A stretch of 48,123 nt of DNA from Clostridiales bacterium. GTDB taxonomy: Bacteria > Bacillota > Clostridia > Lachnospirales > JAISYE01. The translations under genes were made by a program, and so were the position numbers. Location of the stretch: NCBI GenBank assembly GCA_031297485.1, contig JAISYE010000224.1:1-48123 (forward strand), given 5' to 3'. The notes beneath the pieces are model-generated. The model saw nothing but the letters and a program-made list of their open reading frames with translations, ran no database searches and was not told where the DNA came from. Shown piece by piece: positions 1 to 48,123 of this stretch (within the stretch, counting starts at the first letter, position 1; each line of letters begins with the position of its first letter).

Positions 1-93
1 CAGGTTTATTTCCGTCAGTTCCGGGCAGACAAGTTTTACCCAATCATCCGGTTTGATTTGAAGCAGACGCTTCATTGGAATGTCACTTTTCAC
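1..93 (-). CDS. hypothetical protein, 5' end only (gene runs off window)
   Basis: GTG at 93 with GGAGG 6 nt upstream (rc of 100-104); frame open to position 1 (VKSDIPMKRLLQIKPDDWVKLVCPELTEINL); no family recognised. Confidence 0.3.
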   Translation of the reverse strand, partial: MKSDIPMKRLLQIKPDDWVKLVCPELTEINL

Positions 94-178
94 GCGCGCC
101 CTCCTTTGTTTTGCGCTTGAATTATATCACAGAGTCCGGACAATAGAAACAGCAATTTTTTCACAAACAAATTGGTGT

Positions 179-197
179 GGGCGAACGCGGTTCACCC
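179..197. repeat. REP-like palindrome (GGGCGAAC-N-GTTCGCCC family)
   Basis: GGGCGAACGCGGTTCACCC; intergenic. Confidence 0.7.
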
Positions 198-208
198 CTA
201 TCGTATAT

Positions 209-260
209 TTTAGCGTATTTCGCGGTTCATATACTTCATTTGACCGCGAAATACGCTAAA
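209..260. repeat. perfect 18-bp-arm inverted repeat downstream of cobB
   Basis: TTTAGCGTATTTCGCGGT (209-226) / ACCGCGAAATACGCTAAA (243-260); no U-tract. Confidence 0.7.
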
Positions 261-335
261 GGCCAATACAAGTCGTGGAAAGGTATGTCAGTGATTACGC
301 TGCATTGCAAATGCCATCCGGATAGGGATTAAAAC

Positions 336-1049
336 CTATTTATCCGAACTGCCCAACACTTCGCCGATGTTCCCGCGCAGTATCAGGTCTGACCTTCTGT
401 CCAGCGGCGTCGGGGTACGGTTGATAAGTACGAGCCTGCGCCCGTGGTAGTAATCCGCCAGTCCTGCGGCAGGGTAGACTCCCAGGGATGTGCCGCCCAC
501 AATAAGCATGTCAGCCCTGGTTATAGCCGCCGCCGCGTTTTCCAGCACATGAGCGTCCAGTCCTTCTTCGTACAGCACAACGTCCGGCTTTACTATACCG
601 CCGCAGGAACAGCGAGGCACGCCCTCGCTGTTTACAATAAATTCCAGGCCGTAAAACTTGCCGCAGTTCATGCAATAATTCCTGTGAACAGAGCCGTGCA
701 GCTCAAACACATTCCGGCTGCCGGCAGCCTGGTGCAGTCCGTCTATATTCTGCGTTACAACCGCCTTAATCTTTCCCGCGCCTTCCAAGGCCGCGAGCGC
801 TAAGTGGGCGGCATTGGGCTTCGCGTCAAGGAACAGCATTTTGTGTTTATAAAATCTGTAAAATTCCTCTGGGTTCCTCATAAAGAAGCTGTGGGAAATA
901 ATCGTTTCAGGGGGATACTTATACTGCTGGTTGTACAGCCCGTCCACACTTCTGAAATCCGGTATGCCGCTTTCAGTGGAAACACCCGCGCCGCCAAAAA
1001 ACACTATGTTGTTCGAATCCTCTATCAACCGTTGAAGTTCGGCGTTCAT
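336..1049 (-). CDS. cobB: NAD-dependent protein deacylase (Sir2/CobB family)
   Basis: 237-aa ORF with Sir2 signatures GAGVSTESGIPDFRS, QNIDGLH and a Cys zinc ribbon (CMNC...CSC); ATG overlaps upstream stop (TAATG). Confidence 0.9.
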   Translation of the reverse strand: MNAELQRLIEDSNNIVFFGGAGVSTESGIPDFRSVDGLYNQQYKYPPETIISHSFFMRNPEEFYRFYKHKMLFLDAKPNAAHLALAALEGAGKIKAVVTQNIDGLHQAAGSRNVFELHGSVHRNYCMNCGKFYGLEFIVNSEGVPRCSCGGIVKPDVVLYEEGLDAHVLENAAAAITRADMLIVGGTSLGVYPAAGLADYYHGRRLVLINRTPTPLDRRSDLILRGNIGEVLGSSDK

Positions 1050-2152
1050 TAACGCACCTCCTCAAGATAGTAGTTTTGCGTGCCGAGTCCGGCCTTTTCC
1101 AGTTCGTTTAGCTGCACATACGGGTTCTTGCCGTGTAGCCGCTCCAGTAAATGTCCCGCTGCCCCCAGTTCCATTCCAATAGGAATTCCGTTGGGCAGTA
1201 AATTTTCAACTTTAATGGCGTCCACAGACGCGCGCTCTATCGCCACAATGTCCTCGGAGGCGTAAATGCCTATGTCCGGCACCAGCGCGGGTGTGGAAAG
1301 CCCCCAGCAGTCGCACAGCGCCGTAATGTTAGTCAGGAAATTTATATAGTACACGTTTGAGACCGAAGCTTTAGGGTCTTGTTCAAAGGTGTCAAGCACA
1401 GTCTTTGTACAAAGCGCCATACCGATTTGAAAATCCTCGTATTGATTGGAGGCTGTCATTGTTATAGCGCCTGTGGGACAGACCTTGACACAATGCTGGC
1501 AGTAAGTGCAGTGATGGTAATTTACGGAATATCTGTCGTCCGCAAAGCTGTTGGCGGAATGGTTGCAGCCCCTTATACACAACTCGCAGTGCACGCATTT
1601 TTCCGCGTTCCAGTCCAAGCCCCCTTCCAGACCGTGTATCTGCTGACGGGTGCGTGTGGTTACGCAGCCCATCGCTATATTTTTGCACGCGCCGCCAAAC
1701 CCGCAGGAACCATGCCCCTTCACATGGGAAAGGTCCACCATGAAATCTGCGTCGTGTATGTGGCCGGCCACGTCTACATTTTTAAATGTCTTGAAGGATA
1801 CGGTCTTGGGATAAAAATATTTTTCAGTGGCACCGCAGGCGTCTACCACCTGGCAGCCCAAAAATTCCCGGGTGTATCCCCTGTTGGCGGCGCCGTCGGT
1901 TTCCTGGTCCGTTATGAATACTTTTGCGCCATAGGACTTTAATTTCTCCACAAGGGTTTTTACAAACAGGGGATGTATGGTGGTGTAGCCAATGTCGCGG
2001 CCGAGATGCATCTTTATGGCCGTAACCTTTCCGCTTACCCTGGCGGCTAAGGGTGTTTCGTCTATCAGCCGGGAAAACTTGGCGGGCAGGGTCGCGTCTG
2101 CGTCGTACCGTTCGTAATTGGAGGACGCGAATAATATTTTGGAATTTTTCAT
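1049..2152 (-). CDS. DUF362-domain iron-sulfur protein with two 4Fe-4S ferredoxin motifs
   Basis: 367-aa ORF; DUF362-like N-terminal part and CVHCELCIRGC / CTYCQHCVKVCP cluster motifs; translationally coupled to cobB. Confidence 0.75.
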   Translation of the reverse strand: MKNSKILFASSNYERYDADATLPAKFSRLIDETPLAARVSGKVTAIKMHLGRDIGYTTIHPLFVKTLVEKLKSYGAKVFITDQETDGAANRGYTREFLGCQVVDACGATEKYFYPKTVSFKTFKNVDVAGHIHDADFMVDLSHVKGHGSCGFGGACKNIAMGCVTTRTRQQIHGLEGGLDWNAEKCVHCELCIRGCNHSANSFADDRYSVNYHHCTYCQHCVKVCPTGAITMTASNQYEDFQIGMALCTKTVLDTFEQDPKASVSNVYYINFLTNITALCDCWGLSTPALVPDIGIYASEDIVAIERASVDAIKVENLLPNGIPIGMELGAAGHLLERLHGKNPYVQLNELEKAGLGTQNYYLEEVR

Positions 2153-2165
2153 ATCAAGCTCCTTT

Positions 2166-2257
2166 CTAAGGCGTGTTTGAAAATTCCTTAAAGCGCGAAA
2201 TTTCGAATGAAACCGCCGTAATTACGCGCTGGAATCCAATTTTCAAACACGTCTAGG
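2166..2257 (+). mobile_element. MITE family 1 (CTAAGGCGTGTTTGAAAAT ... ATTTTCAAACACGTCCTAG), copy a
   Basis: About 90 bp; terminal inverted repeats plus internal GCGCGAAAT/ATTTCGCGC palindrome; TA at both ends. Confidence 0.85.
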
Positions 2258-2277
2258 AATGATGAATTAATTAAACG

Positions 2278-2354
2278 CCAAACTTTTTCACAGGAAATGC
2301 GAACGCTTCAACCCATTTCGTCGAGCAAGCTCGACTATCTCCGAAAAAGTTTGG
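2278..2354. repeat. 77-bp palindromic element with 12-bp termini CCAAACTTTTTC / GAAAAAGTTTGG
   Basis: Contains the same GTCGAGCAAGCTCGACTATC module (2320-2339) that is nested in MITE copy e. Confidence 0.6.
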
Positions 2355-2375
2355 TATCTTATATTTTCGTCATTC

Positions 2376-4373
2376 CTATCTGTTTAGCAGCCGCAAGGCG
2401 CGCCGCACAATATTCTCAACCGTGAAGCCGTATTTTTTGAACAAATCCCCAAATGGTCCGGAGGCACCAAAGGTGTCTATGGCGATTATATCGCCGTCCA
2501 GGCCGGTGTACTTGTGCCAGCCCTGGGACACGCCGGCCTCCACCGCCAGTCTGGCCCGCACGGCTTTCGGCAGTACGGATTCTTTGTAGCTTTCCGGCTG
2601 TTCCTCGAAAATCTCAAGGGACGGCATGCTGGCCACCCGCGTCTTTACGCCCTTCTGCTCCAGGAGGTCATAGGCTTCGTATATAAGCTGCACCTCCGAG
2701 CCTGTGGCCATTAAAATAATATCCGGCGTCTCCCAGCCGCGCAGAATATACCCGCCTTTTAACGCGCCGCGCCCGGTTTCCGGCAGCAGCTTTGTAGTCT
2801 GACGCGTAAGCGCGATGGCTGTGGGGCTGTTTGTCCTGGTCAGCGCCAGGTACCAGGCGGCCGCTGTTTCCTTGGTGTCGCAGGGACGTATGACAGTCTG
2901 ACCCGGTATGCCGCGCAGCGAGGCCAGCTGCTCCACGGGCTGATGTGTCGGGCCGTCCTCGCCGACTCCTATGCTGTCGTGGGTAAGCACGCTTATCACA
3001 GGCAGCCCCATCAGCGCGGAGAGGCGCATGGCGGGCTTCATATAGTCGCTGAACACCATAAACCCGGACATATACGGCCTAAGACCGCCGTGCAGGGCTA
3101 TGCCGTTGGCAATGGCTGTCATGGCGTGCTCCCGTATACCGAAATGGAGATTGGCTCCTGTGGGGTTTTCTTTTGAAAAATCGCCCCGGCCCTTCATTAT
3201 GGTCTTGGTGGAGGGCGCAAGGTCAGCCGAACCGCCGAAAAGGTTCGGCACAAGCCGCGCGGCTTTGTTCAGCACAATTTCAGAGGACAGCCGCGTAGCC
3301 AGGTCCTTGTCATAATCCCAGAAATCGCCGGCCTCAAAGGGGGCTGGGTCAACAGCGTCGTGCCAGGCTTCCCATTCCGCGTAATCCTCGGGGTAATTCT
3401 GTTGGTATGATGCCACAAGGCTGTTCCAATCGTCCTCAAATCTTTCAAGACCGGCGCGTAGGGTTTCAATATGCGCCCGCACTTCGTCCGGCACATAGAA
3501 GCTGTCTGTAAAGGGCCAGCCTAGGTTTGCCTTTGCCGCTTGTATTTCGTCACGGCCCAGAGGTTCGCCGTGGGCGGAGGGCTTGCCCTGCTTGTTGGGC
3601 GCTCCGCAGCCGATGATGGTTTTTATCTCAATCAGGCTTGGCCGCTCGGTTTCGCGCTTCGCGGCCTTAATGGCGCCGGCAATGGCGTCTAGGTCGCTGC
3701 CGTCAGGCACAAGCTGGACATGCCAGCCATAGGCTTCAAACCGCTGGCGGACATTCTCTCTGAAGGCTATTTTCGTGTCGCCCTCAATGGTTATATTGTT
3801 GGAATCGTAGAGCACAATCAGCTTGCCCAGCCCCAGCGTGCCCGCCAGGGACGCGGCCTCGGCGGATATACCCTCCATCAGGCAGCCGTCGCCGCAAAGA
3901 GCAAAGGTGTAATGGCTGACTATATCGTGGCCGGGCCGGTTGAATTTTGCGGCCAGGTATTTTTCCGCCAAGGCCATGCCCGCGGCGTTGGCTATGCCTT
4001 GGCCCAGCGGGCCGGTTGTGGCTTCCACTCCGGTTGTGTGGCCGTATTCCGGATGTCCGGGGGTCTTGCTTCCGGTTTGGCGAAAGTTTTTCAGGTCGTT
4101 TAAGGACAGTCCGTAGCCGAACAGGTGCAGCAGTGAGTACAGCAGCGTGGAGCCGTGCCCGGCTGACAGCACGAATCGGTCCCGGTCAGGCCAATGAGGA
4201 TTGGCGGGGTTGTGCCGTAAAATTTTCGACCAGAGGGCATAGGCCGCGGGCGCGGCGCCCATCGGCAGGCCCGGGTGTCCGGAGTTGGCCTCCTGGATGG
4301 CTTCCGCGCACAGCAGGCGGATGGTGTTGACAGACAGCGTATCAATCGAAATCGGAACTTTCGGTGTTTGCAT
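2376..4373 (-). CDS. tkt: transketolase
   Basis: 665 aa with TPP-binding motifs ([12 protein letters not shown]) over full length; start trimmed to ATG 4373 (MQTPK), which has AGGAGG 7 nt upstream; ORF-track start 4433 has no RBS. Confidence 0.93.
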
Positions 4374-4468
4374 AACTTTACCTCCTATAATGTTTAACGT
4401 ATACTTCAGACTAATTATAAAGTAAAATACCAAGAAATGAAACTATTTTAATTTTAAGGAGAAGAGAA

Positions 4469-5002
4469 ATGGAGCCCTATTCATTAATTGAAAGCAAGGA
4501 AACCTACCGCGGTAAGATTATCACGGTAAACATGGACACGATTATGCTGCCTAACGGTGAGAGGACTGTGCGGGAGATAGTGCGGCGGGGCGGGGCGGCG
4601 GCTGTTTTGCCGGTAGACGCGAACGGGAACATAATTTTTGTGCGGCAGTACCGCCATCCGGCCCGGGCATTTACGCTGGAACTACCCGCCGGAATGCTGG
4701 ACGAAGGGGAGGAGCCGGAAGCCTGCGCGCGCCGCGAATTGGAGGAAGAGACCGGTATGGTGGCCGGCGAAATCCGCCCGTTTTTTAAAATGTACCCTAC
4801 AATAGGGCTGTGTGACGAAACGCTCCACTTATTTCTGGCCAGTGACCTGCGGCAAGGCACCCAGCACACGGACCCGGATGAATTTGTGGAAGTTGAGCGC
4901 TACTCGCCGGAAGAGGCCGCCGCCATGATTTTCGACGGCAGGATAATGGATGGGAAGACTATTGCCGGTGTACTGGCGTACCTGTACATCGGGCGGAAGT
5001 AA
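4469..5002 (+). CDS. nudF: NUDIX hydrolase (ADP-ribose pyrophosphatase type)
   Basis: 177 aa; Nudix box GMLDEGEEPEACARRELEEETG; AGGAG upstream. Confidence 0.8.
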   Translation: MEPYSLIESKETYRGKIITVNMDTIMLPNGERTVREIVRRGGAAAVLPVDANGNIIFVRQYRHPARAFTLELPAGMLDEGEEPEACARRELEEETGMVAGEIRPFFKMYPTIGLCDETLHLFLASDLRQGTQHTDPDEFVEVERYSPEEAAAMIFDGRIMDGKTIAGVLAYLYIGRK

Positions 5003-5025
5003 TACAGAACGGTTGGGAAGACAAG

Positions 5026-5066
5026 TTTGGCGCGCCGTGTAAGATTCGCGGCGCGCCGAAAATTTA
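5026..5066 (+). terminator. possible nudF terminator hairpin (weak U-tract)
   Basis: 9-bp GC stem GGCGCGCCG (5029-5037) / CGGCGCGCC (5049-5057) followed by GAAAATTTAATTT. Confidence 0.3.
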
Positions 5067-5070
5067 ATTT

Positions 5071-5113
5071 AGGGCTTATCCCTGAATAAAACAGAATGGC
5101 TTAAATGCTTGAG
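5071..5113 (+). repeat. repeat family 2 (AGGGCTTATCCCTGAATAAA...), truncated copy
   Basis: Matches the first ~40 nt of 10294..10394. Confidence 0.6.
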
Positions 5114-5206
5114 AGTTCAAAGCGCTCCAAAGTTTACCATAATAAGTACAGGCTTATGGTTAAGCACACTCTTGAAACCCATCCATAATGTCTCTGCCGT
5201 ATTTTT

Positions 5207-5510
5207 TTAAGGCGTGTTTGAAAATTCCTCAGGAGAATGTTTTTTTATCGTGTAAATGCTTCCGCGCTTTTCGACACTCCAAAGAAAAAGAATGGGTTTA
5301 TCGCTTTGAGCGCCACCAGCAACAAACTGCCTCTAATCCAGTATTTACGCCAAAATCCATATTAATTGCCGGTCCGTAAACAGGTCCCTGAACATGAATT
5401 TACCGTCAAGGCTTATTGTCGATTTATGGAAGATACACAATATTATAAACACACCCTTCCTTAGAGTGCGAAACTTCGGATGAAATCGCTGCAATTTAGC
5501 GAATGAATAT
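5207..5510 (+). mobile_element. MITE family 1, split/degenerate copy b (left TIR 5207-5233, internal part 5457-5510, right TIR missing)
   Basis: TTAAGGCGTGTTTGAAAATTCCT, then about 225 unrelated bp, then CCTTAGAGTGCGAAACTTCGGATGAAATCGCTGCAATTTAGCGAATG. Confidence 0.55.
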
Positions 5511-5530
5511 TGCTTTTTGCCGTAATTTCA

Positions 5531-6214
5531 TTATTCACCATTTTTTATTTCCTCATATTTCTTTTTTATTTTTTCCCAATCTTTTTTGCCTTTATTCTTT
5601 TCAATCAATTCTTGCAATTCCATTATTTCTTTTTCCCTCTTCTTTAGTTCAAGTTTAATTAATAACAATTTACCTTTATCTAATTCGCTGAGAGTTTCTT
5701 TATATTCCTCGGTTTTTTCTATAATCTTTTCCGCCATTTCATAGTCTTCCTTAGAATATACTATATCATACAATATAGATAATTTTCTTGATTGTTCTTT
5801 ATTATCAAATGTCCGAAAGAAAGGAGTTTCTTCCCCGTTATTTGCTGTCCCAATATAAAAAGTATTTCCACTTGGATCTACCATTGTAAAGCGCCTATCT
5901 TCTTGTAAAAGCCTTATTTTTGATAGCCTAGGTATGCCTGTTTGAGGTATTTTTTGATTATTTTTTTTAAGTTTTTTAGTAAATTCATCATGAAGTTTTT
6001 CCACATTTTCCACATCAATATAATTCATAACGGCATTTTCATTTACCAACAACCCTTTGTTTAACCAAAAATGCAATACAATATTATTGTATTTTAGTAC
6101 AAGATAATTTCTTGCATGAATACTTATTGTTTCGAATCCAATATTATTATAAAAATTTAATTGTTCTTCCATATTTATATATGGTAATATAGGAATAACT
6201 TTTTCCATAAGCAA
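5531..6214 (-). CDS. VOC / bleomycin-resistance-like (glyoxalase fold) protein with K/E-rich coiled-coil C-terminus
   Basis: 227-aa ORF in a very AT-rich island. N-terminal ~125 aa follow the Ble/glyoxalase pattern (PILPY.N..E.L.FY..IGF ... VLHFW ... FTMVDPSGNTFYIG). Has its own RBS and promoter. Confidence 0.5.
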   Translation of the reverse strand: MLMEKVIPILPYINMEEQLNFYNNIGFETISIHARNYLVLKYNNIVLHFWLNKGLLVNENAVMNYIDVENVEKLHDEFTKKLKKNNQKIPQTGIPRLSKIRLLQEDRRFTMVDPSGNTFYIGTANNGEETPFFRTFDNKEQSRKLSILYDIVYSKEDYEMAEKIIEKTEEYKETLSELDKGKLLLIKLELKKREKEIMELQELIEKNKGKKDWEKIKKKYEEIKNGE

Positions 6215-6242
6215 CCTCCTTTTAGTAAACTATACTTTAACC

Positions 6243-6271
6243 ATAGTATACTCTAAGCATAGTTTTGTCAA
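6243..6271 (-). promoter_or_regulatory. sigma-A type promoter of the AT-rich island gene
   Basis: rc reads TTGACA (6266-6271) - 17 nt - TACTAT (6243-6248); alternative TATACT with 15-nt spacing. Confidence 0.5.
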
Positions 6272-6618
6272 TAGTTTTTGTATTATTTTTCAAGAGAGCG
6301 GCAGCCGATTTGTTACTATTCAATATCCGAAAAAAGGGCATAGCAAAAGGCGTCCCTGATTAAAAATTTTTTTAAGAGGCGCACCTAAAAATGATATTTC
6401 GAAGGCGTCCGTGTCTGCTGTAAGACAGGGACCGCCTTCGAAGACTTGTGAAATAGCCGAAAATAAATCTTTGCCGCGTTTTTGGCGGCGGACACAAAGC
6501 TGCGGATCTTCGTGTGGGTTACTATACCATTCCAACTACGGAATAGATTCGAGACCTTTTCTTTCGTTTTCTCCGGCCGCAAATCACCTTCCGACAAATT
6601 GTTCGTAAAGGGCGCCCT

Positions 6619-6769
6619 CTAGGATGTGTTTGAAATGAGAATGCGCGCGCGAGTGCATAGAATAGGCAGGCGCGGAAGCCTTATGGCTGTGCTTACTGGA
6701 TTCCAACGTGAAATTGCAGCGGTTTCATTCGAAATTTCGCGCTCTAAGAAATTTTTAGACACGCCTTAG
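6619..6769 (-). mobile_element. MITE family 1, copy c, carrying a 59-bp insert identical to the spoIIM 5' end
   Basis: CTAGGATGTGTTTGAAA, then the insert at 6636-6694, then CTGGATTCCAACGTGAAATTGCAGCGGTTTCATTCGAAATTTCGCGCTCTAAGAAATTTTTAGACACGCCTTAG. Confidence 0.8.
6636..6694 (+). repeat. 59-bp direct repeat, copy 1 (inside MITE copy c)
   Basis: TGAGAATGCGCGCGCGAGTGCATAGAATAGGCAGGCGCGGAAGCCTTATGGCTGTGCTT, identical to 7005..7063. Confidence 0.9.
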
Positions 6770-7004
6770 AGAAACGCGATTTAAAAGTCTGGTTAATTGG
6801 TATCAAGTTGTACATTCATTCTGATTTAACCGCCGTATACCGAACGGTACGCACAGTGATGTGGGATGTCTACCCGATTGAAAAATGTATTTGTTTGCGA
6901 GTATAACAAGGGCATGCGCGTAATATAGTATATGCAGGGGCGGACTGGCGGGGCTGGAATTTCTCGGTTCACACGCGCTTGCATCCCCGTGATAGAAAGG
7001 GGCT

Positions 7005-7063
7005 TGAGAATGCGCGCGCGAGTGCATAGAATAGGCAGGCGCGGAAGCCTTATGGCTGTGCTT
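7005..7063 (+). repeat. 59-bp direct repeat, copy 2 (spoIIM start codon + first 18 codons)
   Basis: Identical to 6636..6694. Confidence 0.9.
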
Positions 7064-7609
7064 GCGGTGGTTTTCTGCGGGTGCGCCTGCGCGGGCGCGC
7101 TGTACGCGCATACCCTGGGCGCGTCTGCTGGGACTGAAATTTCTAATGGCCTGGAAGAATACTTGCGGCGGTTCAGCGGCCCTTTAATCGACAGGCTTGA
7201 CATTTTTCGCGGAAGTCTTATAAAATACATGAAGACCGTTTTGGCCTTGTGGTTTATGGCCTTTGTGCCTTACGGCGGTTTTTTCGTTTTTTTAATAATA
7301 GCGGCGCGCGGAGTGGCTTATGGTTTTACAACCGCCCTTATTGTAGAGTTGTACGGTCCGCCGGGAATTGTCTGCGCCGCGCTGCTGTACGCGCCCCAAT
7401 GCGTGCTGCTGCCTGCCCTGCTCCTGCTGGCGCGCTGGTCGGTAACCTACTGCAGGGGCCGGAACTTCCGTGGCACGGACGGGACCGGAGTCTCCGTACC
7501 TGACACGGGCGCCGTCGCGGCTCTCGCCTTAAGCTGCGCTGCCGCAGTAATAGCCGGGCTGGCTGATTCTTTTGCCGTGCCTGTGTTCATAAGAGGCTTG
7601 CTGAACTGA
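7010..7609 (+). CDS. spoIIM: stage II sporulation protein M
   Basis: Polytopic membrane protein matching the SpoIIM pattern (LWFMAFVPYGGFFVFLIIAARGVAYGFTTA...). Start trimmed to ATG 7010 (MRARV), with GAAAGGGG about 8 nt upstream. Confidence 0.7.
   Translation: MRARVHRIGRRGSLMAVLAVVFCGCACAGALYAHTLGASAGTEISNGLEEYLRRFSGPLIDRLDIFRGSLIKYMKTVLALWFMAFVPYGGFFVFLIIAARGVAYGFTTALIVELYGPPGIVCAALLYAPQCVLLPALLLLARWSVTYCRGRNFRGTDGTGVSVPDTGAVAALALSCAAAVIAGLADSFAVPVFIRGLLN
7455..7472. repeat. in-frame 18-nt palindromic unit (GGGGCCGGAACTTCCGGC family) in spoIIM
   Basis: GGGGCCGGAACTTCCGTG, read as RGRNFRG; a weaker second copy GGGACCGGAGTCTCCG lies at 7481-7496. Confidence 0.8.
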
Positions 7610-7623
7610 AGGGAAATGATATT

Positions 7624-8133
7624 ATGGATTTTACTTATTTGCTTGAAAAGGGATTAAAAAATTTGTCAGGCGCGGGCGCGTTCCTTACCGCCGGGGATGG
7701 GCGGACACAATCCGCTCCCGCGGGCGCCGGCGTAAATACCATGACAATATCCTGGGGCTTTGTGGGCTTTATATGGGCCAAGCCCCACTTTATAACAGTG
7801 GTGCGCCCTCAGCGCTACACACGTACATTACTCGACGCGGGCGACAGCTTTACAATAAGCGTACCTTTCGACGGCACTCTTAAGGAAGAACTGGCCATTT
7901 GCGGAACCCAGTCGGGCAGGGACATAAATAAGGCGGAGATAGTGCGGTTTATTCCCGCCAGGTCTGTGGCCAGCCCGATAGTAGCGGGCTGCGGCCTGTA
8001 CTATGAATGCTTGAAAAAACACGCCCAGCCCATTGACGGCGAACTTCTGCCCAAGGAGATTAAAGGAAATTTTTATAATGAGGATTTTCACATTATGTAT
8101 TGCGGTGAGATAGTCGAATGCTATTCGCTGTAA
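7624..8133 (+). CDS. flavin reductase-like (FMN-binding split-barrel) protein
   Basis: 169 aa; NTMTISWGFVGFIW..., FITVVRPQRYT pattern typical of the flavin reductase-like domain; 14 nt after spoIIM. Confidence 0.65.
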   Translation: MDFTYLLEKGLKNLSGAGAFLTAGDGRTQSAPAGAGVNTMTISWGFVGFIWAKPHFITVVRPQRYTRTLLDAGDSFTISVPFDGTLKEELAICGTQSGRDINKAEIVRFIPARSVASPIVAGCGLYYECLKKHAQPIDGELLPKEIKGNFYNEDFHIMYCGEIVECYSL

Positions 8134-8145
8134 AAATTTGCGCGC

Positions 8146-8184
8146 AATAAAAGCCGTGGGGCACAACTCCCCCACGGCTTTCGT
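8146..8184. terminator. bidirectional rho-independent terminator between convergent genes
   Basis: Stem GCCGTGGGG (8153-8161) / CCCCACGGC (8169-8177), A-run upstream and TTTCGTT downstream. Confidence 0.65.
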
Positions 8185-8192
8185 TATTGGCC

Positions 8193-9200
8193 TTACGCCG
8201 CTTCTTCCTGCGCCAGTTCCGGATAAACCGCGCTTAACATCTCCCAAAGGGCCTTGACTATATTCTGGTTCGGCCTTGAGCTTGAGTTGGTGTCGATGTA
8301 ATATACCTGGCGGTTTTTAACGGCGGTTACATTCTCCCAGCCGTTGCGGCTTAAAATTTCGCCTGTGGGGTCCTCTATATAGTCCACGCTGGTTAAAATA
8401 ACGTCAGGGTTAGCGCTTATGACGGATTCCTCTGAAACGGATATCCAGCTGTCCTCATCTTCAAAAATATTCCGCGCGCCGATTAGTTCCAGCATTTCAT
8501 TTAAAAACACATTTCTGCCGAAACTGTAAATTTGCGGCGCTGCCGCCACCTCGAACAGCACGCTCTTCTTCTCCGTAACCGTACTGCCCAGTGCGGCCAC
8601 TTCCGACAAGGCGCTGTCTAAATCCGCTGTAAGCTCCGCCGCTCGCTCCGCCGTGCCGGTCACTTCGCCCACAAACTCAATGTCTTCCTTTATACCCGCG
8701 ATACTGTTGGTTGTGGGTATATATACAACGCAGACGCCGGTATCGCTAACCGGCTTGTATGGATCCACGCCGTTCACCAGGCTCATGCCCGTGACAAAGA
8801 GCAGATCCGGCGCAAGCGCTATCAGCCGCTCGGCGTCAGGGGTCATCATGTCAAATTGAGGCAGGTCCTCCGTCAAACCCTCTATACCTGCGGAATAGGT
8901 GTCAATAGCTATAATTTTATCCGCCAGGCCAAGTCCTGCCAAAATTTCCGTTACAGCAGGGGACATGCAAATAATTTTATCTGTCTTTTGCGGTTTGTTA
9001 AATGTGTTGCCCGCCCGGTCAACCATTGGAACCGTAGCTTCCAGGGTGGCGCTGGAACCGGACTGGGTTACGGAGTCCAGCGCGCTGCCGCAGGCCCCGG
9101 TTACTGACATGGTCAGAATTATTATTAAGAACAAATGGGGCCGGAACTTCCGGCTAAAAAATTTTCTTGCCGTTGATGTTTTCCAAATACCGCTCATCAA
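8193..9200 (-). CDS. ABC transporter substrate-binding lipoprotein, BtuF/FhuD-like (cobalamin/siderophore type)
   Basis: 335 aa. Signal peptide with lipobox VTGAC. ICMSPAVTEILAGLGLADKIIAID motif of type-2 periplasmic binding proteins. Lies downstream of riboswitch-controlled cobT. Start overlaps the cobT end by 47 nt, so it is uncertain. Confidence 0.75.
   Translation of the reverse strand: MMSGIWKTSTARKFFSRKFRPHLFLIIILTMSVTGACGSALDSVTQSGSSATLEATVPMVDRAGNTFNKPQKTDKIICMSPAVTEILAGLGLADKIIAIDTYSAGIEGLTEDLPQFDMMTPDAERLIALAPDLLFVTGMSLVNGVDPYKPVSDTGVCVVYIPTTNSIAGIKEDIEFVGEVTGTAERAAELTADLDSALSEVAALGSTVTEKKSVLFEVAAAPQIYSFGRNVFLNEMLELIGARNIFEDEDSWISVSEESVISANPDVILTSVDYIEDPTGEILSRNGWENVTAVKNRQVYYIDTNSSSRPNQNIVKALWEMLSAVYPELAQEEAA
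9137..9154. repeat. in-frame 18-nt unit in the BtuF-like signal-peptide n-region, abutting the cobT stop
   Basis: Exact GGGGCCGGAACTTCCGGC; read on the - strand as RKFRP; its last base is the first base of the cobT stop codon (rc TAG, 9154-9156). Confidence 0.85.
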
Positions 9201-10266
9201 TCATAGCCTCCTTAAAAGTCGCCATATTTTTAATTACCGCGGCCGCCGCGTCCATAAGGGCGAACATAAGCGGGCAGCCGCTGCCTTCCCCAAGCCGCAT
9301 GCCGAGCTTGAGGGGCGCGTCAAACTCAAGTTCCCGCGCCGCGAGAGCGTAGCCGCGCTCGTAAGATTCATGGGACGGGAATATATAGCCCCGGGCATCC
9401 GGACACAGGCGGACCGCGCACAGGGCTGCCACGGCGGAAATAAAGCCGTCAGCCACAACCGGCAGCCTGTTAAGCGCGGCGCCTATATATACCCCGCACA
9501 TAGCCGCGATGTCCAGTCCGCCCACTTTCGATATTACGTCCAGGGGGTCCTCCTGTTTTGGGCGGTGCAACGCAAGGGCGCTGGAAATAACGGATATTTT
9601 GCGGGCGTATTGTCCGTCGGTAAGCCCCGCCCCACGGCCCACGGCTTGTTCAGTCGCGCCGGCGTCCAGACCCAGCAAGGCGCATAAGACCGCGCTGGAG
9701 GTGGTTGTGTTGCCTATGCCCATTTCACCCGCGCCAATGACCTTGAATCCCCTGCGTTTGGCCTCGCCCGCGGACCATATGCCCACGTTGACTGCGGCGG
9801 CCGCTTCGCTTAAGGTCATGGCGGGTTCTTTCGCGATGTTGCCTGTGGATTTACGGATTTTTTTGTTAATGATGCCAGGGTTCTCAATATCCGCGTCAAT
9901 GCCCACGTCGACCACCATCAGCTCCGCGCCGAATTGCCGGGCCAGCACAGCCGCGCCGGTTACACCCCGCGTAAAGTTGAGGGTCTGCGACGCCGTAACT
10001 TCCTTTGGCGCGGAAGACACGCCTTCGGCCACAACGCCGTTATCCGCAGCCATAATAATTAACAGCCGCTTGTCCGGCTCGTAGAACAGCTCACCGGTTA
10101 TGGCGGCAAGCTGGGCGGCTATGTCCTCCAGGCCGCCCAGACTGCCCGGCGGCTTGACCAGGGAATCCAAACGCGCCCGTGCCCGCAGGCGCATGGATTC
10201 GTCCGGCGGCGCCGGCGGTGAAAATTGCAGGGGCGAACTGGGTTCGCCCGTACCTTGTTTTAACAT
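9154..10266 (-). CDS. cobT: nicotinate-nucleotide--dimethylbenzimidazole phosphoribosyltransferase
   Basis: CobT motifs (GEMGIGNTTTSSAV, GGLDIAAM); start trimmed to ATG 10266 (MLKQG) with AAAGGAG upstream; ORF-track GTG 10284 lies inside that RBS. Confidence 0.9.
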   Translation of the reverse strand: MLKQGTGEPSSPLQFSPPAPPDESMRLRARARLDSLVKPPGSLGGLEDIAAQLAAITGELFYEPDKRLLIIMAADNGVVAEGVSSAPKEVTASQTLNFTRGVTGAAVLARQFGAELMVVDVGIDADIENPGIINKKIRKSTGNIAKEPAMTLSEAAAAVNVGIWSAGEAKRRGFKVIGAGEMGIGNTTTSSAVLCALLGLDAGATEQAVGRGAGLTDGQYARKISVISSALALHRPKQEDPLDVISKVGGLDIAAMCGVYIGAALNRLPVVADGFISAVAALCAVRLCPDARGYIFPSHESYERGYALAARELEFDAPLKLGMRLGEGSGCPLMFALMDAAAAVIKNMATFKEAMIDERYLENINGKKIF

Positions 10267-10293
10267 ATACAGTTCTCCTTTCACGCTATACTA

Positions 10294-10394
10294 AGGGCTT
10301 ATCCCTGAATAAAGCAGAATGGCTTAAATACTGAATTTGCTAAAATGCAGAAATGGCGCAAAATCAGATTTTTGCCTATTAAGGGATAGGCTCT
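10294..10394 (+). repeat. repeat family 2, full copy (about 100 bp, terminal inverted repeats GGGCTTATCCCT / AGGGATAGGCTC)
   Basis: Near-identical to 11856..11958; lies in the cobT 5' UTR. Confidence 0.8.
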
Positions 10395-10546
10395 AAGGCG
10401 CGAAAAGAAATGCGCTTTTCGCGCCAGTTGTTGGTTGCTCACACACGAAAACACTGAATGATTTTTAGCAGATGTTTTCGTGTGTGAGTATATACTCGCG
10501 AACGTTGAGATTTGCCGCAAGATGCGGGCGAACGCAGTTCGCCCGC
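10394..10546 (+). repeat. repeat family 3 (two-hairpin composite ending in a REP unit), copy 1
   Basis: Hairpin GGCGCGAAAAG/CTTTTCGCGCC and 16-bp-stem hairpin CTCACACACGAAAACA (10436-10451) / TGTTTTCGTGTGTGAG (10471-10486). Confidence 0.8.
10524..10546. repeat. REP-like palindrome
   Basis: GCGGGCGAACGCAGTTCGCCCGC; cobT 5' UTR. Confidence 0.8.
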
Positions 10547-10583
10547 AAAAAAAATAAAAACCCCGGTTCACAGAACCGGGGGC
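10547..10583 (-). terminator. rho-independent terminator, probable expression platform of the cobalamin riboswitch
   Basis: rc: CCCCGGTTC-TGTG-GAACCGGGG followed by TTTTTATTTTTTTT. Confidence 0.75.
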
Positions 10584-10667
10584 TTTTGCGCGCAATTATA
10601 TCGCCCTATTTAACAGAAACGAAAATTACAAACATGCCGAGGCCTCATATCCTGTGAAGCGGAAGTG

Positions 10668-10835
10668 GCAGCTTATAGGCAGGTCTTTCGACTTAGACTT
10701 TAGCGTCTGTTCCGCCTTCCCAGGGAAAACCCAGTGGCATTTTGAAACAGGCTAGTCAACACGGCAGCAGGACTGTTTGGGATTCACCCCCAATTCCCTA
10801 TTATCGTCAGGCACAGGGCACCTGACGCACCGACA
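10668..10835 (-). promoter_or_regulatory. cobalamin (AdoCbl) riboswitch aptamer
   Basis: rc contains AATAGGGAATTGGGGGTGAATCCCAAACAG..CTGCTGCCGTG, the B12 box GCCACTGGG....CCCTGGGAAGGC and AGTCGAAAGACCTGCC, in the canonical order. Confidence 0.85.
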
Positions 10836-10858
10836 AGCTGGATATTTACTTTGACGCC

Positions 10859-10887
10859 AGTATAGCATTATTATGTGGATTTGTAAA
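10859..10887 (-). promoter_or_regulatory. sigma-A promoter driving the cobalamin riboswitch
   Basis: rc: TTTACA (10882-10887) - 17 nt - TGcTATACT (extended -10, hexamer 10859-10864). Confidence 0.6.
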
Positions 10888-10976
10888 TAAAATTTTGCGG
10901 TTTGCATCTTTACAGCCGGCGTAAACGCGGAAAACATTGATGGGCGGCTATTCAGAATAAGCCGCTATGCGTTCCT

Positions 10977-11006
10977 GTTCTGGCTAAATTCAAAATTAGC
11001 CAGAAC
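10977..11006. repeat. 11-bp-arm inverted repeat
   Basis: GTTCTGGCTAA (10977-10987) / TTAGCCAGAAC (10996-11006). Confidence 0.6.
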
Positions 11007-11076
11007 AGCCTCCGGATGTTCACGTTGGTCTGGACCGCACAATCACTGCTTTTTCCTATCCATGATAGAATAGCCG

Positions 11077-11111
11077 CAACCAATACGAACATAAATTGTT
11101 CGTATTGGTTG
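11077..11111. promoter_or_regulatory. perfect 14-bp-arm palindrome, candidate operator upstream of the XRE-family pseudogene
   Basis: CAACCAATACGAAC-ATAAATT-GTTCGTATTGGTTG, about 55 nt upstream of ATG 11165. Confidence 0.35.
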
Positions 11112-11164
11112 GTTTCATCTTCTGGGTCTCAGGTGTATCATCTAATTATCGAGGTGTGAAAAGT

Positions 11165-11706
11165 ATGAATAGTAATAAAAATAATATTGCCGCGAATCTT
11201 CGCCATTTGCGCGGCCGCCAGCGCTTGTCACAGGAGTAAGTCGCGGAGCGTGTCGGCGCCACGCGGCAGGCAGTGGGAAAATGGGGATACGCTTCCCGAC
11301 ATTATCAATTGCGAAGCGTTAGCCGGTTTGTTTGATGTGTCCCTTAACGATCTGGTACGTTATGACCAAGGACAGGAGGGGCTTCCCATCGGCCCAAGGA
11401 ACAAACACATCTTTGGCACGGTGACTATAGGCGAAAGAGGGCAGATTGTGTTACCCAAAAAAGCGCGGGACACACTTAAGTTCCAACCCTGAGATATCCT
11501 TGTGGTTTTAGGACGTGTTTGAAAATTAGATTCCAGCGCGAAATTGCAGCGGTTTTATTCGAAATTTCGCGCTTTGAGGAGTTTTCAAACACGCCTTAGG
11601 GGACACCAGCCCGGCAACCAGAGGAATTGCACTGGTAAGCAGCGAGATTTTCCCGCGTATGACCGGCAAAACTATTGACGGCTTCTTGAATGGTGAAGGA
11701 GGATAA
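11165..11706 (+). pseudogene. XRE-family HTH + SpoVT/AbrB-domain transcriptional regulator, inactivated
   Basis: Reads MNSNKNNIAANLRHLRGRQRLSQE*VAERVGATRQAVGKW, then shifts frame to ENGDTLPDIINCEALAGLFDVSLNDLV...GQIVLPKKARDTLKFQP*DILVVLG, then the MITE, then DTSPATRGIALVSSEIF. Lesions: premature TAA, a frameshift, an in-frame TGA and a MITE insertion. Confidence 0.75.
11511..11596 (-). mobile_element. MITE family 1, copy d, inserted in the XRE/AbrB regulator gene with TA target duplication
   Basis: TA (11509-11510) and TA (11597-11598) flank the element; removing the element plus one TA restores GTG GTT TTA GGG GAC ACC (VVLGDT). Confidence 0.85.
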
Positions 11707-11708
11707 AC

Positions 11709-11855
11709 GTGAGTATATTATCCGTACAGGGTCTAACGAAGCGTTGCCACAGCTTTACATTGCGCGATGTTAGTTTTTCGCTTCCGCAAGGCAGGATTAT
11801 GGGCTTAATTGGCACAAACGGCGCGGGAAAGACTACGACCTTAAAGTCCATGTTG
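11709..11855 (+). pseudogene. ABC transporter ATP-binding protein, N-terminal 49 codons only
   Basis: GTG with GGAGGA RBS; [12 protein letters not shown]...[18 protein letters not shown] (Walker A), then runs into repeat family 2 at 11856; no remainder downstream. Confidence 0.7.
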
Positions 11856-11958
11856 AGGGCTTATCCCTAAATAAAGCGGAATGGCTTAAATACTGGATTT
11901 GTTAAAATGCAGAAATGGCGCAAAATCAGCATTCTTGCCTATTAAGGGATAGGCTCTT
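11856..11958 (+). repeat. repeat family 2, full copy, truncating the ABC ATPase pseudogene
   Basis: Near-identical to 10294..10394. Confidence 0.8.
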
Positions 11959-11963
11959 AATGT

Positions 11964-13268
11964 TCAGCGGCTCAGCGCCACATATCCGGTTTGTTCAACC
12001 AAACTCTGCCCCTGCTCCGAAAGAATCCAGTCAATAAGAGCCCGCGTGTTTTCCGCGCGAGCTTTTTCGCTGCCGGCGGCGGGTACTCGATTGGCTGCGG
12101 TAACCGCGTAAAAGTTGCCGGCGAACGGGTACGCGCCGCTCGCGATGTTCTCCACAGTTGGGGCGGCATCGTCAATTTTAAGCAGTTTTACTTTTTGAAG
12201 CTCGGCATCGTTCAGCATGGTTTCGATATAGTAACGGAACGAGTAGCCTATCGCGCCTTTATAGTTTTTGTAATCGGCGATAGCGTTGTACATGCCGCCC
12301 ATAAACGAGAATACCTGTCTTGCTTTCGGCTCAATTATCGGTAAATTGCCCATAATTTTTTGGAGCGCCGTCTGACTGCCCGAACCTTCAGGGCGCTGGT
12401 AAGGCTCAATTCCGCCCCTGGCCGCGCCGCCGCTGATTTCGGACCAATCCCGTACCGCGCCGGAGTATATGCGGCGTATATCGTCTTGACTCAGGCCGGA
12501 AATGTTATTATGGCTGTTCACTATGAACACAAAGGCTTCGCGTCCTATTGGCGTAAGCGCAAGTTCGATTCCGCGCTCCGCCGCCGCCTGCGCCTGTTCC
12601 TCCGATACGTCCATCAGGAAAATCACGTCGGCGTTCCCCTCAAGGAGGTTCTCAAACGCGCCCGTAGTGGAGGAACAGACGACCTCTGAATCGAATTCCC
12701 CGGAGACACGGTAGCTTTTTTCAGGATATGCCGCCCGGGCGAAGGCCGCGTACAGCGGATACAGTGCGGTAGCCCCGTCCATCCTCGGCAGGCTGTCCGC
12801 AAAGGTCAGCGTGGACGGCTCGGCAAGGGATTTGGCAAGGGTATGTTCCGCGAACGGCTCATACCCTTCCAGCTGAATTTCCCTGTCAGTGTCTCCAATT
12901 TCAAGGACACTGTTTTCATAGGCCTGAATCCCCGCGACCGCGCCAACGGTCAGTACCATTACCGCAGTCAGTGACAGCGCGGCAATTTTGCGCGGCTTCG
13001 CTTTGAAGGGCTTCCAAATCAGGAGCAGAAATATCAGGAACAGTATGCCGCAAGTGAAAGGCGCAAGCCAAAACATCCCGGTGCCGAACAGATTGGTGAT
13101 TAATGGAATGCCTTGGATAAACTCCAAGAAAAAGCAGGCCACCAACAGACCAGCAAAGCATAGAAGGCTTGCGCTGATTTTTCTGATTGGTGGCTTTTTG
13201 ATAAACAGACCGATTATCGGCAGCCCGATAAATATCGCCGTAACAAGAGACAGGCGCATAAGTATCAT
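11964..13268 (-). CDS. PstS-family (phosphate-binding-like) substrate-binding protein with polytopic N-terminal membrane domain
   Basis: 434 aa. About 4 predicted TM helices in the first 130 aa, then a PBP-like domain (DGATALYPLY, SSTTGAFENLLEGNADV, PEGSGSQ). No pstCAB genes adjacent. Confidence 0.6.
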   Translation of the reverse strand: MILMRLSLVTAIFIGLPIIGLFIKKPPIRKISASLLCFAGLLVACFFLEFIQGIPLITNLFGTGMFWLAPFTCGILFLIFLLLIWKPFKAKPRKIAALSLTAVMVLTVGAVAGIQAYENSVLEIGDTDREIQLEGYEPFAEHTLAKSLAEPSTLTFADSLPRMDGATALYPLYAAFARAAYPEKSYRVSGEFDSEVVCSSTTGAFENLLEGNADVIFLMDVSEEQAQAAAERGIELALTPIGREAFVFIVNSHNNISGLSQDDIRRIYSGAVRDWSEISGGAARGGIEPYQRPEGSGSQTALQKIMGNLPIIEPKARQVFSFMGGMYNAIADYKNYKGAIGYSFRYYIETMLNDAELQKVKLLKIDDAAPTVENIASGAYPFAGNFYAVTAANRVPAAGSEKARAENTRALIDWILSEQGQSLVEQTGYVALSR

Positions 13269-13322
13269 CCTTGCTTTTTATAATGTTCACAGCGCTCCGC
13301 GTCTAAAGGCCGTCTTGGTTCG

Positions 13323-14048
13323 TCATTTACGCTGGCCGCCGGTGTCAAAATCGCGGGGCTTAGACGAGCGCTTGCGCAGGAACTTAATCAGCAGGAAAAG
13401 ACCAACTAACAGCGCAAGGCCGAAGGATATGCCGCTGTGCCGGCTGTAGTAGAAAGTTCCGTAGCCGTCCCGAAAAGCGCGGTTAAGGAAGTATCCGACT
13501 CCATTCAGAGCGTTAAGGCCAATCACGATGCCGATGACAATAATAATGGGAATGGCGTAGCGCTTGATAAAGCCAAGATAATCTTCCACGCTGTCGGGCA
13601 CGTTAATGCCGGCGTTAAGGAGCCTGCGCTTGTTAAATGAATCGAAGATTGCCCCAAAGTAAATAATGGCAATTACAAAGCCTAATATCGGCTCAGAGAA
13701 TGTGGCTGTCAAGAAAGCCGCCGCGAAGAATGCCGAAAGAACAAACAATCCTCGTTTAATAAGCCCCAGATACATATAACTTATTCCCGGCGGGCCGAAT
13801 ACGGAGAATAAGAACAGCAGGCCCCAGGAAAAATGCCGCCGGCCGCCCTCGGTCACCGGAATTTCCGGGCGCCGCGGTCCGGCGGGGCCGTAACTTTCAG
13901 AGGCGCGCATTGCCTCGGCTACGCAATTTTTGCAAACATAGCGGTTGTCAATTTCCAGACTGCACTCGCTGCACAGCCACGCGCCGCACTTGCTGCAGGT
14001 GTTCACGGCGGTTCTGTCGTTGTGGTTAACACAGTACATGTTTAGCAT
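13323..14048 (-). CDS. zinc-ribbon/B-box-like N-terminal domain membrane protein (paralogue A)
   Basis: 241 aa; Cys-rich N-terminus CVNHNDRTAVNTCSKCGAWLCSECSLEIDNRYVCKNC, then 4-5 TM helices (TM2-like GISYMYLGLIKRG); AGGAG RBS. Confidence 0.7.
   Translation of the reverse strand: MLNMYCVNHNDRTAVNTCSKCGAWLCSECSLEIDNRYVCKNCVAEAMRASESYGPAGPRRPEIPVTEGGRRHFSWGLLFLFSVFGPPGISYMYLGLIKRGLFVLSAFFAAAFLTATFSEPILGFVIAIIYFGAIFDSFNKRRLLNAGINVPDSVEDYLGFIKRYAIPIIIVIGIVIGLNALNGVGYFLNRAFRDGYGTFYYSRHSGISFGLALLVGLFLLIKFLRKRSSKPRDFDTGGQRK
13856..13900. repeat. two 18-nt-unit derivatives in Zn-ribbon paralogue A
   Basis: CCGGAATTTCCGG (13856-13868) and GGGGCCGTAACTTTCAG (13884-13900); together encode SYGPAGPRRPEIPV. 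Confidence 0.7.
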
Positions 14049-14194
14049 CTCCTTAATTTTTTGAAATAATTACGTATTGTAATAATAGGTACGTCGTTTA
14101 AATTGAAAAGTATGAGATTTTTCATAATCCATAAATTGTTTGCCAGCCAACTTAAACAGTATTTTATACTCACGGACGAATACATTTTCCGGCA

Positions 14195-14220
14195 GGGGAG
14201 AACGCAGTCCGTCCCTGTAA
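14195..14220. repeat. REP-like palindrome (degenerate)
   Basis: GGGGAGAACGCAGTCCGTCCCTGTAA. Confidence 0.55.
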
Positions 14221-14286
14221 TATATTTTCATGTTTTCGTGGTTTATAAATTTCCTTCATGCGCTTATCCAGAGGCGCAAGGTGCTT

Positions 14287-14325
14287 GTCCGCCGGGTCCT
14301 TTAATGAGCGCGCGCGAAGCGCAAG
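14287..14325 (+). repeat. repeat family 5 block
   Basis: GTCCGCCGGGTCCTTTAATGAGCGCGCGCGAAGCGCAAG; rc-related to 47875..47913. The shorter shared blocks AGAGGCGCAAGG and GAATACATTTTCC lie nearby. Confidence 0.6.
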
Positions 14326-14435
14326 AAGGGGTCTGGGAACGAGTCCCCAGCGGGGTTTGGGGCGGAGCCCCAAGGTTTTAAGGTTTTGACCTCTGAATAG
14401 ACATTCCTACGTTTAAATTTGTCTCCGTTCACATT

Positions 14436-14484
14436 GCGGGCGAACTTGCGGGGCGAACTGTGTTCGCCCCGTAAGTTCGCCCGC
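14436..14484. repeat. nested double REP-like palindrome
   Basis: GCGGGCGAACTT[GCGGGGCGAACTGTGTTCGCCCCG]TAAGTTCGCCCGC. Confidence 0.8.
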
Positions 14485-14515
14485 GCCCCAGGTTAAGGCC
14501 CTGATAGGTTCAATA

Positions 14516-15271
14516 TCAGCGCTGGCCGCCGGCGTCCAAATCGCGGGGCTTAGACGGGCGCTTGCGCAGGAACTTAATCAAGAGACAGAGACCTACCGCC
14601 AGAGCGATGGGCCATATGCAATCCCATACCTGCCAAGCGATGGGCCATATGCCATCCAATACCGGCCAAGCGTCCATGGTGTAGTAAACTTCCGCGCCTT
14701 TGTAAAGTAGGCCGCGCAGGAAGTGTCCGATACCGTCAAGGCCAATCATGACGCCAATGACAACGATAATGGGAACAGCGTAGCGCTTGATAAAGCCGAG
14801 ATAATCCTCCACGCTGTCGGGCACGTCAATACCGGCGTTAAGGAGTCTGCGCTTGTTAAATGAATCGAAAATCGCTCCGAAGTAAATAATGGCAATCACA
14901 AAGCCGAGTACCGGCGAATTGAATGTGGCTGTCAAGAAAGCCGCCGCGAAGAATGCCGAAAGAACAAACAACCCTCGTTTAATAAGCCCCAGATACATAT
15001 AACTTATTCCCGGCGGGCCGAACACGGAGAATAAGAACAGCAGGCCCCAGGAAAAATGCCGGCGGGCGCCCTCGGTCACCGGAACTTCCGGGCGCCGGGG
15101 TCCGGCGGGGCCGTAACTTCCGGAGGCGCGCATTGCCTCGGCTACGCAATTTTTGCAAACTATGCGGTTGTCAATTTCCAGACTGCACTCGCTGCAAAGC
15201 CACGCGCCGCACTTGCTGCAGGTGTTTACGGCGGTTCTGTCGTTGTGGTTAACACAGTACATGTTTAACAT
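14516..15271 (-). CDS. zinc-ribbon/B-box-like N-terminal domain membrane protein (paralogue B)
   Basis: 251 aa; the first ~190 codons are nearly identical to 13323..14048, the C-terminus diverges and carries a 2 x 33-nt tandem repeat. Confidence 0.7.
   Translation of the reverse strand: MLNMYCVNHNDRTAVNTCSKCGAWLCSECSLEIDNRIVCKNCVAEAMRASGSYGPAGPRRPEVPVTEGARRHFSWGLLFLFSVFGPPGISYMYLGLIKRGLFVLSAFFAAAFLTATFNSPVLGFVIAIIYFGAIFDSFNKRRLLNAGIDVPDSVEDYLGFIKRYAVPIIVVIGVMIGLDGIGHFLRGLLYKGAEVYYTMDAWPVLDGIWPIAWQVWDCIWPIALAVGLCLLIKFLRKRPSKPRDLDAGGQR
14604..14669. repeat. 2 x 33-nt in-frame tandem repeat inside paralogue B
   Basis: GCGATGGGCCATATGCAATCCCATACCTGCCAA / GCGATGGGCCATATGCCATCCAATACCGGCCAA (encodes the W/P/I-rich segment GIWPIAWQVWDCIWPIA). 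Confidence 0.85.
15079..15123. repeat. two 18-nt-unit derivatives in Zn-ribbon paralogue B
   Basis: CCGGAACTTCCGG (15079-15091) and GGGGCCGTAACTTCCGG (15107-15123); together encode SYGPAGPRRPEVPV. Confidence 0.8.
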
Positions 15272-15439
15272 CTCCTAGTTTTTTAAAATAATTTCGTATT
15301 GTAATAATAGGTACGTCGATTAAATTAAAAAGTATGCGTTTTTTATAATCCATAAATTTGTTTGCCAGCCAACTTAAATACAGTATTTTAAAACCCGTTT
15401 CAGATAAAAATATCACTGCACAAAACTTTGTGCATGATT

Positions 15440-15552
15440 CTAAGATGTGTCTGAAAATTCTTTAAAGCGTGAAATTTCGAATAAAACCGCTGTAATTTCG
15501 CACTGCGTCGAGCAAGCTCGACTATCGGAATCCAATTTTCAGACACGTCCTA
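15440..15552 (+). mobile_element. MITE family 1, copy e, with nested 20-nt hairpin module
   Basis: CTAAGATGTGTCTGAAAAT ... ATTTTCAGACACGTCCTAA; extra GTCGAGCAAGCTCGACTATC at 15507-15526. Confidence 0.8.
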
Positions 15553-15561
15553 ATCGTAGGC

Positions 15562-15586
15562 GCGGGCGAACGCAGTCCGCTACTGC
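15562..15586. repeat. REP-like palindrome
   Basis: GCGGGCGAACGCAGTCCGCTACTGC. Confidence 0.65.
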
Positions 15587-15626
15587 GTTAGTTTGTTTAA
15601 GGCGGCATGATGGGGGGCGGATATTC

Positions 15627-16298
15627 ATGAATTTAAGACAGTATAGGGGAGATATCGGACGGATTGCGCTGGCGGGCGCGGTAGTGTGCGCCTTGGCGGC
15701 CACAGGCTGCTCGGGCGGAACTCACGGACGCGTCAGAAACACAAGAACAGGCGGCGCTTATGACTACAATTACGACCGTTATAATAGATACGGTTATGGT
15801 TACGGGAAGGACAACACCTACGTCTATGACTACGACCGGGGCAGGAACTTCCGTGACGGATACGCGTGGTATCCTGACGGTACGCTCCGCCGCGCCGCGG
15901 ACAGCCTGAGAAACGGTGTGAACAAGGCGGCTGGCAGCGTAAGCCGTGCGGCCATACGCGCGGGCCGTTCGTTCGGGGCCGGAACTTCCGGCGGGGCCGG
16001 AACTTCCGGTAAAAACGCGGCTGACGGCGGAACGTATAAAGCAGAGCTCGGAATTTCCAGGCGCGGTGCGGTACAACGGCGCGGCAGCGCGGCGGCGGAG
16101 AGCGGCCGGACAGACGGCAAGGTCCGGAACTTCCGAGCTTATACGCGCAGAAACGCGCAATCAGACACAAACAGGACAAACAGAACAGTTATAAACAATA
16201 ACAGAGGCACAGACGGATATTATACGGATTACAACATGCCGGGCGGCGCGCCGGTGAATAACGGCGCCGCCGCTTCCGCTCTCCGCGGGGGGCGGTAG
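15627..16298 (+). CDS. secreted lipoprotein, R/G/N/Y-rich low-complexity, unknown function
   Basis: Start trimmed to ATG 15627 (MNLRQYRGDIGRIALAGAVVCALAATGCSGG: signal peptide + lipobox). The ORF-track 5' extension runs through a MITE. Carries 4 copies of the 18-nt unit. Confidence 0.55.
   Translation: MNLRQYRGDIGRIALAGAVVCALAATGCSGGTHGRVRNTRTGGAYDYNYDRYNRYGYGYGKDNTYVYDYDRGRNFRDGYAWYPDGTLRRAADSLRNGVNKAAGSVSRAAIRAGRSFGAGTSGGAGTSGKNAADGGTYKAELGISRRGAVQRRGSAAAESGRTDGKVRNFRAYTRRNAQSDTNRTNRTVINNNRGTDGYYTDYNMPGGAPVNNGAAASALRGGR
15838..15855. repeat. 18-nt unit derivative in the lipoprotein gene
   Basis: GGGGCAGGAACTTCCGTG, read as RGRNFRD. Confidence 0.7.
15974..16009. repeat. 2 x 18-nt tandem units in the lipoprotein gene
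   Basis: GGGGCCGGAACTTCCGGC GGGGCCGGAACTTCCGGT, read as GAGTSGGAGTSG. Confidence 0.9.
16121..16137. repeat. 18-nt unit derivative in the lipoprotein gene
   Basis: GGTCCGGAACTTCCGAG, read as VRNFRA. Confidence 0.7.
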
Positions 16299-16340
16299 CG
16301 CGGAACCCGGTAACCGCAAAGATTTAAAAAAATTAAAAAA

Positions 16341-16371
16341 AGAGGCCGCGAAAATTGCGGCCTCTTTTTTG
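16341..16371 (+). terminator. rho-independent terminator after the lipoprotein gene
   Basis: AGAGGCCGC-GAAAATT-GCGGCCTCT followed by TTTTTT; A-run upstream. Confidence 0.8.
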
Positions 16372-16380
16372 TTAATGCAA

Positions 16381-16408
16381 TTGCAAATATCATAAAATAA
16401 TATATAAT
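16381..16408 (+). promoter_or_regulatory. sigma-A promoter of the ppx-ppk operon
   Basis: TTGCAA (16381-16386) - 16 nt - TATAAT (16403-16408). Confidence 0.55.
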
Positions 16409-16465
16409 GTATATGTTTCAATCCATGTGTTTAAACTACCTTGGTTGTGGAAGGAGATGAATCCA

Positions 16466-18058
16466 ATGCCAAAGAAACCAGCGGCAAAAAAAGAGAAGCG
16501 CGCGTCAAGCGAATGCAAGGCGGTAATAGAAATCGGGTCCAACGCCCTGCGCTTAAAAGTGGCTCAGGCGCGGAAGAACAAAATGGAGTATGTGGAATCC
16601 ATAACCTATGACTTGAACCTGGGGCGGGACACTTTCGGAACCGTAACTTCCGGCGCGGCCCTTTCCGGCGACGGCGGGCGCATTCAGTTTGACAACCTTG
16701 AAAAAATCTGCGGCATAATAAAAAATTTTCTGGCGGCAGCGTCAGGGTATGGGTGCGAGGAAATAAAAATAGTAGCCACCACAGCGATTCGCGAAGCGAC
16801 AAATAAGGAGTATATTCTGGACCAGATAAAAATTAAGACCGCGCTGAATGTGGAGGTAATAGACGACGCCCAGGAGAAACTGTACATTTTCAAGTTTATG
16901 GCCAGCCTGCTGAACGACGCGCTGAAAAAATCGACTTTTTTGGTGTACATAGGCTCGGGGAGCATGGGGCTTTCGTACATGACAGAAGGCAGGATACCAT
17001 ACGCGCAGAATATCAGGACGGGTTCGCTGCGCATAAGTGAGATGTTCAATGAGCTGCAGGAATATTCCTCGGAATTCCACTTGGTGGTGGAGGAATATCT
17101 GAACGGATTTACGGACGGACTGGCGGAGAACATCCCCGGCCCGGTAAAGGACTTTGTGGCCTCTGGTCAGGAAATATCCATGATAGCGGAACTGTGCGGC
17201 GCGCGGGACGACGGGTTGTTTTTATACATTCCCAGGGAGAATTTTACGCAGATGTATGAGGAAATAAAGCATAAATCCGTAGATAACATCGCGCTGGACT
17301 ATAGACTTCCCACGGACAAAGCCGAAGTGCTGCTGCCCGCTATGGCAATTTTCAACCGTTTGATGGAAATAACGGGGGCAAACCAGATAATATCGCCGGC
17401 GATTCTGCTGTCTGACGCCTTAATGTATGAGATGCTGTACCCCAAGGCTTTCGCCGAATTAAACAAGGACTTCAGCAAGAGCACGGTGCTCTACGCGCGC
17501 CGGGTGGCAAGCCGTTACGGTACGCCGGAATTCCACTATGCCAAGGTGGAGCGTTACGCCCTTAAGATTTTCGACAAGATGAAGAAAATCCACGGCATGG
17601 GCCAGCATGAGAAACTCCTGCTTTCCACGGCCGCTATTTTGCACGATGTAGGTAAATTTATAAATTTTAAGCATCATTACCGTCATTCTTATAATATAAT
17701 TACAGGACTGGACATATTGGGGCTAAGCAATCTGGACAGGGAAATAGTGGCGTGTATCTGCTATTATCACAGCACGTGCCTGCCCAGCATTCATGACGAG
17801 CATTACAAAAGCCTCTCCGCGCAGGACCGCGTGCTGGTGTCCAAACTGACCGCCATTCTGCGCGCCGCCGACGCCTTGGTGCGCGGCAGCGGTGAAAAAT
17901 TTGACAGCATTGACGTGACTGTAAGCGACGAACTGGTTGTAACAATTTCGACTGAGCAGAATATTGATTTGGAGCAATGGGCTTTTAACAAAAAGAGCGA
18001 TCTGTTTGAGGAAGTGTTTGGCCTGAAAGCCCGGCTGAGAAACAAAAGGCCGCTGTAA
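16466..18058 (+). CDS. ppx: exopolyphosphatase (Ppx/GppA family with C-terminal HD domain)
   Basis: AVIEIGSNALRLKV, ATTAIREA, HDVGKFI motifs; start placed at ATG 16466 (9 nt after AAGGAG); ATG 16457 and ORF-track start 16427 are alternatives. Confidence 0.85.
   Translation: MPKKPAAKKEKRASSECKAVIEIGSNALRLKVAQARKNKMEYVESITYDLNLGRDTFGTVTSGAALSGDGGRIQFDNLEKICGIIKNFLAAASGYGCEEIKIVATTAIREATNKEYILDQIKIKTALNVEVIDDAQEKLYIFKFMASLLNDALKKSTFLVYIGSGSMGLSYMTEGRIPYAQNIRTGSLRISEMFNELQEYSSEFHLVVEEYLNGFTDGLAENIPGPVKDFVASGQEISMIAELCGARDDGLFLYIPRENFTQMYEEIKHKSVDNIALDYRLPTDKAEVLLPAMAIFNRLMEITGANQIISPAILLSDALMYEMLYPKAFAELNKDFSKSTVLYARRVASRYGTPEFHYAKVERYALKIFDKMKKIHGMGQHEKLLLSTAAILHDVGKFINFKHHYRHSYNIITGLDILGLSNLDREIVACICYYHSTCLPSIHDEHYKSLSAQDRVLVSKLTAILRAADALVRGSGEKFDSIDVTVSDELVVTISTEQNIDLEQWAFNKKSDLFEEVFGLKARLRNKRPL
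16636..16670. repeat. 18-nt unit derivatives in ppx
   Basis: CGGAACCGTAACTTCCGGCGCGGCCCTTTCCGGCG, read as GTVTSGAALSG. Confidence 0.6.
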
Positions 18059-18083
18059 CCGCGAAAGTAAAGGGGGTGTCACA

Positions 18084-20240
18084 ATGGACAAGCCGCAGCA
18101 CTATATTAACCGTGAGATGAGCTGGCTGGCGTTTAACCGCCGCGTGCTGGAGGAAGCGCAGGACAAGACCAACCCGCTGTTGGAGAGGCTGAAATTTTTG
18201 GCTATAACAGCGTCCAATATGGATGAGTTTTTCATGATAAGGGTTTCGGGCCTGATAAGCCAGGCGGAAGCCAACATAACGCGGACAGACCCTTCCGGGC
18301 TGACCCCGCGCGAACAGCTTGCCGCAATAAGCGAAATAGTGCACGACATAAGCACGAGGCAGTACAATTGCCTTAACCGCTCTATTTTACCGGCGCTGGC
18401 TAAGGAGGGTCTGCGCTTCATGGATATGGGCGAGCTGACCGCCGGCCAGTTAAAGTTTACGGAGCATTACTTTAACAGCACGATTTATCCGATTCTGACG
18501 CCAATGGCCATAGACCAGAGCCGCCCTTTTCCGCTGCTTAACAATAAATCGCTTAACATTATAGTGGAACTTAAAGCAAAGAAGAGTCAGACCGAGGACC
18601 GCTTTTTCGCGGTAGTGCAGACTCCCACGGTAATACCGCGCGTAATTGAGCTTCCCGCCGGGCGCGCGCTGGAAGCCCATACAGGCCCCGACGCGCCGGA
18701 AATACCCCGGGGCGGGACGCCGGAGAGACATTTTGTTTTCCTGGAGGAAGTGATAAGGGAATATGTCCACAGGCTGTTTACCGGCTACAGGGTGCTTAAC
18801 GCCTCTATATTCCGTATAACGCGGAATTCTGACTTTGACCTGGACGAGGAGGATACCGAGGACCTTCTCATGGAGATAGAAAAGAGCGTGAAGGGCCGCA
18901 AGTGGGGCGAGCCGGTGCGTATAGAAATTGAAAGGAACATGGTGGACAGTGCCCGCGTGTTCCTGGAGGAAGCGCTTAAGCTGGACGCGGCGGATATTTA
19001 CGAAATTTCCGGGCCGCTGGACCTTTCCGTATGGATGTCCGTAAGCGGCATAAAGGGATATGACCGGTTGCGGAACGCGCCGTTGATACCGCGCCCGGCT
19101 GCGGATTTTTTGGATAAGGACGTGTTTGAGGCCATAGCGGAAAAGGATATACTTGTACATCACCCCTATGATTCCTTCGACGCTGTGCTTAACTTCGTCA
19201 GGGCCGCGGCCCAGGACCCGGAAGTACTGGCGATTAAGATGACGCTCTACCGCGTGTCCGGCAACTCGCCGGTTGTGGAAACCCTGGCGCAGGCGGCGGA
19301 AAACGGCAAGCAGGTGACGGTGCTGGTAGAGCTTAAGGCCAGGTTTGACGAGGAGAACAATATCCTGTGGGCGCGCCGTCTGGATAAGGCGGGGTGCCAT
19401 GTTATTTACGGCCTGGTGGGGCTGAAAACCCACTGCAAGATATGTCTGGTGGTGCGCAAGGAGGACGGGGGCATCCGGCGGTACATTCATTTAAGCACCG
19501 GGAACTATAACGACTCTACAGCGAAGATTTATACTGACATAGGGTTCTTTACCAGCAAGGAAACCTTCGGCCAGGACATAACCGCGCTGTTTAACCTGCT
19601 TACGGGCTATTCCAACAACGCGGTGTGGAAGAAGATTGTCGTGGCGCCCACAATGCTGCGGGAAACCCTGGTGCGCTATATTGACAACGAGGCGGAAAAC
19701 GCCAGAACCGGGCGCGCCGCCATGATAATCGCGAAAATGAATTCCCTGGTAGACACGGCCGTGATACAATCGTTGTATAACGCGTCGGCAGCCGGGGTAA
19801 AAATAAAGCTGATTGTGCGCGGTATCTGCTGCCTGCGTTCCGGCGTGCCGGGCGTAAGCGAAAACATAACTGTGGTAAGTATTGTGGACCGGTTCCTGGA
19901 GCACAGCCGCATATTCTATTTTGAGAACGGCGGCGCGCCCAAGCTCTTTTTATCCAGTGCGGATTGGATGCCGCGAAACCTGGACAGGCGCGTGGAAGTG
20001 GCTTTTCCGGTGGAGGACGCGGCTTTAAAGGAAGCGCTGATAGAAATTTTGGACATTACGTTATCTGACACGGTAAAGCTGCGGGTGCAGCAGCCAGACG
20101 GCAGTTACGAGAAGATCGACCGCCGGGGCAAGGAGAACATACATTCTCAGCTTGTGTTCGGACAGATGGCCGAGGCGCGCTGCAGCGCCCGACAGGACGG
20201 CCCGGCCGTATTCAAGCCGGTTAATACGAGTGAAAAGTAA
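18084..20240 (+). CDS. ppk1: polyphosphate kinase 1
   Basis: 718 aa; INREMSWLAFNRRVLEEA N-terminus, FMIRVSG, two HKD-like motifs (KTHCKICLVVR, LSSADWMPRNLDRRVEV). Confidence 0.93.
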   Translation: MDKPQHYINREMSWLAFNRRVLEEAQDKTNPLLERLKFLAITASNMDEFFMIRVSGLISQAEANITRTDPSGLTPREQLAAISEIVHDISTRQYNCLNRSILPALAKEGLRFMDMGELTAGQLKFTEHYFNSTIYPILTPMAIDQSRPFPLLNNKSLNIIVELKAKKSQTEDRFFAVVQTPTVIPRVIELPAGRALEAHTGPDAPEIPRGGTPERHFVFLEEVIREYVHRLFTGYRVLNASIFRITRNSDFDLDEEDTEDLLMEIEKSVKGRKWGEPVRIEIERNMVDSARVFLEEALKLDAADIYEISGPLDLSVWMSVSGIKGYDRLRNAPLIPRPAADFLDKDVFEAIAEKDILVHHPYDSFDAVLNFVRAAAQDPEVLAIKMTLYRVSGNSPVVETLAQAAENGKQVTVLVELKARFDEENNILWARRLDKAGCHVIYGLVGLKTHCKICLVVRKEDGGIRRYIHLSTGNYNDSTAKIYTDIGFFTSKETFGQDITALFNLLTGYSNNAVWKKIVVAPTMLRETLVRYIDNEAENARTGRAAMIIAKMNSLVDTAVIQSLYNASAAGVKIKLIVRGICCLRSGVPGVSENITVVSIVDRFLEHSRIFYFENGGAPKLFLSSADWMPRNLDRRVEVAFPVEDAALKEALIEILDITLSDTVKLRVQQPDGSYEKIDRRGKENIHSQLVFGQMAEARCSARQDGPAVFKPVNTSEK

Positions 20241-20254
20241 AGGAGATTAAGTTT

Positions 20255-20866
20255 ATGAAAGATCATTACATTATCACAGTGGGCCGCGAATTCGGAAGCG
20301 GGGGCCGGGCGGTGGGGAAACTGCTGGCGGCGCAGCTGGGCATAAACTATTACGATAAGGACGTGCTGGCGGAAATCGCCGAGGAACGCGGTTTCGACCC
20401 CAGCGCGTTTAAGGACTATACCGAGGTGCCCCGTGGTAACCTGCTGTTTAACATAGCGACAGGGGAAGCGCCGGGGGCGCTGGAAGGCCAGCGGGAATTT
20501 GACAAAATATTTCAGGTGCAGTCTGAAATAATCCAGCGGGTGGCGAGCGAAGGCTCCTGCGTAATAGTGGGGCGCTGCGCGGACTATATCCTGCGCGGCG
20601 CTGTAAACCTGGTCAGCGTGTTTGTCCACGCGGATTACGAAACCCGCAAGCAGCGGTTGATGACCCTGCATGACATCGCCTCCGAGGACGTTATGGGCGT
20701 TATAACACGCTCGGACGAACAGCGCGCCGCTTATTACGCCTACTGTACAAACAGCGACTGGCACGGGCTTAAGAACTATGACCTTTCCCTGGACTGCGGC
20801 AATATAAGCGTGGACGACCTGGCCAGAGTGATACTGGAATTTGTCCGGCTTAAGTTTATGCCCTGA
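20255..20866 (+). CDS. cytidylate kinase-like family protein
   Basis: 203 aa; IITVGREFGSGGRAVGKLLAAQLGINYYDKDVL N-terminus typical of this family; 14 nt after ppk1. Confidence 0.75.
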   Translation: MKDHYIITVGREFGSGGRAVGKLLAAQLGINYYDKDVLAEIAEERGFDPSAFKDYTEVPRGNLLFNIATGEAPGALEGQREFDKIFQVQSEIIQRVASEGSCVIVGRCADYILRGAVNLVSVFVHADYETRKQRLMTLHDIASEDVMGVITRSDEQRAAYYAYCTNSDWHGLKNYDLSLDCGNISVDDLARVILEFVRLKFMP

Positions 20867-20894
20867 CGCAATGGTGAAACATCCATGAAAAAGA

Positions 20895-20920
20895 GCGGGC
20901 GAACGCAGTTCGCTCCTGCA
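20895..20920. repeat. REP-like palindrome
   Basis: GCGGGCGAACGCAGTTCGCTCCTGCA, just after the cytidylate-kinase-like gene. Confidence 0.75.
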
Positions 20921-20954
20921 CGTCTGCGCGGGAAAGCTGTTTTGTTTAAATCCA

Positions 20955-21450
20955 CATCCGGGTGGGATCCAGATGACCTATAACGCCTTGAGTATTTCGC
21001 CGAGCTTGCCCGGCGATTATAAGAAACAATTGCCCATGGGTCCCACCCAAATGTTGAAAGCCCCGTTAAGTTTGAAGTTTCTTTTTGCAGTTCGCGGACT
21101 TTTTCGGCGGTAAGTCCCGTGGCGCGGACGATAAGGTCAACGGGGCAAGCCCCCGCGCAGCAGTACGCCGGCGATTGAAAGGGCCTGCTTAGCCATTTTT
21201 CCCTCTATCAAATCCCCGTACAATTCATAAATCAAAGCGGAACCCATAAGCTTCCTCCTTTCAATCAATTTAAAAACCAAATTCTTATAGGGTGTCTCCT
21301 CGGCGAACAGGCCCAGCGCGCCGAATAAGTCCGGTTTAACGGTTTCGTCGGCAGCAGAGTCTATTTCCTCAATCCGTCCGGTAAAACAAATCTGGCCCAG
21401 TCGCCGGGTAAGATCTGCAGTAAGCGTTTAAACAGGGAATCGCTTTTCAA
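20955..21450 (-). pseudogene. remnant of an Rpn/PD-(D/E)XK-like putative transposase (frameshifted, truncated)
   Basis: rc reads LKSDSLFKRLLQILPGDWARFVLP, a stop, then in other frames ...IYELYGDLIEGKMAKQALSIAGVLLRGGLP / VDLIVRATGLTAEKVRELQKE. This resembles the N- and C-terminal ends of that family. Recalled similarity only. Confidence 0.3.
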
Positions 21451-21461
21451 ATGTGTGTCTC

Positions 21462-21553
21462 CTAAGGCGTGTTTGAAAATTCCTTAGAGCGCGAAATTTC
21501 GAATAAAACCGCTGCAATTTCGCGCTGGAATCTAGTTTTCAAACACGTCCTAG
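21462..21553 (+). mobile_element. MITE family 1, copy f
   Basis: Full-length match, CTAAGGCGTGTTTGAAAAT ... GTTTTCAAACACGTCCTAG. Confidence 0.85.
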
Positions 21554-21589
21554 CCTTATACCCGCGAAGGCTGAGATTCGCCGCAGGGC

Positions 21590-21612
21590 GCGGGCGAGCA
21601 CAGTTCGCCCGC
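21590..21612. repeat. REP-like palindrome
   Basis: GCGGGCGAGCACAGTTCGCCCGC. Confidence 0.75.
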
Positions 21613-21672
21613 TTTCAGCGTGTTTCCAGTATAGCGCCAGCCGCGGTGAATAACAATAGACCGCCACACGCT
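21590..21672 (+). repeat. repeat family 3, right-hand part only
   Basis: REP + TTTCAGCGTGTTTCCAGTATAGCGCCAGCCGCGGTGAATAACAATAG, matching 30105-30185. Confidence 0.7.
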
Positions 21673-21755
21673 TTTAAATTTGACGCACTCTTGCGGCAGA
21701 ACAGGCGGCAGAACCTCAATCCTGCCGGAAAGCCTGCTGAAATTATTAATCTCAG

Positions 21756-22799
21756 TCAGGGACCGGAGCTTCCGCTCTTTGTCTTACGTTTGCGTGACGT
21801 GATTACGCTCTGCAGTACGATAAAAAAGCACAGAAGGGCGGATAACGCAATCCTGACCCACCAGCTGGACAGACTTCCCTGGGTGGTAATCAAGCTGGAA
21901 ATAGTACCCTTGATCAGCACGCCGAATAAGGTGCCAATCGGATTGCCTACGCCTCCTGAAAGGAGTGTGCCGCCGATAACAGAGGAGGAAACGGCGTCCA
22001 TTTCAAGGCCCCGCGCCTGCTCCACAAATCCGGCGGCGCTGTTCAGGCAAAACAGAAACCCGCCAAGACCGGCTAAAAATCCGCTGAGCACATAAGCGAA
22101 AAAGCGGGTGCGCCGCACATTCAGACCCATCATTAGGGCGCTTTGCTGGTTGCCGCCAATGGCGTATAACGCGCGGCCGAATTTCGTGCGTTTTAAAAGA
22201 ATAATCACCAATATCAAGATCACCAACGCGGCAATAACGGTGGGATAAATGTAAGCGTGCTGGAAAACCCCTTTTTTATTGGTAGTGCCGAAAGGTAAAT
22301 CGATCTTGTAATTAGCCCAGGCCAAAAACACTTCGTTCTTAATGGAAATCATCTCTTTGCTGATAACGGCAGTCATGCCGCGGCCAAAAAACATCCCGGC
22401 CAAAGTTACGATAAAGGGCTGTATTCCAAGGTACGAAACCAGGAAGCCCTGCGCCAGCCCGAAAGCCAGCCCGATGCCCAAGGAAACGGAAACAGCCGCG
22501 TAAACACTGGCGCCCTGTTTTTCCATCATATAGGCCGCAACCATACACACCAACGCAGTCACCGAACCCACGGAGATATCAATGCCGCCGGTAATCATTA
22601 CCACAGTCAGCCCGCAAGAAATCACGATCAGGCTTGCGTTTGTGATGAATAGATTCAAGAACATCTGCGGCTTCGCAAAGCCCTGATTCGTGAATATTAT
22701 CATGCCGGCCGCATACATCGCCGCAAACAGCCCGATTGTCACCAGCAGCAGAAAAGTGGTGTCGCTTAAATTCTTTCTTTGCAATGGTATGATTCTCAT
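21756..22799 (-). CDS. yjfF: sugar ABC transporter permease (YjfF type)
   Basis: 347 aa polytopic; GGIDISVGS motif; last gene of the ytfQRT-yjfF-like operon; 4-nt overlap with ytfT. Confidence 0.85.
   Translation of the reverse strand: MRIIPLQRKNLSDTTFLLLVTIGLFAAMYAAGMIIFTNQGFAKPQMFLNLFITNASLIVISCGLTVVMITGGIDISVGSVTALVCMVAAYMMEKQGASVYAAVSVSLGIGLAFGLAQGFLVSYLGIQPFIVTLAGMFFGRGMTAVISKEMISIKNEVFLAWANYKIDLPFGTTNKKGVFQHAYIYPTVIAALVILILVIILLKRTKFGRALYAIGGNQQSALMMGLNVRRTRFFAYVLSGFLAGLGGFLFCLNSAAGFVEQARGLEMDAVSSSVIGGTLLSGGVGNPIGTLFGVLIKGTISSLITTQGSLSSWWVRIALSALLCFFIVLQSVITSRKRKTKSGSSGP
21759..21776. repeat. 18-nt unit forming exactly the last six codons of yjfF
   Basis: GGGACCGGAGCTTCCGCT; rc reads SGSSGP followed directly by the TGA stop. 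Confidence 0.8.
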
Positions 22800-23905
22800 G
22801 TTTGAGTCTCCTTTTTGGAGAAAACAATACTTCCTGTGATGTTTTTTATCCGCGGGTTACGGATAAATCCCCGGAATACATCACTTTGAAGGGTGATGAT
22901 GGCAATTACAGCGGCCGCTTTGTAAACCGGCAGCTGGTCAGCGGAAATATTCATTGCGTACAGCGTGGTGCTGAGCGACTGGATGGTGAAAGCCCCTATG
23001 ACGGAGCCTGCCAGGCTGAACCTGCCGCCGCCCAATATATTGCCGCCAAGGGCCACCGCCAGTATTGCGTCCATTTCCAAGTACAGCCCGATGTTATTAG
23101 CGTCAGCGGAATATATTCTGCTGGACGCCACAAAACCAGCCAATCCAGCCAGGAACCCGCAAATAACATAGGTGACAAAGACGACGCGTGCGGAGCCCAG
23201 ACCTACCAGCCGCGCCGCGCTGCTGTTGACGCCCGCCGCTTCGACGAACAGGCGCAGGGCGGTGAATCTGAGTAAAAGCGCCACAATGACTGCCGTTCCT
23301 ATGGCAAAAAAAATAGGCACGGGTATGGGAACGCCTGGTATATACCCGCCCGCTGTTTTGTAAGCGCTGACACGGATATAGGTGATCTGCCCCGCGGTAA
23401 TAAGCTGCGCGACGCCGCGGCCGGCGGTAAAGAGAATTAAAGTGGCGACCATAGGCTGAATACGTAGCCGCGCAACCAAAAATCCGTTAAAAGCCCCGCA
23501 AAGCGCCGAAGCCGCCAGCGACGCGCTCACTGCCAGAACAAGCGGGTTTTGAAAAGAAGTGACAGAAACTTCGCCGCCGGAAAGGATTTGGCAGCAGACG
23601 GCGGCGGAAACGGCCATTACCGCGCCCACGCTGATGTCTTGCCCTCCGGAGGCGGCGGTTGCCAAGGTCATGCCGATAGCTAAAATAACCAGTTCGGACG
23701 CGCGGTTTACCACGTCAACGATATAACCATACAGCACTCCGTTGTTAATTGAGACCGCGAAAAAATTTGGGGTTTTAGCCACGTTTGCCAGCAGCACCAG
23801 GGCCAGGCACAGCAGCGGGAAAAACAGGCGGTGCCGTAAAACTTTTTGTATGCCGGAGGCTCCGGCCCTTGCGGACAGATCCTTGTCCGGATTTTGTTTA
23901 GACAT
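22796..23905 (-). CDS. ytfT: sugar ABC transporter permease (YtfT type)
   Basis: 369 aa polytopic; GGQDISVGA motif; 8-nt overlap with ytfR. Confidence 0.85.
   Translation of the reverse strand: MSKQNPDKDLSARAGASGIQKVLRHRLFFPLLCLALVLLANVAKTPNFFAVSINNGVLYGYIVDVVNRASELVILAIGMTLATAASGGQDISVGAVMAVSAAVCCQILSGGEVSVTSFQNPLVLAVSASLAASALCGAFNGFLVARLRIQPMVATLILFTAGRGVAQLITAGQITYIRVSAYKTAGGYIPGVPIPVPIFFAIGTAVIVALLLRFTALRLFVEAAGVNSSAARLVGLGSARVVFVTYVICGFLAGLAGFVASSRIYSADANNIGLYLEMDAILAVALGGNILGGGRFSLAGSVIGAFTIQSLSTTLYAMNISADQLPVYKAAAVIAIITLQSDVFRGFIRNPRIKNITGSIVFSKKETQT
23852..23868. repeat. 18-nt unit derivative in the ytfT N-terminal tail
   Basis: GCCGGAGGCTCCGGCCC; rc reads AGASG. Confidence 0.7.
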
Positions 23906-25529
23906 TCTGTTTTTCGCCTCCCGCGATAGTGCGCATGATAATCTCCTGTTTCAAATCGCCGCCGCTTAATTCCCCCACTTTTTGGCGGTCACGCAGGACG
24001 GCCATGCGTGTACAGGTGCGCAGCATCTCCTCTATCTCGGAGGAGATAAAAGCCACCCCCACCCCGTCATGAGCGAGTTTCAGCACCAGTTTCTGTATCT
24101 CGGTTTTCGTGCCGATATCTATGCCGCGGGTCGGTTCGTCCAAGATGAGGTATTCGGGATTGGTGAGCAGCCAGCGCCCAATGATAACCTTTTGCTGATT
24201 GCCTCCCGAAAGGCTCTTGACAGGGGTTTCGCGGCCCGCGGTTTTAATTTGCAAAAGTGCGATATACTTGTCCGCGAAATTCTCCGACTCTTTGCGGGAT
24301 ATAGGCTTCCAGACGCCGCGTTTCGCTTGCAGGGCTATAATGATGTTCTCCCGGACCGACAGCTCCGCGATAATGCCGTCCCGTTTCCGGTCCTCCGGAA
24401 GATAGGCCATACCCTTTTTCATCGCGTCCAGCGGGCTGCTGAACCTTACTTCCGTCCCGCGGACTTTCAGAGTGCCGCTGTCCGGCTTGTCGGCGCTGTA
24501 TAATGCACGGGCCAACTCGCTGCGCCCCGAACCGAGAAGTCCTGTAAAGCCCACCACCTCGCCCTTGTAAACGCGCAAATCAAAAGGTTTTATATTACCT
24601 GTGCATCCAAGGCCGGCAGCTTCAATAAACGGCGTTTCACTTTCAAAATCAGGGCTGGATTTAGCGCTGGTTTTGATTTCCGCCAAATCATCAAATTCCT
24701 TACCCATCATTTTTGCCACAAGCTGTACGCGCGGCAGGTCCTTGACCTCATATTCGCCCGCCAGTTCGCCATTGCGCAGCACTGTGATGCGGTCGCAAAC
24801 CTCGTACACCTGTTCAAGAAAATGCGTGACAAATATGATGCCCACATTCTGTTCTTTCAATTGCCGCATAAGCTGGAAAAGTTTTGTCACTTCGTCGTCG
24901 TCAAGGGATGAAGTGGGTTCATCCAGAATCAGCGCCTTGCACTTCATATCCACCGCCCGGGCGATGGCGATCATCTGCTGAACGGCAATAGAGCAGTCGT
25001 CCAATTGCTGCGTGGAAACAGAAGGTATTTTAAGCCTCTTTAAAAGCATGTCCGCCTTTTTATTGATGGTTTTCCAGTCAATTAACCCGAATTTGCGGGG
25101 TTCCCGCCCGATAAATAAATTTTCGGCTACGGTCAGATTGGGACACAGGCTGATCTCCTGGTATACCGTGCTGATTCCGTTTGCCTGCGCTTCTTGCGGG
25201 GAATGGTTTACCACTGGGACCAGAACTTCCGCCAGCCCGTCGCGGCCGGGGCCGGAGCTTCCGGCGGGGCCGGAGCTTCCGGCGGGGCCGGAACTTCCGG
25301 CGGGGCCGGAGCTTCCGGATTGGATATGAATTTCTCCCGCGTCCATAATATAGACCCCTGTAAGCACTTTAATCAGCGTGGATTTCCCCGCGCCGTTTTC
25401 TCCCATAAGAGCGTGGATTTCCCCCTTGCGCAGTGTGAAATCCACATTGCGCAGCGCCTGTACACCAGGGAAAGATTTATATATGCCTTGCATCCGCAGG
25501 ACAATATTATCTTGCATCTCCTTGTTCAC
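23898..25529 (-). CDS. ytfR: sugar ABC transporter ATP-binding protein, two ABC domains (YtfR type), with repeat-encoded insertion
   Basis: Walker A GENGAGKST, LSGGNQQK signature and a second domain. Start uncertain: GTG 25529 lacks an RBS, and ATG 25517 has AAGGAG immediately adjacent. Confidence 0.85.
   Translation of the reverse strand: MNKEMQDNIVLRMQGIYKSFPGVQALRNVDFTLRKGEIHALMGENGAGKSTLIKVLTGVYIMDAGEIHIQSGSSGPAGSSGPAGSSGPAGSSGPGRDGLAEVLVPVVNHSPQEAQANGISTVYQEISLCPNLTVAENLFIGREPRKFGLIDWKTINKKADMLLKRLKIPSVSTQQLDDCSIAVQQMIAIARAVDMKCKALILDEPTSSLDDDEVTKLFQLMRQLKEQNVGIIFVTHFLEQVYEVCDRITVLRNGELAGEYEVKDLPRVQLVAKMMGKEFDDLAEIKTSAKSSPDFESETPFIEAAGLGCTGNIKPFDLRVYKGEVVGFTGLLGSGRSELARALYSADKPDSGTLKVRGTEVRFSSPLDAMKKGMAYLPEDRKRDGIIAELSVRENIIIALQAKRGVWKPISRKESENFADKYIALLQIKTAGRETPVKSLSGGNQQKVIIGRWLLTNPEYLILDEPTRGIDIGTKTEIQKLVLKLAHDGVGVAFISSEIEEMLRTCTRMAVLRDRQKVGELSGGDLKQEIIMRTIAGGEKQNV
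25216..25233. repeat. degenerate 18-nt unit in ytfR
   Basis: GGGACCAGAACTTCCGCC; rc reads AEVLVP. Confidence 0.6.
25248..25319. repeat. 4 x 18-nt perfect-register tandem array in ytfR
   Basis: Units at 25248, 25266, 25284 and 25302 (GGGGCCGGAGCTTCCGGC x2, GGGGCCGGAACTTCCGGC, GGGGCCGGAGCTTCCGGA); rc reads SGSSGPAGSSGPAGSSGPAGSSGP. Confidence 0.95.
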
Positions 25530-25563
25530 CTGCTTTTTTGAAAAATTTTTCAGAAAAAAAGCG

Positions 25564-25627
25564 CGCTTGGACTCCCGGAGCTAATCTCCGGACACTCCGT
25601 AACGCGCTTTTTTTATTTACCATGTAT
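25564..25627 (-). terminator. intercistronic hairpin/attenuator between ytfQ and ytfR
   Basis: Outer stem AGCGCG/CGCGCT and inner stem CCGGAG/CTCCGG, with U-runs on both strands. Confidence 0.45.
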
Positions 25628-25643
25628 GGTCGTGTTAGATGAA

Positions 25644-26672
25644 TTAATAGGCGCGGGCGTCAATGTCGGCTTGGGTAATGGTGGCCGCGTCAAAAGCGGT
25701 TTCTTCCACATAGGCCAGCTTCTCCGGGGTCTGCCCCGCTTGAAGCTGCTGTATCAGTTTTTCCACCCGCGGGCCGTGTAAGGGGTTACATTCCACATTG
25801 TAGTTGATTTTGCCCTCCAGCGTCATAGCCAGCCCGGCATGGGTCGCGTCAAAGGAAATAATGACAATGTCGCCGTTAATCCCGGCAGTCTTGCCTGCGG
25901 CCTCAATCGCGTCGATAGCTCCGAACGCCATGTTGTCGTTCTCACAGTACACCAGGTCGATTTGGCTGTTTTGTTTGAGGATACTCTCCATGACTTCCTG
26001 ACCTTTGGCTTGGGTAAATTCGCCGGTTTGCTGCGCGATCAGCTCCCAGCCGCTGTTGGCGGAAACTCCGGCCTCAAGCCCTTCGCTGCGGCCGATCTGC
26101 GCGGAGGAACCGATGGTGCCCTGCAAATGTACGATATTAACTTTCTCTTTTCCGGCAAGGGCGGTCTCCATCCATGCCACCGCGATATCGCCCTCTTTGC
26201 GGAAGTCGGAACCCACCCAGCAGGTGAACAAGCTGTCGTCGGACACGTCGATCATGCGGTCAACAATGATAACCGGTATCCCGGCGTCTTTAGCTTCCTT
26301 CAAAACCGTATCCCAGCCGGTTTCGCCAATAGGAGCCAAGACTATATAATCCACTTCCTGCTGAATAAAGTTGCGGATAGCCGTGATCTGGTTATCCTGT
26401 TTTTGCTGGGCATCGTCGAAAATCAGCTTGTAGCCGTTATCCGCCGTAAAGGTTTCCTGCATGGACTTCGTGTTGGCCGTCCGCCAGTCGCTTTCAGCGC
26501 CCACTTGTGAAAATCCGACCACAATTAGGCCGTCCGTATTATCGGCGGCCGCGGAAGCGCCGGCGCTGTTATCCGCCGGGGCGGGGCTTGGCTGCCGCCC
26601 GCCGCTGCAGGCCGCGAGGCCCGTCATTACAGCGGCTGTAAGTAAAACACATAAAACTTTTTTGAACCGCAT
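25644..26672 (-). CDS. ytfQ: galactofuranose-type ABC transporter substrate-binding lipoprotein
   Basis: 342 aa; lipobox LAAC; VGFSQVGAESDWRTA...QQKQDNQI...GWDTVLKEAKDAGIPVIIVDR closely follows the E. coli YtfQ pattern as I recall it. Confidence 0.85.
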   Translation of the reverse strand: MRFKKVLCVLLTAAVMTGLAACSGGRQPSPAPADNSAGASAAADNTDGLIVVGFSQVGAESDWRTANTKSMQETFTADNGYKLIFDDAQQKQDNQITAIRNFIQQEVDYIVLAPIGETGWDTVLKEAKDAGIPVIIVDRMIDVSDDSLFTCWVGSDFRKEGDIAVAWMETALAGKEKVNIVHLQGTIGSSAQIGRSEGLEAGVSANSGWELIAQQTGEFTQAKGQEVMESILKQNSQIDLVYCENDNMAFGAIDAIEAAGKTAGINGDIVIISFDATHAGLAMTLEGKINYNVECNPLHGPRVEKLIQQLQAGQTPEKLAYVEETAFDAATITQADIDARAY

Positions 26673-26844
26673 AGAATTTCCTCCTTGATGTTGTGTGATT
26701 TTACGCGGATTTCTCCGTGTTTTGTTTTCGGATTTATTTTAAATGCCGGGGAGGGAAATATCCATGCATTATTTTTCGCAGTTTTTAAGTTATTTTATAT
26801 TTTTTTAAAATGAATTTGCCGGCCTGAAAAAAAGGTTGATTATT

Positions 26845-28320
26845 TTACGGACTCAGTTGAATTTTTTTGGGAATCCGCACGGTAACAGTGGTCCCTTCCC
26901 CTGGGACACTTTCGAAGGACAAGCCGTAGCTTTCCCCGCAGTACAGTTTAATCCGCTTGTGAACATTTATCAGCCCAAGGCCGCGGAAGCCCCGGCCCCC
27001 GGCGCGGCGGCCCTTGTACAAACCGGCGCGCAGAGTCTCCAGCTGTTCTTCCGACATGCCTATGCCGTTATCCCGGACAGTAAGCGCAATCGCGTCCGTT
27101 TCCTCATACCCTTGTATGACGATCCGCCCCATCGCGCGTTTGTTCTTGGTGCCGTGGTATATTGCGTTCTCCACCAGCGGCTGAAGTGTCAGTTTAGGGA
27201 TCGTATAACGGAGCAGCGTGTCCGGTATATCTATGCTGTATTCCAGAATGTCGCTGTAACGGATATTCTGTATTTCCAAATAGCTTTTCACATGATTCCT
27301 TTCCGCTTCCAGCGTGACGACATCATGACCGCTGCTCAGAGAGTTCCGGAAAAACACGGAAAGGCTCGACACCATTTTTGTGACCTCGGAATTTCTGTGG
27401 GCTTCCGCCAGCCAGATAATTGAATCCAGCGTATTATAGAGGAAATGCGGATTAATCTGCGCCTGTAACAATTCAAGCTCGGCGCGGCGCAGGCTGGTTT
27501 GGTGCTCCCTCACTTCTTCCAGGAGGCCGTTAATGTGGCGGACCATGTCATTGAAGCCGTCGTCCAGAGTCTTGATCTCTTCGCTTCTTGTCTCAATAGG
27601 CTCCACGGAAAAATCGCCTCCGCTGGGATCGGAACTTCCGGCAAGTTTCTCTACCTTTCTGGAAAGCTCGCTTATGGGCTGGGTGATGCGGCGGGTAAAG
27701 CGCAGGGAATACACAAGGATACTCACGACTAACAACGCGGACAAAATTACAGTCACGGCGATGGTAGTCAGCACTTTGGCTTTAATCCTGACTTGCAGCC
27801 GGGCAAGTTCTTTTACCTCGTCATACAGGTAATTATGCATGTAAGATTCGATGAGTTTCGTGATCGAGTAAATATCCCTGTCCAATTTCTTTATCCGGTC
27901 GTCGTAATATTCCGTGTTAGCTATATCCGCCATATACTTTTTGAGGTTGCCGCACATGTTAAGCATACTGCTGATACGCCAGCGGTTGTCGCCTTGGGCA
28001 GTGGTCTTTTGCAGGCGGTTCAGCACCTCCACGGCGTGGTCAACCTCGCCCCAGGGCAGTTCGGCTTCGCTTTTCGCGTTTATCACATGATACCACATGG
28101 CAAGGTCAAGGTTATGTTTGAACTCGTTGTTAAATTCCGCCGCTGTATTCGCGTTCTGCAGCGCCACTGTGTATTCCTGATTAAAGGACACCAGCAGAAT
28201 CAGCAGCGAGGCTGTCATAACGAGCAGCGGCAGGCAGACGCTCAGCAGCAGCTGGGAAAGCTGCTTGTTGATGCTTATACGCGTTTTCTTCATATTGCGC
28301 GAAATATCAGCGGACAGCAT
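26845..28320 (-). CDS. sensor histidine kinase (YesM/LytS-like: 2 TM, HAMP, His_kinase, HATPase)
   Basis: 491 aa; QINPHFLYNTLDSI H-box region, N-box ENAIYHG, DNGIGM; GGAAGG RBS 9 nt upstream. Confidence 0.85.
   Translation of the reverse strand: MLSADISRNMKKTRISINKQLSQLLLSVCLPLLVMTASLLILLVSFNQEYTVALQNANTAAEFNNEFKHNLDLAMWYHVINAKSEAELPWGEVDHAVEVLNRLQKTTAQGDNRWRISSMLNMCGNLKKYMADIANTEYYDDRIKKLDRDIYSITKLIESYMHNYLYDEVKELARLQVRIKAKVLTTIAVTVILSALLVVSILVYSLRFTRRITQPISELSRKVEKLAGSSDPSGGDFSVEPIETRSEEIKTLDDGFNDMVRHINGLLEEVREHQTSLRRAELELLQAQINPHFLYNTLDSIIWLAEAHRNSEVTKMVSSLSVFFRNSLSSGHDVVTLEAERNHVKSYLEIQNIRYSDILEYSIDIPDTLLRYTIPKLTLQPLVENAIYHGTKNKRAMGRIVIQGYEETDAIALTVRDNGIGMSEEQLETLRAGLYKGRRAGGRGFRGLGLINVHKRIKLYCGESYGLSFESVPGEGTTVTVRIPKKIQLSP
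27625..27642. repeat. 18-nt unit derivative in the histidine kinase gene
   Basis: GGGATCGGAACTTCCGGC; rc reads AGSSDP, in the linker after HAMP. Confidence 0.75.
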
Positions 28321-28325
28321 ACGCG

Positions 28326-29957
28326 TCAGCCTTCCTTTTTCCCGCTGCGGTATTCCCTGGGAGAACAGCCGGTTATTTTTTTAAACAAAAAGCTGAAGTA
28401 GTGCGGGTCGTTGTACCCGACTTTAAAGGAAATTTCGCTGCTGCTGTCCGTAGTGCAGCGCAAAAGCTCCCGCGCCTTTTCCATGCGCAGCTCGGTAAGG
28501 CGCTCCACAAAGGTTTTACCTGTTTGCTGGCTGAAAACCGCGCTGAAATACGAAGGCGCCATATTGGCGATCCGGGCGGCGGCATTAAGGTTCATATTTG
28601 GGTTGGAGTAGTTTTCCATCATATACGCAATTACGACGCGCAGCATTTCACGGTAGCGGTTTGTGGCGGCCAGCTCCCGCGCTGACAGCGCGTTGGACAG
28701 AAGCCGTGTTGTGTACTCTTTTACCCCGTTCAGGGAAGCCATGGCTTCTGCCAGTTTCTTCTTCTCGATCTCAGAGTCGCGCGCTGCCATATCCCATTCC
28801 ATTTTTTTCGCGAAGGCGGTTACCGCGAAGTGCATATTCAACACGACATAATGACGGAATAAAATGGATTCCATGGTTTTCGGGCCAAAGCCATCGAAAT
28901 AATCCTGGACAAAACTGTGAATATCCTCCTGCAGGCCGTTAATGAGGAATTTTTCGACCAGACGCGAATCCATCTTATTGGCGTCCATCTCGTCCGGGTT
29001 AAAATCGAGCGGCATTTGCCCGGAAGAAAGGGCAGGCTCCAGCGTCTTCCTGTAGAACAGGGCTTTTCTGGCCGCTTTGTAACACTTGCCCAGGGCGCTG
29101 AGACGTGTTACGGGCTCTCCGGTGATGATCACATGGTAAATTTTATCCGCAAGCGGCAGGCAAATTTGGTTCAGAGTATTGACGCAATCTTCCGTGTACC
29201 GCATGATGTCGCCGTCGTCCGCTTTTATAAGGAAAACAGTTACGCCCATTCCGGCGCTGAACATGATAAAATGCCTGCTGTCTGAAAAAGCGCGGGATAT
29301 TTCATCAGGGACCGTGGCTTCCGGCTGGACGGCGGCTGGTAAATCTGAGGCGTTATCCTGCGCCGGAAGTTCCGGTCCCGGGAGATTTTTTTCTAAAAGA
29401 AACAGGACGATATTGTACTGTTCGGCGGTCACATCAAGCCCCAGTCTTTGGGCGCGCTCTAACAGCGAGGGCACTGCAACGCCGCCTGAAATCAGCATAT
29501 CAAAAAAGTCGCGCCGGGACGACGAAAGATATTTCTGAACCTCGCCGGCAAACTGGATATTGTACTGCGTTTGGGCCTGTTCCTCATCTTTTTTCTTTTT
29601 AACCTCCAGAAGCACATCCACTAGTTGGTCCTTTGCCAAGGGCTTCAGAAGATACTGGCTTACGCCGATACTTATGGCTTCCTGCGCGTAGAGAAAATCA
29701 TCGTAGCCGCTGAGTATGACGACAATAGTACAAGGCAGATTTTTCTTGATGAACCTGCTTAGTTCAAGGCCGTCCATAAACGGCATTTTGATGTCGGTTA
29801 TGACTATATCGGGCTTCTGCTTTTGAATGGCGCTCCAAGCCAATTCCCCGTCCGGCGCTTCTCCCGCGAAGGTAAAACCGTATTCCTCCCAGCTTACCAG
29901 CCGTTTTATCCCTTCACGGACGACAATTTCATCTTCTGCTAAAAATACGCTGTACAT
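28326..29957 (-). CDS. response regulator, CheY receiver + AraC-type HTH (YesN-like)
   Basis: VFLAEDE...DIVITDIKMPFMDG receiver and C-terminal AraC HTH (GYNDPHYFSFLFKK); start trimmed to ATG 29957 (MYSV), 9 nt after AAAGGA. Confidence 0.85.
   Translation of the reverse strand: MYSVFLAEDEIVVREGIKRLVSWEEYGFTFAGEAPDGELAWSAIQKQKPDIVITDIKMPFMDGLELSRFIKKNLPCTIVVILSGYDDFLYAQEAISIGVSQYLLKPLAKDQLVDVLLEVKKKKDEEQAQTQYNIQFAGEVQKYLSSSRRDFFDMLISGGVAVPSLLERAQRLGLDVTAEQYNIVLFLLEKNLPGPELPAQDNASDLPAAVQPEATVPDEISRAFSDSRHFIMFSAGMGVTVFLIKADDGDIMRYTEDCVNTLNQICLPLADKIYHVIITGEPVTRLSALGKCYKAARKALFYRKTLEPALSSGQMPLDFNPDEMDANKMDSRLVEKFLINGLQEDIHSFVQDYFDGFGPKTMESILFRHYVVLNMHFAVTAFAKKMEWDMAARDSEIEKKKLAEAMASLNGVKEYTTRLLSNALSARELAATNRYREMLRVVIAYMMENYSNPNMNLNAAARIANMAPSYFSAVFSQQTGKTFVERLTELRMEKARELLRCTTDSSSEISFKVGYNDPHYFSFLFKKITGCSPREYRSGKKEG
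29362..29379. repeat. 18-nt unit in the response-regulator interdomain region
   Basis: GCCGGAAGTTCCGGTCCC; rc reads GPELPA. Confidence 0.8.
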
Positions 29958-29997
29958 GCTTTTCATTCCTTTCGGTTTCAAGGGCTGTGTTTTTATA

Positions 29998-30190
29998 CTA
30001 AGGCGCGAAAAGAAATGCACTTTTCACGCCGGTTGTTGGTTGCTCACACACGAAAACACTGAAAGATTTTTAGAAGATGTTTTCGTGTGTGAGTATAATA
30101 TTGTGGGTACGAACCGCGTTCGCCCGCTTTCAGCGTGTTTCAAGTATAGCACCGGCCGCGGTGAATAACAATAAAACGCCGGACGCGCTG
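29998..30190 (+). repeat. repeat family 3, copy 2 (longest)
   Basis: Same hairpins (30043-30058 / 30078-30093), then a REP, then TTTCAGCGTGTTTCAAGTATAGCACCGGCCGCGGTGAATAACAATA. Confidence 0.8.
30105..30127. repeat. REP-like palindrome
   Basis: GGGTACGAACCGCGTTCGCCCGC. Confidence 0.7.
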
Positions 30191-30407
30191 CGAAGTGCCT
30201 TTGCCCGCAGACTTTTTTAAGTATTGACGGAATAATTTTTTTGTTGTACCATGGGTTACAGAAGTCAATTACTTTAAAAGGCAAGCGTAAGGGGCGGACT
30301 GCCTGACGCTTGCTGATTTTTGTTTGCCCGCCTTTTAAGCGCTTAAAGGCGGCTGCGGCCCTTCAAGGTCCCTCAAGTCACGCTGAAAATTTTCCTAAAA
30401 ATTTTTC

Positions 30408-30436
30408 TTGCAAACCTATACGAATTATGTTATAGT
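30408..30436 (+). promoter_or_regulatory. sigma-A promoter of the S10 ribosomal protein operon
   Basis: TTGCAA (30408-30413) - 17 nt - TGtTATAGT (extended -10; hexamer 30431-30436); about 260-nt leader before rpsJ. Confidence 0.7.
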
Positions 30437-30561
30437 GAAAATTGTTGTGACGTTCAGAGCGATGATACAGGAGGTTGCCGCGCTTCGCGCGGGTTTTCCT
30501 GAGGAGCTTTTGTCCGTTCAGGAAGCGGGCGACACGGTCACTGTAACAGCATAGCGGGAAT

Positions 30562-30588
30562 GCGGGCGGACGCGATTCGCCCCTGCGG
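30562..30588. repeat. REP-like palindrome in the S10 operon leader
   Basis: GCGGGCGGACGCGATTCGCCCCTGCGG. Confidence 0.7.
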
Positions 30589-30591
30589 GCA

Positions 30592-30619
30592 GCGGGGCGG
30601 GCATGATTCGTCCCTGCGG
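30592..30619. repeat. REP-like palindrome in the S10 operon leader (second, tandem)
   Basis: GCGGGGCGGGCATGATTCGTCCCTGCGG. Confidence 0.65.
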
Positions 30620-30698
30620 CTCATATAGACACACCCGGACGCGTGTACAGTTGCCACTGTCGTACAAAACAGTACGAAACAAGGAGGCGGCTTTTTTT

Positions 30699-31010
30699 AT
30701 GGCAAATCAAAAAATAAGAATCAGTTTAAAAGCCTACGATCATAAGCTGATAGACCAGTCCGTGGTCCAGATTATTGATACGGCGAAGAAAACCGGGGCG
30801 AAAATATCCGGCCCCATACCCCTTCCCACGAAAAAGGAAGTGGTGACGATACTGCGGGCGGTGCATAAGTATAAGGATTCGCGGGAACAGTTTGAGATGA
30901 GCACGCATAAACGTTTAATTGATATTTTGGTGTATACGCCGAAGACGATAGACGCGTTGCAGCGTATAGACCTGCCTGACGGCGTGGATATCACGTTAAA
31001 GGTAATATAA
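30699..31010 (+). CDS. rpsJ: 30S ribosomal protein S10
   Basis: [21 protein letters not shown]...; AAGGAGG 9 nt upstream; the ORF-track 5' extension is leader sequence. Confidence 0.97.
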
Positions 31011-31028
31011 CGGAAACTGAGGTGCGAG

Positions 31029-31658
31029 ATGCAAAAAGCGATAGTAGCGAAGAAATTGGGCATGACCCAAGTGTTTACGGAAACCGGGAACCTGGTGCCG
31101 GTAACGGTGCTGGAAGCCGGGCCGTGCGTGGTCGTGCGGAAAAAGACAGTGGAAAAAGACGGGTACGACGCGCTGCAGGTAGGCTTCGGGGAAGCGAAGG
31201 AGCGGCGCGTGACCAAGCCGCAGAAAGGCCAGTTTGATAAAGCGGGAATCGCGCCGCGCAAATATTTAAAAGAACTGCGGTTTTCTGATATAAGCGGGTT
31301 CGAAGTGGGCGCGGAGCTTAAAGCGGACATATTCGCGGCGGGCGACCATGTAGACGTAAGCGGGGTATCCAAGGGCAAGGGCTATCAGGGCGCCATAAAA
31401 CGCCACGGCTTTCACCGCGGGCCTATGGCCCACGGCTCCAAGTATCACCGCGGGCTTGGCTCCTTAAGTTCCAACACGTCGCCCGGCAAGGTGAAAAAGG
31501 GCAAGAAGATGGCGGGGCACATGGGCAATGTGAACGTCACGCTGCAAAACCTGGAAGTGGTGCGCGCGGACGGGGAAAAGAACCTGCTGCTGCTTAAAGG
31601 CGCGGTGCCCGGCGTCAGAGGCGCTATAATCCTGGTGAAGAACACGGTTAAGCTGTAA
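31029..31658 (+). CDS. rplC: 50S ribosomal protein L3
   Basis: KKLGMTQVF...GKGYQG motifs; operon order. Confidence 0.97.
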
Positions 31659-31681
31659 GCGGGCGAACACGGTTCGCCCGC
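31659..31681. repeat. REP-like palindrome in the rplC-rplD spacer
   Basis: GCGGGCGAACACGGTTCGCCCGC, starting 1 nt after the rplC stop. Confidence 0.8.
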
Positions 31682-31708
31682 GCCTAAACAAACGGAAGGA
31701 GGATACTA

Positions 31709-32329
31709 ATGGCAATAGTGGCTGTGTATGATATGGAGGGAAGCCAGGTAGGCACAATGGAGCTTGACGACGCCGTGTTCGGAATAGAAGTGAACGAGCG
31801 CGCGCTGCAGCTGGCTGTGGTGCAGAACCTGGCCAACCGCCGGCAGGGCACCAAAAACACGAAGACCCGGGCAGAAGTGCGCGGGGGCGGCCGCAAACCC
31901 TGGCGGCAGAAGGGAACAGGCCGCGCGAGGCAAGGCTCTACCAGGGCGCCCCATTGGACGGGCGGAGGTGTGGCGTTCGCGCCCAAGCCCAGGGATTTTT
32001 CATTCAAATTGAACAAGAAGGTAAAACGCCTGGCGCTTAAGAGCGCGCTGTCTTCCCGGGTGGAGGAAAACAAATTAGTCGTGCTGGATAAACTTACGCT
32101 CCCTGAAATTAAGACAAAGGAAATGCAGAAGGTTGTCAACAATTTGAAATTGGAAAAAGCGCTGGTGGTAATCGACAGCGAATCTGAGAATGTGCGGCTT
32201 TCCACCCGTAACATTCCCAATATAAAAACCGCGGGCATAGAAACCATTAACCCATACGACATATTGAAATTCGATACGTTTGTGGTGACAAAAAGCGCGG
32301 TAGCTAAGATCCAGGAGGTGTACGCCTAA
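31709..32329 (+). CDS. rplD: 50S ribosomal protein L4
   Basis: RRQGT..TKTRAEVRGGGRKPWRQKGTGRAR motif. Confidence 0.97.
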   Translation: MAIVAVYDMEGSQVGTMELDDAVFGIEVNERALQLAVVQNLANRRQGTKNTKTRAEVRGGGRKPWRQKGTGRARQGSTRAPHWTGGGVAFAPKPRDFSFKLNKKVKRLALKSALSSRVEENKLVVLDKLTLPEIKTKEMQKVVNNLKLEKALVVIDSESENVRLSTRNIPNIKTAGIETINPYDILKFDTFVVTKSAVAKIQEVYA

Positions 32330-32628
32330 TGGCGGACTTAAAATATTACGACGTTCTTTTGAGCCCCACCACCACTGAAAAGAGCATGACGCTGATGTCG
32401 GATAAATGTTATACTTTCCTGGTGCATAAGGACGCGACCAAGATACAGATAAAGGAAGCGGCTGAGAAGATGTTCGAGGGCGTAAAAGTCGCGAAGGTCA
32501 ATACAATGAATTATGACGGCAAGCTCAAGCGCCGCGGCTATACTAAGGGAAGGACTTCGGCGCGCAAGAAGGCGCTGATAAAACTGACCGCGGACAGCAA
32601 GGAGATTGAGGTTTTCCCGGGGCTGTAG
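32329..32628 (+). CDS. rplW: 50S ribosomal protein L23
   Basis: 99 aa; TEKS...FLVHKDATKIQIKEA pattern; ATG overlaps the rplD stop. Confidence 0.95.
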   Translation: MADLKYYDVLLSPTTTEKSMTLMSDKCYTFLVHKDATKIQIKEAAEKMFEGVKVAKVNTMNYDGKLKRRGYTKGRTSARKKALIKLTADSKEIEVFPGL

Positions 32629-32635
32629 CCGCAGA

Positions 32636-32654
32636 GGCGGACTGCGTTCGCCCG
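32636..32654. repeat. REP-like palindrome in the rplW-rplB spacer
   Basis: GGCGGACTGCGTTCGCCCG. Confidence 0.7.
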
Positions 32655-32679
32655 TATTTAACGAAAGGAGGTTTTAACC

Positions 32680-33513
32680 GTGGGAATCAAACGATTTAAG
32701 GCGTATACGCCTTCAAGAAGGCATATGACAGTATCGGATTTTGTGGAGATAACAAAATCGGCGCCGGAAAAGAGTCTGGTCAGGCACGTCAAAAAGACGG
32801 CGGGCAGGAACAGCCAAGGCAAGATAACGGTGCGGCACCATGGCGGCGGTTTTAAGAAAAAATACAGAATAATCGACTTCAAGCGGAATAAGGACGGCGT
32901 GCCGGCCAAGGTGGCGGCAATAGAATACGACCCAAACAGGACGGCGAATATAGCGCTGCTGCACTATCTTGACGGCCAGAAGTCCTATATACTCGCTCCA
33001 GTTGGGCTGAAAGTAGGGGACAAGGTCGTGAGCGGCGCGGAGGCCGAGGTGCGTGTGGGGAACAGTCTTCCCATGCTTAACATTCCCATAGGCGCGGAGA
33101 TTCATAATATTGAGATGAAGCCCGGGGCAGGGGGTCAGATAGCGCGCTCCGCGGGCAACGCGGCGCAGCTTATGGCGAAGGAAGGCAAGTACGCCACAGT
33201 AAGGCTGCCCTCAGGGGAAATGCGGATGCTGCCTATACAATGCCGCGCGACTATCGGACAGGTAGGCAACATTGACAACGAGCTGATCAATATCGGCAAG
33301 GCGGGTAATAACCGGCACAAGGGGAAACGCCCCACAGTGCGCGGTTCCGTAATGAACCCCAACGACCATCCTCACGGCGGAGGCGAAGGCCGCGCGCCCA
33401 TAGGACGCCCGGCGCCGTCCACACCCTGGGGCAAGCCGGCCCTTGGGTACAAGACGCGCAAAAAGCATAAGGCGTCGGATAAGTATATCGTCAGGCGCAG
33501 AGGGAAGAAGTAG
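32680..33513 (+). CDS. rplB: 50S ribosomal protein L2
   Basis: [29 protein letters not shown] motifs; GTG start. Confidence 0.97.
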
Positions 33514-33524
33514 GAGGAGTATGG

Positions 33525-33809
33525 ATGAGCAGATCGCTTAAAAAGGGGCCGTTTGCGGACAAACATTTGCTGAAAAAGATTGCCGCGCAGAATGCCGCCA
33601 GCATTAAGGAAGTTATAAAGACCTGGTCACGGCGTTCGACAATTTTTCCGGATATGATAGGCCACACCATTGCGGTCCACGACGGCCGCAAACACGTGCC
33701 GGTGTATATAACCGAGGACATGGTGGGGCATAAGATGGGCGAGTTCGCCTCCACAAGAACTTACCGGGGTCACGGCAAGGACGCGGAAAAGAAATCCAGG
33801 GTTAGATAG
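33525..33809 (+). CDS. rpsS: 30S ribosomal protein S19
   Basis: [10 protein letters not shown]...[23 protein letters not shown]. Confidence 0.97.
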
Positions 33810-33820
33810 GAGGCACGGTT

Positions 33821-34213
33821 ATGGCAAAAGGACATCGCAGTCAAATAAAAAAAGGCCGCAACGAGGGAAACAAGGATATCCGTCCCAAGGCCCACGCGCG
33901 TTTCGTGCGCGTGTCCGACTCGAAAGCGCGCATAGTGCTGGAACAGATTAAAGGCAAGGACGTGTCCGCGGCGGTAGGAATTCTGACTTATTCACCGCGC
34001 TACGCGGCGTCTGTAATATTAAAAGTTTTAAAATCCGCGATGGCTAACGCGGAGAACAACTTAGGATATGACCCGCAGAGCCTGTACGTGGAGGAAGTTT
34101 TCGCCAACCAAGGGCCTACGCTTAAACGTATACAGCCTCGCGCGCGGGGCCAGGCATACCGCATATTAAAGAGGTCCAGTCATATTTCTGTAATTTTGAA
34201 CAGAAAAGAGTAA
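33821..34213 (+). CDS. rplV: 50S ribosomal protein L22
   Basis: 130 aa; VLKSAMANAENN, RIQPRARG motifs. Confidence 0.95.
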   Translation: MAKGHRSQIKKGRNEGNKDIRPKAHARFVRVSDSKARIVLEQIKGKDVSAAVGILTYSPRYAASVILKVLKSAMANAENNLGYDPQSLYVEEVFANQGPTLKRIQPRARGQAYRILKRSSHISVILNRKE

Positions 34214-34228
34214 TAGGAGGTAAGGCAT

Positions 34229-34906
34229 TTGGGTCAAAAAGTAAATCCCCATGGGCTTAGAGTTGGCATAATAAGAGGCTGGGATTCCGTTTGGTTCACT
34301 GAAAAGGATTTCAGCAAGTATCTTGCCGAGGATGACCGGCTGCGCAAATTCCTGAAAAGAGAACTGTATGAAGCCGGTATATCGCGCATAACCATAAGGC
34401 GCACAAGCGACCGAGTCAAATTGACGATATTCGCGGCCAAACCGGGAATTATTATCGGTAAGAGCGGCCAGTCTATCGCCGAACTGACGAAGCGCGTTCA
34501 AAAAATGACGGAGCAGAAAGTCGCTATTGATATAGAGGAAATCCGCCGGTCCGAACTGGACGCGCAATTGGTGGCCGAGGACATAGCCAAGCAGCTGGAA
34601 AACAGGGTAACCTTCCGACGCGCCATGAAGCACGCGATGGGGCGCAGCATGAAGATGGGCGCGAAGGGTATCAAGACTGCGGTGGCGGGACGGCTGGGCG
34701 GCGCGGACATGGCGCGCACCGAGCATTACAGGGAAGGCACCATACCCCTTCAGACATTGCGGGCGGATGTGGACTACGGTTTTGCCGAGGCGGACACCAC
34801 TTACGGAAAACTGGGAGTCAAGTGCTGGATATATAAAGGCGAAATCCTTCCTGAGAAACCGAAAAAGAAAGGGAGCGGCAGCAATGTTAATGCCAAAGAG
34901 AGTTAA
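34229..34906 (+). CDS. rpsC: 30S ribosomal protein S3
   Basis: TTG start; [13 protein letters not shown]..., KH domain. Confidence 0.97.
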
Positions 34907-35363
34907 GCGGCGCAAACAGTTCAGAGGGCGCATGAAGGGCACGGCTGCACGCGGCAACAGAATAAGCTACGGCGAGTACGGCATAGTGGCGCTGGAACCC
35001 AGCTGGATCACTTCCAATCAAATAGAGGCGGCGCGTGTGGCGCTTACCCGTTATATCAAGCGGGGCGGCCAGGTATGGATAAAAATTTTCCCCGACAAGC
35101 CCGTGACGGAGAAACCCGCCGAAACCCGCATGGGCAGCGGAAAGGGTTCGCCGGAATATTGGGTTGCGGTGGTAAAGCCGGGCCGCGTAATGTTCGAGCT
35201 TGGCGGAGTGGCGGAGGAAGTAGCCAGGGAAGCTTTGCGCCTGGCTGTTAATAAACTTCCCATAAAGTGCAAAATAGTTTCGCGGTCAGACTTGGAGGCG
35301 GAGCTTAACGCGGGCGAAAGCGGTTCGCCCTTGCAAACGGAAGGTGACGGCAATGCAAAGTAA
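34884..35363 (+). CDS. rplP: 50S ribosomal protein L16 (with about 10-aa C-terminal extension)
   Basis: [17 protein letters not shown]...; start trimmed to ATG 34884, overlapping the rpsC end; the C-terminal tail contains a REP-like palindrome. Confidence 0.95.
35310..35330. repeat. REP-like palindrome inside the rplP coding sequence
   Basis: GCGGGCGAAAGCGGTTCGCCC, encoding ..AGESGSP.. in the L16 C-terminal tail. Confidence 0.75.
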
Positions 35364-35565
35364 AAAATTTCTTGAGGATTTGCGGGAAAAAACTTCGGAG
35401 GAGCTCTTAACTGACCTTGTGGCCGCGAAGAAAGAACTCTTCAACCTCCGGTTCCAAAAAGCCACAAGCAAGCTGGACAATACGGCGCGCATTACGGAAG
35501 TCCGCAAGAATATCGCGCGGATACAGACGGTAATAACCCAGAAGCGCGGCGCGGCCGAGGCGTAG
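35353..35565 (+). CDS. rpmC: 50S ribosomal protein L29
   Basis: [22 protein letters not shown]...LRFQKA; ATG 35353 lies 8 nt after GGAAGG; ORF-track GTG 35344 is an alternative. Confidence 0.93.
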
Positions 35566-35616
35566 GATGACCCCTACAATTTGTATATAATTTTTGAGAT
35601 TCAGGAGGCGAACTCA

Positions 35617-35880
35617 TTGGATAACGTCGCGAGAAATTTGCGCAAGACCCGTATCGGCAAGGTGGTCAGTGATAAAATGGATAAGACAATCGTCGTGGCG
35701 GTTGAAAACCATATTATGCACCGCCGTTACGGCAAAATAATCAAGCGCACATACAAACTTAAAGCCCACGACCAGAACAACGAGTGCGGCGTCGGCGACA
35801 AGGTGGAAGTAATGGAGACGCGTCCGCTTTCAAAGGAAAAACGCTGGCGGCTGGTTTCCGTTCTGGAAAAGGCGAAGTAA
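35617..35880 (+). CDS. rpsQ: 30S ribosomal protein S17
   Basis: TTG 35617, 8 nt after AGGAGG; [19 protein letters not shown] motif. Confidence 0.93.
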
Positions 35881-35939
35881 TCCCCAGCCCGCCAGGTTTG
35901 AGGCGGAGTCTGGAAACCCCTACAACAGGAGGCGATAAC

Positions 35940-36308
35940 ATGATTCAACAGGAAACAAGACTTGTTGCCGCCGATAATTCCGGCGCCAAGGAGCTTTTAT
36001 GCATACGCGTTATGGGCGGCTCCACAAGGCGGTACGGCAATATCGGCGATATAATAATCTGTTCCGTTAAAGACGCAACACCCGGAGGCGTTGTAAAAAA
36101 AGGCGAGGTCGTAAAGGCGGTTATAGTGCGCACGGTTAAGGGTATGGGGCGCAAGGACGGCTCCTACATCCGTTTTGACGAGAACGCGGCCGTTATTATT
36201 AAGGACGACAAAACGCCGAGAGGCACACGCATATTTGGGCCGGTAGCGCGGGAACTGCGGGAGAAGCAGTTTACTAAAATTCTTTCCCTGGCGCCCGAAG
36301 TGCTGTGA
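35940..36308 (+). CDS. rplN: 50S ribosomal protein L14
   Basis: [24 protein letters not shown]...; AGGAGG upstream. Confidence 0.97.
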
Positions 36309-36324
36309 GGAGGAGGTGTCAGCT

Positions 36325-36651
36325 GTGAAATTAAAAAGAGGCGATAACGTCATTGTTATCGCGGGTAAGTATAAGGGCCACAAAGGCAAGGTGCTGGTGG
36401 TGGACAGAGCGAAAAACAGGGTGATCGTGGAAGGCGCGAATATGGTGATGCGGCATTTAAAGGCCGGAGCAGGCAACCAGCAGTCCCAGATTGTGAAAAA
36501 AGAAGCCCCTATTCACGCTTCCAACGTGATGTACCTGTACGAAGGGCATCCCACGCGCATCGGGTATAAAGTGGAAGAAACCGAAATAAACGGCAGGATA
36601 ATCCGTAAAAAATACCGTGTTGCTAAATCTACCGGCGATACTATCGAATAA
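36325..36651 (+). CDS. rplX: 50S ribosomal protein L24
   Basis: GTG 36325, 8 nt after AGGAGG; [25 protein letters not shown] motif. Confidence 0.93.
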
Positions 36652-36667
36652 AGTAGGAGGTCTGCTT

Positions 36668-37228
36668 GTGAACAGCTTCAGAGAATTCTACGAACATCAA
36701 GTCGTAGAAGGTATGATGAAAAAATTCTCGTATAAGAATAGACTGGCGGTGCCCAAGCTGGAGAAGATTGTCGTCAACATGGGCCTGGGCGACGCCAAGG
36801 ATAACCCCAAGGTAATCGACAGCGCGGCAAACGATATTTCTACTATTACGGGCCAGAAGCCCATTGTAACCAAGGCGAAGAAATCCGTGGCCAACTTCAA
36901 GCTGCGGGCGGGTATGCCCGTCGGCTGCAAAGTGACCTTGCGGGGCGAGCGTATGTACAGCTTCGCCAACCGCCTGCTGAACGTGGCCCTGCCGCGCGTC
37001 CGCGACTTCCGGGGCGTAAGCGCCGAAGCCTTCGACGGGCGGGGCAACTATACCTTGGGTGTGCGTGAGCAGCTTATTTTCCCTGAAATTCAGTACGATA
37101 AAATTGATAAAATCCGGGGCATGGACATTGTGTTCGTCACGACCGCGCGCACGGACGAAGAGGCGCGGGAACTCCTTGCCTTGTTCGGAATGCCATTCAG
37201 AAAGGCGGGGAATTCAAGAAATGGCTAA
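36668..37228 (+). CDS. rplE: 50S ribosomal protein L5
   Basis: GTG 36668, 7 nt after AGGAGG; [23 protein letters not shown] motifs. Confidence 0.95.
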
Positions 37229-37406
37229 AAAGTCTATGATTTTGAAACAGCGGCGCAAACCCAAGTTCAGCACTCGCGCGCACTCGCGCTGCAACATCTG
37301 CGGCAGGCCGCACGCGACTTTAAGGAAGTACGGCATATGCCGCATCTGTTTCCGTGAGCTGGCCTACAAAGGGCAGATTCCCGGAATACGCAAAGCAAGT
37401 TGGTAG
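37221..37406 (+). CDS. rpsN: 30S ribosomal protein S14 type Z (zinc-binding)
   Basis: 61 aa; [10 protein letters not shown]...[23 protein letters not shown] (CxxC..CxxC). Confidence 0.95.
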
Positions 37407-37427
37407 ACGCGAAGGGAGGTTTTTTAC

Positions 37428-37829
37428 ATGTCAATGAGCGATCCAATTGCTGACATGCTTACAAGAATAAGAAACGCTAACACAGCGAAGCACAATACCG
37501 TAGAAATCCCATCGTCCCGCATTAAAGCCGCCATAGCGGACATCCTCTCAAAGGAAGGCTACGTTAAGGGCTATGAAATTTTAGAGGACGGCGTAAAGAA
37601 GACAATGCGCATAACGCTTAAATACGGCGCCACCAAGAACGACAAAGTTATTTCCGGTATAAAAAGGATATCCAAACCAGGGCTGAGGGTATACGCCAAC
37701 TGCGAGGAGATACCGCGGGTTTTCGGCGGGCTTGGCACAGCCATTGTTTCAACCAACAAGGGTATTGTGACGGATAAAGAAGCAAGACGCCTGGGTGTGG
37801 GCGGCGAGGTAATTGCGTTTATTTGGTGA
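37428..37829 (+). CDS. rpsH: 30S ribosomal protein S8
   Basis: [17 protein letters not shown]... Confidence 0.97.
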
Positions 37830-37856
37830 AAATTATTTTGATAAAGGAGGCATACC

Positions 37857-38405
37857 ATGTCACGCATAGGAAAATTGCCTGTTGCGATTCCCAGCGGTGT
37901 GGAGGTCAGCCTGGAAGACGGAAATTTCCTTACGGTAAAAGGCCCCAGGGGCACGCTGCGGCGCCGCCTGGTTCCTGATTTGAACATCGCCCTGGAGGAC
38001 GGCCAGATAAAGGTCCAGCGCCCTAACGATTTGAAGCGCAGCAAGTCGCTGCACGGCTTGACGCGCACCCTTATATTCAATATGGTGACAGGCGTGACCA
38101 CGGGCTATACAAAAACCCTTGAAATAAGCGGCGTGGGTTACAGGGCCGCTAAGAACGGCGATAAGCTGACGCTTAACCTGGGCTACTCCCATCCCGTGGA
38201 AATGCGTGACCCGGAGGGCATAACCACGGCTGTGAGCGGAAATAACGGCACTATTATAACAGTTTCAGGCATTGACAAGGAAAAGGTCGGGCAGTTCGCG
38301 GCCGACATAAGGGGCAAGCGCGCGCCCGAACCCTATAAGGGCAAGGGAATAAAATATTCCGGCGAGCGCATAAGGCGCAAGGTCGGCAAGACCGGCAAAA
38401 AATAG
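37857..38405 (+). CDS. rplF: 50S ribosomal protein L6
   Basis: [17 protein letters not shown]... Confidence 0.97.
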
Positions 38406-38421
38406 TTAAGGAGTGCTCATA

Positions 38422-38790
38422 ATGATTATAAAACCATCTCGTAAGCTTGCCCGCGAGAAACGTCATTACAAGCTGCGCGATAAGATATCCGGCACAGGCG
38501 AGAGACCGCGGCTGTCTGTCTTTCGTTCCAACCAGCACATCTACGCGCAGGTTATTGACGATACCAAGGGAATAACCCTGGCCGCCGCGTCCACTAAGGA
38601 GAAGGCGCTGGCGGGGAAACTCGCTAAAACGTGGGATAAGGAAGCCGCCCGCGCCGTGGGCGAGGCTGTGGCGAAGAAAGCCATTGACAAGGGTATAACC
38701 ACCGTTGTGTTCGACCGCGGGGGCTATATTTATCACGGTAAGGTGCAGGCGCTGGCGGACGCCGCCAGAGAAGTGGGGCTTCAATTTTAG
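38422..38790 (+). CDS. rplR: 50S ribosomal protein L18
   Basis: ATG 38422, 8 nt after AAGGAG; [34 protein letters not shown]. Confidence 0.95.
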
Positions 38791-38808
38791 CCGCTTTAGC
38801 CGCTTTTC

Positions 38809-38835
38809 GGGCGAACGCGGGTCCCGCCCCTACAA
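38809..38835. repeat. REP-like palindrome + CCCCTACAA tail in the rplR-rpsE spacer
   Basis: GGGCGAACGCGGGTCCCGCCCCTACAA, immediately followed by the GGAGG RBS of rpsE. Confidence 0.7.
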
Positions 38836-38848
38836 GGAGGAAAATTGT

Positions 38849-39352
38849 TTGAAAAAAATAGACGTTAACGCATTGGACTTGAAGGACAGAGTCGTCACAA
38901 TTAACCGCGTCACAAAAGTCGTCAAAGGCGGACGGACTTTCCGTTTCGCGGCTCTGGTGGTCATAGGGGACGAGCACGGTTGGGTAGGCGTGGGCCTTGG
39001 AAAGGCCACGGAAATACCCGACGCCATACGGAAGGGCAAGGAAGACGCGAAAAAGAACATGGTCTATGTGGAGCGCAACGACCATGACAGTATCCATCAT
39101 GATATAATAGGCCGGTTCGGCAGCGCCAACGTACTGCTGAAACCCGCGCCGGAAGGCACCGGCGTTATTGCCGGGGGTTCTGTCCGCGCGGTTATGGAAT
39201 TGGCGGGCGTCCGCAACGTGGTGACAAAGGCTATAGGCTCTAATAATAAACGAAACGTTGTAAACGCCGCTATGGAGGGCCTTAAACTCTTAAAAACACC
39301 AGAAAGCGTCGCGCGTATGCGCGGGAAAACAGTAGAGGAAATTTTCAATTAA
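38849..39352 (+). CDS. rpsE: 30S ribosomal protein S5
   Basis: TTG 38849, 8 nt after AAGGAGG; [19 protein letters not shown] motif. Confidence 0.95.
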
Positions 39353-39365
39353 AGGAGAGGGCGTT

Positions 39366-39554
39366 ATGTCGAAAATTAAGATAACCTTGGTGCGCTCCAC
39401 TATCGGCGCGCTTCCGCTGCATAAGCGGACAGTTAAAGCTCTCGGCCTGGGCAAGACAAACAGCTTTAAAATCCAAGACGATAATCCAGCCACGCGGGGC
39501 ATGATACGTCAGGTGTCACACATGGTCAAAGTCGAGGAAGTTGGAGGTGCGTAA
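39366..39554 (+). CDS. rpmD: 50S ribosomal protein L30
   Basis: 62 aa; KITLVRSTIG...TVKALGLGK. Confidence 0.95.
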   Translation: MSKIKITLVRSTIGALPLHKRTVKALGLGKTNSFKIQDDNPATRGMIRQVSHMVKVEEVGGA

Positions 39555-39556
39555 AA

Positions 39557-39994
39557 ATGAATTTAGGCGATTTGAAACCGGCCGAAGGCTCCCGTATTAA
39601 GAAATACAGGCGCGGCCGGGGTCACGGCAGCGGCAACGGCAAGACCGCCGGCCGCGGCCACAAAGGCCAAAAAGCCAGGGGCAGAGGCGTTAGGCGCGGT
39701 TTTGAGGGCGGACAGTGGCCGCTGTACAGGCGTTTGCCTAAACGCGGTCATAAATGCAGAAACTCAAAGGATATAGTAGCGCTTAACCTCGCGCTGCTGG
39801 ACGTGTTCGAGGACGGCGCCACAGTTGATATTGAGGCGCTTAAATCAAAGGGCTTGGTCAGCAACCCCCGGGACGGGGTTAAAATATTAGGAGAGGGCGA
39901 GCTTGCCAAGAGACTTGTTGTCCGCGTAAACTATTTCAGCAAAACCGCCGCGGATAAGATAGCTGCCGCCGGCGGAAAAGCAGAGGTGCTGTAA
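39557..39994 (+). CDS. rplO: 50S ribosomal protein L15
   Basis: GRGHGSGNGKTAGRGHKGQKAR motif. Confidence 0.96.
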   Translation: MNLGDLKPAEGSRIKKYRRGRGHGSGNGKTAGRGHKGQKARGRGVRRGFEGGQWPLYRRLPKRGHKCRNSKDIVALNLALLDVFEDGATVDIEALKSKGLVSNPRDGVKILGEGELAKRLVVRVNYFSKTAADKIAAAGGKAEVL

Positions 39995-41250
39995 TGTTAA
40001 AAATACTCGCTAACGCATGGAAGGTACCGGAAATACGGAAAAAGTTGTTCTATATACTTTTAATCCTGGCTATTTACCGTTTGGGCAATTATATTCTTCT
40101 GCCGGGTGTGGATATGGTGTCTTACTTCGCCAGCAGGCAGACCGCCGACGCCGCGCAAAGTTTCTTTAACGCCATTGCCGGCGGTGGGTTCGCTTCTGTG
40201 TTTGTTTTGGGTATCGGGCCGTATATTACCTCGTCCATTATTATGCAGCTTCTGACCGTAGCCATCCCCAAGCTCGAACAGATTCAGAAGGAAGGCGAGG
40301 AAGGCCGCAAGAAAATTAACCAGTACACGCGCGTGGTGGCTGTGTTCCTTTCGCTGCTGCAGGCGTCCGGAACGGTTTACACCTATAATTCCTACGGGCT
40401 GTTTACTCACCGTAACTTCCTTGTGTACGGCATGGCTGTGCTGGCGCTTGTGGCCGGCTCTATTTTCATTATGTGGCTCGGCGAGCTTTTAACTGAAAAA
40501 GGTATAGGCAATGGTTCGTCGTTTATCATTTTCGCCAATATCCTTTCCGGATTGCCGAGCGCCGTCAGCTTCTTCGTTATCGAAGGAGGCACGGATGTTT
40601 GGAAGTGGATACTTAACGTGGTTGTGCTCGCGCTGTTCGTACTGGTCATGGCCTTGGTCGTCTGGGTGCAGGGCGGCGAGCGCCGCATCCCTGTCCAGTA
40701 TTCCAAAAAAATGGTGGGGCGTCAGATGTACGGCGGCCAAAGCTCTTTTATACCAATAAAAGTAAATATTGCCGGTGTTATGTCCATTATCTTCGCTATT
40801 TCATTGTTGCAATTTCCAAGCGTAATCGCGAATTTTTGGCGAACCGATTGGCTTGACGCTGTTGTCCGCAATTTGGAAATCTCCGCTCCTATCGGTGGTA
40901 CGCTTTATGTGGTGCTCATTTTTTTCTTTACGTTCTTCTATACTTCCTTTGCCATTAACCCTATCGAAATGGCCGAGAATATGAAGAAAAGCGGCGGCTT
41001 TATTCCGGGTATCCGTCCGGGCAAGCCTACCAGCGATTATATCCAAAAAATTATCGAACGCTTATCATGGGCGGGCGCGCTTTTCTACGCCATTATCGCC
41101 ATGATTCCCGTGCTGTTCCAGGTAGTCTTGGGTATTAACGTGGGCTTCGGGGGCACTACGCTGCTGATTGTTACCGGAGTCGCGCTGGAGCTTGTCAAGC
41201 AGTTGGAGTCGCAGCTTCTGATGCGGCATTATAAAGGGTTTTTGAGTTAA
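39994..41250 (+). CDS. secY: preprotein translocase subunit SecY
   Basis: 418 aa, 10 TM; GIGPYITSSIIMQLL, GNGSSFIIF motifs. Confidence 0.96.
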   Translation: MLKILANAWKVPEIRKKLFYILLILAIYRLGNYILLPGVDMVSYFASRQTADAAQSFFNAIAGGGFASVFVLGIGPYITSSIIMQLLTVAIPKLEQIQKEGEEGRKKINQYTRVVAVFLSLLQASGTVYTYNSYGLFTHRNFLVYGMAVLALVAGSIFIMWLGELLTEKGIGNGSSFIIFANILSGLPSAVSFFVIEGGTDVWKWILNVVVLALFVLVMALVVWVQGGERRIPVQYSKKMVGRQMYGGQSSFIPIKVNIAGVMSIIFAISLLQFPSVIANFWRTDWLDAVVRNLEISAPIGGTLYVVLIFFFTFFYTSFAINPIEMAENMKKSGGFIPGIRPGKPTSDYIQKIIERLSWAGALFYAIIAMIPVLFQVVLGINVGFGGTTLLIVTGVALELVKQLESQLLMRHYKGFLS

Positions 41251-41270
41251 TTGTAAGAGGGGTCATTGCA

Positions 41271-41921
41271 ATGAAACTGGTCGTGCTTGGACCTCCCGGC
41301 GCGGGCAAGGGTACGCAGGCCATAATGCTCGCCGAGCGCCTGCATATCGTGCATATTGCCACCGGGGATATGCTGAGGGAACAAATAGCGCTTAAAACTG
41401 AGTTGGGAACGCGTATATCGCGCACTATAAACGCCGGACAGTTCGTGCCGAACGAACTTGTTTTTGAACTGGTGAAGAAACGCCTTAAAGACAGCGACGC
41501 CAAGGGCGGGTTTGTGTTGGACGGCTTCCCGCGTACAATTGAGCAGGCACTAATGATGGACGTTACAGACGGACTTTCGGATATTGAACTGGTTTGCTCC
41601 TTAGCCGTGCCGGACAGCGTTATTATTGAGCGCATGTCAGGGCGCTTAACCTGTTCCCAGTGCGGCGCTATGTTCCACCTAGTGTATTCGCCGCCTCAGG
41701 CCGCCGGTATTTGCGACGACTGCGGGGCCGGCTTGTACCAGCGCCCTGACGACAAGGCGGAAACGGTGGTGGAGCGCCTGAAACTGTACCACGCGCGGAC
41801 AGAACCCATAATTAATTTTTATACTGGGCGCGGTCTGCTGGTTACGGTTGATGCGGCGGGGGATATCGCGACGGTTTCGGAACGGACTATCCGTGCGGTG
41901 ACAGATAAAGGAGCGCGCTGA
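41271..41921 (+). CDS. adk: adenylate kinase (zinc-lid form)
   Basis: GPPGAGKGTQA P-loop; lid CSQCG...CDDCG. Confidence 0.96.
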   Translation: MKLVVLGPPGAGKGTQAIMLAERLHIVHIATGDMLREQIALKTELGTRISRTINAGQFVPNELVFELVKKRLKDSDAKGGFVLDGFPRTIEQALMMDVTDGLSDIELVCSLAVPDSVIIERMSGRLTCSQCGAMFHLVYSPPQAAGICDDCGAGLYQRPDDKAETVVERLKLYHARTEPIINFYTGRGLLVTVDAAGDIATVSERTIRAVTDKGAR

Positions 41922-41922
41922 T

Positions 41923-42675
41923 GTGTCTATATCAATAAAGAATGACGAACAGATTAAAATTATGCGCGTGGCGGGAGAGATAAACGCGCGTACACACGAA
42001 ATGCTGGAAGCGGCTGTCGCGCCAGGCGTAACAACCGGCGAGCTTAATAAGCTGGCGGACAGCTATATCCGGTCCCGCGGCGCTAAACCCGCGTTTAAAG
42101 GTTATCGCGGGTTCCCTGCTTCTGTGTGCGTTTCCGTAAACGAGGAAGTTATCCACGGTATCCCTGGTTTAAAAAAACTTTTAACCGGCGATATTGTCAG
42201 TATTGATATTGGAGTGCTGTACAACGGCTTTTACAGCGACGCCGCCCGCACGTTTCCCGTGGGCGGGGTTTCTTCCGAGGCGCGGCGGTTAATTGACGTT
42301 GCGCGGGAGAGTTTTTTCGCGGGTATTGCCTTTGCCAGGGCCGGCGCGCACCTATACCAGATTTCCGGCGCCATAAACGATTATGTGGAGTCCAACGGCT
42401 TTTCCGTAGTGAGGGAATGGGTGGGCCACGGCGTGGGCCGCGCCTTGCATGAGCCGCCTGAAATTCCTAATTACCGTATGCCCAATAGAGGCCCCAGGCT
42501 TTACCCTGGTATGACTTTGGCTATTGAGCCGATGGTTAACGCCGGTACTTACGAAATCCTTACACGGAAGGACAGTTGGACTGTTGTTACCAGGGATGGC
42601 CGGCTTTCGGCCCATTACGAGAATACCGTGCTCGTTACTGCCGGTGAGCCTGAACTCTTAACTTTACTGGGGTGA
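41923..42675 (+). CDS. map: type I methionine aminopeptidase
   Basis: GTG start; VIHGIP, DIGV..NGFYSDAARTF, HGVG, ALEPM metal-ligand motifs. Confidence 0.95.
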   Translation: MSISIKNDEQIKIMRVAGEINARTHEMLEAAVAPGVTTGELNKLADSYIRSRGAKPAFKGYRGFPASVCVSVNEEVIHGIPGLKKLLTGDIVSIDIGVLYNGFYSDAARTFPVGGVSSEARRLIDVARESFFAGIAFARAGAHLYQISGAINDYVESNGFSVVREWVGHGVGRALHEPPEIPNYRMPNRGPRLYPGMTLAIEPMVNAGTYEILTRKDSWTVVTRDGRLSAHYENTVLVTAGEPELLTLLG

Positions 42676-42938
42676 CGCGCTTGGACATTAAGGAAGGTCA
42701 GATTGTGATTTCAAAACGCGGGCGTGACCAACGCAAGTTCTTTGTAGTTATTGGAACCGCCGGCGAATACGCTTTTATTGCCGACGGCGATTCCCGCAGG
42801 CTTGCAAAGCCTAAGAAGAAGAAATTTAAACATTTGCAGCCGACAAACAGTTTTGCGGAGGAACTGCTGCCCAAACTGAACAACGGGCAGTTGCTGGACG
42901 CTGATATCAGGAAGGTTCTGTACGGCGCGAAGATTTAG
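42672..42938 (+). CDS. KOW domain-containing RNA-binding protein
   Basis: 88 aa; GQIVISKRGRD..FFVV...DGDSRRLAKPKKKKFKHL, in the typical Clostridia position between map and infA; start (GTG 42672 or TTG 42681) uncertain. Confidence 0.8.
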   Translation: MTRLDIKEGQIVISKRGRDQRKFFVVIGTAGEYAFIADGDSRRLAKPKKKKFKHLQPTNSFAEELLPKLNNGQLLDADIRKVLYGAKI

Positions 42939-42969
42939 AGTGCGCCGGTTTTAGAAGGAGGTCGCGGGC

Positions 42970-43188
42970 TTGTCGAAAGAGGATGTTATTGAGGTTGAGG
43001 GAGTGATTCTGCAAAAGCTTCCGAATGCCATGTTTAGTGTGGAGCTTGATAACGGCCACAAAATTGTGGCGCATATTTCAGGCAAGCTCCGGATGCACTT
43101 TATACGGATTATACCAGGCGACAGGGTGAAGATCGAGATGTCGCCTTATGACTTGACAAAGGGACGAATCGTCTGGCGGGACAAATAG
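42970..43188 (+). CDS. infA: translation initiation factor IF-1
   Basis: TTG start; 72 aa; [40 protein letters not shown]. Confidence 0.97.
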
Positions 43189-43196
43189 CTCCTGCA

Positions 43197-43220
43197 GGCG
43201 GACATAGTTCGCCCCTATAA
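43197..43220. repeat. REP-like palindrome + CCCCTATAA tail in the infA-rpmJ spacer
   Basis: GGCGGACATAGTTCGCCCCTATAA. Confidence 0.7.
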
Positions 43221-43239
43221 TCGAGAGGAGTTGTTTGGC

Positions 43240-43353
43240 ATGAAGGTTAGGCCTTCTGTAAAGCCTATTTGCGAAAAATGCAAGATTATAAAGCGCAAGG
43301 GCGCAATACGGGTAATTTGTGAAAACCCAAAGCATAAACAGCGGCAGGGATAG
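43240..43353 (+). CDS. rpmJ: 50S ribosomal protein L36
   Basis: Not in the ORF track (37 aa): [37 protein letters not shown]; GAGAGGAG RBS. Confidence 0.95.
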
Positions 43354-43368
43354 TGGAGGTGAATTTTT

Positions 43369-43737
43369 ATGGCACGTATCGCAGGTGTTGACTTGCCAAG
43401 AGAAAAACGCGTTGAAATCGGCCTGACATATATTTACGGCATTGGCCGTCCAAGCTCGAACCGCATTTTAACAGAATCCGGGGTAAACCCGGACACCCGC
43501 GTCCGCGACTTGACGGACGACGAGGTTACGCGCATCCGCGACATTATTGACCGGTCGCAAACCGTGGAAGGCGATTTGCGCAGGGAAATAGCGCTGAATA
43601 TTAAACGTCTTACTGAAATAGGCTGTTACAGAGGCATTCGCCATCGCAAAGGCCTGCCCGTAAGGGGCCAGCGCACCAAGACTAACGCGCGCACACGCAA
43701 GGGTCCAAAAAGAACAGTCGCTAACAAGAAGAAATAA
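43369..43737 (+). CDS. rpsM: 30S ribosomal protein S13
   Basis: [26 protein letters not shown]... Confidence 0.97.
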
Positions 43738-44013
43738 TTCTACACTTTGGGTGTTTCAAAATTTAGGTGGGACCAAGCGTCCGGTTCTTGCAATAGCAGT
43801 CGGGCTTGCTCGGCGTTTTGTTGCATCCCTACTATATAAATACATGTATTTGGTCATCCGAGTCTCGCCCGGATGCGGGTTCTTAACGTTGAAGTATTTG
43901 TTACACCGGACTTGGCCCCGGCCGAAAACAAAGTCTTTTGACGTTATAAGGACTATTAGTTATTTGGGTTCCCACCTGAATGTGGAATTGAAATTAAGGA
44001 GGAATAACACTAA
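43738..44013 (+). other. unusually long, lower-GC rpsM-rpsK spacer with nested long-range complementarity (candidate structured RNA or degenerate inserted element)
   Basis: AGGTGGGA (43765-43772) pairs with TCCCACCT (43970-43977); CCAAGCGTCCGG (43773-43784) pairs with CCGGACTTGG (43906-43915). Confidence 0.35.
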
Positions 44014-44415
44014 ATGCCGAAAAAACCTGTTAAAAAAACAGCCGCGCGCAGACGCCGCGATAAAAAGTTTGTAGACCGTGGTCAGGCCCATATCCAGTCC
44101 ACGTTTAATAATACCATTGTCACTATTACGGACACCGCGGGCAATGCCCTCTCCTGGTCCAGCGCAGGCCAGCTGGGATTTAAAGGCTCGCGTAAGTCCA
44201 CGCCCTACGCCGCGGGCATGGCCGCCGATACCGCCGCTACCGCGGCCAAGGAATTCGGCCTTAAAACCGTGGAAGTGTTTGTCAAAGGGCCGGGCAGCGG
44301 GCGTGAAGCCGCTATCCGTTCGCTGCAGGCCGCTGGTTTGGACGTTACCATGATAAAGGACGTAACGCCCGTACCGCACAACGGATGCAGGCCGCCCAAG
44401 CGTAGGCGCGTATAA
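44014..44415 (+). CDS. rpsK: 30S ribosomal protein S11
   Basis: [18 protein letters not shown]...[13 protein letters not shown]. Confidence 0.97.
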
Positions 44416-44431
44416 CAAGGAGGTCAGGACT

Positions 44432-45073
44432 ATGGCTAGATATATAGGAGCGGTTTGCAGGCTGTGCCGGCGCGAGGAAGAAAAGCTCTTTCTGAAAGGT
44501 CAGCGCTGCATGACTAAAATGTGCCCCATAACCAGGCGGCCGGAGAAAAAGCGCGCGATAATTCCGGGTCAGCACGGCGCGCAAAAGAAGAAGGTCTCGG
44601 AGTACGGGCTGCAATTGCGTGAAAAACAAAAGGCTAAAAGAATTTACGGCGTGCTGGAGGTCCAGTTCCGTAATTATTTTGAGATCGCCGCCAACACTTC
44701 AGGCGTTACCGGCGAAAATTTGCTGCGGCTGCTGGAATTGCGGCTGGATAACGTGGTGTACCGTTTGGGTTTAGGACGTTCCCGCACGGAAGCGCGCCAG
44801 GTTGTACGGCATAACCACGTGACCGTAAACGGGAAAAAAGTCAACATACCGTCCTATGAGCTTAAGGCCGGCGATGTGGTGGCTATAAAGGAAAAATCCT
44901 TCTCAAGGCAGCGGTTCAAGGATATTCTGGATATTACAGGCGCGCGGGTTGTGCCCGAATGGCTGTCCGCCGACCAGGGAAATCTGCGCGGCACAGTCTT
45001 GTCCGCGCCGGCGCGGGATCAAATTGATACGGCTGTTCGTGAGACGCTTATCGTAGAGTTGTATTCGAAGTAA
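44432..45073 (+). CDS. rpsD: 30S ribosomal protein S4
   Basis: [23 protein letters not shown]...; S4 RNA-binding domain. Confidence 0.97.
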
Positions 45074-45096
45074 TTTGCGCAAGGGAGGCTTATTGG

Positions 45097-46056
45097 GTGT
45101 TTGAGTTTGAAAAACCTCGCATTGAAATCGAAGAGCTTTCTCCTGACGGAAAATATGGCTGCTTTATTGTAGAGCCTTTGGAACGCGGGTATGGAATGAC
45201 GCTGGGCAATTCCCTGCGCAGGATACTATTGTCCTCGCTGCCGGGCGCGGCTGTCAGCAGTGTTAAAATAGACGGCGTGCTTCACGAGTTCAGCATTATT
45301 CCCGGCGTTAAGGAGGAAGTTACGGAAATTATTTTAAATCTAAAAAATCTTGCCATAAAGAACAACAGCGAAAGCCAGGACCCTAAGACCGCATATATCG
45401 AAGCGGCTGAGGAAGGCGAGGTTACGGCAGGGGATATTAGGGTTGACGAGGACATAGAAATTATGAACCCGGACTTGCACATCATGACTGTAAGCGACGT
45501 GTCCGAAGGTAAAGTATTTATAGAAATTACCATTTCCAACGGACGGGGATACGTCAGCGCGGACAAAAACAAGAAAGAGGATCAGCCCATTGCCCTTATT
45601 CCTGTGGACTCAATTTTTACGCCGGTTAGCCGCGTGAATTTCTTGGTTGACAATACTCGCGTCGGCAATATTACCGACTACGATAAACTTACGTTGGAAG
45701 TATGGACCAACGGTACAATTACCCCAGACGACGCGCTTAGTCTTGGCGCGCGCTTGTTAAGCGAACACTTGAATCTGTTTGTCGATTTATCCGATTCCAT
45801 ACATGAAGCGGAACTTATGCCGGAAAAAGAAGAAGCCAAGAAAGAAAAGATTATGGAACTCAGCATTGAGGACCTGGATTTGTCGGTGCGTTCGTATAAC
45901 TGTCTTAAACGCGCCGGCATTAACACTGTGGAGGATTTGGCCAACAAGACCGAGGAGAGCATGATGAAGGTGCGTAACTTGGGACGCAAGTCCCTGGAGG
46001 AAGTTTTGAACAAGATGCGCGAGCTTGGGCTGGCCTTGCAGCCAGGCGACGAGTAA
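45097..46056 (+). CDS. rpoA: DNA-directed RNA polymerase subunit alpha
   Basis: GTG start; [22 protein letters not shown]; C-terminal [16 protein letters not shown]. Confidence 0.97.
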
Positions 46057-46076
46057 AATTTTTAGGAGGTGTTGTT

Positions 46077-46616
46077 ATGGCCGGATACAGAAAACTTGGA
46101 CGCACATCCAGTCAGCGCAAGGCGATGTTGCGCAGCCTTGCGACTAATTTACTATATTACGGAAAAATTAAGACTACAGTGACTAGGGCTAAAGAAGTCA
46201 GACGGCTTGCGGAAGGGCTTATTACCGTGGCGAAAAAAGAAATGAACAATTATGACGAGGTTACGGTTACCGCTAAAGTGCCGCGCAAAACCGCCGACGG
46301 CAAGCGTGTCAAGGAAAAAGTAAATGGTAAGACAGTCACTGTCTTCGACAATGTGGAGAAAAAAATTCAAAAGGATAGGCCGTCGCGCCTTAACGCGCGC
46401 CGTAAAATTTTAAGCGTGCTGTACCCTGTCACAGAGGCGCCGATGTCAGGACGCAAGCACATGCGCCGCGACTTCCATGTGGTGGACATGGCGCGTAAAA
46501 TGTTTGAGGACATCGCCCCGCGTTACGCCGACAGAAACGGCGGATACACGCGCATTGTCAGAATCGGCGCCCGTAAGGGCGACGCGGCCGAAATTGCCGT
46601 TATTGAGCTGGTCTGA
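46077..46616 (+). CDS. rplQ: 50S ribosomal protein L17 (long form, 179 aa)
   Basis: [26 protein letters not shown]...; ADRNGGYTRIVRIG near the C-terminus; about 60 extra residues in the middle. Confidence 0.95.
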   Translation: MAGYRKLGRTSSQRKAMLRSLATNLLYYGKIKTTVTRAKEVRRLAEGLITVAKKEMNNYDEVTVTAKVPRKTADGKRVKEKVNGKTVTVFDNVEKKIQKDRPSRLNARRKILSVLYPVTEAPMSGRKHMRRDFHVVDMARKMFEDIAPRYADRNGGYTRIVRIGARKGDAAEIAVIELV

Positions 46617-46619
46617 AAA

Positions 46620-46647
46620 GCGGGCGGATGCAAGTTCGCCCCTACAA
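46620..46647. repeat. REP-like palindrome + CCCCTACAA tail after rplQ
   Basis: GCGGGCGGATGCAAGTTCGCCCCTACAA. Confidence 0.75.
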
Positions 46648-46654
46648 TGGAAAT

Positions 46655-46688
46655 GGCCATTGCCGAGTTCGCGGCAATGGCTTTTTTT
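46655..46688 (+). terminator. rho-independent terminator ending the alpha operon
   Basis: GGCCATTGCCG-AGTT-CGCGGCAATGGC followed by TTTTTTT. Confidence 0.85.
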
Positions 46689-46750
46689 GATCTTGCGGGA
46701 ATATCGACAAAAGGACGCTAAAAGGAACAGCGCCCTTTTGCACATCGCAG

Positions 46751-47629
46751 CTAACCCCGCGTGAGGGGCAAGCCGCTCTCAAGCGTCCAAGCAGGGTGAT
46801 TCGGGTTCTTTATAAAAAGTTGTACAGCCAAGCACGCCAACAGCAGTACCAAGGCGCAAAGGACACTGTCCTCAGGGCCATAGGAACCGGTCAATAATGT
46901 GTTCGTCCCCAACTGCGTTGTCAAAACAGAATGCGTGTTAGCCGTTCCCGAAGTACCCAAACCGAATATATCGCCCATAAAGAAGTTCCACGCAATATGA
47001 AAGCCCGTGGAAAGCCACAATGCGCCGGACTTCATAAACATATACCCCAAAAGCGTCCCCGCAATAAGTGTGTTGATAATCGACAGAACCGTCACACCGT
47101 CATTCATAAGATGAAGAAGCGCGAAAATAGCAGCCGGAACGAATAAGATGGCCCATTTGTTTCGCGTCGTCTTCATTGCCGTCATAAAGAAACCGCGCGC
47201 AAGCAGTTCTTCCGAAAACATGAACACACAAACGCTCACAAATTCAGCCGCAACACTAAGTGAAATGAGCTTGTCCACGTCCGTGTTGATTATTGCGGCC
47301 TGGTCTATGACTACTAAAAACGCTAATATAACGGCAACTGAAACGGCTCCGCCGGCCAGACCGCGGAGAAACGCAGGAAGCCCTTTTTCCGGGACCATTC
47401 CAAGCTCACGAAAGCCGCGCTTATAAAGCAGCCTGAAAAGGAGCAGGATACCTGCAACCGCAATAATGCCGTATACCAAAGTTACCCCCAGTTTGAAAGA
47501 TGGATTGTTTTCGTCACCAAGCTCGGACAACGGTCTTGCAATTAGTTGGGCGGCTATCATCACCGCTATTGCTGAGGCAGTCGCCCATCCGGCACGGAGT
47601 TCACCATGACGGTTTATAAACACTCGCAT
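46751..47629 (-). CDS. CPBP family intramembrane glutamic endopeptidase (CAAX protease-like)
   Basis: FSEELLARGF, HLMN and HIAWNF motifs. Start trimmed to ATG 47629 (MRVFINRHG) with GGAAGGG upstream. The ORF-track 5' extension runs into a MITE. Confidence 0.8.
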   Translation of the reverse strand: MRVFINRHGELRAGWATASAIAVMIAAQLIARPLSELGDENNPSFKLGVTLVYGIIAVAGILLLFRLLYKRGFRELGMVPEKGLPAFLRGLAGGAVSVAVILAFLVVIDQAAIINTDVDKLISLSVAAEFVSVCVFMFSEELLARGFFMTAMKTTRNKWAILFVPAAIFALLHLMNDGVTVLSIINTLIAGTLLGYMFMKSGALWLSTGFHIAWNFFMGDIFGLGTSGTANTHSVLTTQLGTNTLLTGSYGPEDSVLCALVLLLACLAVQLFIKNPNHPAWTLESGLPLTRG

Positions 47630-47663
47630 ACAAACACCCTTCCTAACTTTGCTTCGCGTCATG

Positions 47664-47755
47664 CTAAGGCGTGTTTGAAAATTCCTAAAAGCGCGAAATT
47701 TCGAATGAAACCGCCGCAATTTCGCGCTGGAATCCAGTTTTCAAACACATCCTAG
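47664..47755 (+). mobile_element. MITE family 1, copy g
   Basis: Full-length match, immediately upstream of the CPBP protease gene. Confidence 0.85.
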
Positions 47756-47874
47756 CAAATCATATTACAATTATATCACAAAAAGCCGCCAAAACAAATG
47801 AGAAAATATGATGCTTATCGGCGCAGGTGGCGCATGAGGAAAGCTAACGTGCCTTTTGTTACACGGTAGGGCAA

Positions 47875-47913
47875 CTTGCGCTTCGCGCGCACTCATTAAA
47901 GAACCCGGCGAAC
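47875..47913 (-). repeat. repeat family 5 block (reverse orientation)
   Basis: CTTGCGCTTCGCGCGCACTCATTAAAGAACCCGGCGAAC. Confidence 0.6.
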
Positions 47914-48041
47914 AATCCGCTGTTTTCGCGAAGCGAAAATTTCGAGGAAAATGTATTCATTCATGAGCATAAACCTTGCGCCTCTAAATAGATAATTGAA
48001 TTTGAAAGTTTATGCGCAGGATATTTACACAGCACATATTT

Positions 48042-48078
48042 AGAGCTTATCCCTTAATAGGCAAGAATGCTGATTTTG
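48042..48078 (-). repeat. repeat family 2, truncated copy in reverse orientation
   Basis: AGAGCTTATCCCTTAATAGGCAAGAATGCTGATTTTG matches the rc of the right end of the full copies. Confidence 0.6.
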
Positions 48079-48099
48079 ACGAGTTTTGCGCTACAATAC

Positions 48100-48123
48100 G
48101 GGTGAACGTGGTTCCTCCCTGCA
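48100..48123. repeat. REP-like palindrome (degenerate, at window end)
   Basis: GGGTGAACGTGGTTCCTCCCTGCA. Confidence 0.5.

Follow-up and report, generated by a model that had tools for sequence, protein, structure and literature searches.

Why does the same short palindrome recur, in frame, inside many unrelated genes of one bacterial chromosome region, and how did it come to be there? The question is raised by a 48,123-nucleotide stretch of a Clostridiales bacterium genome (contig JAISYE010000224.1; hereafter the window), in which an 18-nt unit, GGGGCCGGAACTTCCGGC, occurs in approximately 22 copies between 7.4 and 29.4 kb. In the unit, GGG precedes a 15-nt palindrome, giving a length divisible by three; the stem of its hairpin is 6 bp and the loop 3 nt (-6.7 kcal/mol, z = -3.2). 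Its copies represent approximately 13 independent loci in at least 10 unrelated genes, a density of about one locus per 1.7 kb over this part of the window. The first-pass annotation of this DNA had described the palindrome as repeated far beyond chance, and our counts bear this out. The core, CCGGAANTTCCGG, has seven exact matches in the window (positions 9141, 13856, 15079, 15979, 15997, 25288 and 29363) against 0.03 expected from dinucleotide shuffles, a value that replaces the 0.01 first estimated, and the 18-mer with up to three mismatches is matched 15 times where 0.07 is expected. A weight matrix, trained on the same copies that it scores, gives 22-24 matches in the window where a 3rd-order Markov null predicts 0.2-0.6. 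Unit matches were present at all of the coordinates given initially.

Every copy lies within an open reading frame. At the left end, a unit with two mismatches (7455..7472, + strand) reads RGRNFRG in a loop preceding the last TM helix of a SpoIIM-like ORF, where the TIGR02831 match stops at residue 134, the start of the unit; a degenerate copy with six mismatches, GGGACCGGAGTCTCCGTA (7481..7498, +), follows 8 nt downstream in another phase. The BtuF-like ORF carries an exact unit (9137..9154, +) in its lipoprotein signal-peptide n-region, reading SRKFRPH and adjoining the cobT stop codon, and a doubtful degenerate copy, GGAACCGTAGCTTCCAGG (9028..9045, +), reading LEATVP. The cytoplasmic linker of the first of two Zn-ribbon paralogues, hypervariable in all homologues compared, holds a composite (13852..13901, +) that reads SYGPAGPRRPEIPV and is built from two units, the first with core CCGGAATTTCCGG and the second GGGGCCGTAACTTTCAGA, separated by a 14-nt spacer; the second paralogue inherited the same composite (15075..15124, +) through a 1223-nt tandem duplication. 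A low-complexity lipoprotein ORF contains single units with three mismatches (15838..15855, +, RGRNFRD) and four mismatches (16120..16137, +, KVRNFRA) and, between them, a tandem pair, GAGTSGGAGTSG (15975..16010, +). Towards the right end, the linker of the response regulator holds a degenerate copy in its interdomain part (29308..29325, +, PEATVP) and a unit with one mismatch in inverse orientation (29362..29379, -, PGPELPA). A possible degenerate copy in an ATPase domain loop of the histidine kinase (26982..26999, -, GGRGFR) is doubtful, and a weak match at 26058 in YtfQ, absent from the initial list, reflects conserved protein sequence rather than insertion. The host labels first proposed stand for Peripla_BP_2, Ppx-GppA, YjfF, YtfT, YtfR, YtfQ, His_kinase and Response_reg with AraC, whereas spoIIM is weak (54 bits for TIGR02831, whose cut-off is 100) and lipoprotein derives from a lipobox alone.

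The way in which the unit is read by its hosts indicates the level at which it is defined. As had been claimed from the outset, all six of its frames are free of stop codons (GAGTSG, GPELPA, GRNFRR, AGSSGP, PEVPAP and RKFRPR), and each is read by at least one host ORF. Because all six frames are used, the evidence supports a repeat defined in the DNA and not in the encoded protein. Among the copies, the loop takes several forms (ACT, GCT, ATT, GCC, GTC), whereas the stem is conserved. These data bear directly on the idea that selection favored flexible Gly/Ser/Pro linkers in the proteins themselves, with similar DNA arising by chance or by convergent evolution of low-complexity sequence. AGSSGP and GAGTSG are indeed typical linker peptides, and two contigs from our wider searches (L008 and L048) carry Gly/Ser-rich coding repeats of 27-nt period that share part of the unit. 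Six-frame use contradicts such selection, however, as it yields unrelated peptides such as RKFRP, RGRNFR, GPELP and PEVP, including one in a signal-peptide n-region, and the codons are the same from copy to copy. It is the palindrome and not the peptide that is conserved. We regard protein-level selection as highly improbable.

Comparison with orthologues shows, in five host genes, that the copies are additions. The largest is in YtfR, where a tandem array of four units (25248..25319, +; SGSSGP AGSSGP AGSSGP AGSSGP) lies between Walker A and the Q-loop, preceded in the same loop by a degenerate unit (25216..25233, +, AEVLVP). The phase of the latter differs from that of the array, and it is therefore a separate insertion. 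Alignment identifies a lineage-specific insertion of about 32-34 residues: the array is absent from the single orthologue of one comparison, from the 30 of another alignment and from the top-ranked genuine matches, all of approximately 505 residues, and the insert interrupts the NF041861 profile match. AlphaFold2 models residues 70-96 as a disordered loop between two strands (pLDDT <50). Three top YtfR matches of 735-765 residues, considered as possible expanded arrays, are duplicated or chimeric assemblies instead. In Ppx, a unit with three mismatches and an adjoining 15-nt partial unit (16637..16669, +, GTVTSGAALSG) form an 11-residue insertion absent from 14 orthologues. A unit with two mismatches in the HAMP region of the histidine kinase (27625..27642, +, AGSSDP) accounts for a net gain of six residues relative to the syntenic orthologue. 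YjfF has a lineage-specific C-terminal insertion of 5-6 residues, (S)GSSGP, encoded by a unit with four mismatches immediately 5' of the stop codon (21759..21776, +), and the extended N-terminus of YtfT contains a lineage-specific insertion, ARAGASG, from an inversely oriented perfect 15-nt palindrome, AGGGCCGGAGCCTCCGGC (23852..23869, -). All copies compared for length, in these five genes, thus add residues (5-34), and the same five proteins support both the lineage-specific in-frame insertions and the placement in termini and loops that had been anticipated.

These results have a clear consequence for the view that the palindrome serves the chromosome as a signal, kept dense and tolerated in coding loops, whether for DNA uptake, for polar recombination or segregation, or for the binding of a dimeric protein (parS-, NBS- or matS-like). 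Known signals of this type, including the DUS of Neisseria and the USS of the Pasteurellaceae, are short motifs present at about one per kb, with many copies in tolerant parts of coding DNA, and the unit resembles them in its shortness, its density of approximately one per 1-2 kb and its location in tolerant protein segments. Strand polarity with respect to replication would likewise recall Chi or KOPS, and in the copies at 23852 and 7481 dyad symmetry is preserved through symmetric changes adjoining the center (A>G and T>C in the latter). Uptake, recombination and binding signals nevertheless accumulate by substitution in existing sequence, leaving protein length unchanged. The signal alternative, which the first-pass annotation had left standing, is therefore disfavored, because every copy tested adds residues. 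Arrays of four and copies packed into one loop would be unexpected for spaced signals, and both the 18-kb ribosomal protein cluster and the intergenic DNA of the window, where a signal would be cheapest, are free of copies. The pattern is also not conserved among the nearest available relatives: the unit is absent from 1.11 Mb of their sequence (PPK loci) and from the syntenic ytf locus, and the window is about 29-fold richer in the hairpin pattern. Taken as an explanation of the whole repeat, a chromosomal signal is improbable.

The unit has been copied by insertion into many unrelated sites, often repeatedly into one permissive loop, as is evident from the several copies in differing phases within single loops of YtfR, the SpoIIM-like protein and the response regulator. 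After insertion, local gain and loss of copies has taken place in the form of 18-nt tandem arrays. TRF recovers arrays of two (15974-16009) and four (25247-25318) units, and the copy number of one, two or four per array agrees with the variability initially described. A second Bacillota lineage provides a parallel: among species whose RecO proteins are 75-85% identical, the zinc-finger loop of RecO carries 0, 1, 2 or 3 units, and both orientations occur. The 16-20 kb flanks in that lineage contain no further copies, and the behavior of the unit in these species is that of a local minisatellite and not of a dispersed element, which speaks against mobility there. Length differences in 7TMR-HDED at the RecO loci are due to an unrelated disordered N-terminus.

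Such behavior invites an account with no dedicated enzyme, in which the hairpin spreads through replication errors only: arrays would arise by slippage, and further copies would be founded where template switching or short-patch gene conversion involves neighboring copies of the same strand, the whole acting as a self-propagating coding minisatellite. The existence of tandem arrays and the occurrence of 0-3 copies at a single RecO site, with none nearby, favor this account, and neighboring copies in the window tend to share variants: A10>G is common to three adjacent ytf genes, and the copies at 7455 and 15838 have a CGTG tail and a similar 5' flank in common. The flanks of the copies also reveal no target-site duplication. 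Template switching requires flanking homology, however, and none is visible at the 13 unrelated sites; the copies occupy all three phases and are occasionally inverse, and genomes of 51% and 64% G+C carry the same unit in different genes. We consider spread of this kind, with no dedicated enzyme, unlikely.

The reading that we prefer, with a probability of roughly 0.5, is that the unit is an ultra-short, non-autonomous palindromic hairpin repeat of the REP or Rickettsia palindromic element (RPE) type, kept in coding DNA and locally amplified. Copies in surface loops, linkers, signal-peptide n-regions and termini lengthen the protein by about six residues, small or charged, and have not been purged; they are tolerated in genes because the unit is 18 nt long, a multiple of three, and stop-free in six frames. 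Local amplification would proceed by slippage, and selection would remove copies wherever sequence is constrained, as in the ribosomal protein operon. Dispersal may depend on a trans-acting enzyme that recognizes the hairpin in the single-stranded DNA of the replication fork, conceivably an HUH/Y1 transposase (RAYT or IS200/IS605-type). The orientation of the copies bears on this proposal. At 11 of the 13 independent loci, a small sample, the unit has the same, + strand orientation regardless of the strand of the gene (p = 0.022), and GC skew together with the direction of the ribosomal protein operon marks the + strand as the leading strand. A fork-associated single-strand enzyme would account for the occurrence of the G-rich tag and the hairpin on leading-strand sequence in host genes of either direction. 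Insertion of IS200/IS605 elements into the lagging-strand template, reportedly described by Ton-Hoang et al. (2010), is expected to give a strand-specific orientation relative to replication, and the unit is like these elements in that respect.

Several observations count against the REP/RPE-like reading. No transposase or RAYT gene is present in the 48-kb window, and the copies lack a target-site duplication, a conserved target sequence and a GTAG or CGTC tag. Random insertion should moreover have left some intergenic copies. The earlier statement that none is intergenic holds for the window (0 of approximately 13 loci), but with 82% of the window coding, the restriction to coding DNA does not reach significance (p ~0.07). 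A bolder form of the proposal would make the unit the smallest bacterial mobile element so far, an 18-nt hairpin copied preferentially into coding DNA of Clostridia by a fork-associated single-strand transposase, with six-residue insertions in loops and linkers and tandem expansions generated across the proteome; this we put forward tentatively and hold to be doubtful.

Comparison with described systems places the unit within a known kind. GTAG/CGTC-tagged REPs have stems of 5-13 bp, loops of at least 2 nt and a short tail, occur as singles, dimers and clusters in Proteobacteria, Verrucomicrobia and Rickettsia, and are mainly extragenic with an intragenic minority (Di Nocera, De Gregorio & Rocco 2013, PMC3733652). 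Some of these lie wholly inside ORFs, in frame, and lengthen known proteins at their termini or within linkers or loops, and many of the intragenic ones are in replication and repair genes (PMC3733652). The unit is similarly a short G+C-rich stem-loop with a 6-bp stem, present in about 22 copies in 22 kb and found, in the second lineage, in a repair gene (RecO). It differs in being shorter and hosted by Clostridia, in showing GGG(G) in place of a GTAG or CGTC tag in GGGGCCGGAACTTCCGGC and its flanks, and in having no intergenic locus among about 13 (p ~0.07). Accordingly, the initial remark that this is not a described family holds for the sequence itself, which we did not find in the literature, but not for the kind, as in-frame intragenic REPs have already been described (PMC3733652).

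RPEs are approximately 100-150 bp long, encode a conserved peptide in one frame, are lineage-specific and occur also in non-coding DNA (PMC10969869). The unit shares with them its palindromic form, its in-frame presence in unrelated ORFs, its restriction to a lineage and the addition of peptide without inactivation, but is unlike them in its 18-nt length, its six peptides from six frames and its lack of sequence similarity. The in-frame lineage-specific insertions and the copy-number variation support its early characterization as a miniature analogue. REP/REPIN elements mobilized by RAYT (Y1/HUH) are extragenic by definition and measure 20-40 nt (PMC3116915, PMC2817692). As in these, the hairpin of the unit follows a short conserved 5' tag, and units are clustered and of high copy number; unlike REPINs, the arrays in the window are direct and head-to-tail, not inverted doublets, and only one RecO array (L212) has a single inverted unit. 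MITEs (50-500 bp, with terminal inverted repeats and target-site duplication) differ from the 18-nt unit, which is without flanking direct repeats. Coding minisatellites or VNTRs resemble it in the head-to-tail arrays of two and four and in the 0-3 units of RecO among related species, but are confined to one or a few homologous loci and do not occupy, as here, about 13 independent loci in at least 10 unrelated genes. The small dispersed repeats of heterocyst-forming cyanobacteria, for which PMC3116915 cites Elhai et al. 2008, are said to be approximately 21-27 nt long, to show insertion polymorphism between related genomes, and to occur within genes and commonly between them, nested in one another. 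The unit is likewise very small, repeated and within genes, but it comes from another phylum, has another sequence and is both divisible by three and open in six frames; to our knowledge, the cyanobacterial repeats have not been reported as units of that design.

If the density observed here holds genome-wide, hundreds of proteins would contain recent hexapeptide insertions from one DNA element, constituting a natural experiment on the tolerance of loops to insertion and a source of fast variation in linker length. Elements of the REP/RPE type would, if our reading is true, extend to Clostridia and down to 18 nt, constraining models of the minimal mobilizable DNA, and strand polarity offers a direct test for replication-coupled single-strand insertion. 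Annotation is affected as well, since the units split profile matches, alter gene-length statistics and mimic low-complexity protein repeats.

Wider searches added few informative cases. A scan of a genome collection for GGGGCCGGARCTTCCGGC gave, among the matches listed, nearly all single chance matches in high-G+C taxa or terminator hairpins, the latter being those with GGGGCCGGAAGTTCCGGCCCC followed by a T-run; of the matches listed, only the RecO contig L003 and possibly L008 are informative. The metagenome scan for the tandem dimer returned no matches, and a synthetic six-frame peptide query retrieved nothing significant, probably as a result of low-complexity filters. The nine matches of a viral scan are all single chance matches, and a phage link is therefore rejected. 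Finally, the window contains repeats of other types as well, namely REP-like hairpins outside genes and MITE-like elements; their presence suggests that repeats are actively mobilized in this genome.

The palindromic 18-nt unit is a real feature of the window, and its excess over chance bears out the first-pass annotation. The 13-nt palindrome CCGGAANTTCCGG occurs seven times in 48,123 nt (0.03 expected from dinucleotide shuffles) and the 18-mer GGGGCCGGAACTTCCGGC, at up to three mismatches, 15 times (0.07 expected), while CGGAACTTCCG is the joint commonest 11-mer. A weight matrix returned 22-24 hits against 0.2-0.6 under a third-order Markov null, a figure that gives the size of the excess only, since the copies scored had also served to train the matrix. 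The 18-mer search matched the unit coordinates reported earlier, and Tandem Repeats Finder recovered 18-nt arrays of two (15974-16009) and four copies (25247-25318), as expected from the proposed copy-number variation by tandem units.

Each unit consists of GGG followed by a 15-nt palindrome (GCCGGAACTTCCGGC) that folds as single-stranded DNA into a 6-bp stem with a 3-nt loop (-6.7 kcal/mol, z = -3.2). The stem is kept between copies and the loop is variable (ACT, GCT, ATT, GCC, GTC); neither a flanking direct repeat nor a conserved target sequence was found at the copies in the window. In agreement with the earlier claim, all six frames are open (GAGTSG, GPELP, (G)RNFR, AGSSGP, PEVP and RKFRP), and every one of them is read in one or more host ORFs. 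What is repeated is therefore DNA and not peptide, which contradicts selection for linkers at the protein level and makes that explanation extremely improbable.

Orthologue comparison, a check proposed by the first-pass annotation, identified unit-bearing segments as insertions. In the syntenic locus L116 (RR-HK-ytfQRT-yjfF, G+C 41%), aligned gene by gene, the orthologues lack ~32-34 residues found in YtfR between Walker A and the Q-loop, a net six residues of the histidine kinase (AGSSDP included), (S)GSSGP at the end of YjfF and ~12 N-terminal residues of YtfT; in the response regulator the units lie in a linker that cannot be aligned. The extra YtfR segment comprises the four-copy array together with a degenerate unit that is separate from it and differs in phase. 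It is present in none of the closest available homologues (~505 aa; 73-79% identity by alignment, 74% by BLAST), it breaks the NCBIfam YtfR model match in two, and AlphaFold2 places residues 70-96 between two β-strands with pLDDT <50 and no secondary structure. The 11-residue segment TVTSGAALSGD of Ppx is missing from 14 orthologues, and the unit-bearing linker of the zinc-ribbon proteins is hypervariable in all homologues. Because the tested copies add length, the suggestion that the unit is a functional polar or binding signal tolerated in coding loops is disfavoured and now appears improbable; an uptake sequence, likewise, would entail no change in length. Two sets of matches were rejected. 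In YtfQ, the weak match at 26058 reflects conservation of the protein. The three top-scoring YtfR hits (P0001-P0003, 735-765 aa) come from metagenome assemblies and are ABC ATPases that are chimeric or duplicated internally; one of them contains an E. coli-like YtfR half, and all three are probably assembly artefacts.

Most of the host labels assigned earlier were supported, namely the BtuF-like binding protein, two tandem zinc-ribbon membrane paralogues, Ppx, the galactofuranose-type ABC transporter YtfQ/R/T-YjfF, the YesM-like histidine kinase and the AraC-type response regulator. Support for the SpoIIM label is weak (54 bits, where the cut-off is 100), and the ORF labelled lipoprotein is of low complexity and has a lipobox. 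Every copy lies within an ORF, as had been noted, but exclusivity to coding DNA is suggestive only, since 82% of the 7-30 kb region is coding and the probability of 13/13 coding loci is ~0.07. The 18-kb ribosomal protein cluster of the window contains no copy by 18-mer or weight-matrix search. Single loops in YtfR, the SpoIIM-like ORF and the response regulator hold at least two units in differing phases, so permissive sites have been hit repeatedly; the unit persists in coding DNA because its length is 3n and it is stop-free in every frame. A tandem 1223-nt duplication (13323-14048 and 14516-15271) yields the two B-box/zinc-ribbon membrane paralogues, which are 91% identical. The unit pair is present in both and is therefore older than the duplication. 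The product of 14516-15133 (minus strand) is 100% identical to P0243 of the representative protein library.

Outside the window, neither the 18-mer (up to three mismatches) nor the core was matched at the loci of the 80 closest metagenome PPK genes (52-56% identity), 1.11 Mb in total; relative to these loci, the window has the hairpin pattern GCCGGA-NNN-TCCGGC at ~29-fold higher density. The tandem dimer had no hits in the metagenome collection, and viral contigs gave chance hits only. A genome scan revealed, among the matches listed, a second Bacillota lineage with the 18-nt unit (G+C 60-64%). In one such MAG contig (L003/L212, 5984-6781) the RecO zinc-finger loop carries two forward units and one inverted; proteins 75-85% identical to this RecO are 247, 253, 259 or 265 aa long, corresponding to 0, 1, 2 or 3 six-residue units at one site, and the DNA has one unit in L210 (5864-6625) and two in L208 (10001-10780). 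It is this lineage that best fits a spread of the unit through slippage and template switching with no enzyme involved, an explanation that we consider rather unlikely. No further copy occurs in the 16-20 kb flanks of these RecO loci, so the high density belongs to the window genome and not to every carrier. Gly/Ser-rich coding arrays with a 27-nt period (L008, 2620-2730; L048, 3727-3800) have part of the unit in common, combining the 18-mer with a 9-nt half-unit (ACGTCCGGC); their sites are a TelA-like C-terminus and an Eisenbergiella contig, and their candidate relationship to the unit is ambiguous.

These results support a DNA-level element that arrived by insertion rather than substitution and then multiplied by slippage. 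The GGG-tagged strand lies on the plus strand in 11 of ~13 independent loci, with host genes on either strand (binomial p = 0.022), and the plus strand is leading-strand sequence as judged from GC skew and from the orientation of the ribosomal protein operon. Replication-strand polarity has reportedly been described for IS200/IS605-type single-strand transposition by Ton-Hoang and colleagues in 2010. A 5' tag with a hairpin and unit clustering characterize REP/RAYT and IS200/IS605 systems (PMC3116915, PMC2817692). The unit shares all three features, and we infer mobilisation of this type to be the likeliest mechanism, with a probability of about one half. The first-pass likening to miniature Rickettsia palindromic elements (RPEs), the classic in-frame palindromic insertions (PMC10969869), holds for the mode of insertion; the unit departs from RPEs in size and in having no single conserved peptide, and from MITEs in size, TIR and TSD. 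Its sequence had no match in a literature search, as the description of an unrecognised family would predict, but the kind of element is already known: in-frame intragenic REPs occur in the GTAG- and CGTC-tagged superfamilies, many in replication/repair genes (PMC3733652). The unit works alike, although it is shorter, has a 3n length, differs in tag and from their mainly extragenic location, and has been found so far, among the matches listed, only in genes and in Clostridia. Rfam matches to a cobalamin riboswitch (10661-10849, minus strand), upstream of the cobT/btuF-like operon, and an S10-Clostridia ribosomal leader (30454-30535, plus strand) place the organism in Clostridia.

The window also holds extragenic repeat families, and the genome is therefore repeat-rich; its intergenic DNA consists largely of repeats. 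REP-like hairpins (GGGCGAAC-NNN-GTTCGCCC) without a T-run lie mostly directly 3' of genes, and also between ribosomal protein genes (179, 10231, 10526, 14451, 20897, 21592, 30564, 31661, 32631, 35312 and 38809). Among their plus-strand loops GCR predominates, a hint that their orientation may be biased in the manner of the 18-mer. Two copies lie inside ORFs, one (35312-35330) apparently contributing to an extended C-terminus in ribosomal protein L16 and one (10231-10249) within the annotated 5' end of cobT, so this family may occasionally be read through as well. Another intergenic family is MITE-like, with a repeat of ~95 nt that ends in inverted repeats (CTAAGGCGTGTTTGAAAA / TTTTCAAACACGYCTTAG); both orientations are represented among its seven complete or partial copies (2166-2258, 5204-5229, 6695-6779, 11509-11606, 15440-15553, 21455-21554 and 47654-47756). 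One copy, together with ~225 nt, is flanked by a perfect 59-nt direct duplication (6636-6694 and 7005-7063) that includes the RBS of the SpoIIM-like gene and its opening 18 codons; the 5' end of this gene thus seems to have undergone an insertion or duplication recently. Three more intergenic families (45-100 nt, 87-95% identity) occupy 5068-5112, 10277-10367, 11839-11929 and 48039-48083; 10393-10492 and 29998-30097; and 21603-21671 and 30118-30186.
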